Shown here: positions 1-45,325 of the stretch, piece after piece | Layout of the letters: the number at the start of each line of letters is the position of its first letter | Position numbering within the stretch: position 1 is the first letter of the stretch | Virus record (IMG/VR): IMGVR_UViG_3300045988_038226 | Coordinates: 1-45,325 of that record | DNA from: a virus | Length of the DNA stretch: 45,325 nucleotides | Strand: one strand, 5' to 3' | Made by a program: the position numbers and the translations under genes | The notes under the pieces: model-generated | Told to the model about the DNA's origin: nothing | Databases searched by the model: none | What the model saw: only the letters and a program-made list of their open reading frames with translations

Positions 1-89
1 ATTTTTTTTTTGACCGCTTCCAATTGGGCGGTCAACTCGGCGTTCGGTGCATCGTCGAACAGTTGTAATACCTTTTGCAATCCGTCCGG
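1..89. repeat. Terminal direct repeat, copy 1 (identical to 45237-45325); most likely a circular-assembly overlap
   Basis: Both window ends read a+T10+gaccgcttccaattgggcggtcaactcggcgttcggtgcatcgtcgaacagttgtaataccttttgcaatccgtccgg. 89/89 nt identical, offset 45236. Confidence 0.95.
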
Positions 90-404
90 CGTCATATCGT
101 TGTATTCGGTTCCGTCCACGCTCTTAACCAAAGCGCAAAAAGCCAAATACCGGGGCGACATATCCGTTTGAATGAAATACACGTTTTGCCGCATATTATC
201 CAATTCCTTTTCCGCCAACTCCGGTTTATTGCCTCGGATAAATCGGATTGTCTTTTCAATATGCGTGTCCCAATCGTTAAGGTCGGAACCAACCCCGGCG
301 TCGATTAACAACGCTTTGTTATACGCATGAAATCGCAACATTGGCAATTCGTCGATACTATCGTACAACACAACCGCCCGTTTTCCAATCGTCGTTGTTC
401 TCAT
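1..404 (-). CDS. Junction-spanning gene, N-terminal part. It sits in the tail-assembly-chaperone position upstream of the tape measure and continues at 45236 down to 44870 (256 aa in total).
   Basis: Manual minus-frame translation. ATG at 404-402 overlaps (ATGA) the stop of ORF 401-661 and gives MRTTTIGKRAVVLYDSIDELPMLRFHAYNK... The frame stays open to base 1 and is in frame with ORF 44870-45316 through the repeat. Confidence 0.7.
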   Translation of the reverse strand, partial: MRTTTIGKRAVVLYDSIDELPMLRFHAYNKALLIDAGVGSDLNDWDTHIEKTIRFIRGNKPELAEKELDNMRQNVYFIQTDMSPRYLAFCALVKSVDGTEYNDMTPDGLQKVLQLFDDAPNAELTAQLEAVKKK

Positions 405-661
405 ATCAATATACGGGTTATGGCGGTTGAACAAAAAGGAACCAATAACAACCACGGGTTCCCGGTACATATCGCAAACAGAACCGACAAAGCGACCCCC
501 GCCCACCATGATAAGCAAAAGCCGCAATTGAACATCTTTGCGAAAAAGTCGTTGCCGTGAACTTGGACGTATTCAATAACGCCCCATTTTTTCAAAAGGG
601 ATAAAAGGAACGCCGCCACGGTTGCGACAATCAAAACCCATATTACAAATATCATTTCCAT
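401..661 (-). CDS. Small integral membrane protein (DUF1360-like CxxC..WW motif)
   Basis: 86-aa ORF with hydrophobic helices (VIWVLIVATVAAFLLSLL, AGVALSVLFAICTG, WLLLVPF) and a CGFCLSWW motif. ATGA-coupled to the next gene. Confidence 0.55.
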   Translation of the reverse strand: MEMIFVIWVLIVATVAAFLLSLLKKWGVIEYVQVHGNDFFAKMFNCGFCLSWWAGVALSVLFAICTGNPWLLLVPFCSTAITRILI

Positions 662-664
662 ATC

Positions 665-1264
665 TCAAATTTTACAAGGTTGCGAAACTGACAATATACC
701 CTCAAACCGGAACCCGGCGAACGGGTGCAATAAATATTGGTTATCGACTTCATCCAACGTAAAACCCCGGTACACGTTTTCGGCTAACTCATATACCCGG
801 TTTATCTCAATGGTTCCGTCCTTTAACCAAAAGCCGCCGTTTAAGACGGTTAATATTTCGTTCTTTAACGCCTCGGTATTCCGGTTGTTGAGTTGTCCCG
901 GATATACTTTGCGCAAGTCGAACCACACAATAAGCGCAAACGGGGCTTTTATTGTGCTTTGCTCTTTGGGAACCCAACCCACGTTTTGCGGGTCGTCAAC
1001 CCAAAAGAACCCGAAATTGCCAATATTGGCGTCCGGGGACACGTCGATATAATCGTTGTTGCCTCGGTACTGTGTGCCGCCCGCATATACGTTGGGCGTG
1101 AAATAGCGTTTGCCGTTGATAATCTTTGCGACCCTTTGCGCACGTCCAAATACGACGTCCAACCAATCGACGTTATCCATTAACCCGGCTTGTATATTCC
1201 CAATAACCCGGTCAATCAAAACCGGGTTTGGGATTATCGGAATTATTTTATTACTCTTTGCCAT
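665..1264 (-). CDS. Virion structural protein, possible tail tube (by position only)
   Basis: 199-aa ORF overlapping the upstream gene by 14 nt. It lies two genes upstream of the chaperone-position gene and tape measure. No motif recognised. Confidence 0.35.
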   Translation of the reverse strand: MAKSNKIIPIIPNPVLIDRVIGNIQAGLMDNVDWLDVVFGRAQRVAKIINGKRYFTPNVYAGGTQYRGNNDYIDVSPDANIGNFGFFWVDDPQNVGWVPKEQSTIKAPFALIVWFDLRKVYPGQLNNRNTEALKNEILTVLNGGFWLKDGTIEINRVYELAENVYRGFTLDEVDNQYLLHPFAGFRFEGILSVSQPCKI

Positions 1265-1727
1265 ATAACACGGTTTTTGCTTTTTTCAACAAATCGGGGT
1301 AAATGTATTGCCAAATCAACGACGCAATATTTTCGTCGGTCAATCCCAATATTTGCCGCCCGTACTTTTTTATCAAATCTTCGGTTTTGAAATCCGACGC
1401 CTTAATTTCAAACTGTTTGTCGCCGACCTCCAAATAAAAACTACTTTCAAAATCCCCTTCGTCCCGTAATGTTACCCGGTTCGTCGGTTGTCCTTTTTCC
1501 TCTTTAATGGAAATCGTCAACGGGGTATATGGCATATAATCCATAATATCCACGCCCAAACGGTTAATACCTTGTTCAAACAATTGTTCCTCGGCGTTGG
1601 CGTCGATAATAAACGCCGTTGTCATTCCGTCGTCGATTATTTCCCGGATATATAACCCGGACGACAAACCATTGTTGAAACGGTCAACGTTATTGCGCAA
1701 ATCCTGTATTGACTGCATACCCCCCAT
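1251..1727 (-). CDS. Virion structural protein (head-tail joining or tail-terminator position)
   Basis: 158-aa ORF between the 445-aa post-capsid gene and the putative tube gene. Synteny only. Confidence 0.3.
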   Translation of the reverse strand: MGGMQSIQDLRNNVDRFNNGLSSGLYIREIIDDGMTTAFIIDANAEEQLFEQGINRLGVDIMDYMPYTPLTISIKEEKGQPTNRVTLRDEGDFESSFYLEVGDKQFEIKASDFKTEDLIKKYGRQILGLTDENIASLIWQYIYPDLLKKAKTVLYGKE

Positions 1728-1734
1728 AATCCAA

Positions 1735-3072
1735 TTACGTTGTACGGTATTTAACGCCGTGGTTGTTACAAGTAAGGCAAATGCGGTCGATACCCTGCGT
1801 ATCTAATCGCAACGCCTCGTATGCTTTTTTAAGGTCATAACCCAAACCGCCCGGACGTACTCCGGTCGTGTTGCCGTCCAACTCGTAAAGTATTTCCAAC
1901 CGGGTTGCGTTTACTTGGTTCCTGTTTACCTTAACATCGGGGTTCATTGCCAACGTGCGCAAAGCGGTTGCGGCGACTTGACGTTGTATAACGGTTTGGA
2001 AAATCTGCCTTTCTTTAACGATAAAATCCGTTAGGTCGCAACCAACGGTTATTTCGCAATTCAACCCGTAATTCTGTGTTGTCGTGTACATCGTCAACGC
2101 CACGTCCCACAATTCCGGGTATTCGGCGAATGTTTCCGGGGCGTTGAACATAAACGGCGTAACCTGTAAATACTTGGTTATTTCTTTCCAACTTTCCAAC
2201 CCGTACCCGGTACACGTTCCGCACGGTTCCCGGCTCCAATCCTTAACCATGTTTATTGCCTCCATTCCGGCGGGCAATTCGTCTTGGTTATAACATAGAT
2301 ACCACGACCCCCCGGCGTTCGTTGCGTCGCTGATATACGGCAAATAACAGTCCTTTAACGGGAACCATTGAAAACCGCCATTTGTAACGGTAAAATTCAA
2401 ATCAAACGTCTTTACCGGGTCGATTTGCGACGAATGGAAAAGATACATACGAACCGTACCCGTTGCCCCTGTCATTTGTAAACCGATTTGTTCGATTTTC
2501 ATTGTTACCCCCATTGAACGAACCGGGACAATTTCAAACCCGACCAACTTATGTGTATTTTGCAACGTCGCCCGGATACGCCCCGCACCGTCAAAGAACG
2601 TGCGACGCTCCAAAAGGTTCTTTGTTTCCTTATCCAATCCTTTTACCTGTGTGAACGTTTGTACCATTTGCGCAATACCGTTGCGGGTCAATCGTTCCAA
2701 ATAGTCGGAAAGATAGTTGTAAACGCCCCAAAATTCGTTGCCGAAATCGCCGTTGAAATCTTCGTTAAAATCGCTTTTGGTTGGTTCCTCGTTTTGGTTG
2801 TCCTTTCGGGCAATCCAAATTTCGTTGTTGTGGCGAACCTTTGCCCCCTGTTTGTACTCAATTATCATATTCCATTCGGGATATTGATAAACGAAATCAT
2901 CCGGGACGATTGCCCGGATATTATCCAATGTTACAAGCGGGTGCGCACCTTGAAAATACAAACCGCTTTCGGTCTGCGTTAAATCGTCGTTTATTGCCTT
3001 TGCCGGGTCAAATGATTGTTCCCACCCGACGACGTGCAATAATGCGTCCTGTATTTCTTTTAATCGGTACAT
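1735..3072 (-). CDS. Virion-module protein of unknown function with an acidic DFN repeat
   Basis: 445-aa ORF directly after the capsid terminator. Contains SDFNEDFNGDFGNEF (nt 2725-2775) and Cys pairs (CGTC, CLTC). Confidence 0.35.
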   Translation of the reverse strand: MYRLKEIQDALLHVVGWEQSFDPAKAINDDLTQTESGLYFQGAHPLVTLDNIRAIVPDDFVYQYPEWNMIIEYKQGAKVRHNNEIWIARKDNQNEEPTKSDFNEDFNGDFGNEFWGVYNYLSDYLERLTRNGIAQMVQTFTQVKGLDKETKNLLERRTFFDGAGRIRATLQNTHKLVGFEIVPVRSMGVTMKIEQIGLQMTGATGTVRMYLFHSSQIDPVKTFDLNFTVTNGGFQWFPLKDCYLPYISDATNAGGSWYLCYNQDELPAGMEAINMVKDWSREPCGTCTGYGLESWKEITKYLQVTPFMFNAPETFAEYPELWDVALTMYTTTQNYGLNCEITVGCDLTDFIVKERQIFQTVIQRQVAATALRTLAMNPDVKVNRNQVNATRLEILYELDGNTTGVRPGGLGYDLKKAYEALRLDTQGIDRICLTCNNHGVKYRTT

Positions 3073-3086
3073 CTGCGTTCTAAATT

Positions 3087-3126
3087 AAAAAGGGGAACGG
3101 GGGTTATTGTCCCCGCCCCCCTTTTG
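3087..3126 (-). terminator. Rho-independent terminator after the major capsid gene
   Basis: Minus strand reads AAAAGGGGGGCGGGGACAATAACCCCCGTTCCCCTTTTT about 20 nt after the capsid stop: GC stem, 7-nt loop, T5 tail. Confidence 0.75.
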
Positions 3127-3146
3127 ATTAAACAATTGCGGCTCCC

Positions 3147-4244
3147 TTACGGCGTTACCGTCGGTTGTGGTACAACGTAAACGGGCATTGCTAACGGTTG
3201 GTTCGGGTCGCGTGCCTCAATTTCCGCTTTGATAATCGGGTTGGCAATCGTGGTCGGGTTGCTGTTATAAGCAACCATATACGCCACGTCAACGGAAAAT
3301 CCGAAATACTCCTTAACGGCGCACGTCAAATCTTCGGTTGCGGCTCCCATGATTGCGGATTGGTCGCCAACTGCGGTGTAATAGTGCGACCCAACGGGCA
3401 AATCAATGTACGGTAAACGTACAACGTCCCATTCGTGGAAATTCGCACGGGTGCGGCGCAACGCTTCACGGTCAACACGGGTTAAGATACCAACGTTGCC
3501 GTCCGCAACGGCAAAGAATGTACCCATTTTACCGCTTTCGTCGGTAACGTTGTTCGTGTAGTGGATAACCTTGTTATCGTATTCCATGCGCTTGTTAACG
3601 TCGTTGTAAATTCCGTGTTGCGCAAGTTTACGAATAAGGCTATCAACCCCGGCGTTGCCGATAACGTGGATATATTCCGGGTAACAGTTGGCACGCATAA
3701 TCGGGTTAACGTCGCCCAATATCTCGGTTGCCATTTGTTGCGGAACCTGTATAACGTTTCCGGTCTGCGTATAATTCAACAACGTTTCAAACACTTGCGT
3801 TTTGTTCGCCTCCATTGCGGCAACCGCCCCGGCGTCCAAAGTGTTTGCCAACGCACGGCACGTCTTTTCCATTTTGCGCAAAAAGTCGTGTTCGTATGAA
3901 ATTTCGTTGTTCATGTACGCCGCCGGAACCATTGTAAAGCCAATGGAATACGTCGCCCAAACAAGCGTTACCAATGCCGACGTATTTTCATTGTCGGCAA
4001 TAACGCACGAACGTACATTGCTTACCTGTACGTTTTCGTCGTAATTGATAACGGGAACTTGTACCGTGTTACCGATACTTGCAAACGCTTTATCCCTTAA
4101 ATTGGGATTAATGATTGAGGACGGGGCGTTGGTTTGCTCAATGAAAAAGTCCAATGCGCCATACTCACACGGGCGGGTCATATTACGGTCTAACTCCGGG
4201 TTCTGTACTCGCCAATTCTGCAATCTTGTTGCTACTAATGACAT
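3147..4244 (-). CDS. Major capsid protein (putative)
   Basis: 365-aa ORF immediately after the scaffold-like gene, followed by the clearest terminator in the window. Size and position are typical of HK97-fold capsid proteins. No motif-level proof. Confidence 0.6.
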   Translation of the reverse strand: MSLVATRLQNWRVQNPELDRNMTRPCEYGALDFFIEQTNAPSSIINPNLRDKAFASIGNTVQVPVINYDENVQVSNVRSCVIADNENTSALVTLVWATYSIGFTMVPAAYMNNEISYEHDFLRKMEKTCRALANTLDAGAVAAMEANKTQVFETLLNYTQTGNVIQVPQQMATEILGDVNPIMRANCYPEYIHVIGNAGVDSLIRKLAQHGIYNDVNKRMEYDNKVIHYTNNVTDESGKMGTFFAVADGNVGILTRVDREALRRTRANFHEWDVVRLPYIDLPVGSHYYTAVGDQSAIMGAATEDLTCAVKEYFGFSVDVAYMVAYNSNPTTIANPIIKAEIEARDPNQPLAMPVYVVPQPTVTP

Positions 4245-4272
4245 AATCTAAAATTTTTATTGTTATTAAATG

Positions 4273-4291
4273 CGGGTTAACCCTTTACCCG
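4273..4291 (-). promoter_or_regulatory. Late-region motif copy: CGGG[TAAAGGGTTAA]CCCG stem-loop upstream of the capsid gene
   Basis: Minus strand reads ACGGGTAAAGGGTTAACCCGC, 30-45 nt upstream of the ATG at 4244. The core is near-identical to the copies at 8324-8336 and 11012-11024. Confidence 0.5.
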
Positions 4292-4297
4292 TGTTGT

Positions 4298-5251
4298 TTA
4301 CTTTTCCGGCAATGCGGCAATATTGTTGTCCGTCCATGCCTGTTTCATTGCGGCGTCGAACTTTTCAGAACCCGCCGTTAATCCTTGCGACATAAGGTTG
4401 GCGGCGATTGCGTCGTAAGCCTCAACCCTTGTTTTTGCGCCGGATACGTCGATTGTACCGCCGCCCGCACCGCCGGAACCGCCCGCCGGGGGAACCGTTC
4501 CGCCGCCGCCCGCTTGACGTCCTTTGTCTAAAATACCCATTGTTTCCAATTCACGGGTCAAAAGGTCGCCGGGGGTGTACGGGTTCAACTGATTGTTCGG
4601 GTTACGCATGATTGCGCCGTTTTCGTCCTTAAACGCTAATACTTTGCCGCCCTTTCCGTCGTCGATAAACTCCGGGTTCATACCCTTAATTTTGTCAACG
4701 GCTTGCGACAATAGAACCTTTGTTGCGCTTTCCGGCAATCCCGCCTTAAACTTCAATCCGGCGGTCGCTGTCTGCAATGCCGTTTCAACACGTATGCCGA
4801 ACAATTCCGTTGTATGGGTTTGTTCGGCTTGGTCGTATTTCGTTTTTAGGTCGTTGAACTGCGTTGTAATCGCCGTTAAATCGGCTTTCGCTTGTTTCAA
4901 TGCCTTTGCGGTTTCCGCATCCGTCGCACCGTCGGCAATTGCCTTTTCCAAACGTGCCTTTTCTTTCGTCAGACTTTCGATTTGGGTTGATAACGTGGTT
5001 GCGCTTTCCGCTTTGGTTTTGAACTCGGACAACACACGCTTTGCGTAATCGTATGTTTTTTCCGTTCCGTTTTTCGCCACGCCCGTTGCCGCCAAAATAT
5101 CGGCGTCCAAATCGCCGTAAATTTTGCCCGTCTTTTGGGCTATAACGCTGTTTTCGTCATTGGCTGATAACGTGGTTATCGCCGCCAATTGTTCGTCGGT
5201 TAATCCGGCTAAAGCCGCATTTGCCTTTAATATCTCTACTGTTAATGCCAT
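4298..5251 (-). CDS. Scaffolding protein (putative)
   Basis: 317 aa, Ala/Lys/Glu/Thr-rich and helical, with a Gly-rich linker GGGGTVPPAGGSGGAGGG. Directly upstream of the capsid gene. Confidence 0.55.
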   Translation of the reverse strand: MALTVEILKANAALAGLTDEQLAAITTLSANDENSVIAQKTGKIYGDLDADILAATGVAKNGTEKTYDYAKRVLSEFKTKAESATTLSTQIESLTKEKARLEKAIADGATDAETAKALKQAKADLTAITTQFNDLKTKYDQAEQTHTTELFGIRVETALQTATAGLKFKAGLPESATKVLLSQAVDKIKGMNPEFIDDGKGGKVLAFKDENGAIMRNPNNQLNPYTPGDLLTRELETMGILDKGRQAGGGGTVPPAGGSGGAGGGTIDVSGAKTRVEAYDAIAANLMSQGLTAGSEKFDAAMKQAWTDNNIAALPEK

Positions 5252-5288
5252 AATTCTAACCCTTTGAATTTATGTGTTTAATACTCTG

Positions 5289-5789
5289 TTACTTTTTCGC
5301 CTCGGCTTTCTCGGCGGCTTTTGTTTTTGCCAACGCATCGGCAACGGCTTTGGCAATCGCCTTTTCGTTCGCCTCGGCTTGCGCTTTCAATGCTTTCTCA
5401 ACGGCGGCGTCGATTGCCTTTTGGTTTTCCTCGGCGGCTTTTGCCTCGGCTTCCTTACGGGCGGTTTCGGCGGCGGCGGCTTTCTCGGCTTTCGCCTTTT
5501 CGTTCGCCTCGGCTTGCGCTTTCATGTAATCGGCGGGGTCGTGCAAAATCGTTACCGTGTAACCCTGTTTTTTCAGATTGGAACCAACGCCGTTGTCAAA
5601 CGACTTTTTGCCGAACTTCTGAATACGGGGAACGGAAAGACGTTTGCCGCTTTCCGAATCGAATTTGCGTACCTCAATGATACAATGATACAAATGTTTC
5701 TCATTGTCGGGGACAATGTAATTTTCCGGGGTAACGTCCGTAATGGCGACGTCTTTAACTTTCCCCTCGGTTCCTGCTTTCACTCGCAT
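5289..5789 (-). CDS. Head-module coiled-coil protein with an internal duplication
   Basis: 166 aa. The C-terminal half is AKAEKAAAAE-type helix. An in-frame 29-nt duplication (5361-5389 = 5496-5524) encodes KAQAEANEKA twice. Confidence 0.35.
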   Translation of the reverse strand: MRVKAGTEGKVKDVAITDVTPENYIVPDNEKHLYHCIIEVRKFDSESGKRLSVPRIQKFGKKSFDNGVGSNLKKQGYTVTILHDPADYMKAQAEANEKAKAEKAAAAETARKEAEAKAAEENQKAIDAAVEKALKAQAEANEKAIAKAVADALAKTKAAEKAEAKK

Positions 5790-7479
5790 AATCGTTAAAT
5801 TTATTTGTTATTACTTCTATTTTCTTGGCGAATGGTATTTGCGTTCCAAACTCCAAAATGTTTGTATTTTCCCGTTCAAATCTGCGTACAAAGTTAGCAA
5901 AGTTAAGTTTTATACGCAATTCGTTCTCGGTAATTAAGTTGCGCCCGTATAAATCCAATACCTCGGTACGGGTCAAATGGCGGTACGGCTCCAATTCTGC
6001 CAATATTAACATACGTTGCAATTGGGTTGGATTGTTCCGGTACTCGGTTTCGATAAGTTGGTTTTGCAATGCGTCCAATTCCGCCTCGCTTGCGCCGCTA
6101 TCCCTTGCGGTTTTGTATCGGTTCCGCAACTCGGTTGCGTCGTACAAATAAAACTCGGTTCCGTAATTGACTTTTGCAGAAACAAACATATTGCCATACC
6201 TCAAACGGCAAACCGTTTCATCGACGAACTGTTGTGCCGCCTCAAATCCTTTCTTTACCCTGTTTAATACCGTGCTTTGACTTTCAAACGCCGCTTCAAC
6301 CTGTTGTTCGTTGAACGCTTCCCGTTGGGTTATTTCCTCGTTTTGACCGACAACCGCCGTTATTATGTTTTCACGCAAACGGCTTTCTTCCTCAACGTTA
6401 TAATCCAAACTTTGACGGTCGATTGTGGTTATTTGTACCGGGTTACGTAAATCCGGTTGTTTGTCCCCGTCCGGTATGGGTATTTCTACGAACGACCCCG
6501 CCCCGGTAATACGCTTATCCCCGCATTTGGGGCAACGCATCAATAACCCGGCTTGGTCTAATCTGTAATACCCTTGTTTGTCTTTCAAAAATCCGCCGTC
6601 GCAATAGTCGCCATTCTCGGCGTTACTGAAATCGCAACTTTGTTCGTACCCGGAATATATGGGATACGCCCCGTATAAATCCAAATGACGTTTCGATACA
6701 TGAAAGAACAAAAACCAATCCAACGCCTCCAATTCCTTTGTTAGCGGGGATTGTTTAACGTCCGGTTCTTTAAGGTTCAACGGTTCGTTCCAAAAGAACC
6801 GGGCGGGACAATAACCCAAATCGTGCGGGTTGTCAACCAACAATTCGCCAATATTGCCGCCGCCGTCCTCGGTAAATATCCGGTAACGTTCGTTATCAAT
6901 TACGGCAATACGTTTGTCGGGCTGTCTGAAAATAATCCAATCCATAACCCCGGTTGTCCTGTTTGCCTCAAAGGTTATGACGCTTTCAATAGGCAACCAA
7001 TAAAAATACGGGGTCGGGTAACGGTCGTTGTTGGGTTCGGTCGGCATATCCACAATTAAGACGCTGTTTATTTCCGTCTTGAAATACTCCCAACCTTTTG
7101 TACTCCAAATTTCCGGCTCTTTTAATACGTCCTGTCTGTAATACTCCCAATCGTCCCTTTGCTCTGTGTTCTGAAACTGATAATTGAACGCCGGGTTACG
7201 ACCGTCAAAAATACGGCTCAACTTATCAAAACAAATTCCCGTTACCTCATTCGTGCGAACGGGGTAACGGAAAAGAGTTTTGAATATTTTGAATTTGTCG
7301 TGCGGAATAAGATTGCCAACCCATGCCAAAAAATCGGTCGTCGGTTGACACATCAACGGGGTAACGTTGGTTTGGGCGTGAAACTTAATACGGTTTTGGT
7401 GTATAACCGCTTTATTTATCGTCGCCCGTTTCCGTGGTTCCGTTATCTGTTTTCTTATTTCCTTTACGTCTAATCCCAT
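5755..7479 (-). CDS. Portal protein (putative; alternative ATG at 7527)
   Basis: 574-590 aa ORF, the first large gene after the terL block. Size and position fit a portal. Contains a CPKCGDKR zinc-ribbon-like segment. No diagnostic motif. Confidence 0.5.
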   Translation of the reverse strand: MGLDVKEIRKQITEPRKRATINKAVIHQNRIKFHAQTNVTPLMCQPTTDFLAWVGNLIPHDKFKIFKTLFRYPVRTNEVTGICFDKLSRIFDGRNPAFNYQFQNTEQRDDWEYYRQDVLKEPEIWSTKGWEYFKTEINSVLIVDMPTEPNNDRYPTPYFYWLPIESVITFEANRTTGVMDWIIFRQPDKRIAVIDNERYRIFTEDGGGNIGELLVDNPHDLGYCPARFFWNEPLNLKEPDVKQSPLTKELEALDWFLFFHVSKRHLDLYGAYPIYSGYEQSCDFSNAENGDYCDGGFLKDKQGYYRLDQAGLLMRCPKCGDKRITGAGSFVEIPIPDGDKQPDLRNPVQITTIDRQSLDYNVEEESRLRENIITAVVGQNEEITQREAFNEQQVEAAFESQSTVLNRVKKGFEAAQQFVDETVCRLRYGNMFVSAKVNYGTEFYLYDATELRNRYKTARDSGASEAELDALQNQLIETEYRNNPTQLQRMLILAELEPYRHLTRTEVLDLYGRNLITENELRIKLNFANFVRRFERENTNILEFGTQIPFAKKIEVITNKFNDYASESRNRGES

Positions 7480-7630
7480 TATCGACAAATTCAAAAGTTG
7501 ATTTTTCGGGTAATTGCCAACCTCCATTGTTTCGCATACGCAAAAGCCTTTCGGCGTGGCTTATCTCATAATCGACGGTTACGTTTAAGGTCGGACACTC
7601 CAACGCAACCTTTGTAACCTTTGCGTTCAT
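7412..7630 (-). CDS. Small hypothetical protein
   Basis: 72-aa ORF, TAATG-coupled to the upstream gene. Its 3' 68-116 nt overlap the portal ORF in another frame. Confidence 0.35.
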   Translation of the reverse strand: MNAKVTKVALECPTLNVTVDYEISHAERLLRMRNNGGWQLPEKSTFEFVDNGIRRKGNKKTDNGTTETGDDK

Positions 7631-8277
7631 TACGCCCCGGTTGCCTTTAAGTCCGTCAACGGATTAAACGACGGTACGATAATTGCCAAATCGTCCGACC
7701 AATTAGGCAAAAACGACCATTGTATTGCGTTGCTGTCGGGGGCTTCCAATCCGCCCAACGTTTTGTCGCCAATGAACAACGAACGTATCGGAATTGGGTA
7801 ATACGTCCCGTCGGTTGTGGCGTCCTTAATCGCTCCGATTGCGCCGTTTTCGTCGAAAAGGAAAATACCCAAATTGTCGCCCCAACTTTCGCATTGCATT
7901 TCCTTTAACGCTTTTATTACTTCCTGTGGGGCTTTGCGGATAACTCCGGTAAACGGGGTTGGTTCACGCCCTATAATTTCCTCAACGCCTCCCAACGTTT
8001 CGTTACCGCCTCCAAAGGTGCGGGCGGCTCCCGCCTCGGCGGTTGGGGCTTGGATATACGGGGAAACAACAATTTTGGTTCCGTCCGCCGCCGTCATTTT
8101 CGGCGTCCATGACGCAAGCAATGTTATTGCCGCTTCACTCGTAAAACTGTTTTTGGTTCCGTCCGCCTTTGTCAGACGTTGAAACGCTACCTTTTGAATT
8201 TGCCCGAAACTTTCGGCGCAAACAATGGCGGGTACATCGGGCAAAGCCGCCGCCGCTGGACATTTACAAATTGGCAT
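7630..8277 (-). CDS. Virion-module protein of unknown function
   Basis: 215-aa Gly/Thr/Ala-rich ORF between terL and the portal, preceded by its own intergenic region carrying the late motif. Confidence 0.4.
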   Translation of the reverse strand: MPICKCPAAAALPDVPAIVCAESFGQIQKVAFQRLTKADGTKNSFTSEAAITLLASWTPKMTAADGTKIVVSPYIQAPTAEAGAARTFGGGNETLGGVEEIIGREPTPFTGVIRKAPQEVIKALKEMQCESWGDNLGIFLFDENGAIGAIKDATTDGTYYPIPIRSLFIGDKTLGGLEAPDSNAIQWSFLPNWSDDLAIIVPSFNPLTDLKATGA

Positions 8278-8319
8278 AATCTTAATTTTTTAACGTTAAA
8301 AACTTATGTTACTATCTCC

Positions 8320-8340
8320 GGGGGTTTACCCTTTACCCCC
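8320..8340 (-). promoter_or_regulatory. Late-region motif copy: GGGGG[TAAAGGGTAAA]CCCCC stem-loop
   Basis: Minus strand reads AAAGGGGGTAAAGGGTAAACCCCCGG in the terL to 215-aa intergenic region, 45-60 nt upstream of the ATG at 8277. A TAACTTTG (-7-like) box lies at 8361-8354. Confidence 0.5.
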
Positions 8341-8403
8341 TTTGTTTCGGCTACAAAGTTATAAACTTTTTCAGTTATAAACTTGCATATCCCAAAAATA
8401 TTG

Positions 8404-9957
8404 CTAATTGCGACGCTTTACGCCTCGGTTGGCGTGTGCGTATGGCTGTATATTACCGTCGGCAATTTCCTTTTCGTATATCCCGGTCAATCCGTCCTCC
8501 GGGTCGTCGTGCGTGTTCGCATCGAACTTGCGCAAAAATCCGGTTACATGGTCGTACACGGCTTTGTATCTCGTTTCCCAACCGAACGGCATAATAATAC
8601 ATTGGTTTACCATTGCCGACGCTGTTATTATCCGGCTTTCTTTGTTGCCGCCTTGATAAAACGGGTCTGTCATTGCCCGCACTTTCTTTTTAATAACCTT
8701 TTCGTAACCCGCACCGCCGTTGTTACTCTCAACCCATACTTTTTGCGTGCCGTTCCTGTTTACCATTGCCGGGACGGTTACGGTTGTTACGTCCGTGTTT
8801 TCGTCCGTCATTTCCATATCGGTAATAAGCGCATACAATATCGGCTCCATACGCTTTGTTTGTTCGTTGAAAAACAGATTGGGCGATTTGTACACGTCAT
8901 ACGTTGCGGCAAACAAAAGGTCGTCGCCCTCGTCGGCAACGTCTATGTATGCACCGGAACGAATATACGTGCCGTAATCGGATTTTTCAACCCACGTTTT
9001 GAAAGGTTGGTACAATCGACCCTCGGCACTTCCGGGGTTGCCCTGATATAAGCACTGAAATTGTACCGGGTCTAATGCCTTTTGCCCCTCCAATTTTAGT
9101 TTACTGTGTCGCCCCTCCCATAAAGCCGCCCCCGGTTCCCGTGGGTCTATCTCGGTCGGTTCCCCTGTTTTGATTGCCTCAAAGTTTATGCGAACCCATG
9201 CGCCGGGGGGTATGTTCTGTAAATCCGCCCAACACGTTATATCAATGATTATTTCCCCGCTTTTCTCAATGCGTCCAATCAAATCGTCGTCGTGCCAACG
9301 GGTAAATACAATCAATTCTTGCGAATTGTTATGCAAACGGGTACGTACAACGGTCGTGTACCATTTCCACGCCGCCGCCCGTACTATTGGGCTGTTACCC
9401 TCGGCGTAATCCTTATACACGTCGTCCAATATGGATACGTCCACGGTTTTAGACGTAAGCGAACCGCCACGACCAACGACACGCAACGACCCCTTACGCC
9501 CGACCATTTCGATAACATCACTATTGCGCAAATAGGTATTCGCCATTGTTACAACGTTCGACCCGTTAAGGTATGTACCGGGGAATAATTCACGATACCG
9601 GGGCGTGTCGATAATTCGTTGAACGTCCCGGTTGAAATCCCGTGCGATTGTCGCCGCATACGACCCAATTACAATTTTTAAGTCCGGGTTTAACCCCTCC
9701 ATAAATGCGGGTAATTTACGGCTTGACCCCTCCGATTTGCCATGTTGCGGGGGTTGTTGAACAATCATTTTACGTATTAACCCGTGTGCGAACATATCCA
9801 ACAACGTATAATATACGACGTGGAACGGCTCCAATACCATATCCGGTTGCATATACCGGGAAAAGTTGATTAACCGATTGCGGGCGGCTTCCTTGACTAT
9901 TTCGCCGGGGTTCTCGCTTATGGCTTTATACATTGCCAACATTTCGTCGTTTGTCAT
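8404..9957 (-). CDS. terL: Terminase large subunit
   Basis: 517 aa with Walker A-like QQPPQHGKSEG, Walker B-like VSILDDVY and a C-terminal nuclease-type acidic motif YIDVADEGDD. Confidence 0.9.
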   Translation of the reverse strand: MTNDEMLAMYKAISENPGEIVKEAARNRLINFSRYMQPDMVLEPFHVVYYTLLDMFAHGLIRKMIVQQPPQHGKSEGSSRKLPAFMEGLNPDLKIVIGSYAATIARDFNRDVQRIIDTPRYRELFPGTYLNGSNVVTMANTYLRNSDVIEMVGRKGSLRVVGRGGSLTSKTVDVSILDDVYKDYAEGNSPIVRAAAWKWYTTVVRTRLHNNSQELIVFTRWHDDDLIGRIEKSGEIIIDITCWADLQNIPPGAWVRINFEAIKTGEPTEIDPREPGAALWEGRHSKLKLEGQKALDPVQFQCLYQGNPGSAEGRLYQPFKTWVEKSDYGTYIRSGAYIDVADEGDDLLFAATYDVYKSPNLFFNEQTKRMEPILYALITDMEMTDENTDVTTVTVPAMVNRNGTQKVWVESNNGGAGYEKVIKKKVRAMTDPFYQGGNKESRIITASAMVNQCIIMPFGWETRYKAVYDHVTGFLRKFDANTHDDPEDGLTGIYEKEIADGNIQPYAHANRGVKRRN

Positions 9958-10181
9958 TGTTGCCCCTCCTTTGGTTTTGGTTCAAACTTTGCGCACGCTT
10001 GACGTCCTCGGATTATATGCCATTGTTCAAACGGACACGTAAGGCAAATATATTTCCCCTCCCAATCCTTATTTTGGTGCGTTTCGACCCAACGGGCGTG
10101 TTTACAGTCGTCGCAAATATGTTTCGTCCATTCCGGTTGCTTTTGTCCCGGACGGGTTGCGGGTGCGGTTCTCTTTGCCAT
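9954..10181 (-). CDS. Small Cys-rich (zinc-finger-like) protein between terS and terL
   Basis: 75 aa with CDDC...CLTC...C. ATGA-coupled to terL and TAATG-coupled to terS. Confidence 0.5.
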   Translation of the reverse strand: MAKRTAPATRPGQKQPEWTKHICDDCKHARWVETHQNKDWEGKYICLTCPFEQWHIIRGRQACAKFEPKPKEGQQ

Positions 10182-10864
10182 TATTGCGCCCCTCCTTTCT
10201 CTGCCATAACCTTTGCATATTCGGCGGATTGTAATTTGTCGGCGACGGCAAACAATAAATCCTTTGGAATAACGGTTGCATCGTATTTGGGTTTGTCGTC
10301 CTCGGTTCCGGCATTGTATCCGGGTATCTCTATTTTAACCGGGGCGTCGAACCCTAACATTTTTGCCCGTCGTTGCTGAATGTTCAACAATAAATCCAAA
10401 AAGCGGGGATTGCCCGCCGACGTTTCAACCGTTGTTTCATCATACCCGTAATATTCCGGGTCGGTATCGGTCGCATCTGTTTTGATTGGACGCCCTCGAT
10501 TGGTTTTCTCTTTGGTTCGTTGCTTTCCGGTTTTGGACGCCTCCCACGCCTCCCACGCTTGCACCTCCATTGCATCCAACTTGCGCAATTCCTGTGTAAC
10601 GTATTCGTCGATATTATCCAACCGTTCCCGCTTCCATTCGATAAGGCATTGTTGTAAATCGTAATAAACCATTGCCAACGAAATTGTATAACCTGTATTT
10701 CGTTTGGCTAAATCTGCGTTCAAAGCCGCCACAATTTCCCGGTACGTGTAACCACGTAAGAAAAGATTGGAACAAAACGCAATATCGTAATCCCGTTGTT
10801 CCTCGGTTCGCTTGTTATATCCGGCGGGTTTCCGGCTCTTATTACCCGTGTTCAATTTTTCCAT
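10181..10864 (-). CDS. terS: Terminase small subunit (putative, by synteny)
   Basis: 227 aa, the first gene after the non-coding hub and upstream of terL. Has an HTH-like segment GYTYREIVAALN. Confidence 0.5.
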   Translation of the reverse strand: MEKLNTGNKSRKPAGYNKRTEEQRDYDIAFCSNLFLRGYTYREIVAALNADLAKRNTGYTISLAMVYYDLQQCLIEWKRERLDNIDEYVTQELRKLDAMEVQAWEAWEASKTGKQRTKEKTNRGRPIKTDATDTDPEYYGYDETTVETSAGNPRFLDLLLNIQQRRAKMLGFDAPVKIEIPGYNAGTEDDKPKYDATVIPKDLLFAVADKLQSAEYAKVMAEKGGAQ

Positions 10865-11011
10865 TGTTCAACCTCTTTTAATGTTCAAACGGGGTAAAAA
10901 TTAACCCTTTGCGCTTTATGCCTTTTGCGTCCTTTGGTTCTTTTGTCCCCTTTGACGTTTTCGGCTTTCCGGCTCTCTGTGTTCTTTTGTCGCCCGCCCT
11001 CCTTAAAACGT

Positions 11012-11024
11012 GTTTACCCTTTAC
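11012..11024 (-). promoter_or_regulatory. Late-region motif copy GTAAAGGGTAAAC in the non-coding hub
   Basis: Minus strand reads CTTGTAAAGGGTAAACACG, an exact 13-mer match to 8324-8336. A weaker CAAAGGGTTAA copy lies at 10901-10911. Confidence 0.45.
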
Positions 11025-11114
11025 AAGTTATTTGCGGGGAATTTCCATTTTAAGAGGCTTTATTGTCTTATCCGATACTTTGTATATCTCGGCGGTTATC
11101 TCTTAACCACGGGG

Positions 11115-11146
11115 CAAATTTACGGCTTTTTCGACACATTGCCAAC
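11115..11146 (-). promoter_or_regulatory. Candidate late promoter (imperfect Bacteroidota type)
   Basis: -7 box TAAATTTG (11122-11115) matches TAnnTTTG. The -33 position, 20 nt upstream, reads GTTG instead of TTTG. Confidence 0.35.
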
Positions 11147-11174
11147 GGTTTGTCCTTTCATGTATATAAACGGC

Positions 11175-11204
11175 AAAACCCCGGTGTTTGTTCCGGGGCT
11201 TTTA
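11175..11204 (-). terminator. Rho-independent terminator closing the early arm (symmetrical)
   Basis: Minus strand reads AAAAGCCCCGGAACAAACACCGGGGTTTT: 6-bp GC stem, 8-nt loop, T4. Confidence 0.6.
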
Positions 11205-11210
11205 TGCCTA

Positions 11211-11456
11211 TCAATACCGACTTTCGTATTTCCCGTTTGAGCAACGAAAATGCGGTTGGGTTCCACGGGGGTTTGTGTATTCCGTCCCCCCTTTTATCTG
11301 CTTTATCGCCAAACATACCGGGGCGGGGTTTCCATTGACCGGGAATTGCGGGTTGAAATATCGGCACGTTTCGCACCGCTTTTCCGGTCGTCTATTATCC
11401 GGGGCGCATCCGGGCGATATATCCGGGATTGTATCCGGGCAATTACCTTTTCCCAT
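11211..11456 (-). CDS. Small Cys-rich hypothetical protein
   Basis: 81 aa from the internal ATG at 11456 (MGKGNCPD...CETCRYF...). Overlaps the upstream stop by 14 nt and ends just before the terminator. Confidence 0.35.
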   Translation of the reverse strand: MGKGNCPDTIPDISPGCAPDNRRPEKRCETCRYFNPQFPVNGNPAPVCLAIKQIKGGTEYTNPRGTQPHFRCSNGKYESRY

Positions 11457-11874
11457 TGTTTCCCCCGTTGCGTTTGTTCTTTCCCCGGCGTTTATCCCGT
11501 GGGTTGCGCCGTGGCATTTCGACCCTGTGTATTTCAACCGTTGTTCCGGGGAACATTTCGCCGAAAAATTCCGCCATTGCTTGCACCTCCTTTGGAACGT
11601 CGAACGCCTCCGGTTTCCTGTATTCCTTTTTGCCGGGTTCCGGGCGGGCGGCTTTCTTTGCCTCCAACGCTCGGCGCATTTGACACGCCGGGCAATCGCA
11701 ATTGTCGGTTTCCGGGTTGTTTCTGCGTTCCTGCGTCTGTTTGGCTTTGGCGTATGCGTTCAACGCATCAATCGCCACGGTTGCCAAAATGTCGTCCGCC
11801 GTTTCAAATTTGGCGTCGATACTGTGGCGGTTAATCAATTCCGCCAACTCTTTTGCAAAACTCTTTTCTTTCAT
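11443..11874 (-). CDS. Hypothetical protein with a basic C-terminal tail
   Basis: 143 aa from the ATG at 11874 in the recurring AAAAGAGCGATGAAA start context. Has CDCPAC and a tail RRNPRDKRRGKNKRNGG. Confidence 0.5.
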   Translation of the reverse strand: MKEKSFAKELAELINRHSIDAKFETADDILATVAIDALNAYAKAKQTQERRNNPETDNCDCPACQMRRALEAKKAARPEPGKKEYRKPEAFDVPKEVQAMAEFFGEMFPGTTVEIHRVEMPRRNPRDKRRGKNKRNGGNNGKR

Positions 11875-11881
11875 CGCTCTT

Positions 11882-12955
11882 TTAATTTTTGGGTTCATAA
11901 TGTCCGCACGCCTTTTCGTCGCAACGGGTGTTATCTTTTATCGTGTCGCAATATCCGACGCCATCGACGTCCTCGCAACTCATATTTTCGCATTTGCCGC
12001 AAACTTCGATATTTTCCGGGTCGAACTTACAAGGGGAAACGCCGTGCGGGTGTTTGCGTTTATACATTGGGTCGGTTTGGCGTCCCTTTACTTTGTCGTA
12101 TGCCATTTCCAACAATTCCCGTTGGGTTATTCCCAATATTGCGGCGGAATGAAAAACGACGGCGTTAAGGTCTGCCAATTCATCAATAACGGCGTTCATT
12201 TGTGCCGGGTCGTCGAACGTTGGCATTGCCGCCCTTACAACTTCTTTGTATTCGTTAAATTCTTCCTCAATTTTACGACAACGGGACGCAATATTGGTTC
12301 CGAACAACTCATTGAACAAATCGACAATTTCAGTAATCGACGGGCGGGCGGGTTTACCGTCGTAATTTCCAACGGTGCGTATTCCTTTGGGTTCAAATTC
12401 CCGGTTAAATTCACGTTCCGGGCGGGCGGTCAATCGTCCGTTCGGTTCCCGGACAATGTACCATTTTTCCGGGGCGTCAATGAATATGCCGTTGCCGTCC
12501 GGGAATGAATATACGGCGATACCGTCCGGGGTTCTCGGCGTTGTCATTGTTCCGCCGCCTGTAAATTTAACAAGGGTTTCCACATTGTCCCGGCGAACTT
12601 GGATTGCGTCAACCTCCAACAAAGAACGGCAATACTTTTGCCCGGCTGTAAAATCCGGGTCGGTTAAACGGGTGCGTATTTCCTCCGGGTACTCGGTCGG
12701 GTCGTACTCAACCGTAACAGATTGGCGACCGTCTTTATATTCCCACGCAATCGCACGGGTTCCCAATCGACCGTTAACGGCTTGTTTGATTGCCTCGGCT
12801 TTTTGCCCCTCCGGGTTGGTACGGTCGCACGGGCATTGCTCCCAACTCAAAACGAAATAATCCGATTGGGGTTTTACGTCAATCGGGTTGCCTGTTAAGT
12901 CCTCGACCATTGCGCACAAATCGCAATCGAACGGGGATAAAATTTGTTTGTTCAT
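11882..12955 (-). CDS. MazG-like NTP pyrophosphohydrolase domain fused to unknown N-terminal and Cys-rich C-terminal regions
   Basis: 357 aa. KIEEEFNEYKE...VIDELADLNAVVFH resembles the MazG EExxE...DExxD signature. The C-terminus reads CKF..CGKCENMSCED..C..C..C. Confidence 0.5.
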   Translation of the reverse strand: MNKQILSPFDCDLCAMVEDLTGNPIDVKPQSDYFVLSWEQCPCDRTNPEGQKAEAIKQAVNGRLGTRAIAWEYKDGRQSVTVEYDPTEYPEEIRTRLTDPDFTAGQKYCRSLLEVDAIQVRRDNVETLVKFTGGGTMTTPRTPDGIAVYSFPDGNGIFIDAPEKWYIVREPNGRLTARPEREFNREFEPKGIRTVGNYDGKPARPSITEIVDLFNELFGTNIASRCRKIEEEFNEYKEVVRAAMPTFDDPAQMNAVIDELADLNAVVFHSAAILGITQRELLEMAYDKVKGRQTDPMYKRKHPHGVSPCKFDPENIEVCGKCENMSCEDVDGVGYCDTIKDNTRCDEKACGHYEPKN

Positions 12956-12974
12956 CGCTCTAACTTTTTAATGG

Positions 12975-13232
12975 TTACTTAATTTCAAATATATGCCATA
13001 CATACGCACCTTGAAAAATAGTGTTTATGTATTTATATTCCCCAATGTATTTAATTGGATTGCCCGTGCCAATAATGGCAAACGTTCGTTCCTCGGTTGG
13101 GTTATCGGTTTCAACCATTGCCCAAATATAGGTATTTTCCCCCTGTAAATGTGCCGTTAAAATCTCGGCATCTTTCGGCATTTTTATTGTTTCCGACCAA
13201 TCGGATAGTTGATATTTATAAATTACTTTCAT
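12975..13232 (-). CDS. Hypothetical protein
   Basis: 85-aa ORF with an AGAGCGATGAAA start context. Confidence 0.5.
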   Translation of the reverse strand: MKVIYKYQLSDWSETIKMPKDAEILTAHLQGENTYIWAMVETDNPTEERTFAIIGTGNPIKYIGEYKYINTIFQGAYVWHIFEIK

Positions 13233-13530
13233 CGCTCTTTTTTCTAATCGTTTTTACTGCGTTACTCTTTGGATAAGCCAACTGCCAAAAAATCGTTTTC
13301 CGGTCGGTACGGCTGTATTTATCACATTTCAGATTTGCCCCGGTGCAAACATCTTTCCCAATCTTACAACGGACGCAACGTTGGCAAAATAACGTCCGGG
13401 GATTGTCTGCCAATCTTTGTGCGGCGGGCGTCCATAACTCGGCAACTAAAACCGTACCATTTACAACGGCACGTTCGCCGGGCTTGTATTCCCGTTCCGG
13501 GTTAAATTGTTCCGGTTGCTTTACTCTCAT
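13216..13530 (-). CDS. Hypothetical Cys-rich protein
   Basis: 104 aa from the internal ATG at 13530 (MRVKQPEQ...), ATGA-coupled to the upstream gene. Has CQRCVRC..C..C. Confidence 0.45.
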   Translation of the reverse strand: MRVKQPEQFNPEREYKPGERAVVNGTVLVAELWTPAAQRLADNPRTLFCQRCVRCKIGKDVCTGANLKCDKYSRTDRKTIFWQLAYPKSNAVKTIRKKSDESNL

Positions 13531-13718
13531 TCCGCCGCCTCGTTTACATAGTCGAATAATGCGGTTATATTCTCGGCGGTTCCGCCAATTGTTATGCGGG
13601 CTTTCCCATTCCCGGCAACCCCCAATTCCACAATCTCGCAATCAAAGCGGGGGGCGTTTATCTGTAACATTCCCGCCGTTACCGTGCTTATTGTTTCCGT
13701 TCTCGTTTCCTTTTCCAT
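13527..13718 (-). CDS. Hypothetical protein
   Basis: 63 aa from the ATG at 13718 (MEKETRTE...). First ORF after the moron terminator. Confidence 0.45.
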   Translation of the reverse strand: MEKETRTETISTVTAGMLQINAPRFDCEIVELGVAGNGKARITIGGTAENITALFDYVNEAAE

Positions 13719-13727
13719 ATTCAAAGA

Positions 13728-13752
13728 TTAAAACCGGGGGCGAACCCCCGGC
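13728..13752 (-). terminator. Rho-independent terminator after the lipoprotein gene
   Basis: Minus strand reads CGCCGGGGGTTCGCCCCCGGTTTTAAT: 7-bp GC stem, TTCG loop, T4. Confidence 0.7.
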
Positions 13753-13760
13753 GATTAAAA

Positions 13761-14084
13761 TTAAACTTCTGTTACGCTTACAATGTATTTGGAATTGTTG
13801 ACAATTTCCAAAAACCGTTCAACGTCCTTTTCGGGAACCTTTGCCGTAATCGTCGTTTTGAAATCAAAACTAATTTTGGCGTCGGTAAACATTCGGCTTA
13901 ATTGCTCCATGTAATCAATACCAATTTTGTACGTTTCCGGCGTGTCCTCTAATTCTACAATAAAGGTTCGCAATGTAACCTCAATTGGCGGGTCAACCGT
14001 TGGTTCGTTGTCGTCGTCCCTGTTACAAGACGTCCCGATTAACAACATTGCCACAATAGGCAACAAATACTTAAATACTTTCAT
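13761..14084 (-). CDS. Secreted lipoprotein (moron-like; candidate superinfection-exclusion or host-surface factor)
   Basis: 107 aa from the ATG at 14084. MKVFKYLLPIVAMLLIGTSC is a signal peptide with a lipobox Cys. The gene has its own promoter and terminator. Confidence 0.7.
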   Translation of the reverse strand: MKVFKYLLPIVAMLLIGTSCNRDDDNEPTVDPPIEVTLRTFIVELEDTPETYKIGIDYMEQLSRMFTDAKISFDFKTTITAKVPEKDVERFLEIVNNSKYIVSVTEV

Positions 14085-14103
14085 ATAAAAATGAATTTGG
14101 ATA

Positions 14104-14125
14104 CCGGGAAAACGCCCGGTCGTTT
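14104..14125 (-). promoter_or_regulatory. Family-1 stem-loop (AACGACCGGGCGTTTTCCCGGT) in the 5' leader of the lipoprotein gene
   Basis: CCGGG / CGTTTT loop / CCCGG, 26 nt downstream of the P4 -7 box. A second hairpin GGGGAAcaaTTCCCC lies at 14127-14141. Confidence 0.6.
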
Positions 14126-14150
14126 GGGGAATTGTTCCCCGTTGTGATTG

Positions 14151-14181
14151 CAAAGGTATAAACATTTCCTTAACTACCAAA
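14151..14181 (-). promoter_or_regulatory. Bacteroidota-type promoter P4
   Basis: -33 TTTG (14181-14178), 19-nt spacer, -7 TACCTTTG (14158-14151). The 30 nt at 14170-14199 are identical to 32092-32121. Confidence 0.7.
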
Positions 14182-14185
14182 AGAA

Positions 14186-14536
14186 TTATCTTTTATTTTT
14201 GCGTTTTATCCAAATAAACCGGATACCCACGCCAATAAACAACAATTTCAATTCAACGTCAACGTAACGGTCGTAACCGTTGACCGCATCGACGGAAACG
14301 CCGGGAACGACAAACCAACTATTGTATTTCAGATATTCACGGGCAAACAGATAAAAACCGAACCGCCATATATGGAACCCAATTTGTACCATGTGGCGAC
14401 GTTCTTTGTGTTCTACTTCGTTGCAATAATAACATTTACCCGTCTTTATATCTTTTACGGTTCCGTGGCTATCAATAACGGTTCCCCGTATTTTTTCGCC
14501 TGTTACAATTACTTTGTACTTTTTTGCATCTTTCAT
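14186..14536 (-). CDS. Hypothetical protein, possibly membrane-associated
   Basis: 116-aa ORF with a hydrophobic and aromatic C-terminal half (IGFHIWRFGFYLF...LLFIGVGIRFIWI). Confidence 0.45.
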   Translation of the reverse strand: MKDAKKYKVIVTGEKIRGTVIDSHGTVKDIKTGKCYYCNEVEHKERRHMVQIGFHIWRFGFYLFAREYLKYNSWFVVPGVSVDAVNGYDRYVDVELKLLFIGVGIRFIWIKRKNKR

Positions 14537-15036
14537 TTTTTTGCCTCCTTTGTCATTTCGTAACTCTCTTTATCCATAACCATTGCCACGGGGTACGGCA
14601 ATATGCAATCTTTGGTATAAACCAAATTGTAAATCCCCAATTGCCCCTTAACGGGAAATTCGATAACCCGGCGGGGGTTCCGCATCAACCACCCGTACCC
14701 CTTTGTTATCGCCTTGCGCTTTTCCGGGGGTATTCGGGTTTGCTCCCAATCATACGGGGTAAAATTGGCGACGGGCTTAATATCGTATAATTCGACCAAC
14801 CCCAACGTAACGCCGTTTTCATATCCGGGCAAATCCGGGTTTTTGGACGAACAAATTAAAAGGTCGCCCCGGTACGTTGTGTTTTTGCTTCGTACTTCAA
14901 TCGACTTTTCGGCGTAAATAATCCCGTTGTCCTCAAACGCCGCCGTTACCAACTGTGTTGCATACGGATTTTTTACGGTTAACGCCCGCCAACGGTCGTG
15001 TTGGGCGGGGTTATAATCTTTACTATTAAACTGCAT
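14533..15036 (-). CDS. ASCH (PUA-like fold) domain protein
   Basis: 167 aa from the ATG at 15036. ALTVKNPYATQLV...KSIEVRSKNTTYRGDLLICSS resembles the ASCH pattern LSIxQPWAxxI..K.IE.R...T.YRG.LLIH. Confidence 0.55.
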   Translation of the reverse strand: MQFNSKDYNPAQHDRWRALTVKNPYATQLVTAAFEDNGIIYAEKSIEVRSKNTTYRGDLLICSSKNPDLPGYENGVTLGLVELYDIKPVANFTPYDWEQTRIPPEKRKAITKGYGWLMRNPRRVIEFPVKGQLGIYNLVYTKDCILPYPVAMVMDKESYEMTKEAKK

Positions 15037-15877
15037 TTTCGTTCCTGTTTTCGTTAAACAAATCCCAATTTGCCGGGACGCAATGGACGGGCAACAATTC
15101 CCGTTCAATCCCGGACGCCTTTACAAAACTATCTTTCCAATATATCCGGGGCGTACTCTTTGGGTGCGCCTCCCAATATTCCGTTACGGTTTGATAGAAC
15201 GCCAACGTATCCCGCTTGGTATATCGGCAACCGCTTTGTAATCCGATTTTGAAAAGGTCAACAAAGGGATACGACAACGCAATTACAGAATACGCCCGGT
15301 CAAACATTCCCGGCGGGATTGGTTCCACACTCGCAAAGGTACGGAACCCGTGGCGTTTCGCCCGTGCCAATGCGTTTATCCGCATTTTGTTTGGGCTTGC
15401 GTTTGGCTCCAATTCGTCGCACCCGGTCAACGTGGAACCAATGGCAATGCGGGATACGTCCCAACCCTCGGACGCCTCGGCAAAGTCAACAAAAAGGTTT
15501 ATACCCTCGGCGCATTTGCTCAATATCTTAACCGGGACGCCGTGCCGTTGGCATACGCCGACCGCTTGACGGGTCAACCTTTGCGTTTCCGGCAACAACG
15601 GGTCGGTCGTAAATGAAAAGAACAACCCGGTTTTCTGCAATTCGTCCTTATGCTTTAATAACTCGTTTTTGAATATATCCAACGCATACGGGTACTCTCT
15701 CAACGTTTTTTTCAACTCCGGGCGATTGCCTCCCAACACTTTTGCGCCACGACCTTTGCGCAAATAACAGTACGTACAACCGTTTGAACAACCAACGTAA
15801 AAATTGGCGGCGTTCTCGGCATATTCTCCGGCTTTACCCTTTGGGCTATAAATAACCCGTCCGTTTATCGCTCCCAT
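15026..15877 (-). CDS. Radical SAM protein, SplB/DNA-repair-photolyase-like (COG1533-type)
   Basis: 283 aa. FYVGCSNGCTYCY gives the CX3CX2C cluster motif (C30, C34, C37; nt 15767-15790) in the GCxxGCxYCY context of SplB-like enzymes. Confidence 0.65.
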   Translation of the reverse strand: MGAINGRVIYSPKGKAGEYAENAANFYVGCSNGCTYCYLRKGRGAKVLGGNRPELKKTLREYPYALDIFKNELLKHKDELQKTGLFFSFTTDPLLPETQRLTRQAVGVCQRHGVPVKILSKCAEGINLFVDFAEASEGWDVSRIAIGSTLTGCDELEPNASPNKMRINALARAKRHGFRTFASVEPIPPGMFDRAYSVIALSYPFVDLFKIGLQSGCRYTKRDTLAFYQTVTEYWEAHPKSTPRIYWKDSFVKASGIERELLPVHCVPANWDLFNENRNENAV

Positions 15878-15888
15878 ATTGCCAACGG

Positions 15889-16305
15889 TTAAAATGGTAA
15901 ATCGTCGGTTCCGTCGGGGGCGGGTGCATCCGCAACGGGCGGCGGCGGGGCTTGCGTCCCGGCTCCGGTCGCTTTCGGGGTCAACATTTCCATATCGGTT
16001 GCGACAATCTCGGTAATATACCGTTTGACGCCTTGCGCATCGTCATAACTCCGGGTTCGCAATTCCCCCTCAATATACAGTTTATCGCCCTTTTTGACGT
16101 ACTGATTGGCGACCTTTGCCAAACCGTTTTGCAAAACGACGTTATGCCATTCGGTACGCTCCGGGATTTGTCGCCCGTCCTTTGTGGTAAAACCTCGTTT
16201 CGTGGTTGCCAACGAAAATGTCGCCACGCAACCGCCGTTGTCGAACTCCTTAAACTCCGGGGCTTTCCCGGTGTGTCCTAATAATGTTACTTTGTTTACA
16301 CTCAT
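15889..16305 (-). CDS. ssb: Single-stranded DNA-binding protein
   Basis: 138 aa with an OB-fold N-terminus (VNKVTLLGHTGKAPE...TEWHNVVL), a Pro/Ala-rich linker and the canonical acidic tip DDLPF. Confidence 0.9.
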   Translation of the reverse strand: MSVNKVTLLGHTGKAPEFKEFDNGGCVATFSLATTKRGFTTKDGRQIPERTEWHNVVLQNGLAKVANQYVKKGDKLYIEGELRTRSYDDAQGVKRYITEIVATDMEMLTPKATGAGTQAPPPPVADAPAPDGTDDLPF

Positions 16306-16316
16306 AATCGTTAATT

Positions 16317-16499
16317 TTAATCGTTAATTTCCTCGACGTATTCCGGTATTTCCCCCGTGGGATAATATCCGGCACACTCAACAACATTATCGTTGCCAAT
16401 CCCGTTGCCAAATTCGACGGGTTGCATACAATCGGCAATACAAAATTCGCACGTATCGCAAAGATTATCCGATTGGTTTTTACATACATATTTTACCAT
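16317..16499 (-). CDS. Small Cys-rich hypothetical protein
   Basis: 60 aa from the ATG at 16499 (MVKYVCKNQSDNLCDTCEFCIADC...). Confidence 0.4.
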   Translation of the reverse strand: MVKYVCKNQSDNLCDTCEFCIADCMQPVEFGNGIGNDNVVECAGYYPTGEIPEYVEEIND

Positions 16500-16503
16500 A
16501 TTT

Positions 16504-16860
16504 CTAATTTTTGAATTTAACCCCGTCAAACAGATATTCCCGTTTGTTATCCGACCAACCCGCCGCCATATTCAACGCCCGGCGGTCGTCGTCGTGTACA
16601 AACTCGCAATACCATGAATTGCCGCCAATATTCGCTTTTTCTTTCAGTCGTACCAATTTGCCGACAATGTACCGGGCAAATTTGGCGTATCCGCTTGTTT
16701 CGGATATATGAATAATACGACGTTCGGCATTTATTTTCGGCATTTCTTCGATTTGCGGGGTTTTTTCCTCGGCGGGGTATGTTTGTACCCTTTTGAAATC
16801 TCGTTTAACTGACGACCGGGAAATTGCCCCAAAATCGGTTGTTCTCTTTTTTGTTCTCAT
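16504..16860 (-). CDS. Hypothetical protein
   Basis: 118-aa ORF, tightly packed between its neighbours. Confidence 0.5.
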   Translation of the reverse strand: MRTKKRTTDFGAISRSSVKRDFKRVQTYPAEEKTPQIEEMPKINAERRIIHISETSGYAKFARYIVGKLVRLKEKANIGGNSWYCEFVHDDDRRALNMAAGWSDNKREYLFDGVKFKN

Positions 16861-17310
16861 TTACCGGATTTGTAATTGTTGATACTCTGTTTTCATTAAC
16901 TCAATAAGCCGCATATTTGCCGGATAAATCCGCATACGTTCCCGGTCGCCATTTTCCCAACGGTTGTGCATCTCAAAACAAAGGATATTGATATTGCGGG
17001 GGTCGTGTGCTATTTCCGGGTGCGAACCCCTTGTTAAGATATGCGAACAATACACGGCGGAATAACTCGGTAACGGGCGCAATGTTTCCTCGCATTGGTG
17101 CGGCTTATGTTCCCAAACCCACCTAAAAAAACGTTCATTGGCTTGCGGTATGTTACCACGACCAAAAACGCAATGTCCGAACAATTCCCGTTGTATTTCG
17201 ACCCGCAAACGAATATCCATTGTAAACCGCTTGTAATCCAATAGGGGGCAAAACCCCCTATCAGTTACAAATTGGTATTCCTCCCGGTCTGTTAACAATA
17301 TCGGCTCCAT
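16861..17310 (-). CDS. HNH (His-Me finger)-like nuclease
   Basis: 149 aa. CSHILTRGSHPEIAHDPRNINILCFEMHNRWENG fits the H...N...H spacing of HNH endonucleases. Confidence 0.45.
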   Translation of the reverse strand: MEPILLTDREEYQFVTDRGFCPLLDYKRFTMDIRLRVEIQRELFGHCVFGRGNIPQANERFFRWVWEHKPHQCEETLRPLPSYSAVYCSHILTRGSHPEIAHDPRNINILCFEMHNRWENGDRERMRIYPANMRLIELMKTEYQQLQIR

Positions 17311-17313
17311 ACG

Positions 17314-18015
17314 TTACATATTGTCCGTATCGTCGTCGCCTGTGGGTTCGTTGTCGTCGCCCTCGTTTGCCGGGTCGCCAACCTCCGGGAACAATCCGGG
17401 GTCGCCCGGTGCGTTATCCAATCCCGGTGCGGCTTCCCCGTCGGCTCCGAACAACTCCAATTGCGCCTTTTTACCCTTGAAAAGAAAGGCGTAAACCTCG
17501 TTTTCAATATCCCCTATAATTTCCTCCAATTCTTCCTCAAAACCGAACGTTTCGGTATTGAATTTCAGACGGGGCGAATTTATCGCCGTCTTTTGGTTAT
17601 TGGATACCGTGAACAATCCCGTAAGAACGCAACCAACGTTATCATCTTGACCGGAAAGGGACACGCCCCGAACCTCAATGTTTTTCAACATTTCATCCGC
17701 AAAATCACGGGCGGCGTCTTTTTGCTTTTGGTTGGCTTTCATATCCGGCGTTTCCATAAGGGACAAAAACGACGTTATGTTGAAAATACGCCCCATAATT
17801 GGGCGCAACCTGTCAAAGCAATTGCGCAAATCCGGGTGTATATCCTTTGCGCTTTCGACGTGATATTTGTTTGTGTAACTCTCATTACCGACGGTTTCGG
17901 TAACTTCATAATGGACGTCCAACCCGCCGTCCTTTAACGTCTTGACTTTCGACAATGCAAACGCCTTTTCGGTCGGTATCAACATTACGTTTGCGGGCTT
18001 TTCTTTTTCGCTCAT
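17314..18015 (-). CDS. Hypothetical protein with a strongly acidic C-terminal tail (possible gp2.5-like ssDNA-binding or annealing protein)
   Basis: 233 aa with the tail PANEGDDNEPTGDDDTDNM. Size and tail are reminiscent of T7 gp2.5-type proteins. No motif proof. Confidence 0.3.
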   Translation of the reverse strand: MSEKEKPANVMLIPTEKAFALSKVKTLKDGGLDVHYEVTETVGNESYTNKYHVESAKDIHPDLRNCFDRLRPIMGRIFNITSFLSLMETPDMKANQKQKDAARDFADEMLKNIEVRGVSLSGQDDNVGCVLTGLFTVSNNQKTAINSPRLKFNTETFGFEEELEEIIGDIENEVYAFLFKGKKAQLELFGADGEAAPGLDNAPGDPGLFPEVGDPANEGDDNEPTGDDDTDNM

Positions 18016-18035
18016 ATCTGTATAATTATTTGTTG

Positions 18036-18051
18036 CCGGGAACCCGCCCGG
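18036..18051 (-). promoter_or_regulatory. Family-1 stem-loop variant (CCGGGCGGGTTCCCGG + CAACAAATAATT)
   Basis: Intercistronic. It shares the 17-nt flank aattatttgttgccggg with the copy at 31731-31746. Confidence 0.55.
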
Positions 18052-18059
18052 CTCGGTTT

Positions 18060-18947
18060 TTATAAATCATTTTCAACGTATCGTTTTAACTCGGCTTGGA
18101 ACAATTCCCGTTCCTCGTTTTCCTGCGTAATCAATTCGTCGTACAAATCTTGGTCGAATATCTCGTTAACCGCATCGTTCAACATGGAAATCAATTTTTC
18201 CGGTTTTACGGCGTCTAACTCAACCTGTCCCAATCCGTCCCAATTTGCCGTCCGGCTGTCTGTTTCCTTTGCCGGGGCGGGCGGCAATTTCCATTCGATA
18301 ACCTGTTGTTCCATTAAGGCAATACGGCGTATTTCCACATCATAAACGCCGAACTTTTGCAAGTTTTCCCCAATCGACCGGGGTATGTCCTCGCCGGACG
18401 GGTCGTAATCGCCGAAATATAATATAATCGGCTTTTTACCCTCGCTTTGGGCGTCCCGTAAACGCTCGGACAATTCATATAAGAACGTTAACGACGGATA
18501 ACCTTTGCACGCTCCAACCGCAACGTCCCATTTGGCACACGGTTTCGCAAAAACGCCCTCCAACGCTTTTTTCTCAATAAGAATTTCCGGGTAATACGGT
18601 TGGTTTTCCCAACGGTTTTTGCCATACGAACGCATCCATAATCCGACCTGTCGTTTGGCTTCGTCCTGTTTGTCCTCCAATACGGTTTCCGTGGCTTTTG
18701 TCGTTCCACACATTGCCCTATCTCGGTCGCTGAACGCTTCAAAATCAACCCGACCGTCCCACCGGGCGACCTCCATTGCGGCGACAACACGTTTGTAATG
18801 CTGTAACGTGTTTGTCATTCCCCGGCTTACTAACTGATAATGCAACGCACGTATCGTCAATATACCGTTTTCGTATTGGCTCAACACGTCAATTGAATTT
18901 TCAATTATCCAATCCCGTGTAAATTCGTCTTTTGTTCGCTTTGCCAT
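18060..18947 (-). CDS. Topoisomerase VI-A/Spo11-like protein (winged-helix 5Y-CAP + Toprim; 'Topo mini-A'-type)
   Basis: 295 aa. Candidate catalytic Tyr in TIRALHYQL (Y37), Toprim Glu in EILIEKKALEG (E125) and the DxDPxG motif FGDYDPSGEDI (D180/D182). No B-subunit gene is present. Confidence 0.55.
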   Translation of the reverse strand: MAKRTKDEFTRDWIIENSIDVLSQYENGILTIRALHYQLVSRGMTNTLQHYKRVVAAMEVARWDGRVDFEAFSDRDRAMCGTTKATETVLEDKQDEAKRQVGLWMRSYGKNRWENQPYYPEILIEKKALEGVFAKPCAKWDVAVGACKGYPSLTFLYELSERLRDAQSEGKKPIILYFGDYDPSGEDIPRSIGENLQKFGVYDVEIRRIALMEQQVIEWKLPPAPAKETDSRTANWDGLGQVELDAVKPEKLISMLNDAVNEIFDQDLYDELITQENEERELFQAELKRYVENDL

Positions 18948-18951
18948 AATC

Positions 18952-19770
18952 TTAAAATTCGCTTTCGTCCAACAAATCCTTTGTCGTTTTATTCCGGGCG
19001 ACCGCCGGGCGTTGAGGCTCCGGGATTGGCTCCGGTTCCTGTTTCGGGTTCCCGGTTCCGATTGGTTCCGTTACGGGGTTCGGGTCGTTAAACTCAATAC
19101 CCCCGTTTTGGGGCTTTTCCGGCTCAAATTTCGCTTTGAGTTGTTCCGCCGGGTATTCCTTTTGTTGCAACTCAATAATCCCTAATTCGACCAATTCCGG
19201 GACGCATCGGCGCAATGCCTTAACGTCCTGTAATGCGTCATGCGCCGGGAATGTTTCGCCGGGGAACAATTTTGCAAACAATTCTTCCAATTTGGGAAAT
19301 TTCCCCGGTCTGCCATTCTGATACAATGCGCCGACAAATTTAATTGTTTTCATCATTGTATCAATGCGTTTTCCTTTGTGCAATGCGTCCTCGCACCGGG
19401 CGTCGTAATATTCTTTGCCACAATAGCGCAAAACGTTTGCTTTTAACATCGACGTATCAAAATAAATGTTGTGCGCACATACAAGCGGGGCGGCGGCGGC
19501 ATCTGCCAAAAATTCGTCGATAACCTCGGCAAACGGTACGCCCTCGGCAATTGCCCGTTCGGTCGTTATACCATGTATGGCGGTTGTTTCCGGCGGTATC
19601 TCGTAATTATCCGGTTTGATAATAAAACAACGTTCTTTATCTCCAAACGCCCAACCCAATTGTACAACGTGCGGGAATTGGTTAAAATCCGCATCCCATT
19701 TCAAACCCTTTGCGGGTACTCCGGTTGTTTCGCAATCGAAAAAACAAATGTCTTTTAATTCAAATTTCAT
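18952..19770 (-). CDS. DnaQ/DEDDh-family 3'-5' exonuclease
   Basis: 272 aa with Exo I FFDCETTG, Exo II CAHNIYFDTSML and Exo III HDALQD. Pro-rich C-terminal tail ending LLDESEF. Confidence 0.8.
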   Translation of the reverse strand: MKFELKDICFFDCETTGVPAKGLKWDADFNQFPHVVQLGWAFGDKERCFIIKPDNYEIPPETTAIHGITTERAIAEGVPFAEVIDEFLADAAAAPLVCAHNIYFDTSMLKANVLRYCGKEYYDARCEDALHKGKRIDTMMKTIKFVGALYQNGRPGKFPKLEELFAKLFPGETFPAHDALQDVKALRRCVPELVELGIIELQQKEYPAEQLKAKFEPEKPQNGGIEFNDPNPVTEPIGTGNPKQEPEPIPEPQRPAVARNKTTKDLLDESEF

Positions 19771-19794
19771 ACTCTCGTTACTGTTAAATTGTTA

Positions 19795-19995
19795 TTACTC
19801 GTTTTCGTTGCGGAATTTATCCCGCTTTTTCTCTAACTCCAATACGTCCCGGTTTTCCTCGACGTACTGTTTTACGTCCTTACGGCAAAACGGTTGGTCG
19901 GCTAACCAAAGCAAATGCCAATACGGTACGTTTTCCATTGTTTGACCCTTAAATTTGCCTTGCGGCATTAGGTCGCTATCTGTCAAATTCGCCAT
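19795..19995 (-). CDS. DUF3820-like protein (ExoX C-terminal-domain-like)
   Basis: 66 aa. LMPQGKFKGQTMENVPYWHLLWL matches the MPFGKYKGxxLxxxPxxYLxWL signature of DUF3820. Confidence 0.55.
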   Translation of the reverse strand: MANLTDSDLMPQGKFKGQTMENVPYWHLLWLADQPFCRKDVKQYVEENRDVLELEKKRDKFRNENE

Positions 19996-20182
19996 TATTG
20001 AAAAGTTTTTGTTGCCCGTTTTGTTCGGGCGTTTGTTCTACATATCCCGCACCTGTAACCCATGAACATTTGCAGTTGAGGCAATAAATACGGCTCCAAC
20101 GGTACGGGGTATATTTCGACCGTATAACCCGCCAACCCGTCAACGGGTAATCCTTGCGTTTGCCGCCGCATTTGCAAAACAT
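19976..20182 (-). CDS. Small zinc-ribbon-like protein
   Basis: 68 aa with CKCGG...CLNCKC. Starts 3 nt after the upstream stop. Confidence 0.45.
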   Translation of the reverse strand: MFCKCGGKRKDYPLTGWRVIRSKYTPYRWSRIYCLNCKCSWVTGAGYVEQTPEQNGQQKLFNNGEFDR

Positions 20183-20184
20183 AG

Positions 20185-20559
20185 TTACAACGTTCGGGGG
20201 TCGTCAATATACGTGTTGTATTCCTCGGCGGCTATCTGTTTGAGTGTTTCGATATGTTCGATTAACTCGGCGTTCGATAAGTCCGCAACGGTGCGCAATT
20301 CGTGGGTATATTCCCCCGTTTCCGTATCGACCCGTTCGACGTACATAACCGGGGAAAATTCCCGCAAACGCCGTTCGGTTTGTTCCTCTGTCAGACGTTC
20401 GCCCGCCTCCCAAATTGCGTGCTTAAACGTCGGCACAACGTAATTAAAATAATACCCTTTCAAAGCCTCGGACGAACCGGGCGACGCAACAATAAAGCGG
20501 GCAATAATGCGGGAACCTTTCCAACCTTTGAAAAACTCGTTTAATTCCCCCATGTACAT
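20185..20559 (-). CDS. Hypothetical protein
   Basis: 124 aa from the ATG at 20559 (MYMGELNEFF...). The longer start at 20616 would overlap the upstream gene by 44 nt. Confidence 0.5.
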   Translation of the reverse strand: MYMGELNEFFKGWKGSRIIARFIVASPGSSEALKGYYFNYVVPTFKHAIWEAGERLTEEQTERRLREFSPVMYVERVDTETGEYTHELRTVADLSNAELIEHIETLKQIAAEEYNTYIDDPRTL

Positions 20560-20572
20560 TGCCAACCCGCCG

Positions 20573-21796
20573 TTATTGTTTATCGTTCCCGTCGCTGTTA
20601 TCTCTCTTTTTTTCATCGTCGATTAACTTTTGCATGGTAATATTAAACGCTGTCATTCCAACCGCCCGGATAAATTCCCGTTCGTTTGATGAATACCCGG
20701 TTGCCACTTTATCCAATATCGTTGCGAAAATAACAACGAATTTTCCCGGCTCCCAATCCCCGGCGTTGTGCATACGGTCGATAACGTGCGCTTTCAATCG
20801 TTGGTTATCCTTTGCGGCTTTTTTGCGGGCTGTTTCCCGGTCGTTCCAAAGGCTTGTTAATTGGGTTTTCACGTTGTCAAAGAACAACGGCATTTTCAGA
20901 ACGTCCGCAATACTCAAATCCGCAACCGGGGTTGGAACGGCGGCGGCGATTGCTTCGTTGACTTTCTTTTGGGCTTTGGCTTCCTTTTTCGTTGCCTCGG
21001 ATAATTTGGTTGTTGCCTCGGCAATATCGTTTATCCCGGCGGCGGTTCCTTTGTTGACCCCGTAACCGAACAACGCAAAATCCCCTTTGGTCGGGTCGTC
21101 CGGGAATATCTCGGCGAAACGGTCGGTTATTTCAATGGCGGTGCGTAAATCCGGCGTCCGGCGTGTCGTCAATCCCAACCGGATTGCCTGTTTATGTACG
21201 TGCGTATCCAACGGCATAATCAAATTACGGGGTTCGCATACCGTCCACAATCCAAAGTCAACCGGGGAACTCTTACGACACATCCAACGCAAAAACAGAC
21301 ACAACCGTTTGCAAGCCGTGGACGTCGAACCGTCCGGGATACCATTAACGGAACCAAACAAAGCCAATAGGGTTTGCAATGGTTTTTCCCCGTTCTGTGT
21401 GTTATTTATTGCCGCTTCCATATTTCCGTAAACCGTGTACACATCGCAAAGGCGTTCGCAAAGGTCGTGGAAATCCCCAAACGTAAACGTTCGGTAAAAA
21501 CTTTCGGGGCTGTCTTTATACTGTTTCCATTCCGGGGCGGCTCCGGGTTCAACATTATTGCCGACAATGTAATGATACGGTTCGCCCTTGAAAATTTCCC
21601 GGTCGATATAATCCGCCTTTTTGATTATCTGTTTGCGGTTGCCCCATGCAATCCACGCCGTAACAAAAGCGGATATTTCAATATTTACCCGACTATCGTA
21701 ACGGCGTGGAATTTGTACCGGGTCGTTTTTTACGAACTCGGCGGTTTCGTATTGTTCCGCCCAACGCTTCAAATTTTCGTTCAATGTATATGCCAT
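20573..21796 (-). CDS. DUF2400/TIGR02757-family domain fused to a ~150-aa C-terminal extension
   Basis: 407 aa. ACKRLCLFLRWMCRKSSPVDFGLW...LIMPLDTHVHKQAIRLGL...DPTKGDFALFGYG matches my recollection of the TIGR02757 signature. Residues ~255-407 have no recognised counterpart. Confidence 0.65.
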   Translation of the reverse strand: MAYTLNENLKRWAEQYETAEFVKNDPVQIPRRYDSRVNIEISAFVTAWIAWGNRKQIIKKADYIDREIFKGEPYHYIVGNNVEPGAAPEWKQYKDSPESFYRTFTFGDFHDLCERLCDVYTVYGNMEAAINNTQNGEKPLQTLLALFGSVNGIPDGSTSTACKRLCLFLRWMCRKSSPVDFGLWTVCEPRNLIMPLDTHVHKQAIRLGLTTRRTPDLRTAIEITDRFAEIFPDDPTKGDFALFGYGVNKGTAAGINDIAEATTKLSEATKKEAKAQKKVNEAIAAAVPTPVADLSIADVLKMPLFFDNVKTQLTSLWNDRETARKKAAKDNQRLKAHVIDRMHNAGDWEPGKFVVIFATILDKVATGYSSNEREFIRAVGMTAFNITMQKLIDDEKKRDNSDGNDKQ

Positions 21797-21813
21797 TGTT
21801 TTTGCTGTATTAA

Positions 21814-21834
21814 GGGGGACGGGAACCCGCCCCC
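21814..21834 (-). other. Intergenic GC-rich stem-loop
   Basis: Minus strand reads GGGGGCGGGTTCCCGTCCCCC (one bulge) between the ATPase stop and the DUF2400 start. Confidence 0.5.
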
Positions 21835-21840
21835 GGTTGA

Positions 21841-23286
21841 TTATTCGTTTTCGCTGTATTCCTCAATAATTAAATCGTCCTGTCCTCGTTTGACTTCCTC
21901 AATAAAGCCTTGATAACCCTCTTTACGGGCTAATTCGATAAGGGATTGCAGACGTTTTGCGCCCAAACTTTCGCCCCTCGCAATGCGGAATACTTTAACG
22001 GTCGGATTGCTTGCAATGATAAGTTTTGCGGCAACCTCCATAATTTGACTATCCGATACTTTCCCGGCAACGAACGGCACGCCGTTTAATTCTAACCCGT
22101 CGTCCGTGAATGTCAACCCGGTAATCGGCAATTCCGATTTTGCAATAAGGGTTTCCCGTTCTTTCAGTAAATCCGACAACTTTTTTTCGTGGGTTTGGGC
22201 GACCTTTTCGGCGGCGTCCTTTTGCTTTTTCTTTGCCACATAGTCCACAACCAACGCATTTATTTTGTTGTGTTCCTCGGCTTGTTTGAGGCGTTCCGCT
22301 GTATCCAATTTTTCCGGGTTGTTTTCCTCGTATTTCGCCAACCATGCGGCGGCGTTATTCTTACGGGTTTCGTAATCGGCTTTGTCGGTTTCAATTTGCG
22401 CCAACGTTTCGTCGTATTTGTCGGCGGCGGCTTTTGCATCCGCTTTGCTTTGTTTTTTTGCGGCGTCCAAAGCCTTTTTTGCCTCGGCAACAATCCGGTC
22501 GTATTCCGCTTGCGCATCTGTGGCGGATTTGTCGGCGGCGGCAATTTCGGCTTTCTTTGTTTCCTCGGCGGCTTTGATACGACCGGGGATTGCCTCCAAT
22601 TGTTCCGTCCGGGTTTGCAAAGCGGTACGCACGGTTTTTGCTTTTTCAATCAACCGGGCGTTCTCGTTTTGTTCCTCCATTAAGTCGGCAATGTCGATTT
22701 TCTCGGCATACGTTTTGGCGTCGCCCGGCTTCAACTGTTTTTCGGCGGCGGCGCAAATGGTCGTGTACGTCTTAACCTCGGCGTTTGCCTCTTTACGTTT
22801 GTCCTTAACGGTCGTAACCTCGGCGTCAATCTCGGCGATACGCTTTTGCACATTTTCCGGCAATAACGCCCGCACATACTCAACTTGCTTGCGGCGACCC
22901 TCGGCGGTTTCCGACCAACGGGAAAATTCCACGGCGTCAAAATCGGTATATCCGAAAACCTTTTGCAACATACTTACGTTATCCGACCGCATCCCGGTTG
23001 TTTTCTGTTTGATTGATAACGTACCCCGTGGGTTGGCTTTGGTAAATCGCAATTCAACGTCGTATTCCTCGCCGTCGTCGCCTACAACCATTTTTGCAAA
23101 CCCTTTTTCCTCGCCATTGCGCAACACGGCGTCCCGGTTCCCGGTCAATAACGCCCCGATTGCCTTTAATAGCGTTGATTTTCCCAACTCATTGTCCCCG
23201 GTAATGAAATATACATTACCCTCAAAATCTGCGTTGAACTCCTTAATTACTTGGAAATTCGACAATTCTAACTTTTTTATAATCAT
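21841..23286 (-). CDS. Rad50/SbcC/RecF-like SMC-type ATPase with a long coiled coil
   Basis: 481 aa. N-terminal LELSNFQ...ITGDNELGKSTLL (Walker A), ~250-aa Ala/Lys/Glu coiled coil, and a C-terminal VSDSQ...KVFRIARGESLG in place of the canonical signature and Walker B. Confidence 0.6.
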   Translation of the reverse strand: MIIKKLELSNFQVIKEFNADFEGNVYFITGDNELGKSTLLKAIGALLTGNRDAVLRNGEEKGFAKMVVGDDGEEYDVELRFTKANPRGTLSIKQKTTGMRSDNVSMLQKVFGYTDFDAVEFSRWSETAEGRRKQVEYVRALLPENVQKRIAEIDAEVTTVKDKRKEANAEVKTYTTICAAAEKQLKPGDAKTYAEKIDIADLMEEQNENARLIEKAKTVRTALQTRTEQLEAIPGRIKAAEETKKAEIAAADKSATDAQAEYDRIVAEAKKALDAAKKQSKADAKAAADKYDETLAQIETDKADYETRKNNAAAWLAKYEENNPEKLDTAERLKQAEEHNKINALVVDYVAKKKQKDAAEKVAQTHEKKLSDLLKERETLIAKSELPITGLTFTDDGLELNGVPFVAGKVSDSQIMEVAAKLIIASNPTVKVFRIARGESLGAKRLQSLIELARKEGYQGFIEEVKRGQDDLIIEEYSENE

Positions 23287-23303
23287 TTTATCGCTCTTTT
23301 TAT

Positions 23304-23321
23304 GCCGGGGTTGCCCCCGGC
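23304..23321 (-). other. Intergenic GC-rich stem-loop
   Basis: Minus strand reads GCCGGGGGCAACCCCGGC between ORF 23327-23524 and the ATPase gene. Confidence 0.5.
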
Positions 23322-23326
23322 GGTTA

Positions 23327-23524
23327 CTACTTTGTTATTATTCCCTTTGTAAATCTAAAACCTAAAAAATGAAACGCCGCATCTGTGATATTAAACCACG
23401 GTTTTATAAAACCCTTGCGAAACAATATATTACCATGAAACCAAATAGCATGATAATACGGGGTACATTTACGACCGTCGGCGCATTTATCGACTTTTTT
23501 AGAATAAATTTTAATTGCTCTCAT
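23327..23524 (-). CDS. Small hypothetical protein
   Basis: 65-aa ORF, the first gene after promoter P3 and its leader hairpin. Confidence 0.45.
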   Translation of the reverse strand: MRAIKIYSKKVDKCADGRKCTPYYHAIWFHGNILFRKGFIKPWFNITDAAFHFLGFRFTKGIITK

Positions 23525-23545
23525 TGCTTTATGTATTTAGCGTTA

Positions 23546-23567
23546 CCGGGAAAACGCCCGGTCGTTG
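23546..23567 (-). promoter_or_regulatory. Family-1 stem-loop (AACGACCGGGCGTTTTCCCGGT) in the P3 leader
   Basis: Same 22-nt sequence as 14104-14125. Lies 14 nt downstream of the P3 -7 box. Confidence 0.6.
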
Positions 23568-23580
23568 CTATTTCATGCCG

Positions 23581-23611
23581 CAAATCTACGTATATTATTT
23601 TAATTACCAAA
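23581..23611 (-). promoter_or_regulatory. Bacteroidota-type promoter P3
   Basis: -33 TTTG (23611-23608), 19-nt spacer, -7 TAGATTTG (23588-23581). Upstream reads AAAATAAAAG...TTTTGGTAATTAA. Confidence 0.7.
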
Positions 23612-23622
23612 ACTTTTTTCTT

Positions 23623-23814
23623 TTATTTTTTAAGTTTTCGCAATAATCGACCCAAAATAACAACCTTACCAATTCCGGGAAACTCAACTAACATATTGCC
23701 ATTGCGTCCCCGAATACATTTGCCATTCAAACGACGAACCGCCCGGCACGGCATACGTCGCAATTCCGGGCGGGTCAATCGGTCGCCTAAATAGATATAA
23801 TCCATTTCGTCCAT
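23623..23814 (-). CDS. Small basic hypothetical protein
   Basis: 63-aa Arg/Lys-rich ORF. Confidence 0.4.
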   Translation of the reverse strand: MDEMDYIYLGDRLTRPELRRMPCRAVRRLNGKCIRGRNGNMLVEFPGIGKVVILGRLLRKLKK

Positions 23815-23815
23815 A

Positions 23816-24037
23816 TCAAAATAATTTCATTTGTGTATCTGTCAGAACCGCAACCACGGCGTCAACCTCCTTTTCCCAACGCTCCAACGTTGCCAACTTT
23901 TCCGGGGTTGGGTTCCGTTGGCAACGTCGTTGGTTGTGCCGCATCTGCTTTACCATTTCCGCCAACTCTTTTGCCGTTATTTTTTCGGTATTTTCGATTT
24001 GCGGGGCTTTGTTATCGTCTGCCATACTCTTAACCAT
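23816..24037 (-). CDS. Small hypothetical protein
   Basis: 73 aa from the ATG at 24037 (MVKSMADDNK...). The longer start would overlap ruvC by 49 nt. Confidence 0.4.
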   Translation of the reverse strand: MVKSMADDNKAPQIENTEKITAKELAEMVKQMRHNQRRCQRNPTPEKLATLERWEKEVDAVVAVLTDTQMKLF

Positions 24038-24063
24038 TTGGGAAATTAAAGCCGTGTACGGGC

Positions 24064-24606
24064 TTAAAATAAACGATTGTGCATTGGGGCGGGTAAATTT
24101 TCCAAAACCCAACGGGGGTTGTTATGCAAAATGTATCGTCCAAAGTGTAAAATCATAAGCGCATCGGCGTTCCACAATGTCGCCTTAACATCCGGGTAAT
24201 AATCGGCGGCGGCTCGTTGGTAACGCTTTTTTCGTTGTGGCTTTTCCTCTCCCTTAACCCGCAATTTCAATTCGTTTTGCCATTTTTGGGGGTGTACCAA
24301 AACAAACGGTACGTCGCACATGGCAATTATTGTTTTCAGTTTCTCAAACTCCGATAACAGTTTTTGCACTCGAAAGGCTTTGCCGGGGTTGTCGTTCACG
24401 TCGTCCGGGCGCAATTGTACCTTTTCGACGAATACCAACGGGCGGCAAATACTTTTCATGTATTCAAACCATTCTTTCAACTCCATAAGGTCGCCCGGCA
24501 TTTTGATAACCTCGGTTTTATGGTTCGGACGCCAAACGGCAATCCCCCCGGTTTTTCCGGGGTCAATGCCAATAATACAATCAATCGTTATTTTGTTCAT
24601 TTCCAA
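24064..24606 (-). CDS. ruvC: RuvC-like Holliday junction resolvase
   Basis: 180 aa with IIGIDPGKTGGIAVW (first catalytic Asp), FVEKV (Glu) and a C-terminal NADALMILHFG (Asp pair context). Confidence 0.7.
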   Translation of the reverse strand: MEMNKITIDCIIGIDPGKTGGIAVWRPNHKTEVIKMPGDLMELKEWFEYMKSICRPLVFVEKVQLRPDDVNDNPGKAFRVQKLLSEFEKLKTIIAMCDVPFVLVHPQKWQNELKLRVKGEEKPQRKKRYQRAAADYYPDVKATLWNADALMILHFGRYILHNNPRWVLENLPAPMHNRLF

Positions 24607-25529
24607 AAATTCAAATAATTATCAACTTGCAATCCGTCCGCAATCATGCGGTCGAACGCTTTTATTATCTCTTTGCGGCGGGCAACTTCAAACGCCGTAT
24701 AATCAATTTCTTTGCTTTTGGTTCCGTCCTTACGAACATGGTAAACCGTAAATTCATTCACGAACCCACGGGCGGCACGGGCTAAAAAACGCCCCAACGC
24801 CTCCCGGCGGTCGTCCTCGGTTTCCTTTACAGTATCCGCCAATCCAACCTTAACCAACCAATCGTAAACAAACATTTCCCCGGCAATACCAAAGTCAACC
24901 CGCCCGGTATATTTATATTGCAAAAATGCCAAACGGTTACGGCTTTCTATGTCGTTATGATAATACCGTTTTTGCTCCGGGGTTAATTCCTTTTTCGGTT
25001 CCGGCAACGCTTGGTATGCCTTATGAATAACCCCGTTTTGTTTTCGCCTGTATGCGTTCAAAATCTTTGCGAAATAATCGGCGTTAAATTGTTGGTAATG
25101 CGCTTTATCCGGTTGTCCGTTCCTGTCTTTTGGCAAATAATCGTCCAATTCCCCGGTCGTTGCCAACTCAAATGCCAACTTAATATCCGCCAATGTCATT
25201 TGCGAATAGTATTTTTTGAGTATATCCAACAACCGGGTACAAATGTACGCCCAATCGTCCGTATTGGTCGGGATAATATACCCGACGTCCAAAGCAATAA
25301 ACCGGAACATTTGCCCGGTTTTGGCAACCAACGTGGCGTCGTCAATCTCGGCAATCTGCGTTTTCGTTGAGGCGGCAAAAATGTATTTTTCGACCCCGGA
25401 TAACGATTTGGCAACCTCCGGTAATTGCACCATTTGTCGGCGTATGTCGATTGCTTTTGTTCCGGGCGTTGGGTTATATATAGCCAACGCCACGGATTGC
25501 GTATTTACTTTTTCCGGCAAATTTTCCAT
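24597..25529 (-). CDS. Hypothetical protein downstream of the replication initiator (no NTPase motif)
   Basis: 310-aa ORF. No Walker A seen. Its position would suit a replication accessory protein. Confidence 0.5.
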   Translation of the reverse strand: MENLPEKVNTQSVALAIYNPTPGTKAIDIRRQMVQLPEVAKSLSGVEKYIFAASTKTQIAEIDDATLVAKTGQMFRFIALDVGYIIPTNTDDWAYICTRLLDILKKYYSQMTLADIKLAFELATTGELDDYLPKDRNGQPDKAHYQQFNADYFAKILNAYRRKQNGVIHKAYQALPEPKKELTPEQKRYYHNDIESRNRLAFLQYKYTGRVDFGIAGEMFVYDWLVKVGLADTVKETEDDRREALGRFLARAARGFVNEFTVYHVRKDGTKSKEIDYTAFEVARRKEIIKAFDRMIADGLQVDNYLNFWK

Positions 25530-25532
25530 ATA

Positions 25533-26393
25533 CTAATAATCGTTATTAAGAAATTCCATTGCGCCCGCAACGTCTAATTTCTTTTGCGGGGCTTGGTATT
25601 CCGGTTTCAAATGCAACTTTTTCTTTTCCACATCGCCACGAATGAAATTGCGTACCGTGGCAATCCAACCCGTCCGGGTTCTCTTTACGCCCTGTTTGGT
25701 TTCCGACCAATCGGCGACCGTATGGAAATAGTAAACCAAATCGACCCGTTCAAATTCCGGCGTCGCAAATAACTTTTCAAACTCGGAATAATCGTTGTTT
25801 CCGTCGGGCGCAAACTTAACCAATTTGTAAACCTCGGAATTGCGAAATATGGACGTTCTTTTTTTATCCTTATCGTCAACCCCTTTTTCATCCGGGAACA
25901 AATCCCCGACAACCGGGTTGGCGGGGTTACTCTGATTAGTATTTGGTTTATTTATGTCCTTTGTTGGATTAGTATTTATTAGTGTCGGGTTTTCCGTATC
26001 CGGTTTATCCGTGTCGGGTTTAACCGTATCGGGATTTTCCGGTTGTGGTGCATCCGTAACCGGATTTTCCGTATATGGCTGGACGAAAACGGGTTGGTCG
26101 CAAATTTCATACGCATAACCCGCAATTGTTCCGTCCGGGTTCCGGTTCTGTGTTTTGGAACAATACCCGAACGTTTCCAACTCTTTAATCCCACTATACA
26201 GACTATCCCGCCCGTCGGTTGCCCGGTTCGTCAAATCTCGCATATTCAAAACCCAATCGTCCGGCAACATGGCGACGTATGCAATAATTCCTTTTGCTTT
26301 CCAACTCAAACGGGTATCTTTCAAAAACTCATTCGATAAAACGGTAAAATCCCGGTCGTATTTACGACGGGTAATTGTGTTATTGTTCGCCAT
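25533..26393 (-). CDS. Replication initiator/replisome-organizer-like protein (N-terminal winged helix)
   Basis: 286 aa. FTVLSNEFLKDTRLSWKAKGIIAYVAML...GRDSLYSGIKELETFGY fits the phage O/DnaD-type wHTH pattern. The central linker PENPDTVKPDTDKPDTENP is encoded by iteron-like DNA repeats. Confidence 0.55.
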   Translation of the reverse strand: MANNNTITRRKYDRDFTVLSNEFLKDTRLSWKAKGIIAYVAMLPDDWVLNMRDLTNRATDGRDSLYSGIKELETFGYCSKTQNRNPDGTIAGYAYEICDQPVFVQPYTENPVTDAPQPENPDTVKPDTDKPDTENPTLINTNPTKDINKPNTNQSNPANPVVGDLFPDEKGVDDKDKKRTSIFRNSEVYKLVKFAPDGNNDYSEFEKLFATPEFERVDLVYYFHTVADWSETKQGVKRTRTGWIATVRNFIRGDVEKKKLHLKPEYQAPQKKLDVAGAMEFLNNDY

Positions 26394-27108
26394 TGTCGCC
26401 GCCCTCCAATTGTTTAACGGGTTCCCATGCCTTACGTACTTTCAATACGTTGTCGGCACTCTCATTGGGAACCAACGAAACAACCGGAAAACGGGAACGG
26501 TCGCCCGGTTTTTGGGTTGTCGCAAATTGTACATTCAAATCAAAAATTACTCCCTTACAAAAACCACGTTCCGCCAACATACCGTCGAACGTTTCCCGGA
26601 TTTGCGGGATTGTGGACGCCGTACCCTTTGTTGCGAACTGCCATACCCCGGCAACGCCACGTACCAACGGTACAATAAAACTCAACGTCAACGTAATTTC
26701 CCAACCGTCGTGTCCGTCCTGTTTGCTCTTTTTGTTTGGGTAACGTTTCGTAATGGATTGCATCAAATTTGGGTACTTTTCCGTTGTCAACGTTTCGTAC
26801 TTTTTGCCGTCCCATACTTGGAACGTTTCGCCGTCGCCCGCCGCAATCAATCGTCCGTCATCGTCCCGGTATTCGTACCGTTCGTTGCATACTTTCGCCG
26901 GGTCGTCGTCCGGGAAAACGATTTGTATTGTTTGGGGCTTTTCGCCGTATGCCTGTGTAAATAACCCGGCATACTTTCCCGTTGGTATAAAATAATCAAC
27001 GCTTTGCGGGTATCCGTTAGCGTTTTTCATTCCGATTTTTATTTGTCCGACACGGGGTAAAATCAAACGGGATTTTTCCGCCTCCGGTCGTCTTATTCGT
27101 CCTTTCAT
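26380..27108 (-). CDS. Hypothetical protein in the recombination module (possible annealing protein, or phiC31 gp3-like family)
   Basis: 242 aa directly downstream of the exonuclease. The N-terminal LPRVGQIKIGMKNANGYPQSVDYF pattern is only weakly recalled from gp3-like phage proteins. Confidence 0.3.
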   Translation of the reverse strand: MKGRIRRPEAEKSRLILPRVGQIKIGMKNANGYPQSVDYFIPTGKYAGLFTQAYGEKPQTIQIVFPDDDPAKVCNERYEYRDDDGRLIAAGDGETFQVWDGKKYETLTTEKYPNLMQSITKRYPNKKSKQDGHDGWEITLTLSFIVPLVRGVAGVWQFATKGTASTIPQIRETFDGMLAERGFCKGVIFDLNVQFATTQKPGDRSRFPVVSLVPNESADNVLKVRKAWEPVKQLEGGDNGEQ

Positions 27109-27113
27109 GCTCT

Positions 27114-28472
27114 TTATATTTCGGGGTCGTCGTTCAACAATTTTTTCTTATTCTCATTTTTGGGCTTTTTAGGCGTGTTTGCGGGCTTTTGTTCCTTTTC
27201 CGGTGCAACCGTTCGTTTCGCCGCCTTTCGTCCCGTGGCGGGCTTGTTTTCCGCCTCCTTTGCCTTTTTCCCGGCACGCTTTACAATCGTTGTTTTCTTT
27301 ATCCCGGTTTCCTCGGTTGGCTCCGGTGCGTTCGCATCTGCTTTGACCTTATCGGCGGCGTCCGTGGTTTCGTCCGGGGTCGCCTCTTTAGGGGCTTTGG
27401 TTTTAATCAATTCCGACAACGACAACGATATTACGTTTTGGGTTAAATCCGGGGCGTCGTCCAAAAGAACCATACCATTAACCGCCGTAAACGTGTTGTC
27501 CCGCTTTTCGTCCTCAATGGCGGCAATCTCTAACAGATAGGGGATTTTGCGTATATTGGGGCTTTCGGTTTGTTCTTTCAAGTTGTACGACGGGCGTTTG
27601 CGCCAATCTTTCGGGCTGAAATTGAAAATACGGGTAACGGGGAATTGCTCAAAATTGACGTTCCACATATCCCGGTACATTCCTAATTGTATTTCGCTTT
27701 CCTCGTAAAAACCTTTTCGCCCGCTTTTGAAATCGACGATTGCGTTAATACGGTCGTCGCTCCCAATCTTTGCCCGCATCGTACACGGGCAATCAATCAT
27801 TCCGGCATACTTGTAATAAGGGTGTACCAATGCAATTTCCACGGCTAACGGTCTAACATCATAATCCAATACAAATTGCGCAAATGCCAATACGTCCTTT
27901 TTTAAGTCGTCGGCGTAATATATGAAATCGTCCGGCAATCGGTAAACCTCAATATATTCTTTTAGTTTGCCTTTCAGTCCGTCCAAATCATACGCCCGGT
28001 TAATCAATAATTCCTCAAATGCGGCGTGCATAAACGTTCCATACGCCGCCCGTTCGCCTTTGTATCGCTCGGCTTCCTCAATGCCTTTGTTCGCAATCCA
28101 ATTGATTAAGTGCGGGGCTTTGGGTAATGTTTGGGACAACACGGTTGTAACAGACGGGAAAAACTCCGGGTTCCCGGCATCGTCGTAACGGTAATAATAC
28201 CTGTGTCCCTTACTGTTTAACTGCCAAACCTTATACGGCGGTTCAATCAACGTTTTTTCGTCGAAAAACATTGCCGTCATTTCCTCAACCGTCATGCCCG
28301 GTATTATCTCAAACACTCCGGTTGGTTGTTCCGGTTGAACCTCAACGAACGGGGGAATAATCGTTTGTTGTTCCTCGTTAATATCGGGGAACATATCCGG
28401 GGCAACATTGCCAACGGTTCCCGCAACCTCTTTTACCGGGTCGCCCGGTTTATCGCTCTTTTTCGCTCTCAT
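27114..28472 (-). CDS. PD-(D/E)XK (RecB/Cas4/lambda-Exo-like) exonuclease with a basic low-complexity tail
   Basis: 452 aa with GTFMHAAFEELL, GMIDCP...AIVDFKSGRKG (D...D/ExK) and EIQLGMY (QxxxY). Lys/Pro/Ala-rich C-terminal ~100 aa. Confidence 0.6.
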   Translation of the reverse strand: MRAKKSDKPGDPVKEVAGTVGNVAPDMFPDINEEQQTIIPPFVEVQPEQPTGVFEIIPGMTVEEMTAMFFDEKTLIEPPYKVWQLNSKGHRYYYRYDDAGNPEFFPSVTTVLSQTLPKAPHLINWIANKGIEEAERYKGERAAYGTFMHAAFEELLINRAYDLDGLKGKLKEYIEVYRLPDDFIYYADDLKKDVLAFAQFVLDYDVRPLAVEIALVHPYYKYAGMIDCPCTMRAKIGSDDRINAIVDFKSGRKGFYEESEIQLGMYRDMWNVNFEQFPVTRIFNFSPKDWRKRPSYNLKEQTESPNIRKIPYLLEIAAIEDEKRDNTFTAVNGMVLLDDAPDLTQNVISLSLSELIKTKAPKEATPDETTDAADKVKADANAPEPTEETGIKKTTIVKRAGKKAKEAENKPATGRKAAKRTVAPEKEQKPANTPKKPKNENKKKLLNDDPEI

Positions 28473-28681
28473 TTTTTATACTTTTTATATTCTGAAATAC
28501 CACATAAAACCATTGCGGCGCACATTGCCGCAAAAATCAATTGCCACGGGTTCCAAAAAGAACCAACTAAACAACATAACCCCAATACGCCGAATACGAC
28601 AATTAAGGCTTTTGCCTGCCATAAATCCGAAAACATGGTATCGGCGGCGGCTTCCAACCATGCAACAAATTTACTTTTCAT
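28469..28681 (-). CDS. Small two-helix membrane protein
   Basis: 70 aa from the ATG at 28681, with ALIVVFGVLGLCCLVGSF and LIFAAMCAAMVLCGI. Confidence 0.5.
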   Translation of the reverse strand: MKSKFVAWLEAAADTMFSDLWQAKALIVVFGVLGLCCLVGSFWNPWQLIFAAMCAAMVLCGISEYKKYKK

Positions 28682-28922
28682 CGTTTCCGCCCTCCATACC
28701 AAACAGATAATCCGCCGTACAATCCAACATTTCGCAAAGGATAACGACCCATTCCGGGACAATCCGTTTGGTCGTGCCGTTACATAAATTCGTCATATTT
28801 ACCTGTTGTGCGCTTTCGCTTGCACCCTCAAAAAGACGGGCGGCAATGTCTTTTTTCAAAACCTTTTTTCCGTTCGCCTCGGAACGGGCGATTGCTTCGT
28901 TTACTCTTAATCTCAATGCCAT
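28671..28922 (-). CDS. XRE/Cro-CI-family helix-turn-helix regulator
   Basis: 83 aa. KKDIAARLFEGASESAQQVNMTNLCNG...ILCEMLDCTADYLFG is a typical HTH_3 pattern. Confidence 0.7.
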   Translation of the reverse strand: MALRLRVNEAIARSEANGKKVLKKDIAARLFEGASESAQQVNMTNLCNGTTKRIVPEWVVILCEMLDCTADYLFGMEGGNDEK

Positions 28923-28939
28923 AACTTTAATTTTTATTG

Positions 28940-29368
28940 TTAATAACTCGGTTCGTTACTCTCTTTGTATCCGCAATGCGTACACGTTGTTTCCTCCCAA
29001 ATTGGGGTATATTCCGGGGGCGTAATATATCCGTCCCCGCCTGTTTGCTTATATTCGCCGTCCGTAACCTCCATTTCGCCGCCACACTCCGGGCAATCCC
29101 CGTCGCCAATCAACACACATTCCAATAATGCGTCCAAATGTACCGATTTTACAACGTTGATACCGATTGCACGTATAACCCCGGCAATCTCAACAACGTT
29201 AATATCCCGTTCGTAACAATCGGAAATCGGGCAACCCCAATTGTCCGGCGTTTCCTCAATTATTTTTTTATTGAGTAATTCCGAAACGATAATGTCGGAT
29301 ACCTGTTTGGCGGGTTTCCCGGAAAGGGTCGCCAACTCGTTTAATTCTTTGCTCTCTTTTACTTTCAT
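28940..29368 (-). CDS. Hypothetical zinc-ribbon protein, first gene of the P2 operon
   Basis: 142 aa from the ATG at 29368 (MKVKESKEL...). Has CPECGG...CTHCG. Confidence 0.5.
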   Translation of the reverse strand: MKVKESKELNELATLSGKPAKQVSDIIVSELLNKKIIEETPDNWGCPISDCYERDINVVEIAGVIRAIGINVVKSVHLDALLECVLIGDGDCPECGGEMEVTDGEYKQTGGDGYITPPEYTPIWEETTCTHCGYKESNEPSY

Positions 29369-29375
29369 ATCGTTG

Positions 29376-29392
29376 CCGGGTATTCCCCCCGG
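29376..29392 (-). promoter_or_regulatory. Family-1 stem-loop variant in the P2 leader
   Basis: Minus strand reads CCGGGGGGAATACCCGGCAACG: same CCGGG/CCCGG stem and CAAC flank, different loop. Lies 16 nt downstream of the -7 box. Confidence 0.5.
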
Positions 29393-29407
29393 TGGGTTTT
29401 GTTTCTG

Positions 29408-29438
29408 CAAATGTAGAAAGAATTTTTTAATTACCAAA
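29408..29438 (-). promoter_or_regulatory. Bacteroidota-type promoter P2
   Basis: -33 TTTG (29438-29435), 19-nt spacer, -7 TACATTTG (29415-29408). Flanked by the direct repeat AGAAACAAA (29448-29456 and 29398-29406). Confidence 0.65.
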
Positions 29439-29564
29439 AATATAATCTTTGTTTCTCAAATTGATTTTTACCGGGACGTTGGATAATCGGATTTTTAACC
29501 TACCTTTGCAATACCGCATTACCAAATATCGCTCTCGGTTACTGCGTACCGCCCCCGGTCGTCC

Positions 29565-30053
29565 TTACGGATTGCCGGGGGTATCTCTTTTTAGCCTCTC
29601 AACGTAAACGTTTCGGTATATATCCCCGTAAAATCCCGTTGCCTCTGTTATCCGGTCGATTGTTTGCAAATCATATTCCCCAAAAACAACGTATTCGTAT
29701 TCCGTCAACTCGGCGTCGTTCAATGCGAACTCAAACGTAATGTCAACGTATTTGTCGCCGACCCGGTTAAATGCGTGGTCGATTGGTATTAAAGTATGCG
29801 TTTTACCCTCGCAATACAATACGTCGTCCGGGAACAATTGGCAAAGCAAATGCGCATTACGATAACATTGTTGCGGTTGGGGTTTCAGAACGCCCCGGAT
29901 AATTTCCAATTCGTAAGGGTTAAACACGTCCGCCGCCCGGACAACCTCAACACGTTTTGCAACGGCGATTGTATCGGCGAAATATTGCCTTTGCTTTGGG
30001 TTCAATCCCAATTGCAGAAACGCCCGCATTTCCTCAATAATTACGCTTTCCAT
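29565..30053 (-). CDS. Early hypothetical protein (possible Cys-His-Asp fold, very tentative)
   Basis: 162 aa with ordered QQCYRNAHLL, IPIDHAFNRV and KYVDITFE. Confidence 0.45.
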   Translation of the reverse strand: MESVIIEEMRAFLQLGLNPKQRQYFADTIAVAKRVEVVRAADVFNPYELEIIRGVLKPQPQQCYRNAHLLCQLFPDDVLYCEGKTHTLIPIDHAFNRVGDKYVDITFEFALNDAELTEYEYVVFGEYDLQTIDRITEATGFYGDIYRNVYVERLKRDTPGNP

Positions 30054-30544
30054 TATCCAACAAATTCTTTGAACGCCAATGTATAAACATCATATTGTTT
30101 GCGTATAACATAAAAAACAACCATATTCGACGTATTCCCGGCGTCGCCTACACATAACAACGGGTATGGTTCCCCGTCCACGGTTTCAATATGTCGTTCA
30201 ATATCTTTATAATTGGCGAACGCATCCGCCAAACTCTTTTTTATTCGCTCCAACATTTCGTCGCCGTCCGGCTCAAAATGCGCTTTTATTTTATCCTGTC
30301 GTCTTAATGCCCAACGCATCGGTATTTGTTTTAATAGGTTCATAATTCCCCGCCCGTCCTTTACGGTTTTTCCTGTAAACCAACCGGAATACGGGTATAA
30401 TGTAACCGGGGAACCCCGGAAAGTAAATTGTAAGGTCGTGGCGTTTATCTCGGTTACGGGATACCCCAACGCCTCCAACCGGGTACGGGCGTATTCGACC
30501 CGTTCCGGTTGTAATTCTTGTTGTCGCTCTCTGTTACGGCTCAT
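30053..30544 (-). CDS. Early hypothetical protein
   Basis: 163-aa ORF, coupled at both ends. Confidence 0.5.
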   Translation of the reverse strand: MSRNRERQQELQPERVEYARTRLEALGYPVTEINATTLQFTFRGSPVTLYPYSGWFTGKTVKDGRGIMNLLKQIPMRWALRRQDKIKAHFEPDGDEMLERIKKSLADAFANYKDIERHIETVDGEPYPLLCVGDAGNTSNMVVFYVIRKQYDVYTLAFKEFVG

Positions 30545-30756
30545 TGTTCGCCCTCCTTAATCACTTTACAATATTTATAATATTGGTCGTGGCAACTCTC
30601 AATTTGGCACGTCAACCCAATATCGTTGCCGTCTAACAATAGGTTCAACACGTCGCCGGGATTGTGCCGGGTATATAACAGAAACAACCCGCCGTTCGCC
30701 TTTTGGATAATATCGTACATCGCTTGCGATAACCGATAACGTTTTATTTTATTCAT
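30541..30756 (-). CDS. Early hypothetical protein
   Basis: 71-aa ORF with an ATGA overlap to the next gene. Confidence 0.45.
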   Translation of the reverse strand: MNKIKRYRLSQAMYDIIQKANGGLFLLYTRHNPGDVLNLLLDGNDIGLTCQIESCHDQYYKYCKVIKEGEQ

Positions 30757-31003
30757 CTTTTGCGGCTTTTAGATAGTTGTTATAACACGTTTTCCCAACC
30801 GGAAAACAACCCTGCGAATTATCGCCCAAATCAACGTCGCAATCTGTAATAAAACCGTCGATTGCCAATTGTACCAACTTTTGCGTTGCGGGCTTTGTAG
30901 GTCGTCCACAAATCAAACAACTTTCCGTATGTTCGTTATGGGTTTCCATATACGCCCAATATCCCGCCGACGTTCTCAATACGTCCAAATCTGCCTTTTT
31001 CAT
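30749..31003 (-). CDS. Early hypothetical protein, Cys-containing
   Basis: 84 aa with CLICG...C...C...C and an AGAGCGATGAAA start context. Confidence 0.45.
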   Translation of the reverse strand: MKKADLDVLRTSAGYWAYMETHNEHTESCLICGRPTKPATQKLVQLAIDGFITDCDVDLGDNSQGCFPVGKTCYNNYLKAAKDE

Positions 31004-31019
31004 CGCTCTAAATAGTTAC

Positions 31020-31041
31020 GCCGGGGGATTGCGCCCCCGGC
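31020..31041 (-). other. Intergenic GC-rich stem-loop
   Basis: Minus strand reads GCCGGGGGCGCAATCCCCCGGC after the stop of 31048-31437. No T tract. Confidence 0.5.
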
Positions 31042-31047
31042 TTGGTT

Positions 31048-31437
31048 TTACAAAAATTTAATACCGCTTTTCTTTTCCGGGTCGTTCACTATTCCGTAAA
31101 ATTCCCCGGTATGTCCCAACGACGAAAAACCGCCGTTGCGAAACATAAACCGCCCTTTGTCGGCGAACTCCAAAACGTAATAATCGTTTTCTTTGTCGTA
31201 ATCAATCCGGGCAACCGTCGTGGCTTTTGCTTTACCGTCTGTCAGAACCTCAACCCGGCGACCAACCGCTGACAAATATAAATCAACGCCCTTTTCAATT
31301 GCGGCGTCTGTTTCCGCCATTGCCCCGGCGTAATCGCCGTTAAACATTTCGTTCATTTTTTCTAATGCCTCGGCGGGTAATATTGATAAATCAACTTTCA
31401 ATTCCGCCCGTTCCATTATTTCCGCTTTTGTTAACAT
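31048..31437 (-). CDS. Early hypothetical protein
   Basis: 129-aa ORF. Confidence 0.5.
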   Translation of the reverse strand: MLTKAEIMERAELKVDLSILPAEALEKMNEMFNGDYAGAMAETDAAIEKGVDLYLSAVGRRVEVLTDGKAKATTVARIDYDKENDYYVLEFADKGRFMFRNGGFSSLGHTGEFYGIVNDPEKKSGIKFL

Positions 31438-31441
31438 AGCC

Positions 31442-31720
31442 TTATTTTTTAATCTCGTAAATACTCAATGAATTTTCGCACAATACCAAAGTCGGGAACT
31501 TGGTTTTATTCAAATAACAAAGGTTATCCAAATCCGCCCGACTTGTATAAAACCACAACCCAAACTTTTTGCCGATAAAATGCAAATCGTTAACCCCGGT
31601 TTCCCGGTACTTTTCATCCATTAATTGTTGACTGTAAACGATACTTGAAAATTCAACCTTTCCGTCTAATTTGGTTGCAATCTCGGCAATATCCGCCGCC
31701 TGTGTTCTTTTCTTTTCCAT
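31442..31720 (-). CDS. Early hypothetical protein
   Basis: 92-aa ORF. Confidence 0.5.
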   Translation of the reverse strand: MEKKRTQAADIAEIATKLDGKVEFSSIVYSQQLMDEKYRETGVNDLHFIGKKFGLWFYTSRADLDNLCYLNKTKFPTLVLCENSLSIYEIKK

Positions 31721-31741
31721 TGTTGAAAGAATTATTTGTTG

Positions 31742-31763
31742 CCGGGAAAACGCCCGGTCGTTG
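31742..31763 (-). promoter_or_regulatory. Family-1 stem-loop (AACGACCGGGCGTTTTCCCGGC), intercistronic
   Basis: Lies directly after the stop of 31765-32016 and is followed by CAACAAATAATT, as at 18036. Confidence 0.6.
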
Positions 31764-31764
31764 T

Positions 31765-32016
31765 TTACTGATAATAGAACGTAATTTTAACGCCTCGGCG
31801 CAATTTGCAAACCTCTTTGTCGCCGTAACAGTTAAACGCACGGTCTAACAAGCGGTTTACCAACTCAATATCGCCAACAATACGAATTAACCCGGATACC
31901 CCAACCGCAATATTTACTTTCTTTCCGTCAACCATTCCGTTAACTTTGATTTTGTAATTGCGGTTAATTTCCTTTGTCGTATATTTCAAACCGTTGTAAA
32001 TGCTTTGAGTATTCAT
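31765..32016 (-). CDS. First early gene, hypothetical
   Basis: 83 aa from the ATG at 32016 (MNTQSIYNG...). The longer start at 32067 would lie inside the promoter and leader hairpin. Confidence 0.5.
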   Translation of the reverse strand: MNTQSIYNGLKYTTKEINRNYKIKVNGMVDGKKVNIAVGVSGLIRIVGDIELVNRLLDRAFNCYGDKEVCKLRRGVKITFYYQ

Positions 32017-32035
32017 TGTTACGCTCTCTAATGTT

Positions 32036-32057
32036 CCGGGGAAAACGCCCCGTCGTT
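32036..32057 (-). promoter_or_regulatory. Family-1 stem-loop with a compensatory pair (AACGACGGGGCGTTTTCCCCGG) in the P1 leader
   Basis: The stem is CGGGG/CCCCG instead of CCGGG/CCCGG, so the 4th pair is flipped C:G to G:C. The loop CGTTTT is conserved. Confidence 0.6.
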
Positions 32058-32071
32058 GTATTAACATGGTG

Positions 32072-32103
32072 CAAATATAAGCGGTTTTATTTTAACTACC
32101 AAA
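32072..32103 (-). promoter_or_regulatory. Bacteroidota-type early promoter P1
   Basis: -33 TTTG (32103-32100), 20-nt spacer, -7 TATATTTG (32079-32072). It follows the late-operon terminator. Confidence 0.7.
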
Positions 32104-32267
32104 AGAATTATCTTTTATTTTGTGTTTTCGGGTAAAAAAAGTTTCTTTTGGTTCCCTGCAAAGTTATTTTTGGCGAATTTTCGTTTTAACGGACTTTCTT
32201 TGCCGGGGTGGGTAATTTATCCACTCAAACAAAATAATCGAAATACGGGGCGGAAAACGGGCAAATA

Positions 32268-32304
32268 CAAAAAGGGGTCGGATTATCACAACCCGAACCC
32301 CTTT
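32268..32304 (-). terminator. Rho-independent terminator ending the late/lysis operon
   Basis: Minus strand reads AAAGGGGTTCGGGTTGTGATAATCCGACCCCTTTTT, about 25 nt after the stop at 32330. Confidence 0.65.
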
Positions 32305-32329
32305 ACAACCTATATTATGAACAAAAAGG

Positions 32330-32944
32330 TTATTTTTCTATGGTTACAAACTCAACCCCCAATATTTTTGTTGCCGGGTTCTTACTCACAACGTCAATTT
32401 CCCGGTTCTTTACTTTATTGGTTTTCCAAAGGAACCCCCAAAAACGTTTGTATTGGACGGTTTCCGCTATCAATAGACTATCCCGGTTTATATGCGTTCC
32501 GGTAAATGTATTGTCCGGGCGTGCGCATCCGTGTAACTCAAACCACGGTTCCACAATATCAACACAACGTAAAACAGTCGTAACCGTGTCGCCGGGCAAA
32601 TATACGATACTATCCCGGACGGTTCCCCGCAACTCGTTAATTGTTTCCAACTGTGTTGTCGTTACCCGTTGCAAATCCCGGTTCTTTGTTTGTAGCGTCT
32701 TTATTAACGCCAAATCGTCCGCCCGGTACTTTTCATACTCGGAAACTTTCAACGTCAAATTACCGACCTTTGCGGCGTTCAAACTGTCCTTTGTTTGGTA
32801 CGTCTTAACGTCTTGCAACAACGTTTCCGTATTTGACTTGTATTTGTCCCGGTCGGCGGTCAAATTCTTAATACGGACGTGTTGCCCCCAAATAACGGCG
32901 GCAATCGCTCCAATTATCGCCGTATAAATCAAAATCTTTTTCAT
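32330..32944 (-). CDS. Lysis-cassette membrane-anchored coiled-coil protein (spanin-like)
   Basis: 204 aa with an N-terminal anchor MKKILIYTAIIGAIAAVIWG and then heptad-like sequence. ATGA-coupled to the amidase. Confidence 0.4.
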   Translation of the reverse strand: MKKILIYTAIIGAIAAVIWGQHVRIKNLTADRDKYKSNTETLLQDVKTYQTKDSLNAAKVGNLTLKVSEYEKYRADDLALIKTLQTKNRDLQRVTTTQLETINELRGTVRDSIVYLPGDTVTTVLRCVDIVEPWFELHGCARPDNTFTGTHINRDSLLIAETVQYKRFWGFLWKTNKVKNREIDVVSKNPATKILGVEFVTIEK

Positions 32945-33531
32945 AACGTCAATACTCTTTTAATTGCGGCAACGTGCATATTGGCGATACGTTCCCGCCC
33001 GTCCTCACTCATTATAAAACGGCAATCTTTTTCGGTATCCATAAAAAAGTTTTCCGTAAGGATTGCCGGACACGTTGTTTTTGTTAGTATATAAAAATTC
33101 GCTTCTTTGTCCGGGTCGCCGTCTGTGTGGTCGAACCGCATACGCCAACCGTCCGGGACAAATTCCCGTGTCGCTTCCTCGGCAAATACCGTGGCGATTG
33201 GGTCGGCGGCTGTTTGACCGGGCGACGTGTAAACCTCCCAACCTGTGCCGCCCCCGGCGTTGGCGTGTACGCTCAATACATAAACTTTGTTGTTGTACTC
33301 TTTGGCAATGTCGTTGGCACGCTTTACACGTTCCGACAATGCAATGTCGGTTTCCTCCGGTACTAATACCCTGTAAGGTATGTTTTCCGCCTCCAATTGC
33401 TCAACAATGCGGCGTACAATATCCCGGTTAAACTCGTATTCAAAAAGTTGCGACCCGTCCGACCATACCGGGGAACGTTTCCCGGCGGTTTCTTTTCCGT
33501 GTCCGTTGTCTAATAATACAATCGGTTTCAT
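32941..33531 (-). CDS. N-acetylmuramoyl-L-alanine amidase (Amidase_3-type endolysin)
   Basis: 196 aa with LLDNGHGKETAGKRSP, EYEFN, LSVHANAGGGTGWEVY and ILTENFFMD, which supply the zinc-ligand and catalytic positions. Confidence 0.85.
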   Translation of the reverse strand: MKPIVLLDNGHGKETAGKRSPVWSDGSQLFEYEFNRDIVRRIVEQLEAENIPYRVLVPEETDIALSERVKRANDIAKEYNNKVYVLSVHANAGGGTGWEVYTSPGQTAADPIATVFAEEATREFVPDGWRMRFDHTDGDPDKEANFYILTKTTCPAILTENFFMDTEKDCRFIMSEDGRERIANMHVAAIKRVLTL

Positions 33532-33980
33532 TCTTTTACCTCCTTTTCTTTGTCCGGTACGTCCTCAATACATCGTTCGACCTCCGGGCGATTAAATAAT
33601 TTGAAAATGTTTATTTTCTTGTTTATTCCTTTTGCTTCAAAATAGTTATTAAAGCAACTTGAAATTTCGATACCGTACACGATTAACAGTAACAACCCGG
33701 ATAATACGGGTATTCCTAATATTGTGCCGAACGTTTGCCCGAACAATCCCGCCAACGTTACCCAACATATATAATCAACTAATTTATTTATTGCCCGCCT
33801 CCATTTGCGGGACGTGCGGATTGGCTCCCCTCGTTTCTTTGCGGCGGCAACGCCAAACCGACTATCGACAAATATTAAAACTATTGCCAAAATCAAAAAG
33901 GGAATAAGACTATTGTAAAAGTCTAATAACGGGGCTACAACTGCCGTGGTCGTTCCGTTGATAATGTTACGTTCTTGCAT
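33528..33980 (-). CDS. Holin (putative)
   Basis: 150 aa from the ATG at 33980, with three hydrophobic helices. Immediately upstream of and ATGA-coupled to the amidase. Confidence 0.6.
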   Translation of the reverse strand: MQERNIINGTTTAVVAPLLDFYNSLIPFLILAIVLIFVDSRFGVAAAKKRGEPIRTSRKWRRAINKLVDYICWVTLAGLFGQTFGTILGIPVLSGLLLLIVYGIEISSCFNNYFEAKGINKKINIFKLFNRPEVERCIEDVPDKEKEVKE

Positions 33981-33998
33981 CTTTAAGTAAGGGAATAA

Positions 33999-34021
33999 GG
34001 GGAACGGGCGCACCCGTCCCC
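33999..34021 (-). other. Intergenic GC-rich stem-loop between the tail fibre and holin genes
   Basis: Minus strand reads GGGGACGGGTGCGCCCGTTCCCC (one bulge). Confidence 0.5.
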
Positions 34022-34028
34022 CGGTTAA

Positions 34029-37000
34029 TTAAACGGTTTGTTTCAATGATACGGATATATCGTTTATCTGCATCGGGAATGTTTGCGCCTTTGTAAACGC
34101 TTGGTCGAAATCGTCCGGGTTCCGGTACAACTCCAATACAACGGTCGTGGCAAATGGCGGTACAATTAATTCAAATTGTTTTTCCGCCCAACCAATACCC
34201 ACGATTGCGGTATGAACCGACGGGATATATTGATTGTTGAATTTTGCCCCGACAACCAAACGTCCGTAATCGTAAGACGTCGGCGTTATTTGGCGGGTTG
34301 TCGTCCGGTAATCGTCGTTTGTTGTCTGATTATATATTTTCGGATACAAACGGGCGGTTACTTTGACAATCATTTTACGGTATCCCCTCGACGCCTCAAT
34401 TGTAAACGACTTACTTAACTTATTGGAAAATCCGGGGTCGGCTTGCGTCAACACGGCGTCCGATAAATAAGAGTTAAAACCGGGATAATCCCGTATATCG
34501 CTTGGCAATTGTTCAAATATAATTCCGGCATCTTTCGTCCAAACATCGTTCCACGTTGCGCCGCCAAATCCCGTGTCCTCGGTCAACTCCATTTCGCCCG
34601 CCTCTTTGATTTGGCAAATATCGTGGCGGTCTGCTTTTTCCAAACCGCCGGAAACGGTACAATTGGGCGCACCCAACGTAAACGAACCGGAACCGCCAAC
34701 GATAATACGCAATTTGTCATATTCCCAATACTTGTAATCGGAAACGTCAATTACATATTCGCCGTTTTCGTATTGTGCGGCGATTGGTTCAAACCCGGCG
34801 ACGGGTTGCCCGGCTTGCGCAAAAAATCCGGCTGTGTATCGGCTCAAATTGTAGTAACAACGGGAATACGCCGTTGTTGCGCCGCCGCTTACTTTCGTAA
34901 GGGTTCCCGCCCCGGCTTGACCCGTGGTTGCCATATCGAAACAAAGGAAATAACCCGGATAATCAACGCCCCGGAATTTCCCGGCGTATTGTATTTGGGT
35001 TGCGCCCGTTGCGGTTGACGTAAACGCCGTACCGATTGTTTCGTTAAATGCGTCGTACACGGCTTTTGTAACTTGGAACATACCATTGTTACGGCTGATA
35101 CTGTAAGGCGTAACGGGGTTATTTGCGTTCTTTACATAGAATGTCAACCCGGCGGAACCTTTGATTGTTATTTGGGCGGCTCCGGGCTTTATCCGGGGGC
35201 TTACAAACTCCAACAACCCCCACTTATTGAAAGTAAGAGTTGAACCCGCCAACAACAAACAATATTCGTTTTGGTTACTGTCAACATTGTATTTGCTCGT
35301 ATCGCTCAAATCGTCGTAATACTTCCAACTATCGTTACCCTCTGACAATGCCAATTCCCCAACGTTTATTTCGACAAACTTTGTTAGACGGTCAACCAAC
35401 GTGTCGTAATTCAAACCGGAAACGTCCGTTACGGTCGTGGCGTATTCGTCCCGTACACGGAATATCTTAACCGATTGTTTGACGTGCAAATGTCGCAATA
35501 TATGGAACCATTCTTCAACCATACTTTCATTTGTTCGGGTTGCGGGGTGTCCGCCGCCCCAAAATCCGGGGTATTTGCCTTGCAAAACCTTTTCGGATAT
35601 TGTACCAATCGGGCAATATACAAATCCGTGTTTGTCGGCATATTCTTTCAAAAGAGTATCAATTGCCGGGTTTTGTATTATGTGGTCGGTTCCCAATATC
35701 GGTTGCGCTCCAACGCATTTAACATTTTCGACCATTTCCAACACTTGCGCCATGTACAACGCTAACGTTCCGCCGTCCATTGTATGCAATGTTTCGTTCC
35801 CGATATTCTGTATTGCAATATGCGACGGGCGCAACTCCCTTATTCCAACGGTTCCGTATGGGTTGGAATTGGCACGCAAACGGTTACTTTCGTCAACAAT
35901 ACGGTTTCCCGATACGCCGAAATTCGCCAACGGTAAATCCAAAAGATTAGATAATTTGTTTACCCAACTTTTGTTTTTAATGGCGTAATAACTTTCAGTA
36001 TAAGAACAACCGTAAAAGGCGATTTTGTCCGACGTACCAACATTAATATCTATATCCGTACTCCCAACGTCCGGCAATAATGAACGTTTGATTTTGCCGT
36101 TTTCATCTAACAGATAAGAGGCGGGCAACGGGGCGTCCGTATCATCCGCCGACAACGGGTATTGCATCGGGCTTAATATCGACAATTTACCCAATGCAAC
36201 CGCAACCGGATAATTGTTGTATGTAATTGGATTAACCAAAGCGACCGAACCGGAAAACGCCTCATCGGGGGAACTTATTGTTAAACCGGAAAACGCAAGC
36301 GTATTACCGTTGCCGTCCTGTATGGTCGGATAAATCGGAATACTGAAATTGCGCAAACCCGAAATACCTAAATTTCCGCCAATAGTTGCGGCAAAATTCT
36401 TATCCGGGTTATTAGCAATCGCCGCCCCGTCTTGCAAATTTGGAATATACGACAATTTGGTTGTGCTCGTTGTTAGGTCGTAACCTGTGCGGCTTTGTAT
36501 ATACGCATCGTCAACGCCATAATATACGGCAACAAATACTTGCAATCCCGCCTCGGCGTTATTGGCGTTTTTATAGATACCCCCGGCGCAAATTGTAATG
36601 TCGATTTTCTCGGAAAAATCAAAACCGATAAAATTAGACGGGTACACTTTCCAAAGTGGATAATTACGATACGCCGCCGTTGGGTTCCCGACCATTTGAA
36701 AACATTTCAAATTGAAACGGTTTGCCGCATCGGTATAAAAACCGGAACTTACAAGGTTTTGTTGTTGCTGATATAACGATTTGGATATTTTCGTTAAATC
36801 TGTTATACCATCTTTCCACGGTACGGACAACATATTGATATTTTTATAAGATAATGCGCCGACCTCCGCCAATTTGCCGTATATGTCGTTTATCTGCGAA
36901 TTGATTGTTGCAAGTGCGGCGTAAATGTCTTGCATAAATGCGGTTTCCAACGACAAATAACATTGCGTATAATCCCCCCATTTTGCCGACGGGTCGTTAT

Positions 37001-37637
37001 TGGGCGAAAACTCCATTGTAATTGCCATTTCCGCCGCCCCGTCCGGTATGGTAATTTCGTTTTGACCTTTTACAACGGCAAAATTTACATTATTCAAACG
37101 TTGACCGTCCGCCGTAATAAACGTATTTAACGTTTCGGCAACGGACGAAATATAAATCCATTTTTGCCCCGGCATTACTGACAACCGTATATACTTATGC
37201 AATGCGGGGTCGTTCGGCATTATGATACCGCCCGCACTACCAACCGACGCTACATAACCGCCGGAATAAAACGACGTTGCGTTTTGCCCCGCCGCCACAC
37301 TTCGCAAATCCGATATTGTCGGAATGTTAAGTTGTGTACCAACCCACGCCCCGGACGCTCCATTGTTGCGTAATACAACGACCCCAACGCCGGGATTGAG
37401 AACATAATTACCAAAACCCGGATATGTTCCGGGCGTGGTTGCTAAATAAAATTGGTTGCCGTCGGGCGTACCGGGGTCGGTTGCAATTGTTGCCAATCCC
37501 ATGTATTGCGCCCCGGCTCCCAATTGGTTAATGATACTAAACAAGGCGTTTTGTAAGAGTTGCCCCGTAATTTCATTGTTGCCGTTCGTCTTTATAACGG
37601 CGGCAATGGCTGTTTTTAATTCTGAATTGTTCGCCAT
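34029..37637 (-). CDS. Tail fibre/receptor-binding protein with an internal SGNH/GDSL-type esterase-like domain
   Basis: 1202 aa and last in the tail module. Residues ~535-725 carry IAFYGCSYTE (block I), NFGVSGNR (II), IGNET (III) and GGGHP (V). Confidence 0.6.
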   Translation of the reverse strand: MANNSELKTAIAAVIKTNGNNEITGQLLQNALFSIINQLGAGAQYMGLATIATDPGTPDGNQFYLATTPGTYPGFGNYVLNPGVGVVVLRNNGASGAWVGTQLNIPTISDLRSVAAGQNATSFYSGGYVASVGSAGGIIMPNDPALHKYIRLSVMPGQKWIYISSVAETLNTFITADGQRLNNVNFAVVKGQNEITIPDGAAEMAITMEFSPNNDPSAKWGDYTQCYLSLETAFMQDIYAALATINSQINDIYGKLAEVGALSYKNINMLSVPWKDGITDLTKISKSLYQQQQNLVSSGFYTDAANRFNLKCFQMVGNPTAAYRNYPLWKVYPSNFIGFDFSEKIDITICAGGIYKNANNAEAGLQVFVAVYYGVDDAYIQSRTGYDLTTSTTKLSYIPNLQDGAAIANNPDKNFAATIGGNLGISGLRNFSIPIYPTIQDGNGNTLAFSGLTISSPDEAFSGSVALVNPITYNNYPVAVALGKLSILSPMQYPLSADDTDAPLPASYLLDENGKIKRSLLPDVGSTDIDINVGTSDKIAFYGCSYTESYYAIKNKSWVNKLSNLLDLPLANFGVSGNRIVDESNRLRANSNPYGTVGIRELRPSHIAIQNIGNETLHTMDGGTLALYMAQVLEMVENVKCVGAQPILGTDHIIQNPAIDTLLKEYADKHGFVYCPIGTISEKVLQGKYPGFWGGGHPATRTNESMVEEWFHILRHLHVKQSVKIFRVRDEYATTVTDVSGLNYDTLVDRLTKFVEINVGELALSEGNDSWKYYDDLSDTSKYNVDSNQNEYCLLLAGSTLTFNKWGLLEFVSPRIKPGAAQITIKGSAGLTFYVKNANNPVTPYSISRNNGMFQVTKAVYDAFNETIGTAFTSTATGATQIQYAGKFRGVDYPGYFLCFDMATTGQAGAGTLTKVSGGATTAYSRCYYNLSRYTAGFFAQAGQPVAGFEPIAAQYENGEYVIDVSDYKYWEYDKLRIIVGGSGSFTLGAPNCTVSGGLEKADRHDICQIKEAGEMELTEDTGFGGATWNDVWTKDAGIIFEQLPSDIRDYPGFNSYLSDAVLTQADPGFSNKLSKSFTIEASRGYRKMIVKVTARLYPKIYNQTTNDDYRTTTRQITPTSYDYGRLVVGAKFNNQYIPSVHTAIVGIGWAEKQFELIVPPFATTVVLELYRNPDDFDQAFTKAQTFPMQINDISVSLKQTV

Positions 37638-37639
37638 AA

Positions 37640-38503
37640 TTATTTGTTATTAAAGTCGTTATTGAAATCATTGTTGAAATCGCCGTTATTCGGGATAATT
37701 CCCCGCCCTATCTTTTTAACAACGGTTGCGGTTTCAAATTCGGCTTCAACGCTTGCTAAATCCCCCTGCGTTTGCCATTTTGGGGTAACTAAAAAGGTGT
37801 CGCAATCGTATGATTGCCCTAAATTGGTAACGGTTACGTAATCACTCATTCGGATAAACCGGATAACGTCGCAAAGATATTCCGGGGCTAAAAAAACAAA
37901 CTTGTACGTCTTTTCGCTAATCTGTTTTTCGGGGAAAAAATACCCGTCCCGGTTTTCGCCCTCTTCCTCAAATGGATATTCCGGTTTACCTAATTGCGTG
38001 TTCAGATATAAACGATTTTTGAACGCCGGGTTTCTGTAAACGATTTGCCCCGCATCAAATACCATGTTATCAATATCGTACCATTCAATCGTTAAGCAAC
38101 ACGAAACATCTTGCACGACGGTAAACATTTCAGAATAAAAAATTTGCACCCCGTCCGATATTGTCAAATAGTGGAACCCCTCGGCAATGGAAAGGTTCAA
38201 CGGGAAATTTGCCGGGAAAACAATAACGTCATAACCCAAAGCCGCAAAGCGGACAATTTGCAATCCGCTTTCGACCATTGGTTGCGTTATATCCGCTTTC
38301 AAATTTCCGTCCTTATCGTACAACCGCACGTATGATATACCATTTGTCCGGGTCGTCCTCATAAGTTGGAACGGAACCAAATATTGCATCGGAACAACTA
38401 ACGGGTAAATTTGCCCGTATGCGTATGTTCGTCGGTGGTTTTGATACTTTATATTATCGTACCACGGCAACACACTAAAATTATTATTGGCTGTCTGTAT
38501 CAT
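37640..38503 (-). CDS. Tail/baseplate-associated protein
   Basis: 287 aa between the two giant tail genes. The C-terminus reads GDFNNDFNNDFNNK. Confidence 0.4.
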   Translation of the reverse strand: MIQTANNNFSVLPWYDNIKYQNHRRTYAYGQIYPLVVPMQYLVPFQLMRTTRTNGISYVRLYDKDGNLKADITQPMVESGLQIVRFAALGYDVIVFPANFPLNLSIAEGFHYLTISDGVQIFYSEMFTVVQDVSCCLTIEWYDIDNMVFDAGQIVYRNPAFKNRLYLNTQLGKPEYPFEEEGENRDGYFFPEKQISEKTYKFVFLAPEYLCDVIRFIRMSDYVTVTNLGQSYDCDTFLVTPKWQTQGDLASVEAEFETATVVKKIGRGIIPNNGDFNNDFNNDFNNK

Positions 38504-41267
38504 ACTTCAATGTTACTTTATTACTGCGACTATGCAAAGTTATTGATATTTTGTCTATTTGCCCCGTCCCTATTGGGGTTTTTATTAATTTCATTGGGTC
38601 GGGGTCGTCAATGGACGGATATGTTACAACCTGTTTTTTCTTTCTCTCAACGCCATACGCCGAAATTTCGGAATTATTAATTTTACAACGACGGGCGGGC
38701 AAATCATACGGGTAAAACGTCGGTTGTAAGTACATCCAACTAACTAATCCGTTTTGCATCGTGTACGTTTCGGACGTATCCGGGCGTTGCACATACGGCA
38801 ATTTATATGTTTCCTCCAACACGTAAAACGTTGCCAATTCTGACGTCGTAACAGTACAACGCATATATTTTGCATTGTCCGGGGCGATTAATGTTTGGTT
38901 CCACGCTTGCGCCTGACTATTACCGGATATATAGTTTTTATTCGCATCGTAAAACGCAACGTAATAACGATATGAAAGAAAATACATATACCCCCCGGAT
39001 ATTTCGATATAATCCGTTGCATTGAACGCCGCCGGGTTTGTTGGGTGGTAAATCAATTGCCCGTTCGACGGATTGACGTAATACCCTTTATTGACCGTAT
39101 TTGCGTTAAATAAATTCCCCTGTCTTTTCGTTGCGGCGAATAATGCAAACCCGTCGTCGCTGATTGCTCCGGGGTTCATCAACATATAATCCACGTCGGT
39201 TGTAAAGTTGGAAACGTTGACCGTTTCAATTTTCCCGGCGGTTACGTACTTACTTATAACGTCGATTGGATACCCGGCGAAATTCTTTGTTACGTCGTCC
39301 ATCCACTCAAATTGGAACCGTTCCGCCAAATCGACCTTTTCAAATTCCCACGCCGACGAATTGAACCCCCATTTTTTACCGTTGCGTACATTGGTTAACA
39401 ACGTCAAATCGGCGGTCAATTGTTGGTTATATCCATACGTTCCGCCATTACGGAACCATTGTATATGCTCAATCTTAAATTTCCCGTCCTCAATGTACCA
39501 AAACGCCCGGAAACAATCCCGTAACATAGTTGTAATTTGTTGCAACGTTACCGGGGCTTTTTGTGCGGGTTGGTCGTATTCGCCTTTTAGTATGTTTGTT
39601 TTTTGAGTAACCAACAACGTAAATTGCGCATACGAAATCGGGTTGTTTCGTGCGTATAAAAATTGGCTGTATTCCTCGGTCGGTTCGTGGGTAATGCCGG
39701 GCGCAAACTGTTTGAGTAAAACAGATATTGCGGACGAAATCGGGTAAGCATCACGCAACGTATATGTTTTGCGCCCTTGTTCCTCCAATATCCAATCGAA
39801 CAACGCAAAACCGAACCAAACGGACGCATAACGCCACGTTGACCGGGCAATTGGGAAAAATTCCTGTCCCCAAATGGAATTCGGCGGAACAAAGTAATTA
39901 CCATTGTCCGCCCGCCCCCATTGCGTCGGCTCGGTCGTGAAACTGCTTGATATATACCCAACGTCGATTGCGTAACCTATTGCCCTGTGATAATTTCGGT
40001 TATTTTCAACAATATCGTCCGACGGTAACGGGTATGTATCCAATCCCTGTATTTGCATTACGTCCAATAAATACCGAACGTAAATGTTATACGTCGCCAT
40101 TTCAACGGTTGCGGTTCCGGTTGCGCCGTTTGCCGTGTTCGCACTCATTGTAAAATCCAAATTATCCCATACGCCCGACCCGCCGACGTTTGTTTGATAA
40201 GTGAACATTTCCGCACCGTCCGAACTGCGTATTATCTTACATTGTACAATACCGAACCACGGCGGTAAATATTGCATCGCAACGGTTATATAATACCCGG
40301 TTGTTGTATCGGGATATAACGACCCGGTAAAATTATTGCCACTTAACGACATACGCCCGGTATATAACCCGTTAATTGCTGTCGGGGTTCCGTTAACGGT
40401 AACTTTCATTTCTTTAAGCATACTGCATAAAGCAAAATGATACGTCCGAACCAATGCGTTACGGTCGGTTACAACGTTGGCGTCTTGTTCCCAATACGTC
40501 CCGGCGGTAAAACATGAAACGACACTATCGCCGGGAATATAAACCTGTATAAGCGGGCGTTTATCCATTTGGCAACGAACAATCCGGGGGGCTAATTCCA
40601 ACAAATTATATTCCTTTTCCAATCCCGCCAACGTATCGTTATATTCGTCCAATACGTCCGGTTGTACGGTGCATTTCAAATCGTCCTCGTTCCATTGGCA
40701 ATCCGTTTTCATAAATTTACCCGTAAAATCCCGGTTCCATGTAACGCCCAAATCGTCCGACTTATCCATTAAAAAACGAAATTCCGTTTCAAATGATTTG
40801 CCCGCTAAATACTTATAATCGTCCCGGATAAACGATATTTTACCGGACAATTTAGGACGATAAAAACGTTGGTTGGTTTCCAACTCCCAATCTTTCGCCA
40901 AATCGTCCTTATAAACCGGGAATACTTGACGGATTGGGCGCATTTCAAACAACGTTTCGTTTGCATTGGTTACACAAACCCGCATATATACCGCCCCGTT
41001 GGGTATATCGGCGATAATTTCCCCGCCGGATATGTACCGCCCGGATATAAACGTACTTTCGTCGTAACCCCTATAAAACGAAACGGAATACCCATTGTCA
41101 AACAAAAATTGTTTTTCCGGTATGTTGGATATATATATATAACTCGACGTCTTAAAACCCGCATTAGCGGTCATTGCACCGCTATTGGGGTTTAATATTT
41201 GCCCGGCTTGGAAATATTGGTATAAATCATCGTCCGGGGCAATAAAAAATCTATAAATCGGGTTCAT
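38484..41267 (-). CDS. Large distal-tail protein (Dit position) with two related carbohydrate-binding-like modules
   Basis: 927 aa immediately after the tape measure. Two modules, aa 36-110 and 746-818, share YIxIS...YxVxFY...ISG...IxxPxxAxYMRxxVT. Confidence 0.45.
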   Translation of the reverse strand: MNPIYRFFIAPDDDLYQYFQAGQILNPNSGAMTANAGFKTSSYIYISNIPEKQFLFDNGYSVSFYRGYDESTFISGRYISGGEIIADIPNGAVYMRVCVTNANETLFEMRPIRQVFPVYKDDLAKDWELETNQRFYRPKLSGKISFIRDDYKYLAGKSFETEFRFLMDKSDDLGVTWNRDFTGKFMKTDCQWNEDDLKCTVQPDVLDEYNDTLAGLEKEYNLLELAPRIVRCQMDKRPLIQVYIPGDSVVSCFTAGTYWEQDANVVTDRNALVRTYHFALCSMLKEMKVTVNGTPTAINGLYTGRMSLSGNNFTGSLYPDTTTGYYITVAMQYLPPWFGIVQCKIIRSSDGAEMFTYQTNVGGSGVWDNLDFTMSANTANGATGTATVEMATYNIYVRYLLDVMQIQGLDTYPLPSDDIVENNRNYHRAIGYAIDVGYISSSFTTEPTQWGRADNGNYFVPPNSIWGQEFFPIARSTWRYASVWFGFALFDWILEEQGRKTYTLRDAYPISSAISVLLKQFAPGITHEPTEEYSQFLYARNNPISYAQFTLLVTQKTNILKGEYDQPAQKAPVTLQQITTMLRDCFRAFWYIEDGKFKIEHIQWFRNGGTYGYNQQLTADLTLLTNVRNGKKWGFNSSAWEFEKVDLAERFQFEWMDDVTKNFAGYPIDVISKYVTAGKIETVNVSNFTTDVDYMLMNPGAISDDGFALFAATKRQGNLFNANTVNKGYYVNPSNGQLIYHPTNPAAFNATDYIEISGGYMYFLSYRYYVAFYDANKNYISGNSQAQAWNQTLIAPDNAKYMRCTVTTSELATFYVLEETYKLPYVQRPDTSETYTMQNGLVSWMYLQPTFYPYDLPARRCKINNSEISAYGVERKKKQVVTYPSIDDPDPMKLIKTPIGTGQIDKISITLHSRSNKVTLKYDTDSQ

Positions 41268-41271
41268 GCGC

Positions 41272-44200
41272 TTAATTCTTATATTTTCGTTTCAAATTCT
41301 TGTAAATCTCAACAACCTTTCCGTCCCCTGTCATATAGAAACGGCGTTTGTTTTGCTCCTTAATTTCCCGAACGTCGTTTTGCAACTCTTTTATATCCGG
41401 GCTTTGTCCTGTAACATTCAAAACCACATCGTCGCCCCCGGCGTATGCGTTGCCGTATTTACGGGCAAAGGTTCCATTGTTCAACGACCGGATAACGTCC
41501 GGGATTAAACGACGATAACGGCGGGAATTGCGTTTATTGATAACGGCGAAAAATTCCCCGCCCTCGGCACGCCTCCGGGTTCCGTCCGGCTTGGTTCCTA
41601 AATCCACATCGTCGCCGGATTGGTGCGACCCGCCCGCCAACAATTCAACCGTACCGTCGCCGTAACTTTCGGAACCGCCCCCGGCGGCTTTCGACATTTG
41701 GGCGGCTTTGATTTTAGCGGCGGCAAAGGACGCCCACATTATCGCAATCGCCGGGATTGCAAAGGGGAACCCTAATTGCGACCAAATCATTGCAGACGCC
41801 GTTACAAGGTTGCCGATTTGTTGGATTGTTTGGATTGCCTGTTGTGCCTTTTGCGCTTTCTGTTGTTCTTTCAACGCTTTGTCTTGGTTCTTTTTCGCCA
41901 AATCCAACTCCTTTTGCGCCATTACAACGTTATTGGCATACCCGTTCGCCCGTGCGGTCAACTCGGCGTTCAATACGTTTTGTGCGCTTGAAACTTCCTT
42001 ATCGGCGGCGGTAACGGCGGCATCGGCGGCGGCTAACTTTGCATCCAAAAACGTTTGTAATTGCTCCATTGCAAAATTAACGGACGTACTTATTGCCTCC
42101 TTTTGGTCGTCGTCTAAATTCAACCCAAACAGTCCGTAAATATCTTTGCCCCGTTCGTCGCCGCTTGACTTTTCAATTTCTTGGTTAATTTTGGCAATCG
42201 TATTTTCGATTGTCTTAACCTCTTGTTCCGTCATTTTTACCCCGGCGGTTTTGTTCAATTCCAAAATCTTTTGCAATCTCTTTTTTTCTTGTTCCAACCG
42301 GAACCGGGTTTTGCGTTCCTCGCTGTTACGCAACAAATCGAACTCGGACGCCTCCAACGCTTGCGTTTGGTCGAATATCAATAACGCCCGTTGGTTGTTT
42401 AACTCGGTCGTTTGCTTCAATACCTCGGCATCATATTTGGCGTTTATATCCTTTTCAGATTGGCGGACGTCCTCGGCTAATTGCCTATTTTGTGCTAATT
42501 CGATTGCCCGTTGTTGTTGTAACAATTGGATACGCAAATTTATTTCCTCCTGTGAACCCTCACGGGCGGCGTCCAACCGTAATTGCGTGCGGTCGGCTTC
42601 TTTCTGCATTTGGTCGATTGTTATTTGGTCGTTCAATTCGCCCAATTCTTTTGCGTATTGTTGTTGCAAAAGGATTTGTTGTGCCAATAATTCGTCAACC
42701 TGTTTTTCAGTCAACCCCCTTTCGGTTTCCAACCGTGTTGCAATATCCTGTATTTGCCTTTCATATTCAACCCGCAATTGTTCCCGTTGTTTTTCCGCAC
42801 CCTCGGACATTAACGCCAATCGTGCGTCCTGTGTGGTACGTTCCGCCGACAATTCCGCCGCCCTTTGTTGGTTGGCAATATCGACCAAATCGTTTGCCAA
42901 TTGTTGACGCAATGAAACGATTTGCGCATTTAACGCCGCCCGTGCTTTGGCGGTCAAATTTGCCTCGGTGCGTAACTGCAATTGTATATCGGCAATCGCA
43001 CGGGCGTTGGCGGCTCGGCGTGTTGCCCGTTGTTGGTCGAATGAATTTTTAATTAATGCAATACGGGCGTCCTCGGCTTTACGCAATATATCCGTTTCAG
43101 TCTTGGCGGCGTTCCGGGCTTCGTTTGCTCTTTGTGCGGCTTGTATTTTCCTTTCGGCGTCCAAATCCGCCCCCTCTGTGTTAAGGTCAACGGCAATTTG
43201 TACTTTGCGCCCGTAATTATCAATTTGTCCTTGTATGGCGTCTATTGCGTCGTCAACCTTGACTTTATCAATTTTGCCGTCCATATCGACGTCGATACGT
43301 ATTTTACTATCGCCACGGGCTTTTGCGTTGTTGACTTGCAACAACATATCGTTCAATTGCTTTAACTTTAAGCGGTTTGCCTCCAAATCGTTCAATTCTT
43401 GACCATAGAACCCAACCGATTTGTTATGCGCCTTTGTGCGTTCCGCCAATATTTCGTCCTCAATCTTTCGGGTTTCGGCTAATCCGGCGTTCCGGGCTTT
43501 GGCAATACTTAATTCCCGGTTCAATTGGGCGACACGCTCGTTGCTTACTCGGTTCATTTCGGTTGCTTCAACCTCCAAATAATCCAACCACGCCTTTTGC
43601 GCCTCGTTGAGTTTCTTTTGTTCTTTCGCGGATTTGTCGGTATTGGACGCAAATATTGCCAACGCTCCGACAACGGTAATTAACGCCAATGCCAAAAGAA
43701 CGTAAGGATTTGCCGCCGCAACTAAATTGAATATCTTTTGCGCAATAGTCGCCGCCAACGTCGCCTTTGTCCCCTGCATGGTTACAAGTCGGTTATAAAC
43801 TTGCGCTTTACTCAATGCCGCCATTTGGATTTTAGATATACCCAACATAAGTGCGGATTGTTTTTGTACGGCGTTTTGGATTGCTTGCACTCCGGTTGTA
43901 ATGGCAATTGCCGCTTGCAATTTCTTTTGTGCCTCGGCGACGTCCTCGGACGCACCCCCGAACAATTCCATTGCCCCGGTATATGCGGAAAATCCCCCGG
44001 ACGCACCCGCCGCAAAACTCAATACGCTATCTAATTGCGACGTATCGGACGCCATATTTTTAACTTCCTGTGTTGCGTCGCTCAATGCGTCCCGCAAATC
44101 CCCGGCTTTCTTTGATAACTCGGCGTATTCCTGCGTACCCTGTTTGCCCTCTAATCGCATAACCGCCAATTGTTCGGTTAATTGTCGGATTTGGGACGTA

Positions 44201-44763
44201 AGTTTAACCGTTGCTTGTTCGTAATTACCAACGTTTAAGGACGTTTTGCCCGTTACTTCCTGTAACCGCTTCATTTCTTGATATATTGCGTTTGTTTCCG
44301 CAACTAACTTTCGCCCCTCCTCGGTCGCCTCCCTTTCCTCAACCGTCATGTTGTTAAGGTATATTTTGTTTAGGGAATATTGCGCCGATAACTTGTTATA
44401 CGAACCCTCGGCGGATTGATTTAACCGGGTCGTAAGTTTATTAATTTCGTTTGCCTCTTTTTGGGCTTGCTTCAATTCTGCCAAACGCTTTGCGTTCTCG
44501 CTTTCTGCAAACGCCAAATCCCGTGCCGCACGGGTCAAACGGTCGGTATCGGACGTTGCCCCCTTTATGGTTTTTCGTCCGTCCTCGGTTGCCCCGGACA
44601 CACTCGCCAACGCCGCCCGAACGCTGATTGCCTCACTCTTAATATTTTTAAGAGTATTCATATAGGCGTCGGAAAGTTGGTCTAATTGGTTGATAAGGTC
44701 GGTAATCGAATTATCCGGCTTTACCAAATCACTATATTTTATCGGGTTGTTATTATCTGCCAT
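41272..44763 (-). CDS. Tail tape measure protein
   Basis: 1163 aa, the longest helical gene. Extended Ala/Gln/Glu/Lys coiled coils and internal hydrophobic segments (LLALALITVVGALAIFAS, FPFAIPAIAIMWASFAAA). Confidence 0.85.
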   Translation of the reverse strand: MADNNNPIKYSDLVKPDNSITDLINQLDQLSDAYMNTLKNIKSEAISVRAALASVSGATEDGRKTIKGATSDTDRLTRAARDLAFAESENAKRLAELKQAQKEANEINKLTTRLNQSAEGSYNKLSAQYSLNKIYLNNMTVEEREATEEGRKLVAETNAIYQEMKRLQEVTGKTSLNVGNYEQATVKLTSQIRQLTEQLAVMRLEGKQGTQEYAELSKKAGDLRDALSDATQEVKNMASDTSQLDSVLSFAAGASGGFSAYTGAMELFGGASEDVAEAQKKLQAAIAITTGVQAIQNAVQKQSALMLGISKIQMAALSKAQVYNRLVTMQGTKATLAATIAQKIFNLVAAANPYVLLALALITVVGALAIFASNTDKSAKEQKKLNEAQKAWLDYLEVEATEMNRVSNERVAQLNRELSIAKARNAGLAETRKIEDEILAERTKAHNKSVGFYGQELNDLEANRLKLKQLNDMLLQVNNAKARGDSKIRIDVDMDGKIDKVKVDDAIDAIQGQIDNYGRKVQIAVDLNTEGADLDAERKIQAAQRANEARNAAKTETDILRKAEDARIALIKNSFDQQRATRRAANARAIADIQLQLRTEANLTAKARAALNAQIVSLRQQLANDLVDIANQQRAAELSAERTTQDARLALMSEGAEKQREQLRVEYERQIQDIATRLETERGLTEKQVDELLAQQILLQQQYAKELGELNDQITIDQMQKEADRTQLRLDAAREGSQEEINLRIQLLQQQRAIELAQNRQLAEDVRQSEKDINAKYDAEVLKQTTELNNQRALLIFDQTQALEASEFDLLRNSEERKTRFRLEQEKKRLQKILELNKTAGVKMTEQEVKTIENTIAKINQEIEKSSGDERGKDIYGLFGLNLDDDQKEAISTSVNFAMEQLQTFLDAKLAAADAAVTAADKEVSSAQNVLNAELTARANGYANNVVMAQKELDLAKKNQDKALKEQQKAQKAQQAIQTIQQIGNLVTASAMIWSQLGFPFAIPAIAIMWASFAAAKIKAAQMSKAAGGGSESYGDGTVELLAGGSHQSGDDVDLGTKPDGTRRRAEGGEFFAVINKRNSRRYRRLIPDVIRSLNNGTFARKYGNAYAGGDDVVLNVTGQSPDIKELQNDVREIKEQNKRRFYMTGDGKVVEIYKNLKRKYKN

Positions 44764-44788
44764 AACGCCAATTATTACTTTGTTATTT

Positions 44789-44805
44789 GCGGGAAATTTG
44801 CCCGC
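44789..44805 (-). other. Intergenic stem-loop upstream of the tape measure gene
   Basis: gcgggaaatttgcccgc: 5-bp GC stem and a 7-nt A/T loop in the 106-nt gap. Confidence 0.45.
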
Positions 44806-44869
44806 TATTCAATTTTCTTTCCTCGGTAATACAATTTACCCACCGGAACCAATTAACGCCGGAAACGGG

Positions 44870-45325
44870 CTATTTTGCGCCCGCTTTGGCGTTCTTTGGT
44901 TTGGTCGCCTGTTTGATATACTCAAATGCGTTGTAATATTCCAATACGGTAAACGTTTTGGGGTTTACGTGCAAATGTTGGGACAACATTAAACACATAT
45001 TTTCAAACTGTTTGTCGTACTGTATTTCCATGCTATCCGAACCGCTAAACGATTGGGGTTTGGTATAAGTCAACAACAACGTCGTTATTTGCTCAATTTC
45101 CGCCCGTTTGTCGGTTTCGTCGCCCTGTATGATTGCGTCCAACATTAACAACGTGCGTTGCTTCAATTGGTCGTAATACTCTTTAACCGTGGCGTCGTCG
45201 AAACTTTTAGGAAAATACAATTGCAACTCATCGTCTATTTTTTTTTTGACCGCTTCCAATTGGGCGGTCAACTCGGCGTTCGGTGCATCGTCGAACAGTT
45301 GTAATACCTTTTGCAATCCGTCCGG
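44870..45325 (-). CDS. Junction-spanning gene, C-terminal part (same gene as 1-404; 45237-45325 duplicates 1-89)
   Basis: The track ORF 44870-45316 begins with TTG rather than ATG because the window edge truncates it. The frame is continuous with 90-404. Confidence 0.7.
   Translation of the reverse strand, partial: PDGLQKVLQLFDDAPNAELTAQLEAVKKKIDDELQLYFPKSFDDATVKEYYDQLKQRTLLMLDAIIQGDETDKRAEIEQITTLLLTYTKPQSFSGSDSMEIQYDKQFENMCLMLSQHLHVNPKTFTVLEYYNAFEYIKQATKPKNAKAGAK
45237..45325. repeat. Terminal direct repeat, copy 2
   Basis: Identical to bases 1-89. Confidence 0.95.

What the first reader, a model, noticed from the sequence alone, without database searches (positions are those of the whole stretch)
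1..45325. Apparent complete absence of the palindromes GATC, GGCC and AGCT
I read every line of the window, checking block and line boundaries. I found no GATC, no GGCC and no AGCT, and no CTAG either (CTAG is generically rare). Other 4-bp palindromes are frequent: CCGG, TCGA, ACGT, GTAC, AATT, TTAA, GCGC, TGCA and CATG.

At about 1 per 256 positions, each tetramer would be expected on the order of 100-200 times in 45 kb. GG, CC, GC and AT dinucleotides are abundant, so composition does not explain the gap.

This looks like extreme restriction-site avoidance against DpnII/MboI/Sau3AI-type (GATC), HaeIII-type (GGCC) and AluI-type (AGCT) enzymes. It fits with the lack of any methyltransferase gene in the genome. 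It also constrains codon-pair choice across every gene.
Basis: partly seen in the sequence, partly recalled or inferred. Interest (0 to 1): 0.75.

Follow-up and report, generated by a model that had tools for sequence, protein, structure and literature searches.

The report
Phage genome purged of restriction sites
This complete gut Bacteroidales phage genome has lost nearly every short palindrome that its hosts' restriction enzymes could cut, and has also stripped the dinucleotide CT from its coding strand, an extreme form of a known phage escape strategy.

Summary
GATC, GGCC, AGCT and CTAG occur 0 times in 45,325 bp. With proteins and codon usage kept, 100, 150, 39 and 9 copies are expected.

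CGCG (2 found, about 238 expected), GGWCC, GAWTC/GANTC, CCWGG, GTCTC, CCATC and CCTTC are also gone. So are 47 of the 64 palindromic hexamers. Absence is specific to palindromes: 12 of 28 palindromic hexamers with an expectation of at least 10 are absent, against 5 of 1,119 non-palindromic pairs.

The window is a complete PDS1-like siphovirus, 88.8% identical to Alistipes phage AS73P1. Its relatives share the pattern, with host-linked differences. The avoided words match methylation motifs documented in Bacteroides and Parabacteroides. No methyltransferase domain was found.

Restriction avoidance is therefore well supported for GATC and GGCC. AGCT and CTAG are largely casualties of a second feature: CT is five-fold depleted on the coding strand, in all codon phases and between genes. 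That also removes several non-palindromic tetramers from one strand.

CT is one of only two dinucleotides (with CG) that synonymous codon choice can remove completely here. Sister lineages deplete TC or CG instead. Substitution data favour selection over mutation bias. I read the CT depletion as generalised restriction evasion, but that part is inference.

The parts
1..45325 (.). Whole genome lacking GATC, GGCC, AGCT, CTAG, GGWCC, CCWGG, GTCTC/GAGAC and 47 of the 64 palindromic hexamers. CGCG, GANTC, CCATC and CCTTC are nearly absent.
   Evidence: k-mer counts against composition, Markov and codon-shuffle nulls.
401..45145 (-). Coding strand. All 60 ORF-genes lie on the - strand. CT observed/expected is 0.19 here (AG 0.19 on the + strand): 0.28, 0.14 and 0.16 in the three codon phases and 0.29 between genes. 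The remaining CTs are mostly CTTT or CTTA.
3209..3212 (.). One of the only two CGCG sites.
43627..43630 (.). The second of the only two CGCG sites.
39877..39882 (.). The only GAATTC site (about 12 expected).
8256..8259 (+). One of two CTGG words on the + strand. CCAG is absent there, so no CCWGG site exists.
26079..26082 (+). The second CTGG word on the + strand.
1..89 (+). Exact 89-bp repeat of positions 45237-45325. This terminal overlap shows the window is a complete, circularly closed assembly of a phage genome.
45237..45325 (+). Second copy of the 89-bp terminal overlap.
20573..21796 (-). DUF2400/TIGR02757 protein (407 aa). I considered it as a possible DNA-modification gene and rejected it as the cause of the composition.
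   Evidence: It is absent from BKO1-3 and TCUEAP2, which show the same CT depletion.
15026..15877 (-). Radical SAM protein (283 aa) with weak matches to the PA0069 and Rv2578c families. Considered and rejected as the cause.
   Evidence: No such gene is annotated after the SSB gene of TCUEAP2, which has CT at 0.19.

Best explanation
The window is the complete genome of a lytic PDS1-like siphovirus of gut Bacteroidales. It carries no recognisable DNA methyltransferase. It escapes host restriction-modification by not containing the target sequences.

Two layers are visible.

Layer 1 is classical site-by-site avoidance. Selection has removed every GATC and GGCC and nearly every CGCG. It has also removed GGWCC, GAWTC/GANTC, CCWGG, several Type IIS-type words (GTCTC, CCATC, CCTTC) and almost all G+C-containing palindromic hexamers. 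This matches a host group in which hundreds of different methylation motifs circulate.

Layer 2 is a bulk removal of the dinucleotide CT from the coding strand, and more weakly of AG. For these proteins CT is one of only two dinucleotides, with CG, that synonymous codon choice can remove completely. Removing CT from one strand has two consequences:
- It abolishes every palindromic or bipartite target that needs CT on both strands. AGCT, CTAG, CTNAG, CTGCAG, AAGCTT and xAG-N-CTx Type I sites are examples.
- It leaves AG-containing asymmetric targets in a single orientation. That arrangement is known to protect T7 from the Type III enzyme EcoP15.

Shown: the counts, their significance, their conservation and host-linked variation, the match to host motifs, and the substitution pattern indicating selection against new CTs.

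Inferred: that restriction enzymes, rather than another DNA-level agent, are what selects against CT.
For: Identity and completeness:
- The window is 88.8% identical to Alistipes phage AS73P1. It is related to PDS1, PD491P1, BKO1-3 and C1_85S2P.
- It has an 89-bp terminal overlap.

Layer 1, site avoidance:
- Observed over Markov-expected counts: GATC 0/79, GGCC 0/210, CGCG 2/238, GGWCC 0/71, GAWTC 1/60, CCCGGG 0/63, CYCGRG 0/81, RCCGGY 0/55, TCCGGA 0/26.
- Codon-shuffle expectations are 100, 150 and 185 for GATC, GGCC and CGCG.
- Absence is palindrome-specific: 12 of 28 palindromic hexamers with expectation >=10 are absent, against 5 of 1,119 non-palindromic pairs.
- The pattern is shared by 6 isolates and about 45 metagenomic relatives.
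- Host-linked differences: GATC occurs 139 times in the Elizabethkingia phage. TTTAAA is absent only in the window and AS73P1. GTTAAC is depleted only in the PDS1 subgroup.

Match to host motifs (PMC10333322):
- 639 methylation motifs were found in 268 isolates.
- GATC and CTGCAG occur in all five species. CGCG and CCAGG/CCTGG occur in every P. distasonis isolate.
- GGCC, GGNCC, CTAG, YGGCCR, RCCGGY, TCCGGA, CCCGGG, GTATAC, CATATG, GAATTC, CTTAAG and VAGCTB/SAGCTS are also listed.
- The window has no site for 73% of 48 palindromic host motifs. B40-8 lacks 17% and PD691P4 25%.
- It has no site for 43% of 176 bipartite motifs, against 10% in both controls.

Methyltransferase: no such domain in any of 60 ORFs.

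Layer 2, CT depletion:
- CT observed/expected is 0.19, in all codon phases and between genes.
- The minimum possible count given the proteins is 0 only for CT and CG, 59 for TC, 735 for AG and at least 597 for every other dinucleotide.
- Related lineages deplete TC (P2559S at 0.25, L088 at 0.28). One contig that shares only one gene has CG at 0.01 (L091).
- Among 601 young synonymous changes, those that create a CT number 39 against 98 expected. All six mutational routes are suppressed (ratios 0.12-0.60). C>T loss at CT is not elevated.
- 33 of 34 host motifs that need CT on both strands have no site. Of 76 asymmetric motifs with CT in one orientation, 51 occur in one orientation only.
- I recoded the proteins with B40-8 codon usage as a baseline. 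Against it, CTs inside host-motif occurrences are down about 14-fold and those outside about 2.4-fold.
- The T7/EcoP15 orientation precedent is described in PMC3874151.
Against: - A crude test found no link between how often a tetramer occurs in host motifs and its depletion (rho = -0.08, not significant).
- AG/CT is not more frequent in host motifs (45%) than GA/TC (48%), CA/TG (52%) or CC/GG (45%). The choice of CT is therefore explained by coding freedom, not by targeting.
- CT depletion is conserved in phages of different host orders. It is also present in relatives that do not avoid GGCC or CGCG (L066, L071). It is therefore partly decoupled from palindrome avoidance and could have its own cause.
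- The CT/AG asymmetry persists in reduced form in ORF-free DNA (0.29-0.41 against 0.44-0.74). Coding constraint alone does not explain it.
- Most Type II methyltransferases of these hosts appear to be orphans without an adjacent endonuclease. A methylation motif therefore does not prove that the site is restricted.
- Plain AGCT was not found as a host motif.
- The hosts of this particular genome are unknown.
- No experiment was possible.
Confidence: 0.72

Rival explanations
1. A single agent reads a very short CT-containing (or AG-containing) motif on one strand. It could be a frequent nicking endonuclease or a nuclease specific for single-stranded DNA or RNA. It could be a Bacteroidota defence. 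It could also be a phage-encoded host-shutoff nuclease that the phage evades by lacking the motif. Chloroviruses, as I recall, carry nickases with 2-3 nt specificity (R^AG, ^CCD). On this view the CT depletion is separate from palindrome avoidance.
For: - Depletion acts at dinucleotide level, is uniform along the genome and is independent of codon phase.
- It depends on context. CT followed by C or G within two bases is almost absent, while CTTT and CTTA are tolerated.
- It is conserved across host orders and occurs in relatives that keep GGCC, CGCG or GATC.
- Related lineages show a different single dinucleotide (TC), or CG in a contig that shares only one gene.
- Some asymmetry remains in ORF-free DNA.
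Against: - No candidate nuclease gene correlates with the trait. The clade shares a whole replication module, so nothing could be singled out.
- The highly expressed capsid gene has more CT than average (12.8 per kb). This argues against an RNA-level cost that scales with expression.
- Partial depletion, with 405 CTs left, would not protect against a nuclease that needs only one site.
- CTs inside documented host restriction-modification motifs are depleted about six times more strongly than those outside.
Confidence: 0.17
2. A context-dependent mutational bias drives CT out of the genome without selection. One candidate is deamination of cytosine, or methylated cytosine, at CpT on the strand exposed during replication or transcription. 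Another is a property of the phage's own DnaQ-like proofreading subunit. This would be analogous to CpG decay or APOBEC footprints.
For: - TT (1.72) and AA (1.32) are enriched where CT and AG are depleted, as CT>TT would predict.
- The effect is stronger on the non-template strand.
- The trait is clade-wide and independent of host.
- CpT depletion with CpG excess in invertebrate DNA viruses has been attributed in part to non-CpG methylation (PMC4219779).
Against: - C>T at CT sites is not faster than C>T elsewhere (6/87 against 118/1827).
- The deficit lies in the creation of CT, and all six independent mutational routes at both positions are suppressed (0.12-0.60). One mutational mechanism cannot do that.
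- Specific CT-containing words are at exactly zero although expected 7-27 times (CTTC, CTGG, CCTG, GCTG, CTCG, CTCC).
Confidence: 0.06
3. Codon-usage or translational selection, or a sequencing or assembly artefact caused by modified bases, produces the missing words.
For: NCT and CTN codons are very rare: GCT, CCT, ACT and TCT each make up 2-4% of their families, and the four CTN codons together supply 15% of Leu codons.
Against: - CT is just as depleted across codon junctions (0.16) and between genes (0.29).
- Codon shuffles that keep the biased usage still predict 940 CTs and 100, 150 and 39 GATC, GGCC and AGCT sites.
- The pattern recurs in isolates sequenced by several laboratories and in dozens of metagenomic contigs.
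- ORFs are intact over 95% of the genome.
Confidence: 0.03

Closest known systems
Restriction-site (palindrome) avoidance in phage genomes, as surveyed in PMC6286503. From my own knowledge, the classical cases are T7 and staphylococcal phage K, which lacks GATC.
   Same: - Short palindromes recognised by host Type II systems are missing far beyond compositional expectation.
- The phage has no recognisable methyltransferase.
- The set of avoided words changes with the host.
   Different: - The scale is much larger: 4 of 16 tetramer palindromes absent and CGCG nearly so, 47 of 64 hexamer palindromes, and interrupted and Type IIS-type words.
- 43% of the documented Type I-type host motifs have no site at all.
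Strand bias of Type III sites in phage T7. All 36 EcoP15 sites have one orientation, so the DNA is not cut (PMC3874151, citing Meisel et al. 1992).
   Same: Asymmetric targets occur on one strand only. Of 76 host motifs that have CT in one orientation, 51 are present in a single orientation in the window.
   Different: - In T7 the bias concerns one hexamer. Here it follows from removing a whole dinucleotide from one strand.
- Which host motifs belong to Type III systems is not known, and protection was not tested.
CpT(ApG) depletion with CpG excess in large DNA viruses of invertebrates (PMC4219779).
   Same: The dinucleotide signature is the same: CT and AG low, CG high (1.67 here).
   Different: - Those are eukaryotic viruses, and the paper proposes host non-CpG methylation or immune sensing as the cause.
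- Here the host is bacterial and the depletion is strand-asymmetric.
- It comes with complete loss of many palindromes.
- The substitution data do not show hypermutable CT.
CpG depletion through 5mC deamination, and APOBEC TC footprints in animal viruses (my own knowledge).
   Same: One dinucleotide is depleted and its transition product is enriched (TT).
   Different: - Loss through C>T is not accelerated here.
- Creation of CT is suppressed through all six mutational routes.

Membership tests
Restriction-site avoidance by a phage | Target words are under-represented against nulls that account for composition, oligonucleotide content and coding. | tested here: met
   - GATC 0, GGCC 0, CGCG 2 and AGCT 0, against 79, 210, 238 and 12 (Markov).
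- Against 100, 150, 185 and 39 (codon shuffle).
-.
Restriction-site avoidance by a phage | Avoidance is concentrated on restriction-type words (palindromes), not on words in general. | tested here: met
   - 12 of 28 palindromic hexamers with expectation >=10 are absent, against 5 of 1,119 non-palindromic pairs.
- As double-stranded sites, the only tetramers at zero are four palindromes.
- Caveat: on a single strand, CT-containing non-palindromic tetramers are also absent.
Restriction-site avoidance by a phage | The avoided words correspond to specificities present in the hosts. | tested here: met
   - GATC, GGCC, GGNCC, CGCG, CCWGG, CTAG, CTGCAG, TCCGGA, RCCGGY, CCCGGG, GTATAC, CATATG, GAATTC and CTTAAG are methylation motifs of B. 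fragilis-group isolates.
- AGCT appears only as VAGCTB, SAGCTS, SAGCT or AAGCTS.
- These are methylation motifs. The cognate endonucleases are not shown, and the window's own host is unknown.
Restriction-site avoidance by a phage | The avoided set varies among related phages according to host. | tested here: met
   - GATC: 0 in gut relatives, 139 in Elizabethkingia phage TCUEAP2.
- TTTAAA: absent only in the window and AS73P1.
- GTTAAC: depleted only in the PDS1 subgroup.
- CCATC/GATGG: avoided in the window, AS73P1 and TCUEAP2 only.
-.
Restriction-site avoidance by a phage | No self-protection by the phage's own methyltransferase or base modification. | tested here: inconclusive
   - No methyltransferase domain in any of 60 ORFs by Pfam.
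- Most ORFs have no Pfam match at all.
- A DUF2400 protein and a radical SAM protein have unknown function.
- The chemistry of the DNA cannot be read from sequence.
Restriction-site avoidance by a phage | Introducing sites makes the phage sensitive to restriction. | not testable with these tools
   This needs plating experiments.
Orientation-bias evasion of Type III-like systems (T7/EcoP15 type) | Asymmetric target words are present in one orientation only. | tested here: met
   - 46% of 150 asymmetric host motifs occur in one orientation only, and 18% are absent. The one-orientation figure is 9-11% in B40-8 and PD691P4.
- 51 of the 76 motifs with CT in one orientation are single-orientation.
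Orientation-bias evasion of Type III-like systems (T7/EcoP15 type) | The hosts carry Type III (or similar) enzymes with those specificities, and these need inverted site pairs. | tested here: inconclusive
   - The host paper reports Type III methyltransferases, all with an adjacent endonuclease.
- It does not assign motifs to enzyme types in the text I could read.
Mutation-driven dinucleotide decay (CpG/5mC or APOBEC type) | Accelerated loss of the dinucleotide through one specific substitution. | tested here: not met
   - C>T at CT: 6/87 = 0.069, against 0.065 in other contexts.
- The deficit is in CT creation, through all six mutational routes.
-.
Codon-usage (translational) bias | The effect is confined to within-codon positions. 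| tested here: not met
   CT observed/expected is 0.16 across codon junctions and 0.29 between genes.

The most novel reading that the evidence does not exclude
A clade of Bacteroidota siphoviruses uses 'dinucleotide purging' as a generic, pre-emptive anti-restriction strategy. From the coding strand it removes one of the few dinucleotides the genetic code lets it remove at no protein cost. PDS1-like phages remove CT and Croceibacter phage P2559S removes TC. An unrelated contig that shares only one gene with the window lacks CG almost completely.

This wipes out whole classes of targets at once. Every palindromic and Type I site containing that dinucleotide is lost, and every asymmetric site is forced into one orientation. 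The phage would thus be protected against restriction specificities it has not yet met.

An alternative novel reading is a still unknown defence or phage nuclease with dinucleotide-level specificity.
Probability: 0.35. Interest if true: 0.8.

Novelty: new variant of a known kind. Interest (0 to 1): 0.6.

Why it matters
Gut Bacteroidales carry an exceptionally diverse and fast-changing set of restriction-modification systems. How their lytic phages keep infecting them is an open question.

This genome shows how far pure sequence avoidance can go. It has no recognisable methyltransferase, yet it has no site for about three quarters of the documented palindromic host motifs and over 40% of the Type I-type motifs.

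If the coding-strand CT depletion is indeed restriction-driven, three things would follow:
- It would be a genome-wide, code-permitted shortcut that gives advance protection.
- It would be a measurable signature for predicting the host range of phages seen only in metagenomes.
- It would be a design rule for building phages or DNA vectors that enter hard-to-transform Bacteroides.

It also warns that strong one-strand k-mer gaps can be mistaken for individual site avoidance.

Tried and rejected
1. Codon usage as the cause of CT loss. Rejected: junctions and intergenic DNA are equally depleted.

2. The DUF2400 and radical SAM genes as the cause, through DNA modification. Rejected: BKO1-3 lacks the DUF2400 gene and TCUEAP2 appears to lack both, yet they show CT at 0.19-0.23. 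The sequence search of solved structures returned no significant match for either protein.

3. Separating a transcription-linked from a DNA-strand-linked effect by finding relatives with inverted gene blocks. No window in 60 CT-depleted sequences showed a clear reversal, because all genes are co-oriented. This remains unresolved.

4. A first young-versus-old substitution test using singletons. It suggested that CT-creating mutations arise at the neutral rate (39 observed, 39.2 expected). The singletons came mostly from a few contigs and had a nonsynonymous/synonymous ratio of 2.3, which looks like error or misalignment. I discarded that result. The test was redone on tight clusters. There the deficit of CT creation is already 0.40, so age classes do not separate. 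Only the breakdown by mutational route is informative.

5. A correlation between host-motif content of tetramers and their depletion. Not significant (rho = -0.08).

6. A gene present in all CT-depleted phages but absent from non-depleted relatives. The clade shares an entire replication module, so nothing specific emerged.

7. Literature. The PDS1 paper does not mention restriction sites or dinucleotides. I found no paper describing this composition in Bacteroides phages. The library is limited, so prior description cannot be excluded.

8. A phage tRNA that would support the codon shift. There is none in the window. Only AS73P1 carries tRNA-Gln(UUG).

Full report
**1. The observation**

Exact counting on both strands confirms that GATC, GGCC, AGCT and CTAG are absent from the 45,325-bp window, which is 46.1% G+C. 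Expected counts under three nulls are:

| Null model | GATC | GGCC | AGCT | CTAG |
|---|---|---|---|---|
| Base composition | 169 | 125 | 169 | 169 |
| Maximal-order Markov | 79 | 210 | 12 | 5 |
| Codon shuffle (mean ± SD) | 100±8 | 150±9.5 | 39±5.6 | 8.8±2.5 |

- The codon shuffle used 300 reshufflings of synonymous codons that keep every protein and the genome's codon usage. No shuffle came near zero for the first three words.
- The window is a complete genome. Its first 89 bases repeat exactly at its end.

**2. What the genome is**

- The window is 88.8% identical over 64% of a 24.9-kb query to Alistipes phage AS73P1.
- It is related to Parabacteroides phages PDS1 and PD491P1, Bacteroides phages BKO1-3 and C1_85S2P, and more distantly Elizabethkingia phage TCUEAP2.
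- The capsid protein links it further to the B40-8/B124-14 group, to Croceibacter phages and to Flavobacterium phages.
- All 60 ORF-genes lie on the - strand and cover 95% of the sequence.
- Pfam, NCBIfam and PHROGs recognise a lysis module (holin, amidase) and a recombination and replication module. That module contains a PD-(D/E)XK exonuclease, a Gp3-like protein, an SMC/RecN-like ATPase, a DnaQ-like exonuclease, a protein PHROGs labels 'DNA topoisomerase' (phrog_6247), SSB and an HNH protein.
- They also recognise a DUF2400/TIGR02757 protein and a radical SAM protein.
- No DNA methyltransferase domain appears in any ORF.

**3. The avoided set is much larger than reported**

With the Markov expectation, which factors out lower-order biases, these words are also missing:

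| Word | Observed / expected |
|---|---|
| GGACC, GGTCC | 0/52, 0/19 |
| GAATC, GATTC | 0/33, 1/27 |
| GANTC overall | 1/74 |
| CCAG, CTGG (so no CCWGG) | 2/45, 0/17 |
| GAGAC (GTCTC) | 0/15 |
| GATGG (CCATC) | 3/33 |
| GAAGG (CCTTC) | 1/17 |

- Of the 64 palindromic hexamers, 47 are absent. Examples: CCCGGG 0/63, TCCGGA 0/26, GTCGAC 0/19, TTTAAA 0/19, ACCGGT 0/18, GATATC 0/15.
- The survivors are mostly A+T-rich: AACGTT 58/57, CAATTG 48/47, TTGCAA 47/51.
- Among hexamers expected at least 10 times, 12 of 28 palindromes are absent, against 5 of 1,119 non-palindromic pairs.
- The bias is therefore palindrome-specific and bimodal, as strong selection against restriction targets would produce.

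**4. Relatives and hosts**

- All gut relatives share zero GATC, GGCC and CTAG and almost no CGCG. That covers five isolates and about 45 IMG/VR contigs.
- The pattern tracks the host:
  - GATC is frequent (139 copies) in the Elizabethkingia phage.
  - TTTAAA is absent only in the window and AS73P1.
  - GTTAAC is depleted only in the PDS1 subgroup.
  - CCATC is avoided in the window, AS73P1 and TCUEAP2.
- A methylome survey of 268 B. fragilis-group isolates (PMC10333322) found 639 motifs, far from saturation.
  - GATC and CTGCAG occur in all five species.
  - CGCG and CCAGG/CCTGG occur in every P. distasonis isolate.
  - GGCC, GGNCC, CTAG, YGGCCR, RCCGGY, TCCGGA, CCCGGG, GTATAC, CATATG, GAATTC, CTTAAG and VAGCTB/SAGCTS are also listed.
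- I transcribed 198 contiguous and 176 bipartite motifs from that table. The share of motifs with no site in each genome:

| Motif class | Window | B40-8 | PD691P4 |
|---|---|---|---|
| 48 palindromic | 73% | 17% | 25% |
| 176 bipartite | 43% | 10% | 10% |

- Among asymmetric motifs, 18% have no site in the window and 46% occur in one orientation only. The two control phages show 8-14% and 9-11%.
- Two caveats apply. Motifs are evidence of methylation, not of cutting, and most Type II methyltransferases there look like orphans. The host of this exact genome is also unknown.

**5. The second layer: coding-strand CT depletion**

- The + strand has AG at 0.19 of expectation and CT at 0.51. On the coding strand that is CT 0.19 and AG 0.51, together with CG 1.67 and TT 1.72.
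- The depletion is uniform along the genome.
- It holds in codon positions 1-2 (0.28), positions 2-3 (0.14), across codon junctions (0.16) and between genes (0.29). It is therefore not codon usage.
- Several non-palindromic tetramers are missing from one strand only: CTCC, CTCG, CCTG, GCTG and CTTC on the coding strand. Their complements occur 39-172 times.
- This is also why the Markov expectations for AGCT and CTAG are so low.
- The 405 remaining CTs are mostly CTTT or CTTA. CT followed by C or G within two bases is almost excluded.
- CT and AG also avoid each other at short range. CT-N0-2-AG occurs 0, 0 and 2 times and AG-N4-7-CT occurs 2-5 times, against 16 expected at each spacing. The second spacing fits Type I targets of the form xAG-N-CTx, which are common in the host list.

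**6. Distribution of the trait**

- CT depletion (0.17-0.29) marks the whole PDS1-like clade and TCUEAP2.
- It also marks more distant contigs that do not avoid GGCC or CGCG (L066 at 0.27, L071 at 0.24, L063 at 0.47).
- Relatives such as B40-8, PD691P4 and the gut contig MT835637 lack it (0.82-0.91).
- Croceibacter phage P2559S and contig L088 instead deplete TC on the coding strand (0.25-0.28).
- Contig L091, which shares only one gene with the window, has CG at 0.01.
- A dynamic-programming calculation on the window's own proteins gives the minimum count reachable by synonymous codon choice: zero only for CT and CG, 59 for TC, 735 for AG, and at least 597 for every other dinucleotide.
- The dinucleotides depleted in these phages are therefore the ones the genetic code lets a phage remove for free.

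**7. Selection or mutation**

- An alignment of 39 related 8.9-kb segments was built. My first test, on singletons, was unreliable.
- I repeated it on five tight clusters of at least 96% identity. That gave 601 synonymous and 220 nonsynonymous derived changes.
- CT-creating synonymous changes number 39 against 97.9 expected from the type-specific rates.
- All six routes that create CT are suppressed: A>C 0.18, A>T 0.12, C>T 0.26, G>C 0.60, G>T 0.36, T>C 0.26.
- C>T at existing CTs is not accelerated (0.069 against 0.065).
- One mutational mechanism cannot suppress six routes at two positions. Selection against the product can.

**8. Link between the CT depletion and restriction**

- Removing CT from one strand abolishes every target that needs CT on both strands. 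In the window 33 of 34 such host motifs have no site.
- Of 76 asymmetric motifs with CT in one orientation, 51 occur in a single orientation. That arrangement protects T7 from EcoP15 (PMC3874151).
- I recoded the window's proteins with the codon usage of B40-8. That gives 1,884 CTs, of which 64% lie inside an occurrence of a documented host motif.
- The real genome keeps 371 CTs in genes, of which 23% lie inside such occurrences.
- CT inside motifs is thus down about 14-fold and CT outside about 2.4-fold. In-motif counts of the other dinucleotides I compared changed by at most about 1.6-fold.
- Against a simple restriction explanation:
  - A crude tetramer-level correlation with host-motif content is nil.
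  - AG/CT is no more common in host motifs than GA/TC, CA/TG or CC/GG.
  - The trait is conserved across host orders.
  - A reduced asymmetry remains in ORF-free DNA, with CT at 0.29-0.41 and AG at 0.44-0.74.
- A dedicated agent with dinucleotide-level specificity therefore remains possible.

**9. Verdict**

- Its interpretation is right for GATC and GGCC. It is incomplete in scope and only indirectly right for AGCT and CTAG.
- Restriction-site avoidance by phages is well known (PMC6286503). This genome is an extreme case.
- The coding-strand depletion of a code-permitted dinucleotide, with related lineages depleting other 'free' dinucleotides, is a variant I did not find described.
- The nearest compositional analogue is CpT(ApG) depletion with CpG excess in invertebrate DNA viruses (PMC4219779).
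- My confidence is about 0.9 that GATC, GGCC, CGCG and the hexamers reflect restriction avoidance.
- It is about 0.5 that the CT depletion is restriction-driven rather than due to another DNA-level agent.

Noticed in passing
L091 (IMGVR_UViG_3300023198_000260), 1-14270: CG dinucleotide observed/expected is 0.01 at 44% G+C, so CpG is essentially absent. CT (1.51) and AG (1.29) are in excess. This contig shares only the phrog_6247 ('DNA topoisomerase') gene with the window.
   Followed up: partly
L010 (Croceibacter phage P2559S, whole genome) and L088: TC on the coding strand is at 0.25-0.28 (GA 0.71-0.78) with GC at 1.74, uniform along the genome. P2559S lacks a different palindrome set: CATG, CCGG, CGCG, GGCC and CTAG at 0-1 copies. 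It is the same kind of one-strand depletion but of another dinucleotide.
   Followed up: partly
window 20573-21796 (-) and 15026-15877 (-): One is a 407-aa DUF2400/TIGR02757 protein (E = 6e-60) with a roughly 160-aa C-terminal extension. The other is a 283-aa radical SAM protein that weakly matches the PA0069 and Rv2578c families. Function is unknown. They are present in some relatives and absent in others. The sequence search of solved structures returned no significant match for either protein.
   Followed up: partly
window, coding strand, genome-wide: AG followed by CT at spacings of 2 and 4-7 nt is 3-8-fold rarer than expected from the already low CT count. CT followed by AG at spacings of 3-6 nt is slightly enriched. 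The first fits xAG-N-CTx Type I targets. The second is unexplained.
   Followed up: partly
window, residual CT sites (e.g. the 8-mers TAACTTTG x5, CCGCTTTG x4, TTGCTTTG x4): Many surviving CTs sit in ...CTTTG contexts. TAACTTTG matches the Bacteroides -7 promoter consensus TAnnTTTG as I recall it. Some CTs may therefore be kept for function.
   Followed up: no
L011 (Parabacteroides phage PD691P4, whole genome): This related siphovirus of P. distasonis shows no avoidance of GATC (249/243), GGCC (118/122), AGCT or CTAG, and no CT depletion, but it has zero CGCG (0/49). It presumably uses another anti-restriction strategy.
   Followed up: no
L006 (Elizabethkingia phage TCUEAP2): GATC is over-represented (139 copies against 73 expected), while GGCC, CGCG and CTAG are absent and CT is at 0.19.
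   Followed up: no
L001 29384-29457; window: AS73P1 carries a tRNA-Gln(UUG) that the window lacks, although both use CAA for about 80% of Gln codons.
   Followed up: partly
L003 (BKO1-3) 2360-2974 and 42043-42363: This relative carries an annotated DNA methyltransferase and a Lar-like restriction-alleviation gene that have no counterpart in the window. It still shows the same site avoidance.
   Followed up: no
L042, L030, L016 and other IMG/VR contigs: A few metagenomic relatives carry 1-4 GATC or 1-3 GGCC sites. L042 also supplied most of the 'singleton' differences, with an error-like nonsynonymous/synonymous ratio. Some of these sites may therefore be assembly noise rather than real variants.
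   Followed up: partly
L002 (PDS1) 23502-25054 versus window 8404-9957: The large terminase is annotated as two CDS in PDS1. The PDS1 paper raises an assembly or genetic-code issue. In the window it is a single intact 517-aa ORF.
   Followed up: no

Follow-up and report, generated by a model that had tools for sequence, protein, structure and literature searches.

A gut Bacteroidales phage, a relative of Alistipes phage AS73P1 and Parabacteroides phage PDS1, carries within its recombination/replication module a radical SAM gene that lies between ssb and a gene for an ASCH-domain protein. We tentatively propose that the two products are nucleobase-directed accessory enzymes and that they form a loosely linked module reversing DNA damage or modification. 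On sequence evidence, the radical SAM protein belongs to a clade of its own, made up of single-cluster proteins of ~270 aa, on the branch that also holds spore photoproduct lyase (SPL), COG1533, and phage M6 gp53; its nearest characterized relatives are SPL and the M6 gp53-type DNA hypermodification isomerase. The gene itself is mobile as a single unit and almost confined to the phages and prophages of Bacteroidota. The two proteins probably work toward one broad end, the undoing of damage to nucleobases or of their modification, and they are not an obligate two-subunit enzyme.

The window (the whole 45,325-nucleotide stretch of IMG/VR virus record IMGVR_UViG_3300045988_038226 that was analyzed) contains the following features around the pair:

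15889..16305, minus strand: ssb, 138 aa (Pfam SSB, E 5.2e-29), immediately upstream of the pair and the conserved syntenic anchor of the locus
15026..15877, minus strand: radical SAM enzyme, 283 aa, with a predicted single [4Fe-4S] cluster (Pfam, NCBIfam, AF2, Foldseek, hhalign)
15767..15790, minus strand: CX3CX2C motif CSNGCTYC (C30, C34, C37) with flanking YCY tyrosines (translation)
15026..15036, minus strand: 11-nt overlap of the radical SAM stop with the ASCH start, ATGCAGTTTAA (sequence)
14533..15036, minus strand: ASCH (PUA-like) protein, 167 aa, GKER octapeptide type, phrog_3193 (Pfam, PHROG, Foldseek)
14890..14913, minus strand: ASCH octapeptide AEKSIEVR, which matches GxKxxExR (translation, alignment)
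14186..14536, minus strand: 116-aa ORF downstream of the ASCH gene, its start overlapping the ASCH stop by 4 nt (ORF list)
13733..13752, minus strand: GC-rich hairpin (8-bp stem, 7 GC pairs) followed by a T-run

A sequence-only reading of this DNA had described a 283-aa protein with the cluster motif VGCSNGCTYCY, an 11-nt overlap with the ASCH gene, and a position for the pair directly after ssb, naming no strand; the ORF list and the raw sequence agree with it on each point. The radical SAM ORF has an ATG start, 11 nt beyond the end of ssb; it, ssb, and the ASCH gene all lie on the minus strand. The ORF that holds the ASCH gene spans 14533-15108 (minus strand); its conserved start, M1-Q2 at the ATG at 15036, is invariant in an alignment of 35 homologs and yields the 167-aa protein. 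On the coding strand, the radical SAM gene closes with GAA AAT GCA GTT TAA and the ASCH gene opens with ATG CAG TTT AAT. Both are genuine genes, kept under purifying selection across the genus, with median pairwise dN/dS values of 0.14 (radical SAM) and 0.13 (ASCH), and 0.05 for ssb.

The 116-aa ORF appears to belong to the same transcription unit as the ssb/radical SAM/ASCH run, which does not imply membership of the pair; it has no PHROG or PADLOC match, and Pfam gives only a weak zf-CCHC match (E 0.11). Going downstream from the run, the hairpin is the first site that strongly resembles a terminator; it is to be read as a consensus match only, since shuffled sequence would be expected to give at least as many terminator-like sites as the region contains in total.

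The radical SAM assignment holds at the superfamily level only, with sequence scores below every curated family cut-off. Pfam Radical_SAM (PF04055) gives E 8.7e-6 and 26.4 bits against a gathering cut-off of 29.5, and many homologs carry a precomputed PF04055 match. Among 54 aligned homologs, C30, C34, C37, and Y36 are invariant and Y38 is kept in at least 90%; no other Cys is invariant, which argues against an auxiliary cluster. The AF2 model (pLDDT 91) consists of alternating strand and helix elements, and Foldseek matches at E <= 1e-3 are mostly radical SAM structures, consistent with a TIM-barrel core. A fold search of BFVD returned no close viral structural relative bearing an informative name; among PHROG families, the protein matches phrog_13321 weakly and phrog_9252 not at all. 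Two representatives of the clade have an N-terminal ParB/Srx-like (DGQHR / GmrSD_N-like) fusion, a sub-threshold and weakly supported assignment.

The best named sequence family is PA0069 (NCBIfam NF033668; COG1533, "DNA repair photolyase," SplB-like), with E 5.5e-12 over residues 22-195, and Rv2578c also matches (E 7.8e-4). The earlier description of the enzyme as SplB/COG1533-like therefore survives as a statement of kinship, SPL also being its top Foldseek match, but not as a family assignment: the PA0069 score is 45.4 bits against a cut-off of 360, the alignment to the Pfam SPL family (PF20903) covers residues 20-46 alone and reaches 11.3 of the required 27 bits, and the phage clade has a conserved N-terminal motif of its own, (G)KAIY.P.GKAGEY. 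Judged by these profiles, the protein is a member of neither the SPL nor the PA0069 family. We know of no demonstrated substrate in the literature for the cellular PA0069 and Rv2578c families. In Bacteroidetes and other phyla, COG1533 genes are under SOS control, implying a role in DNA damage (PMC8565304).

SPL (SplB; 4fhf/4fhc) shares the radical SAM TIM-barrel fold (Foldseek against PDB: 4fhf, E 1.2e-6, TM 0.56, rmsd 9 A) and is the sole PDB sequence match of the family profile (E 0.07), covering the cluster motif and an "EPxxS..R..A" segment that extends in both to "EPxxS...R..A....G(F/Y)K." The cluster motif reads GC..GC.YCY in the phage proteins and GCMGHCHYCY in SPL, with both tyrosines around the third Cys; C-T-Y36-C37-Y38 thus aligns with the C-H-Y-C-Y of the SPL radical relay, a feature that is wider than SPL. 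The differences are nevertheless substantial. Identity is 17%, the phage protein is ~60-70 aa shorter, and the hydrogen-donor Cys of SPL (C141 in Bacillus subtilis) has no invariant counterpart in the phage clade; the expected donor site, region 80-95 (LQKxGLFFSFTTDP), has no Cys in an alignment that is approximate because the SPL sequence is visible in matched segments only. The clade is found in phages of non-sporulating Bacteroidota, not in spore formers.

SPL is barely better than Foldseek matches 2 to 7, which are the RiPP maturases SuiB and SkfB with E-values near its own, as might be expected if the enzyme had nothing to do with nucleic acids and were instead a modifier of peptides or proteins, or an activase, in the manner of RiPP maturases or glycyl-radical activases. 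We consider this very improbable: the homolog alignment contains neither a SPASM/twitch domain nor auxiliary-cluster Cys, no precursor-peptide or glycyl-radical-enzyme partner was found in the window or in 131 other loci, and sequence profiles match SPL, PA0069, and M6 gp53-type relatives only. The sequence-only reading had staked its interpretation on the enzyme not clustering with a non-nucleic-acid family, and the protein indeed groups with PA0069/COG1533, SPL, and the M6 gp53 homolog Pam3_46 (95%).

M6 gp53 (phrog_9252; homolog Pam3_46) is likewise a phage-encoded SPL-like radical SAM enzyme and has been shown to act on DNA, in thymidine hypermodification; it and SPL (repair) are the only two radical SAM enzymes that the thymidine-hypermodification study names in connection with DNA (PMC8989533). 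Alignment to Pam3_46 by hhalign gives a probability of 95.2%, E 2.9e-8, and 32% identity over 146 columns, with the motifs (F)SFT.DP.LP and L.P.A common to both. The homology is confined to the core and is not full-length: columns 32-200 align to residues 125-284 of Pam3_46, a 458-aa protein whose ~120-aa N-terminal extension and C-terminal region are absent from the window protein. Pam3_46 has the M6 gp53 cluster motif CTVGCAFC, and its neighbors are aGPT-Pplase1/2, a PLP enzyme, and Nmad5.

This core homology, together with the proposal that ASCH domains bind modified bases (PMC7641849) and the recurrence nearby of methyltransferase, PAPS-reductase-like, Lar-like, and Tad2-like genes, would suit an enzyme that writes or remodels a protective modification of phage DNA, as M6 gp53 does, with the ASCH protein trimming or reading the base and restriction evasion as the outcome. 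We think this unlikely. The Pam3 cluster partners (aGPT-Pplase1/2, PLP enzyme, and NTPase) have no tblastn match in the window (all E > 1), and membership of a thymidine-hypermodification cluster is rejected for this window on the ground that those genes were not found. No thymidylate-synthase-like or kinase gene was seen among nine other window proteins scanned with Pfam (three of them matchless) or in the annotations of the window's relatives, from which genes of the 5-hmdU pathway are also absent. The radical SAM gene moves alone, which is hard to square with a multi-step pathway, and the protein has no extra conserved Cys and no cobalamin domain for methyl or sulfur transfer.

The ASCH call also holds at the superfamily level only. 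Pfam ASCH (PF04266) gives E 0.0088 and 17.2 bits against a gathering cut-off of 21.2, and some close homologs carry a precomputed PF04266 match; the protein matches phrog_3193 with E 7e-25, and its family profile matches the human ASC-1/TRIP4 ASCH across the domain (E 0.0014). The seven best Foldseek matches are all ASCH proteins (ZmASCH, EOLA1; E 0.013-0.12, from a model with a pLDDT of only 70), and YqfB lies lower among the matches. The identification first made from the letters is borne out by these results and by the octapeptide A42-E-K44-S-I-E47-V-R49, which aligns to "GIKRVEGR" of TRIP4 and in which K44, E47, and R49 are invariant, giving the ..K..E.R pattern of the GKER-type ASCH proteins (TRIP4/ASC-1, EOLA1, TthASCH) and YqfB. 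The window protein departs from that type in its sub-threshold Pfam score, in Ala at octapeptide position 1 (Gly in most homologs), and in an extra C-terminal stretch of ~30 aa; some homologs also have an N-terminal extension of ~65 aa.

A 2026 preprint describes ASCH proteins as N4-acetylcytosine amidohydrolases, all 19 tested deacetylating tRNA ac4C, and reports that catalysis by Thermus thermophilus TthASCH, EOLA1, and the TRIP4 ASCH domain depends on the Lys and Glu at the corresponding positions; the catalytic dyad of N4-acylcytosine amidohydrolases (Lys plus Glu/Thr) is kept in the phage family as the invariant K44 and E47 (bioRxiv 10.64898/2026.02.27.708502). ASCH domains are also binders of single-stranded nucleic acid. 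The one in TRIP4 contributes to single-stranded DNA binding (PMC10076317).

Deacetylation of tRNA by every ASCH protein in the preprint raises the further idea that the pair is a counter-defense or host-takeover device acting on RNA or on a small molecule, the ASCH protein erasing host tRNA ac4C, for example, and the radical SAM enzyme altering a tRNA base or a defense signaling nucleotide. Many radical SAM enzymes modify tRNA, and the Tad2-like and Lar-like neighbors suggest an anti-defense island. We nonetheless regard such a device as quite improbable: DNA is what the nearest relatives work on, no tRNA gene occurs in the window (where the tRNA-Gln of the AS73P1 annotation was not detected), and nothing ties the clade to RNA. 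Viperin/pVip, NrdG activase, QueE, and MiaB/MtaB were each considered as identities for the radical SAM protein and rejected: PADLOC gives no match, and the corresponding NCBIfam models are absent or at E >= 0.1, those of MiaB type covering the cluster motif alone.

The radical SAM gene is widespread. Homologs were found in 70 genome matches with titles nearly all from Bacteroidota, at least 500 IMG/VR contigs encode a relative, and 3131 representatives of 50%-identity clusters match the clade at E <= 1e-3; the clade has its greatest concentration in phages and prophages of the Bacteroidales that dominate the human gut. The first IMG/VR scans gave loci within the genus only, and re-anchoring on a distant member brought in independent lineages. 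Of the window's genes, the radical SAM gene alone is shared with 68 out-of-genus loci, and it so behaves as a stand-alone module.

Each gene of the pair also occurs alone: radical SAM relatives lack a phrog_3193 ASCH gene in five records, and the ASCH gene lacks a radical SAM neighbor in four phage groups. In Croceibacter phage P2559S and Elizabethkingia phage TCUEAP2, ssb is followed by the ASCH gene with no radical SAM gene present; the hosts of both are aerobes, and these cases were counted toward a bias of the radical SAM gene for anaerobes. The same kind of ASCH gene (phrog_3193 type) without the radical SAM gene is found in phages of the anaerobe Parabacteroides as well (PD691P3, PD691P4, PD691P6, and PD482P1). 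Ancestrally the ASCH gene adjoins ssb, an arrangement that is conserved, and the radical SAM gene was inserted between the two.

The 11-nt overlap had been taken as a sign that the two genes are translationally coupled. The overlap is present here and in about half of the in-genus loci, but the others have gaps from 6 to 325 nt (6, 75, 111, ~172, ~300, and ~325 nt in close relatives), and in BKO1-3 a Lar-like gene sits between the two; coupling is not conserved. With six variants, the overlap and the Lar-like insert among them, the junction is a hot spot; in one in-genus contig (L111), a clean deletion of 704 nt has removed the radical SAM gene and left the ASCH gene intact.

These junctions, the conserved ssb-ASCH order, and the occurrence of each gene alone speak for another account, in which the two genes are unrelated morons that share a variable slot of the early region, downstream of ssb, and act on different substrates. 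We think this possible but doubtful, given how often unrelated phages and prophages have an ASCH-type gene close to the radical SAM gene, a co-occurrence on which the sequence-only reading had also depended. Across 131 radical SAM loci from outside the genus, the three neighbor clusters seen most often within 3 genes are all ASCH-type; they represent at least three distinct subfamilies on unrelated backbones, in both gene orders and almost always on the same strand. An ASCH-type gene lies within 10 kb in 52 of 103 dereplicated out-of-genus lineages (50%), within 3 genes in 32 of those 52, and directly adjacent in 15 (15%); about half of the radical SAM loci thus have no ASCH-type gene within 10 kb.

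Against these figures (50-57% of radical SAM loci, raw), control loci without the radical SAM gene, anchored on Tad2-like and PAPS-reductase genes, contain an ASCH-type gene in 3 of 89 cases (3%), a comparison in which detection is biased toward radical SAM loci because the ASCH HMMs were built from radical SAM neighborhoods. An HMM-independent regular expression finds the octapeptide motif 4- to 6-fold enriched in radical SAM loci. Dereplication reduces the control to 20 or 12 lineages, with Fisher p = 0.003 or, at 70%, p = 0.12; the control is underpowered at that size, and the higher value, which is not significant, was counted toward unrelated genes. A Pfam scan of 149 control neighbors gave no ASCH family with at least two members among the 25 of 76 families listed. 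Two of the neighbor clusters, aschC and aschD, were called ASCH by the octapeptide motif only and were not confirmed by Pfam, hhalign, or PDB profile; aschD has a weak match to PF0469 (1xne; E 0.02) and aschC has none.

A search for fusions, a further point for unrelated genes, covered 25 of the longer sequences among the 150 best representatives and found no radical SAM-ASCH protein (Pfam on 20 of them gave no informative domain, and the ASCH HMMs, run on all 25, matched none). Other recurrent neighbors of the radical SAM gene are DNA methyltransferases, SSB, VRR-NUC, SNF2 helicase, and ParB, in addition to the PAPS-reductase-like, Lar-like, and Tad2-like anti-defense genes. ORFs in the fetched loci were greedy longest-ORF calls, which missed the ASCH ORF in two in-genus loci (L166 and L167). 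If the two genes are unrelated, an annotation correction still stands: the enzyme is not SplB or PA0069, the overlap is incidental, and the conserved partner of the ASCH gene is ssb.

The reading we favor, of two base-directed enzymes in a loosely linked module, starts from a clade that travels as a self-contained single gene in the early DNA-metabolism region of mostly anaerobic Bacteroidota phages and prophages. In SPL and enzymes of the M6 gp53 type, a 5'-deoxyadenosyl radical takes a hydrogen at or beside the C5 substituent of a thymine derivative in DNA. By extension, we infer that DNA is the substrate of the phage enzyme, which would carry out an oxygen-sensitive, light-independent radical change of a damaged or modified pyrimidine in the DNA of the infected cell; direct reversal of damage would be the more likely version, with editing of a base modification as the alternative. 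The ASCH protein would be a base-directed binder or amidohydrolase on single-stranded DNA or RNA, a role that fits its conserved place beside ssb, and the two proteins may cooperate to this end.

Several observations were counted against this proposal. UV-type lesions are no obvious burden in the gut, and to this are added the failed family cut-offs, the missing fourth Cys, the modest Foldseek match to SPL, the weak linkage after dereplication, the ASCH-only phages, and the L111 deletion.

The favored reading can be narrowed to a module that acts on nucleobase adducts without need of oxygen or light, as an "eraser" or by direct reversal, a version that we advance as a speculative and rather unlikely one. 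Here the ASCH protein would recognize or deacylate a modified cytosine or other pyrimidine on single-stranded DNA, and hydrogen abstraction by the SPL-like radical SAM enzyme would lead to the loss or rearrangement of a C-linked or N-linked group; gut Bacteroidales phages might in this way restore damaged virion DNA or strip marks imposed by the host or its defenses. ALKBH3 is an O2-dependent dealkylase linked to the eukaryotic ASCC complex. The TRIP4 ASCH domain of that complex (PMC10076317), taken with ALKBH3, resembles the phage pair in joining a base-binding module to an enzyme that reverses base damage, and an SOS-regulated bacterial operon of a COG4277 radical SAM protein and a COG1573 UDG-like protein follows the same pairing logic (PMC8565304). 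In both cases the catalytic partners are not homologous to the phage proteins; the resemblance would be architectural only.

The sequence-only reading knew of no characterized phage system of this composition, and our literature search likewise found none for the pair; the statement needs qualifying in that the related M6 gp53 is characterized and GenBank already labels the two genes "radical SAM" and "ASC-1 homology" in PDS1, C1_85S2P, and BKO1-3. The recurrent proximity of ASCH-type genes and the ac4C amidohydrolase preprint suggest a route for reversing nucleobase damage or modification that would need neither oxygen nor light. Were the eraser version true, the phage enzyme would add a third radical SAM chemistry aimed at DNA to those of SPL and M6 gp53, and the pair would be an anaerobic functional analog of direct repair of the AlkB/ASCC type. 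The clade forms an abundant third branch of the SPL / M6 gp53 lineage, and its presence in the cultured phage-host pairs PDS1, AS73P1, C1_85S2P, and BKO1-3 makes it directly testable.

The radical SAM and ASCH genes follow ssb in a minus-strand run, with two small ORFs and a hairpin beyond them:

15889-16305, minus strand: ssb, the first of three consecutive genes
15026-15877, minus strand: radical SAM ORF of 283 aa, containing VGCSNGCTYCY
15026-15036, minus strand: 11-nt overlap of the radical SAM stop with the ASCH start, ATGCAGTTTAA
14533-15108, minus strand: ASCH ORF; the start conserved among homologues is the ATG at 15036, giving 167 aa
14186-14536, minus strand: 116-aa protein that carries a CCHC-like knuckle and is hydrophobic in its C-terminal half; its start and the ASCH stop overlap by 4 nt
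13761-14180, minus strand: 139-aa lipoprotein-like protein, labelled 'lipocalin lipoprotein' in relatives
13733-13752, minus strand: first convincing terminator-like hairpin, two small ORFs beyond ASCH

The radical SAM start lies 11 nt downstream of the ssb stop. Because the coordinates, the 11-nt overlap, and this spacing all match the sequence, the sequence-only reading was accurate in describing a gene with the VGCSNGCTYCY motif that lies directly after ssb and overlaps its neighbor. No strong terminator-like hairpin was found between ssb and ASCH; the number of terminator-like sites in the region does not exceed the shuffled expectation. The two small ORFs apparently form one transcription unit with ASCH, and neither has a PHROG or PADLOC match.

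The region shares 94% identity with Alistipes phage AS73P1 and about 80% with PDS1 and PD491P1 (Parabacteroides) and with C1_85S2P and BKO1-3 (Bacteroides); the window's relatives are siphoviruses of about 45 kb, and the pair closes the replication/recombination module. In C1_85S2P, a fully annotated relative, a single gene lies off the common strand. GenBank entries for PDS1, C1_85S2P, and BKO1-3 already carry the labels 'radical SAM enzyme' and 'ASC-1 homology / ASCH domain protein', and the PDS1 paper gives gp34 (the counterpart of the radical SAM protein) only a generic mention in a quorum-sensing context (PMC10773633). Full-text literature searches found no characterized phage radical SAM and ASCH pair, in agreement with the earlier view that the system lacks a characterized precedent. 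Within the phage genus both genes are under purifying selection (median dN/dS 0.14 for radical SAM and 0.13 for ASCH; 0.05 for ssb).

Curated profiles assign the radical SAM protein at superfamily level only (Pfam Radical_SAM, 26.4 bits against a cut-off of 29.5). Membership in the SplB/COG1533 family, as first proposed, was not borne out: the Pfam SPL (spore photoproduct lyase) profile scores 11.3 bits against a cut-off of 27, with the cluster motif alone aligned, and the NCBIfam profile PA0069 (COG1533) scores 45 bits (E 5.5e-12) against a cut-off of 360. Further matches are to NCBIfam Rv2578c (E 7.8e-4; cut-off 430) and phrog_13321 (function unknown; E 5e-15; no cut-off). In an alignment of 54 homologs with identity down to 46%, C30, C34, and C37 are the only invariant cysteines; Y36 is invariant and Y38 almost so, the clade has an N-terminal motif of its own, (G)KAIY.P.GKAGEY, and FFSFTTDP, LEPNAS..N..R, and ASxEPI are conserved. 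The same alignment contains no set of auxiliary-cluster cysteines and, in contrast to SPL, no candidate counterpart of the hydrogen-donor cysteine.

For the confident AF2 model of the protein (pLDDT 91), the PDB structure ranked first is SPL (4fhf; E 1.2e-6, TM 0.56, 17% identity), which is also the sole PDB match of the family profile by sequence (E 0.07). SuiB and SkfB rank close behind in the structural comparison, which would suit an enzyme with a substrate other than nucleic acid; with sequence profiles pointing to SPL, PA0069, and M6 gp53-type relatives, we regard such a substrate as very improbable. The BFVD viral structure library held no close, informative match to the model. A second relationship emerged from tblastn, in a distant match to gene 46 of Pseudanabaena phage Pam3, labeled 'DNA repair photolyase', whose cluster motif CTVGCAFC is that quoted in the literature for gp53 of Pseudomonas phage M6. 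M6 gp53, an SPL-like isomerase of the radical SAM type, acts on DNA, where it turns N-alpha-glycinylthymidine into C-alpha-glycinylthymidine (PMC8989533). When the family profile was compared with the Pam3 protein, 146 core columns aligned at 95.2% probability (E 2.9e-8). The matches to SPL and Pam3_46 thus make the clade kin to both of these DNA-acting enzymes and a member of neither family; the protein is best grouped with the SPL-like phage radical SAM enzymes associated with DNA.

This kinship raises the alternative that the enzyme writes or edits a DNA modification. The Pam3 gene is flanked by aGPT-Pplase1, aGPT-Pplase2, a PLP enzyme, an NTP hydrolase, and Nmad5, and the locus (ON014755, 885-8459) looks like a full thymidine-hypermodification cluster. 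No homologs of these partner enzymes were found in the window (tblastn, E > 1), and no hydroxymethylase or kinase appeared when nine other window proteins were scanned with Pfam, three of which had no match at all; a role in modification is accordingly improbable. Elsewhere in the window, the product of 18060-18947 (phrog_6247) is 34% identical to Pam3_41 'DNA topoisomerase VI' (E 5e-39).

The ASCH protein falls below the Pfam ASCH threshold (E 0.0088; 17.2 bits against 21.2). Its family profile aligns in two stretches with most of the founding ASCH domain, that of human ASC-1/TRIP4 (E 0.0014), and the octapeptide A42-E-K44-S-I-E47-V-R49 is of the GxKxxExR type, with K, E, and R invariant; the seven best Foldseek matches are all ASCH proteins, obtained with a mediocre query model (pLDDT 70). 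Both original domain calls therefore stand, on superfamily-level profiles and the SPL fold match for one protein and on the TRIP4 profile match and octapeptide for the other. In a 2026 preprint, 19 of 19 tested ASCH proteins of GKER and GKTR type, TRIP4 and EOLA1 included, strip N4-acetylcytidine from tRNA, and the octapeptide Lys and Glu/Thr are essential; in TRIP4, the ASCH domain additionally helps to bind ssDNA (PMC10076317). Together with this literature, the profile matches and intact octapeptide suggest that the phage protein is equipped to act as a base-directed amidohydrolase or a single-strand binder. The tRNA activity would fit a counter-defense role for the pair on RNA or a small molecule; with the DNA-acting relatives of the radical SAM protein on the other side, we hold that role to be quite unlikely.

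Within the genus, the order ssb, radical SAM, ASCH occurs in every locus not ending at a contig edge, with one exception (L111; IMGVR_UViG_3300045988_058047, 9300-10600), where a clean 704-nt deletion, possibly an assembly artifact, takes about 234 of the 283 radical SAM codons and leaves ssb and ASCH intact. The proposed translational coupling is not a conserved feature: about half of the in-genus loci have the 11-nt overlap, and the others have gaps of 6, 75, 111, about 172, about 300, or about 325 nt, so that coupling is incidental. A gene for a 'Lar-like restriction alleviation protein' occupies the 300-nt gap in BKO1-3, and some ASCH homologs (230-234 aa) have about 65 extra residues at the N-terminus, which would fill the 172-nt gap. 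The junction is an insertion hot spot in relatives (L002, 4919-5239, and IMG/VR loci).

Outside the genus, co-occurrence was assessed at 131 radical SAM loci, of which genomes supplied 65 and IMG/VR 66. Within three genes of the radical SAM gene, ASCH-type proteins make up all of the top three neighbor clusters: phrog_3193, the type present in the window itself (15 loci; same PHROG, and 97% by hhalign against the window family), a phrog_8581 type whose motif is GxKxxTxR (13 loci), and a phrog_874 type scoring above the Pfam ASCH cut-off (10 loci). Dereplication at 90% radical SAM identity left 103 lineages; an ASCH-type gene, two subfamilies being assigned by motif only, lies within 10 kb in 52 of these, within three genes in 32, and adjacent in 15, as the expectation of co-occurrence elsewhere had it. 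The genes are co-oriented save in one case, in both orders, and spacers in adjacent pairs are typically 2-13 nt. Among control loci from similar phages, anchored on Tad2-like or PAPS-reductase genes and lacking the radical SAM gene, ASCH-type genes were found in 3 of 89 with HMMs that were themselves derived from radical SAM neighborhoods (p = 0.003 when controls are dereplicated to 20 lineages, p = 0.12 at 12 lineages). The octapeptide regex is four- to six-fold rarer in control than in radical SAM loci, and among the Pfam families listed (25 of 76) for 149 control neighbors there is no ASCH family with two or more members.

The association is thus real as recurrent proximity and is not obligate, and it is suggestive of a shared process. 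That the two genes are unrelated morons would agree with the lack of a nearby ASCH-type gene at about half of the radical SAM loci and with phrog_3193-type ASCH genes that occur without a radical SAM gene even in Parabacteroides phages; set against the recurrence across lineages, we consider this somewhat unlikely.

Relatives of the radical SAM gene are widespread, with 1432 representatives (90%-identity clusters) in the 5.8-billion set, 3131 representatives (50%-identity clusters) at E <= 1e-3, 293 of them at E <= 1e-30, and at least 500 IMG/VR contigs. GTDB species genomes yielded 70 loci, nearly all from Bacteroidota and mostly from Bacteroidales, Paludibacter, or Muribaculaceae; where the surroundings were inspected, they resemble prophages (Mu-like, RecT/SNF2-type, and PcfJ/K-type). 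At 68 out-of-genus loci the radical SAM gene is the sole window gene with homologs, and it travels alone as a module among otherwise unrelated phage backbones. In the syntenic phages TCUEAP2 (Elizabethkingia) and P2559S (Croceibacter), ASCH still comes after ssb and the radical SAM gene is missing; this comparison shows that the conserved unit is ssb-ASCH, with the radical SAM gene as an insert. Elizabethkingia and Croceibacter are aerobes, and the absence of the gene from their phages is consistent with an oxygen-sensitive enzyme.

The best-supported reading, which we put at somewhat less than an even chance, is a DNA-acting, nucleobase-directed radical SAM enzyme with a GKER-type ASCH neighbor. 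The enzyme would be stand-alone and oxygen-sensitive and would directly reverse a pyrimidine lesion, a reaction favored over modification editing because the gene moves alone and no pathway partners were found in the window; the neighboring protein would be a binder or amidohydrolase, only loosely linked to it in function. Cultured phage-host pairs exist for biochemical or genetic work on both genes. Weak hints of DNA association come from two radical SAM cluster representatives, P0243 (635 aa) and P0248 (684 aa), whose mutually homologous N-terminal extensions (365-415 aa, 'DG(V/Q)HR' motif) weakly match DGQHR (E 0.02) and GmrSD_N/DUF262 (E 0.003; ParB/Srx fold) and which may be ParB/Srx-fold fusions or gene-call fusion artifacts, and from Dulem virus 36, where a ParB gene lies two positions upstream of its radical SAM gene.

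Several further observations concern these loci. Three other representatives (P0313, P0338, and P0364) share a homologous C-terminal extension of about 140-190 aa, which has no Pfam match. In a Mu-like prophage of uncultured Bacteroides (L004/L005), a radical SAM homolog of 49% identity lies beside DUF3164, DUF4494, and a Tad2-like (Thoeris anti-defense 2-like) gene, with a second, unrelated radical SAM gene at the locus edge; a Tad2-like and crAss001_48-domain protein recurs near the radical SAM gene in 9 of 69 genome loci. In the marine phage P2559S (3294-5746), a 259-aa ASCH homolog with an N-terminal extension directly follows ssb; beyond it lie the genes for a 452-aa protein with a methyltransferase domain and for an 'S-adenosylmethionine decarboxylase'. 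The window also encodes, on the minus strand, a 357-aa protein (11882-12955) labeled MazG NTP pyrophosphohydrolase in relatives, with no Pfam match at E <= 1e-3, and a Gp3-like 'recombination directionality factor-like' protein (26380-27108; PF18897, E 4.6e-33), its relatives being described as lytic. A 407-aa minus-strand protein (20573-21796), labeled 'N-glycosylase/DNA lyase' in relatives, matches DUF2400 strongly (PF09674, E 5.9e-60); only a 112-aa ORF occupies the syntenic site in Elizabethkingia phage TCUEAP2, so this putative DNA glycosylase-like gene is missing from that phage, as is the radical SAM gene, and among the out-of-genus radical SAM loci a DUF2400 gene occurs at one (L209).

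Follow-up and report, generated by a model that had tools for sequence, protein, structure and literature searches.

Of all branches of the Top6A/Spo11 superfamily, only Mini-A has no known partner and no known activity. It bears on the origin of type IIB topoisomerases and Spo11, and on whether an A subunit by itself can serve as a competent DNA breaker that is self-regulated. A gene for a protein of this kind was noticed in a viral DNA of 45,325 nucleotides (IMG/VR record IMGVR_UViG_3300045988_038226; the whole stretch analysed is called the window below), and the question it raises is what a topoisomerase A subunit does in a phage without a B subunit. The window makes up the whole genome of a siphophage close to Alistipes phage AS73P1, and genes for terminase, portal, capsid, tape measure and endolysin were recognised in it.

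Family membership, active-site residues and fold

The Mini-A family, its motifs and its partner-less state are already known from work published in 2019/2020 (Takahashi et al., 2020; PMC7671362), and the window brings no new kind of protein. The gene is a true member of this family of stand-alone viral Topo VI-A/Spo11-like proteins. The window protein matched phrog_6247 ("DNA topoisomerase") over residues 28-288 in an hmmscan against PHROGs (E = 5.6e-63), and the family match of the open reading frame (18060-18947) was far above chance level. A homologue with 35.9% identity over 86% coverage (E = 9e-36) was detected in Pseudomonas phage NP1, the reference member of the family (PMC7671362); a 98% identical copy is present in Alistipes phage AS73P1 (WAX05450.1), and chi-like Salmonella phages were also matched. 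Homologues numbered 1,945 in a protein set clustered at 90%, and 6,510 clusters were obtained at 50% identity (E <= 0.001). Informative results came only from PHROGs and family profiles, single-sequence searches being uninformative: scans of the window protein alone against Pfam (including TP6A_N and the Top6A Toprim model), PADLOC and NCBIfam gave no domain or model match, and phmmer against the PDB gave none. The gene and its parts are as follows.

18060..18947, minus strand: Mini-A gene, an ATG-started ORF for a 295-aa stand-alone type IIB topoisomerase A-subunit homologue
18723..18917, minus strand: winged-helix/5Y-CAP-like domain, residues 11-75 (helices 11-22, 32-40 and 48-63 in the AF2 model)
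18849-18851, minus strand: R33, in the TIRALHY motif
18837-18839, minus strand: candidate catalytic tyrosine Y37, in TIRALHYQL (residues 31-39)
18243..18602, minus strand: Toprim domain, residues 116-235 (alternating strands and helices in the models; profile match to 1d3y_A)
18573-18575, minus strand: Toprim E125, in EILIEKK (residues 121-127)
18408-18410, minus strand: Toprim D180, in GDYDPSGEDI (residues 179-188)
18402-18404, minus strand: Toprim D182
18393-18395, minus strand: Toprim G185
18201..18236, minus strand: C-terminal T2BI box GLGQVELDAVKP, residues 238-249, corresponding to the xWELDAL signature
18219-18221, minus strand: E243, the predicted clasp glutamate
18066..18203, minus strand: C-terminal helical hairpin, residues 249-294 (helices 249-263 and 266-294, pLDDT above 90)

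Residue conservation was scored on an alignment of 90 homologues of about 30-35% identity. R33, Y37, E125, K126, D180, D182, G185 and E243 were invariant (90/90). The preliminary description had pointed to a winged-helix segment with a candidate tyrosine and to a Toprim domain with an acidic glutamate and a DxDxxG motif; both parts were recovered, with the tyrosine set in R33-x-x-x-Y37, and the possibility it had raised, that the tyrosine is not conserved among homologues, is answered by the invariance of Y37. The residue before the tyrosine (position 36) is Tyr in 69, Phe in 15 and His in six of the homologues, the window protein having His. The T2BI box of the window protein reads Q-V-E-L-D-A-V at 241-247; conservation across the alignment was 90 for E243, 83 for L244, 88 for D245 and 88 for A246, and position 242 is Trp in 48, Val in 35 (as here) and Tyr in six.

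The xWELDAL signature has been used to set Mini-A apart from Topo VI and Topo VIII (PMC7671362). The window protein carries the whole Mini-A signature, namely Rxx(Y/F)Y in its His variant, the Toprim glutamate, DxDxxG and an xWELDAL-type box. It resembles the published proteins in being about 300 aa long, stand-alone, phage-encoded and without a B subunit, and it shares with them the truncated 5Y-CAP domain with R-x-x-x-Y, the Toprim glutamate with DxDxxG and the C-terminal ELDA box; the His before the tyrosine and the Val in the box lie within the range of the family. The truncation is seen in the AF2 model, whose winged helix begins near residue 11, and in the profile alignment with 1d3y, which starts in the TLREAYY region.

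The catalytic residues of Top6A have been described in archaeal enzymes. [quoted passage not shown] R99 and Y103 are the residues named in M. jannaschii Top6A (PMC7671362). The TlRqlYY segment of the Mini-A profile was aligned on TLREAYY of the M. jannaschii protein, and the Arg at -4 from the Tyr matches R102/Y106 of M. mazei. Five residue types of M. mazei Top6A were found in Mini-A with their order kept, all invariant (90/90). E243 would correspond to E342 by motif order rather than by superposition; the basis of all these residue equivalences is the order of the motifs together with a weak profile alignment.

The AF2 model of the window protein had a pLDDT of 94.3. With the family profile, the match among solved structures was 1d3y_A (Topo VI A) over the DxD region (E = 0.006). 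In Foldseek, the whole protein matched 9o0g_A (E = 3.9e-4, probability 1.0, TM 0.30), and the best five matches of the Toprim half were all Topo VI A (probability 1.00, TM 0.44-0.49); the leading matches, 9o0g_A, 1d3y and 9o7o_A, had probability 1.00 and E from 1.8e-4 to 1.4e-3. Significant matches to solved structures, by profile and by fold, were Topo VI A subunits only. The modest TM-scores are partly explained by the C-terminal hairpin (residues 249-294), which has no counterpart in Topo VI A structures. A different Toprim family, primase-, OLD- or JetD-like, had been considered in advance as a possible outcome, and the profile and structure comparisons gave none of these families support. 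T7 primase reached E = 0.07-0.18 in the whole-protein fold search and was absent from the best 50 matches of the domain search, no JetD/MksG structure was among the best 50 fold matches of the window protein, and no primase-type or OLD-type Toprim match was seen among the Pfam and PADLOC families listed. A fold search of BFVD returned a 152-aa fragment of a close relative and then noise. With the PHROGs match, the NP1 homology and the published signature, the fold upholds the earlier assignment to a stand-alone TopoVI-A/Spo11-like "mini-A".

Compared with Top6A (1d3y, 9o0g) and Spo11, Mini-A has the same order of elements, i.e., Tyr with Arg at -4, Toprim Glu, DxD and clasp Glu. It is, however, about 100 residues shorter than Top6A, lacks the N-terminal B-binding region and has the additional C-terminal hairpin. 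Top6A and Spo11 have Top6B or TOP6BL as a partner, whereas profile scans of the window genome showed neither a GHKL nor a transducer protein. Topo VIII, a plasmid-borne fused B-A type IIB topoisomerase, is like Mini-A in being confined to mobile elements, and its RVELNAM box is related to that of Mini-A, although the window protein has VELDAV, of the ELDA rather than the ELNA type. Topo VIII also has a fused or split Bergerat ATPase and a transducer; Mini-A has neither.

Neighbouring genes and the search for a partner

The following neighbouring genes were considered.

17314..18015, minus strand: phrog_9513 protein (phrog_9513, 1.3e-26), not a functional partner of Mini-A; the slot analysis below was anchored on this gene
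18952-19770, minus strand: DEDDh (DnaQ/RNase T-like) 3'-5' exonuclease (Pfam RNase_T, 3e-10; phrog_192, 7.5e-27), 4 nt upstream of Mini-A
19795-19995: DUF3820/QSregVF_b-like ORF of 66 aa (Pfam E = 1.7e-4)
21841-23286: SMC/Rad50-like ABC ATPase, 2.9 kb upstream of Mini-A
25533-26393: DnaD-like replication initiator (phrog_4707, 8e-27)

No GHKL/HATPase B subunit was detected among about 35 window ORFs in Pfam and PHROGs scans, so the absence of an ATPase B subunit noted earlier holds at the profile level. An HNH gene lies two genes from Mini-A.

It had been suggested that the tight block formed with the exonuclease and the DUF3820 gene hints at a function in processing DNA ends or breaks. The block exists in the window, with a DUF3820 match just under threshold (21.8 bits against the Pfam cut-off of 22). 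The suggestion itself was not sustained, as the exonuclease/DUF3820 pair persists without Mini-A in sibling phages, the exonuclease being kept in Mini-A-plus and Mini-A-less loci alike. The block was absent wherever Mini-A was 33-39% identical and from most loci where it was 56-69% identical, and it is a lineage-specific synteny. The exonuclease and DUF3820 genes were rejected as functional partners since they are absent beside distant Mini-A genes and kept in Mini-A-less siblings. DUF3820 is linked to the exonuclease itself, as it matches the part at the C-terminus of DnaQ-like fusion proteins in NCBIfam.

The SMC/Rad50-like ATPase was considered as an obligate surrogate "Mini-B", by comparison with JetC-JetD and AriA-AriB. 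This candidate was rejected because the ATPase is present in 40/40 Mini-A-less sibling loci. Among phage genomes, 84 carry Mini-A and 32 the SMC-like ATPase, with only five having both. The ATPase at 21841-23286 was the only SMC-like one, and no kleisin or KITE gene was found. The phrog_9513 gene was seen in 16/16 loci with Mini-A and in 39/40 without it, and across these same sibling loci (16 and 40, respectively) no nearby gene co-varying with Mini-A was found. De novo clustering of genes within 4 kb showed no neighbour family recurring in more than six of 61 Mini-A lineages; the top neighbour cluster across the 61 lineages was an antisense-ORF artefact. Mini-A was always found inside replication/recombination modules, for example with a ligase and Sak4 in PaMx25 and with a Cas4 exonuclease and a recombinase in Fizzles. 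A connection with 7-deazaguanine DNA modification was considered, since several Mini-A phages belong to the Queuovirinae and there is a radical SAM gene in the vicinity; in sibling loci the radical SAM gene is there whether or not Mini-A is.

Presence and absence of Mini-A among sibling phages

The Mini-A gene occupies a slot between the exonuclease and phrog_9513 genes. In 80 sibling loci, which are not independent and come in many cases from one metagenome, the slot was empty in 48 (the exonuclease abutting the downstream gene), held Mini-A in 24 and had other content in eight; where an intact ORF could be read, this other content was a DNA methyltransferase. The boundaries of the cassette in the window are given below.

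18948..18951, minus strand: upstream boundary, a 4-nt gap GAATTTTAAGATTATGGCAAA from the exonuclease stop to the Mini-A start
18016..18059, minus strand: downstream boundary, a 44-nt spacer with a hairpin between Mini-A and the phrog_9513 gene
18035-18052: hairpin within the 44-nt spacer

In Mini-A-less siblings the stop codon of the exonuclease runs directly into the spacer, and the junction of the empty allele reads ...GAATTTTAAGTTATAAAACCG... The 44-nt spacer is kept in Mini-A-plus, empty and methyltransferase alleles. About nine differences were observed between the spacers of Mini-A and empty alleles, the genomes being otherwise near-identical. The sequence CCGGGAANNCGCCCGG occurs in four copies in the window, one of them in the spacer hairpin.

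At least eight changes of Mini-A state were counted on the flank tree. Loci L165 and L166 are Mini-A carriers within an otherwise empty clade. Between L165 and the empty locus L147 there is a gene-sized indel of 882 nt; the flanks are 97-100% identical per 100 nt, and differences are restricted to the junctions. A derivation of the L147-type empty allele from the L165 type by simple deletion was rejected, because the sequences next to the junction differ while the outer flanks are near-identical. Deletion scars were observed in the slots of two other loci (L106 and L113). These data show that, in this group of Bacteroidales phages, Mini-A is an optional cassette that can be swapped in and out of a single intergenic slot, and that the slot alleles (Mini-A, empty, DNA methyltransferase) are exchanged via homologous recombination. 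When present, Mini-A is under purifying selection: dN/dS was 0.10-0.17 across diverged pairs, and 29/33 copies were intact. Top6A and Spo11 are cellular and essential, whereas Mini-A of the window is viral and accessory. The optional-cassette behaviour is new information on the Mini-A family. It is not general, as Mini-A is fixed in all 19 Nipunavirus relatives, which rules out a universal accessory status.

Possible activities of Mini-A

The activity of stand-alone A homologues is essentially unknown, as the preliminary description had remarked in agreement with the literature (PMC7671362). The reading that we prefer, at about even chances, is that Mini-A is an enzyme which breaks DNA without a B subunit, by a mechanism that depends on the tyrosine and on Mg, and which has an accessory part in phage replication or recombination. 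By analogy, we infer covalent cleavage, dimerisation and a clasp. A homodimer would form two hybrid active sites, each with the Tyr of one subunit and the Toprim of the other, and would cut by Mg-dependent transesterification, which would leave the protein covalently linked to the 5' phosphate. A salt bridge between R33 and E243 may restrain the tyrosine until DNA of fitting geometry is bound, and this invariant pair leads to the prediction that an E243Q protein would be hyper-cleaving. Without an ATPase gate, safe strand passage would not be available, and a Spo11-like maker of breaks or nicks is therefore likelier than a true topoisomerase. As summarized in PMC11922746, mouse SPO11 on its own produces covalent DSBs in vitro. 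As for the biological role, it is a guess that the cut ends feed the recombination and late-replication machinery encoded by the phage (PD-(D/E)XK exonuclease, Holliday-junction resolvase, SSB); the advantage would be conditional rather than essential.

Several other activities were weighed against this one. It is unlikely that Mini-A is a true topoisomerase, a dimer that cleaves and religates, relaxing supercoils or decatenating replicated phage circles, either without ATP or with an ATPase of host or phage standing in for the B subunit. The label "DNA topoisomerase" is used in PHROGs and many GenBank records, the full set of cleavage-religation residues and the regulatory clasp are conserved, the SMC/Rad50-like ABC ATPase lies 2.9 kb upstream in the window clade, and pairing with another protein was left open by Takahashi et al. 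(PMC7671362). [quoted passage not shown] Dispensability in sibling phages also speaks against a core topological role. In the two-gate mechanism of Topo VI, it is the ATP-dimerised B subunits that prevent the complex from falling apart during opening of the A-A DNA gate; it follows that an A-only dimer could open its gate only by releasing a double-strand break. There is a slimmer chance that Mini-A is an initiator, a site-specific nickase which, like an HUH Rep, becomes covalently linked to the 5' end and starts rolling-circle replication. Such a role has been proposed for Mini-A of the Asgard skuldviruses, which have no other replication protein (bioRxiv 10.1101/2021.07.29.453957). Tyrosine and metal chemistry would give a 5'-linked protein and a free 3'-OH, and Mg-supported nicking has been reported for Top6A E342Q (PMC13040014). 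The phage, however, has its own DnaD-like replication initiator (25533-26393), no conserved DNA site was found beside the gene, and sibling phages replicate without Mini-A, which means that Mini-A is not an essential initiator here. Mini-A may still assist in switching to concatemer-producing replication, a role that overlaps with the DNA-breaking reading preferred above.

The behaviour of the slot bears on two further explanations. Mini-A could be a selfish free-standing homing endonuclease that cuts the empty allele of co-infecting siblings near the exonuclease/phrog_9513 junction and is then copied in by recombinational repair. Homing would explain the presence/absence polymorphism, the short co-converted flanks, the scattered distribution and the partner-less state, and it would represent a new class of free-standing homing endonuclease using topoisomerase-like tyrosine/Toprim chemistry. 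It is consistent with a gene-sized polymorphism at one precise intergenic site, with at least eight scattered changes on the flank tree, with the short co-converted junction tracts of L165/L166 within the empty clade (flanks 97-100% identical per 100 nt), with patchy occurrence across unrelated phages and neighbourhoods, and with a predicted stand-alone DNA cleaver that binds DNA through a domain of its own and has no partner; the annotation of sibling phage PD491P1 includes I-HmuI-type homing endonucleases, and in the window an HNH gene is found close by. We nevertheless regard homing as improbable. The empty allele is the commonest (48/80), which is not expected of an efficient homing element, the slot also takes methyltransferases and may simply be a general hotspot, and the deletion scars of L106 and L113 record loss, not gain. 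Mini-A is fixed in all 19 Nipunavirus relatives and conserved family-wide (dN/dS about 0.1), unlike the degeneration cycle typical of homing genes, and repair would be impeded by protein attached covalently to the cut end. Equally doubtful is a JetD/MksG-type hydrolytic Toprim nuclease or mimic that would serve as a counter-defence or takeover gene, its target being host DNA or a competing element, or the protein being a decoy against Wadjet-like defence. DNA methyltransferases are classic anti-restriction cargo, and their alternation with Mini-A, itself accessory and polymorphic, could equally indicate counter-defence. Pfam DUF2399 weakly matched 25/90 family members (best 2e-6) and PADLOC JetD models matched up to 26/90 (best about 4e-6), which is more than TP6A_N (9/90, best 0.024) or TOP6A-Spo11_Toprim (5/90, best 2e-4), both weak. 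With many family members matching JetD/DUF2399 at least as well as the Top6A models, the cut may be hydrolytic. The window protein itself, however, matched no JetD or PADLOC model, and Topo VI A led both fold searches, with JetD/MksG absent from the best 50. JetD and MksG are like Mini-A in having a Top6A-branch Toprim whose metal site is conserved, but their CAP-equivalent domain lacks a catalytic tyrosine (PMC10123090) and they cut hydrolytically, whereas R-x-x-x-Y is invariant in Mini-A (90/90). They also work with an SMC-like ATPase, while the ATPase near Mini-A does not co-vary with it and is absent from most Mini-A phages. Neither a DUF3322 N-domain nor JetABC genes were found, and there is no evidence of a defence-related phenotype.

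The alleles of the slot are represented among cultured phages. Near-isogenic plus, minus and methyltransferase alleles were identified in gut Bacteroidales phages, AS73P1, BKO1-3 and PDS1 versus PD491P1 and PD691P3, and these natural alleles provide a ready-made genetic system for the function of Mini-A.

Membership of the Mini-A family

The stand-alone Topo VI-A/Spo11-like gene lies on the minus strand at 18060..18947 and encodes 295 aa from an ATG start, exactly where the preliminary description had placed it. All three motifs quoted there were found in the ORF listing, and their codon coordinates were verified: TIRALHYQL (Y37), EILIEKK (E125), and GDYDPSGEDI (D180, D182, G185). The window, ~45 kb long, covers a whole siphophage genome. 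Nearly all of it is transcribed from the minus strand, and there are genes for terminase, portal, capsid, tape-measure, endolysin, and replication/recombination functions. Features referred to in the text are as follows.

14533-15108, ORF of phrog_3193
15026-15877, radical SAM protein
18060-18947, minus strand, Mini-A
18952-19770, DEDDh exonuclease
19795-19995, DUF3820/QSregVF_b-like ORF, 66 aa
20573-21796, DUF2400/TIGR02757 protein
21841-23286, SMC/Rad50/RecF-like ABC ATPase, 481 aa
24064-24606, resolvase-like ORF, counterpart of a BKO1-3 gene annotated "Holliday junction resolvase"
26380-27108, Gp3-like "recombination directionality factor-like" protein
27114-28472, PD-(D/E)XK-type exonuclease, 452 aa, phrog_298

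Single-sequence searches of Pfam, NCBIfam, PADLOC, and PDB with the window protein gave no match; PHROGs assigned it to phrog_6247, "DNA topoisomerase" (E = 5.6e-63). The family is very large: a 90%-clustered protein set contained 1,945 matches, and clusters made at 50% identity numbered 6,510. The window protein was aligned with 89 full-length representatives (n = 90; identity 28-60%, in most cases 30-36%). All sequences agree at twelve positions (R33, Y37, Y51, D74, E125, K126, G149, S152, D180, D182, G185, E243), among them the winged-helix tyrosine singled out earlier, and the consensus reads LTLRQLYY ... EVWxEK ... GDHDPSG ... WELDAL. The window deviates from it at His36 (a minority state, H in 6/90) and Val242 (common, V in 35/90). 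Mini-A has been defined as stand-alone Top6A homologs of ~300 aa from phages and proviruses, without the N-terminal B-binding region and without a B subunit, recognized by R-x-x-(Y/F)-Y, E plus DxDxxG, and a discriminating C-terminal xWELDAL box (Takahashi et al., PMC7671362). That signature is the same as our consensus, and the reference Mini-A of Pseudomonas phage NP1 was matched directly (35.9% identity, E = 9e-36). Judged by sequence, the window protein is a member of this family.

A "hypothetical protein" of the Alistipes phage AS73P1 is 98% identical to the window Mini-A, and Bacteroides phages BKO1-3 and C1_85S2P carry "DNA topoisomerase" genes at 85% identity. The family, its motifs, its viral location, and the missing B subunit were published in 2019/2020; the label "DNA topoisomerase" exists in PHROGs and several GenBank records. 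Given these and the deposited 98% identical protein, the finding is already known. The genomes are mosaic: the SMC-like ATPase shows the reverse pattern of identity (76% to AS73P1, 95% to BKO1-3). No tRNA was found in the window with ARAGORN; the closely related AS73P1 is annotated with tRNA-Gln(ttg) at 13063-13136. Inside Mini-A of Pseudomonas phage PaMx25 (~7403-7570), ~165 nt round the DxD region share 78% nucleotide identity with the Xylella/Xanthomonas phages Salvo, Bacata, and Seregon, in which the remainder of the query segment has no match.

Relation to Topo VI A and a candidate cleavage mechanism

Among all PDB sequences, the family profile matched only M. jannaschii Topo VI A (1d3y, E = 0.006), across the DxD region; a weak second stretch aligned TlRqlYY on TLREAYY, which holds R99/Y103 (PMC7671362). 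The AlphaFold2 model of the whole protein (pLDDT 94.3, pTM 0.81) had one significant Foldseek match in PDB, the DNA-bound M. mazei Topo VI A (9o0g_A, E = 3.9e-4, probability 1.00), at a global TM-score of just 0.30. With the Toprim half modelled alone (pLDDT 96.7), the top five matches were Topo VI A chains (probability 1.00, TM 0.44-0.49), and JetD, MksG, OLD/GajA, primase, and type IA/IIA Toprim were absent from the top 50. Profile and structure comparison thus favor Topo VI A, the Toprim type proposed in the preliminary description, and no primase-like or OLD-like family. Weak Pfam matches among the 90 members were to DUF2399 (25), DUF7281 (11), TP6A_N (9), TOP6A-Spo11_Toprim (5), and JetD_C (4), and PADLOC JetD models matched up to 26/90. 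The profile, fold, and weak-model matches place Mini-A on the Toprim branch shared by Top6A, Spo11, and JetD, and its sequence has some affinity to the Toprim of JetD too; its invariant CAP tyrosine sets it apart from JetD/MksG.

CryoEM of M. mazei Topo VI (2026) identified Y106 as the nucleophile, E202/D254/D256 as metal ligands, and R102-E342 as an "electrostatic clasp" by which the tyrosine is held back, the E342Q mutant being hyper-cleaving (PMC13040014). The same elements occur in the same order in Mini-A, all invariant (R33; Y37, four residues on; E125; D180/D182; and, within the C-terminal box, E243), a correspondence drawn from motif order and profile alignment, not superposition. Matching Mini-A residue by residue to the clasp recently defined in Top6A adds modestly to what is known, and gives E243Q as a testable prediction. 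Mouse SPO11 by itself is reported to form covalent double-strand breaks in vitro (PMC11922746), so cleavage by an A-type subunit lacking a B partner is possible in principle. From the shared residue set and the SPO11 precedent we infer that Mini-A may form a homodimer with hybrid active sites, in which Mg-dependent transesterification, controlled by an R33-E243 clasp, would cut DNA.

In the two-gate mechanism of Topo VI, it is the ATP-dimerised B subunits that keep the complex from falling apart when the DNA gate opens. Safe strand passage would be beyond an enzyme consisting of A alone, so that a maker of breaks or nicks, as Spo11 is, seems more plausible than a true topoisomerase. The window protein is most likely a B-independent tyrosine/Mg DNA-breaking enzyme, and its breaks or nicks would plausibly supply the phage's own recombination and late-replication machinery.

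Neighbouring genes and the search for a partner

The tight block of exonuclease, DUF3820-like ORF, and Mini-A reported previously exists: the exonuclease stop codon and the Mini-A start codon are 4 nt apart. The window's neighbours accompany Mini-A genes of at least ~73% identity, plus a few rearranged cases, and were never found beside Mini-A genes of 33-39% identity; the block is lineage-specific. The DUF3820-like ORF aligns near the C-terminus (~185-220 of 232) of the "DNA polymerase III epsilon" models PRK06309/PRK06310 in NCBIfam, and so belongs with the exonuclease, not with Mini-A; the two ORFs look like a split bacterial DnaQ-like fusion protein. Sibling phages keep the exonuclease and the downstream neighbour without Mini-A. 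Because of this and the lineage-specificity, a DNA-end or break-processing role is not supported by the block.

No GHKL/Bergerat domain was detected with Pfam and PHROGs profiles in the ~35 window ORFs scanned. Toprim nucleases are frequently paired with SMC/Rad50-like ATPases; the SMC-like ATPase 2.9 kb upstream of Mini-A was therefore tested as a partner. It matches Pfam AAA_15/AAA_23/SMC_N and phrog_1499, with AriA as best PADLOC match (7e-12), and has a long central coiled coil; no Mre11/SbcD-type nuclease partner for it was detected in the genome. Phage records with the ATPase numbered 32 and those with Mini-A 84, both occurring in just five genomes, and among sibling loci the ATPase was present in 15/16 with Mini-A and 40/40 without. 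The five shared genomes and the 40 Mini-A-less loci rule it out as an obligate partner; its occurrence is independent of Mini-A. In annotated phages Mini-A always lies in the early replication/recombination module, flanked by DNA ligase and Sak4 annealase in PaMx25, adjoining recombinase and Cas4 exonuclease genes in Fizzles, and elsewhere close to ThyX, MazG, or polymerase. No neighbour family recurred in more than 6 of the 61 Mini-A lineages, and the top cluster was an antisense artefact.

The Gp3-like protein (PF18897, 4.6e-33) adjoins the PD-(D/E)XK-type exonuclease, and these two with the resolvase-like ORF make up the module by which the phage recombines; the window ORFs scanned included no integrase. 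The DUF2400/TIGR02757 protein (E = 6e-60) has a C-terminal extension of ~160 aa, and its gene shares 44 nt with the NinB-like ORF downstream. Two versions, ~400 and ~140 aa, occur among the sibling loci, making it a second polymorphic gene of the module; BKO1-3 have a short ORF and a nearby DNA methyltransferase in this region. The radical SAM gene (Pfam 8.7e-6, under the gathering score; phrog_13321) overlaps the phrog_3193 ORF by 83 nt and was found in almost every sibling locus, with or without Mini-A. QueE-type radical SAM genes occur in several distant Mini-A phages (Queuovirinae).

A variable slot in sibling phages

The site between the exonuclease and the downstream phrog_9513 gene was surveyed in 80 IMG/VR loci anchored on the latter and picked regardless of Mini-A; PD491P1 and PD691P3 were added, and both flanking genes were present in 80/82 loci. 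Of these 80 slots, 48 were empty, 24 carried Mini-A, and 8 had another occupant; many of the loci come from one metagenome and are not independent. Empty slots mostly span 41-52 nt, with no Mini-A elsewhere within 5 kb. A 350-aa DNA methyltransferase (phrog_116, 2e-67) occupies the slot of PD491P1, and nothing but a 59-aa ORF that of PD691P3. Intact occupants in siblings L117 and L148 carry LFDGxxxG, GGSPCQDLS, and ENV, which we take to be C5-cytosine methyltransferase motifs. The slots of L098, L104, and L160 held no intact ORF, frameshifts in sibling loci being possibly assembly errors; the L115 and L116 occupants were left out of this reading. The slot is a variable hotspot, with Mini-A, a methyltransferase-type protein, or nothing. 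Positions in the window and in three siblings are:

18016-18951, slot of the window
13512-14564, sibling locus L090
322-1209, sibling locus L117
4002-4952, sibling locus L148

In two empty loci (L106, L113) the first 3-5 codons of Mini-A are fused to the last 20-28 with differing breakpoints, remnants that are independent deletion scars. A neighbour-joining tree was built from the flanking genes, which are recombining sequences; it requires at least 8 changes of Mini-A status, or 11 for the four slot states. L165 (with Mini-A) and L147 (empty) differ by an 882-nt indel, and over ~800 nt to either side of it their identity in 100-nt bins is 97-100%; differences concentrate at the end of the exonuclease gene (last ~15 nt) and in the spacer of ~45 nt that follows Mini-A. 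This clustering indicates old alleles swapped by homologous recombination with short co-converted flanks, and rules out a recent deletion as the source of the difference. A single full-length match was obtained for 29/33 distinct Mini-A copies (judged by match extent), and pairwise dN/dS was 0.10-0.17 across the more diverged pairs and lower in closer ones; where present, Mini-A is a functional gene. All 19 Nipunavirus-type records in which the ligase and Sak4 flanks are preserved have Mini-A as well, and dispensability depends on lineage. Within the window's phage group, an accessory gene is the best-supported reading. Near-isogenic Mini-A-plus, empty, and methyltransferase alleles in cultured gut phages make its function experimentally approachable.

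Dispensability, together with the missing gate and partner, also disfavors a true topoisomerase. An essential rolling-circle initiator, a role proposed for Asgard skuldviruses (bioRxiv 10.1101/2021.07.29.453957), is excluded here because the phage encodes its own DnaD-like initiator and siblings do without Mini-A; it may have an auxiliary nicking role. The alternation with methyltransferases in the slot and the JetD-model matches among family members suggest a JetD-like hydrolytic nuclease or counter-defence factor, but the invariant tyrosine and the fold matches contradict it. A homing-type selfish endonuclease would account for the presence/absence polymorphism, for flanks that are co-converted, and for Mini-A having no partner; the idea is weakened by the empty allele being in the majority, by methyltransferases occupying the slot too, and by the fixation of Mini-A in another lineage.

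A 16-nt GC-rich hairpin, CCGGGAA(AA/CC)CGCCCGG, occurs in four copies against 0.09 expected by chance (+ strand coordinates):

14104-14119, hairpin
18036-18051, hairpin, intergenic
23546-23561, hairpin
31742-31757, hairpin, intergenic

Two or more of them, including those at 18036 and 31742, lie between genes. The copies have similar immediate flanks (TTGTTGCCGGG...CCCGGTCGTT), and the element reads as terminator-like on the + strand, opposite to the genes, which run on the - strand. The Mini-A cassette is bounded downstream by one of the copies.
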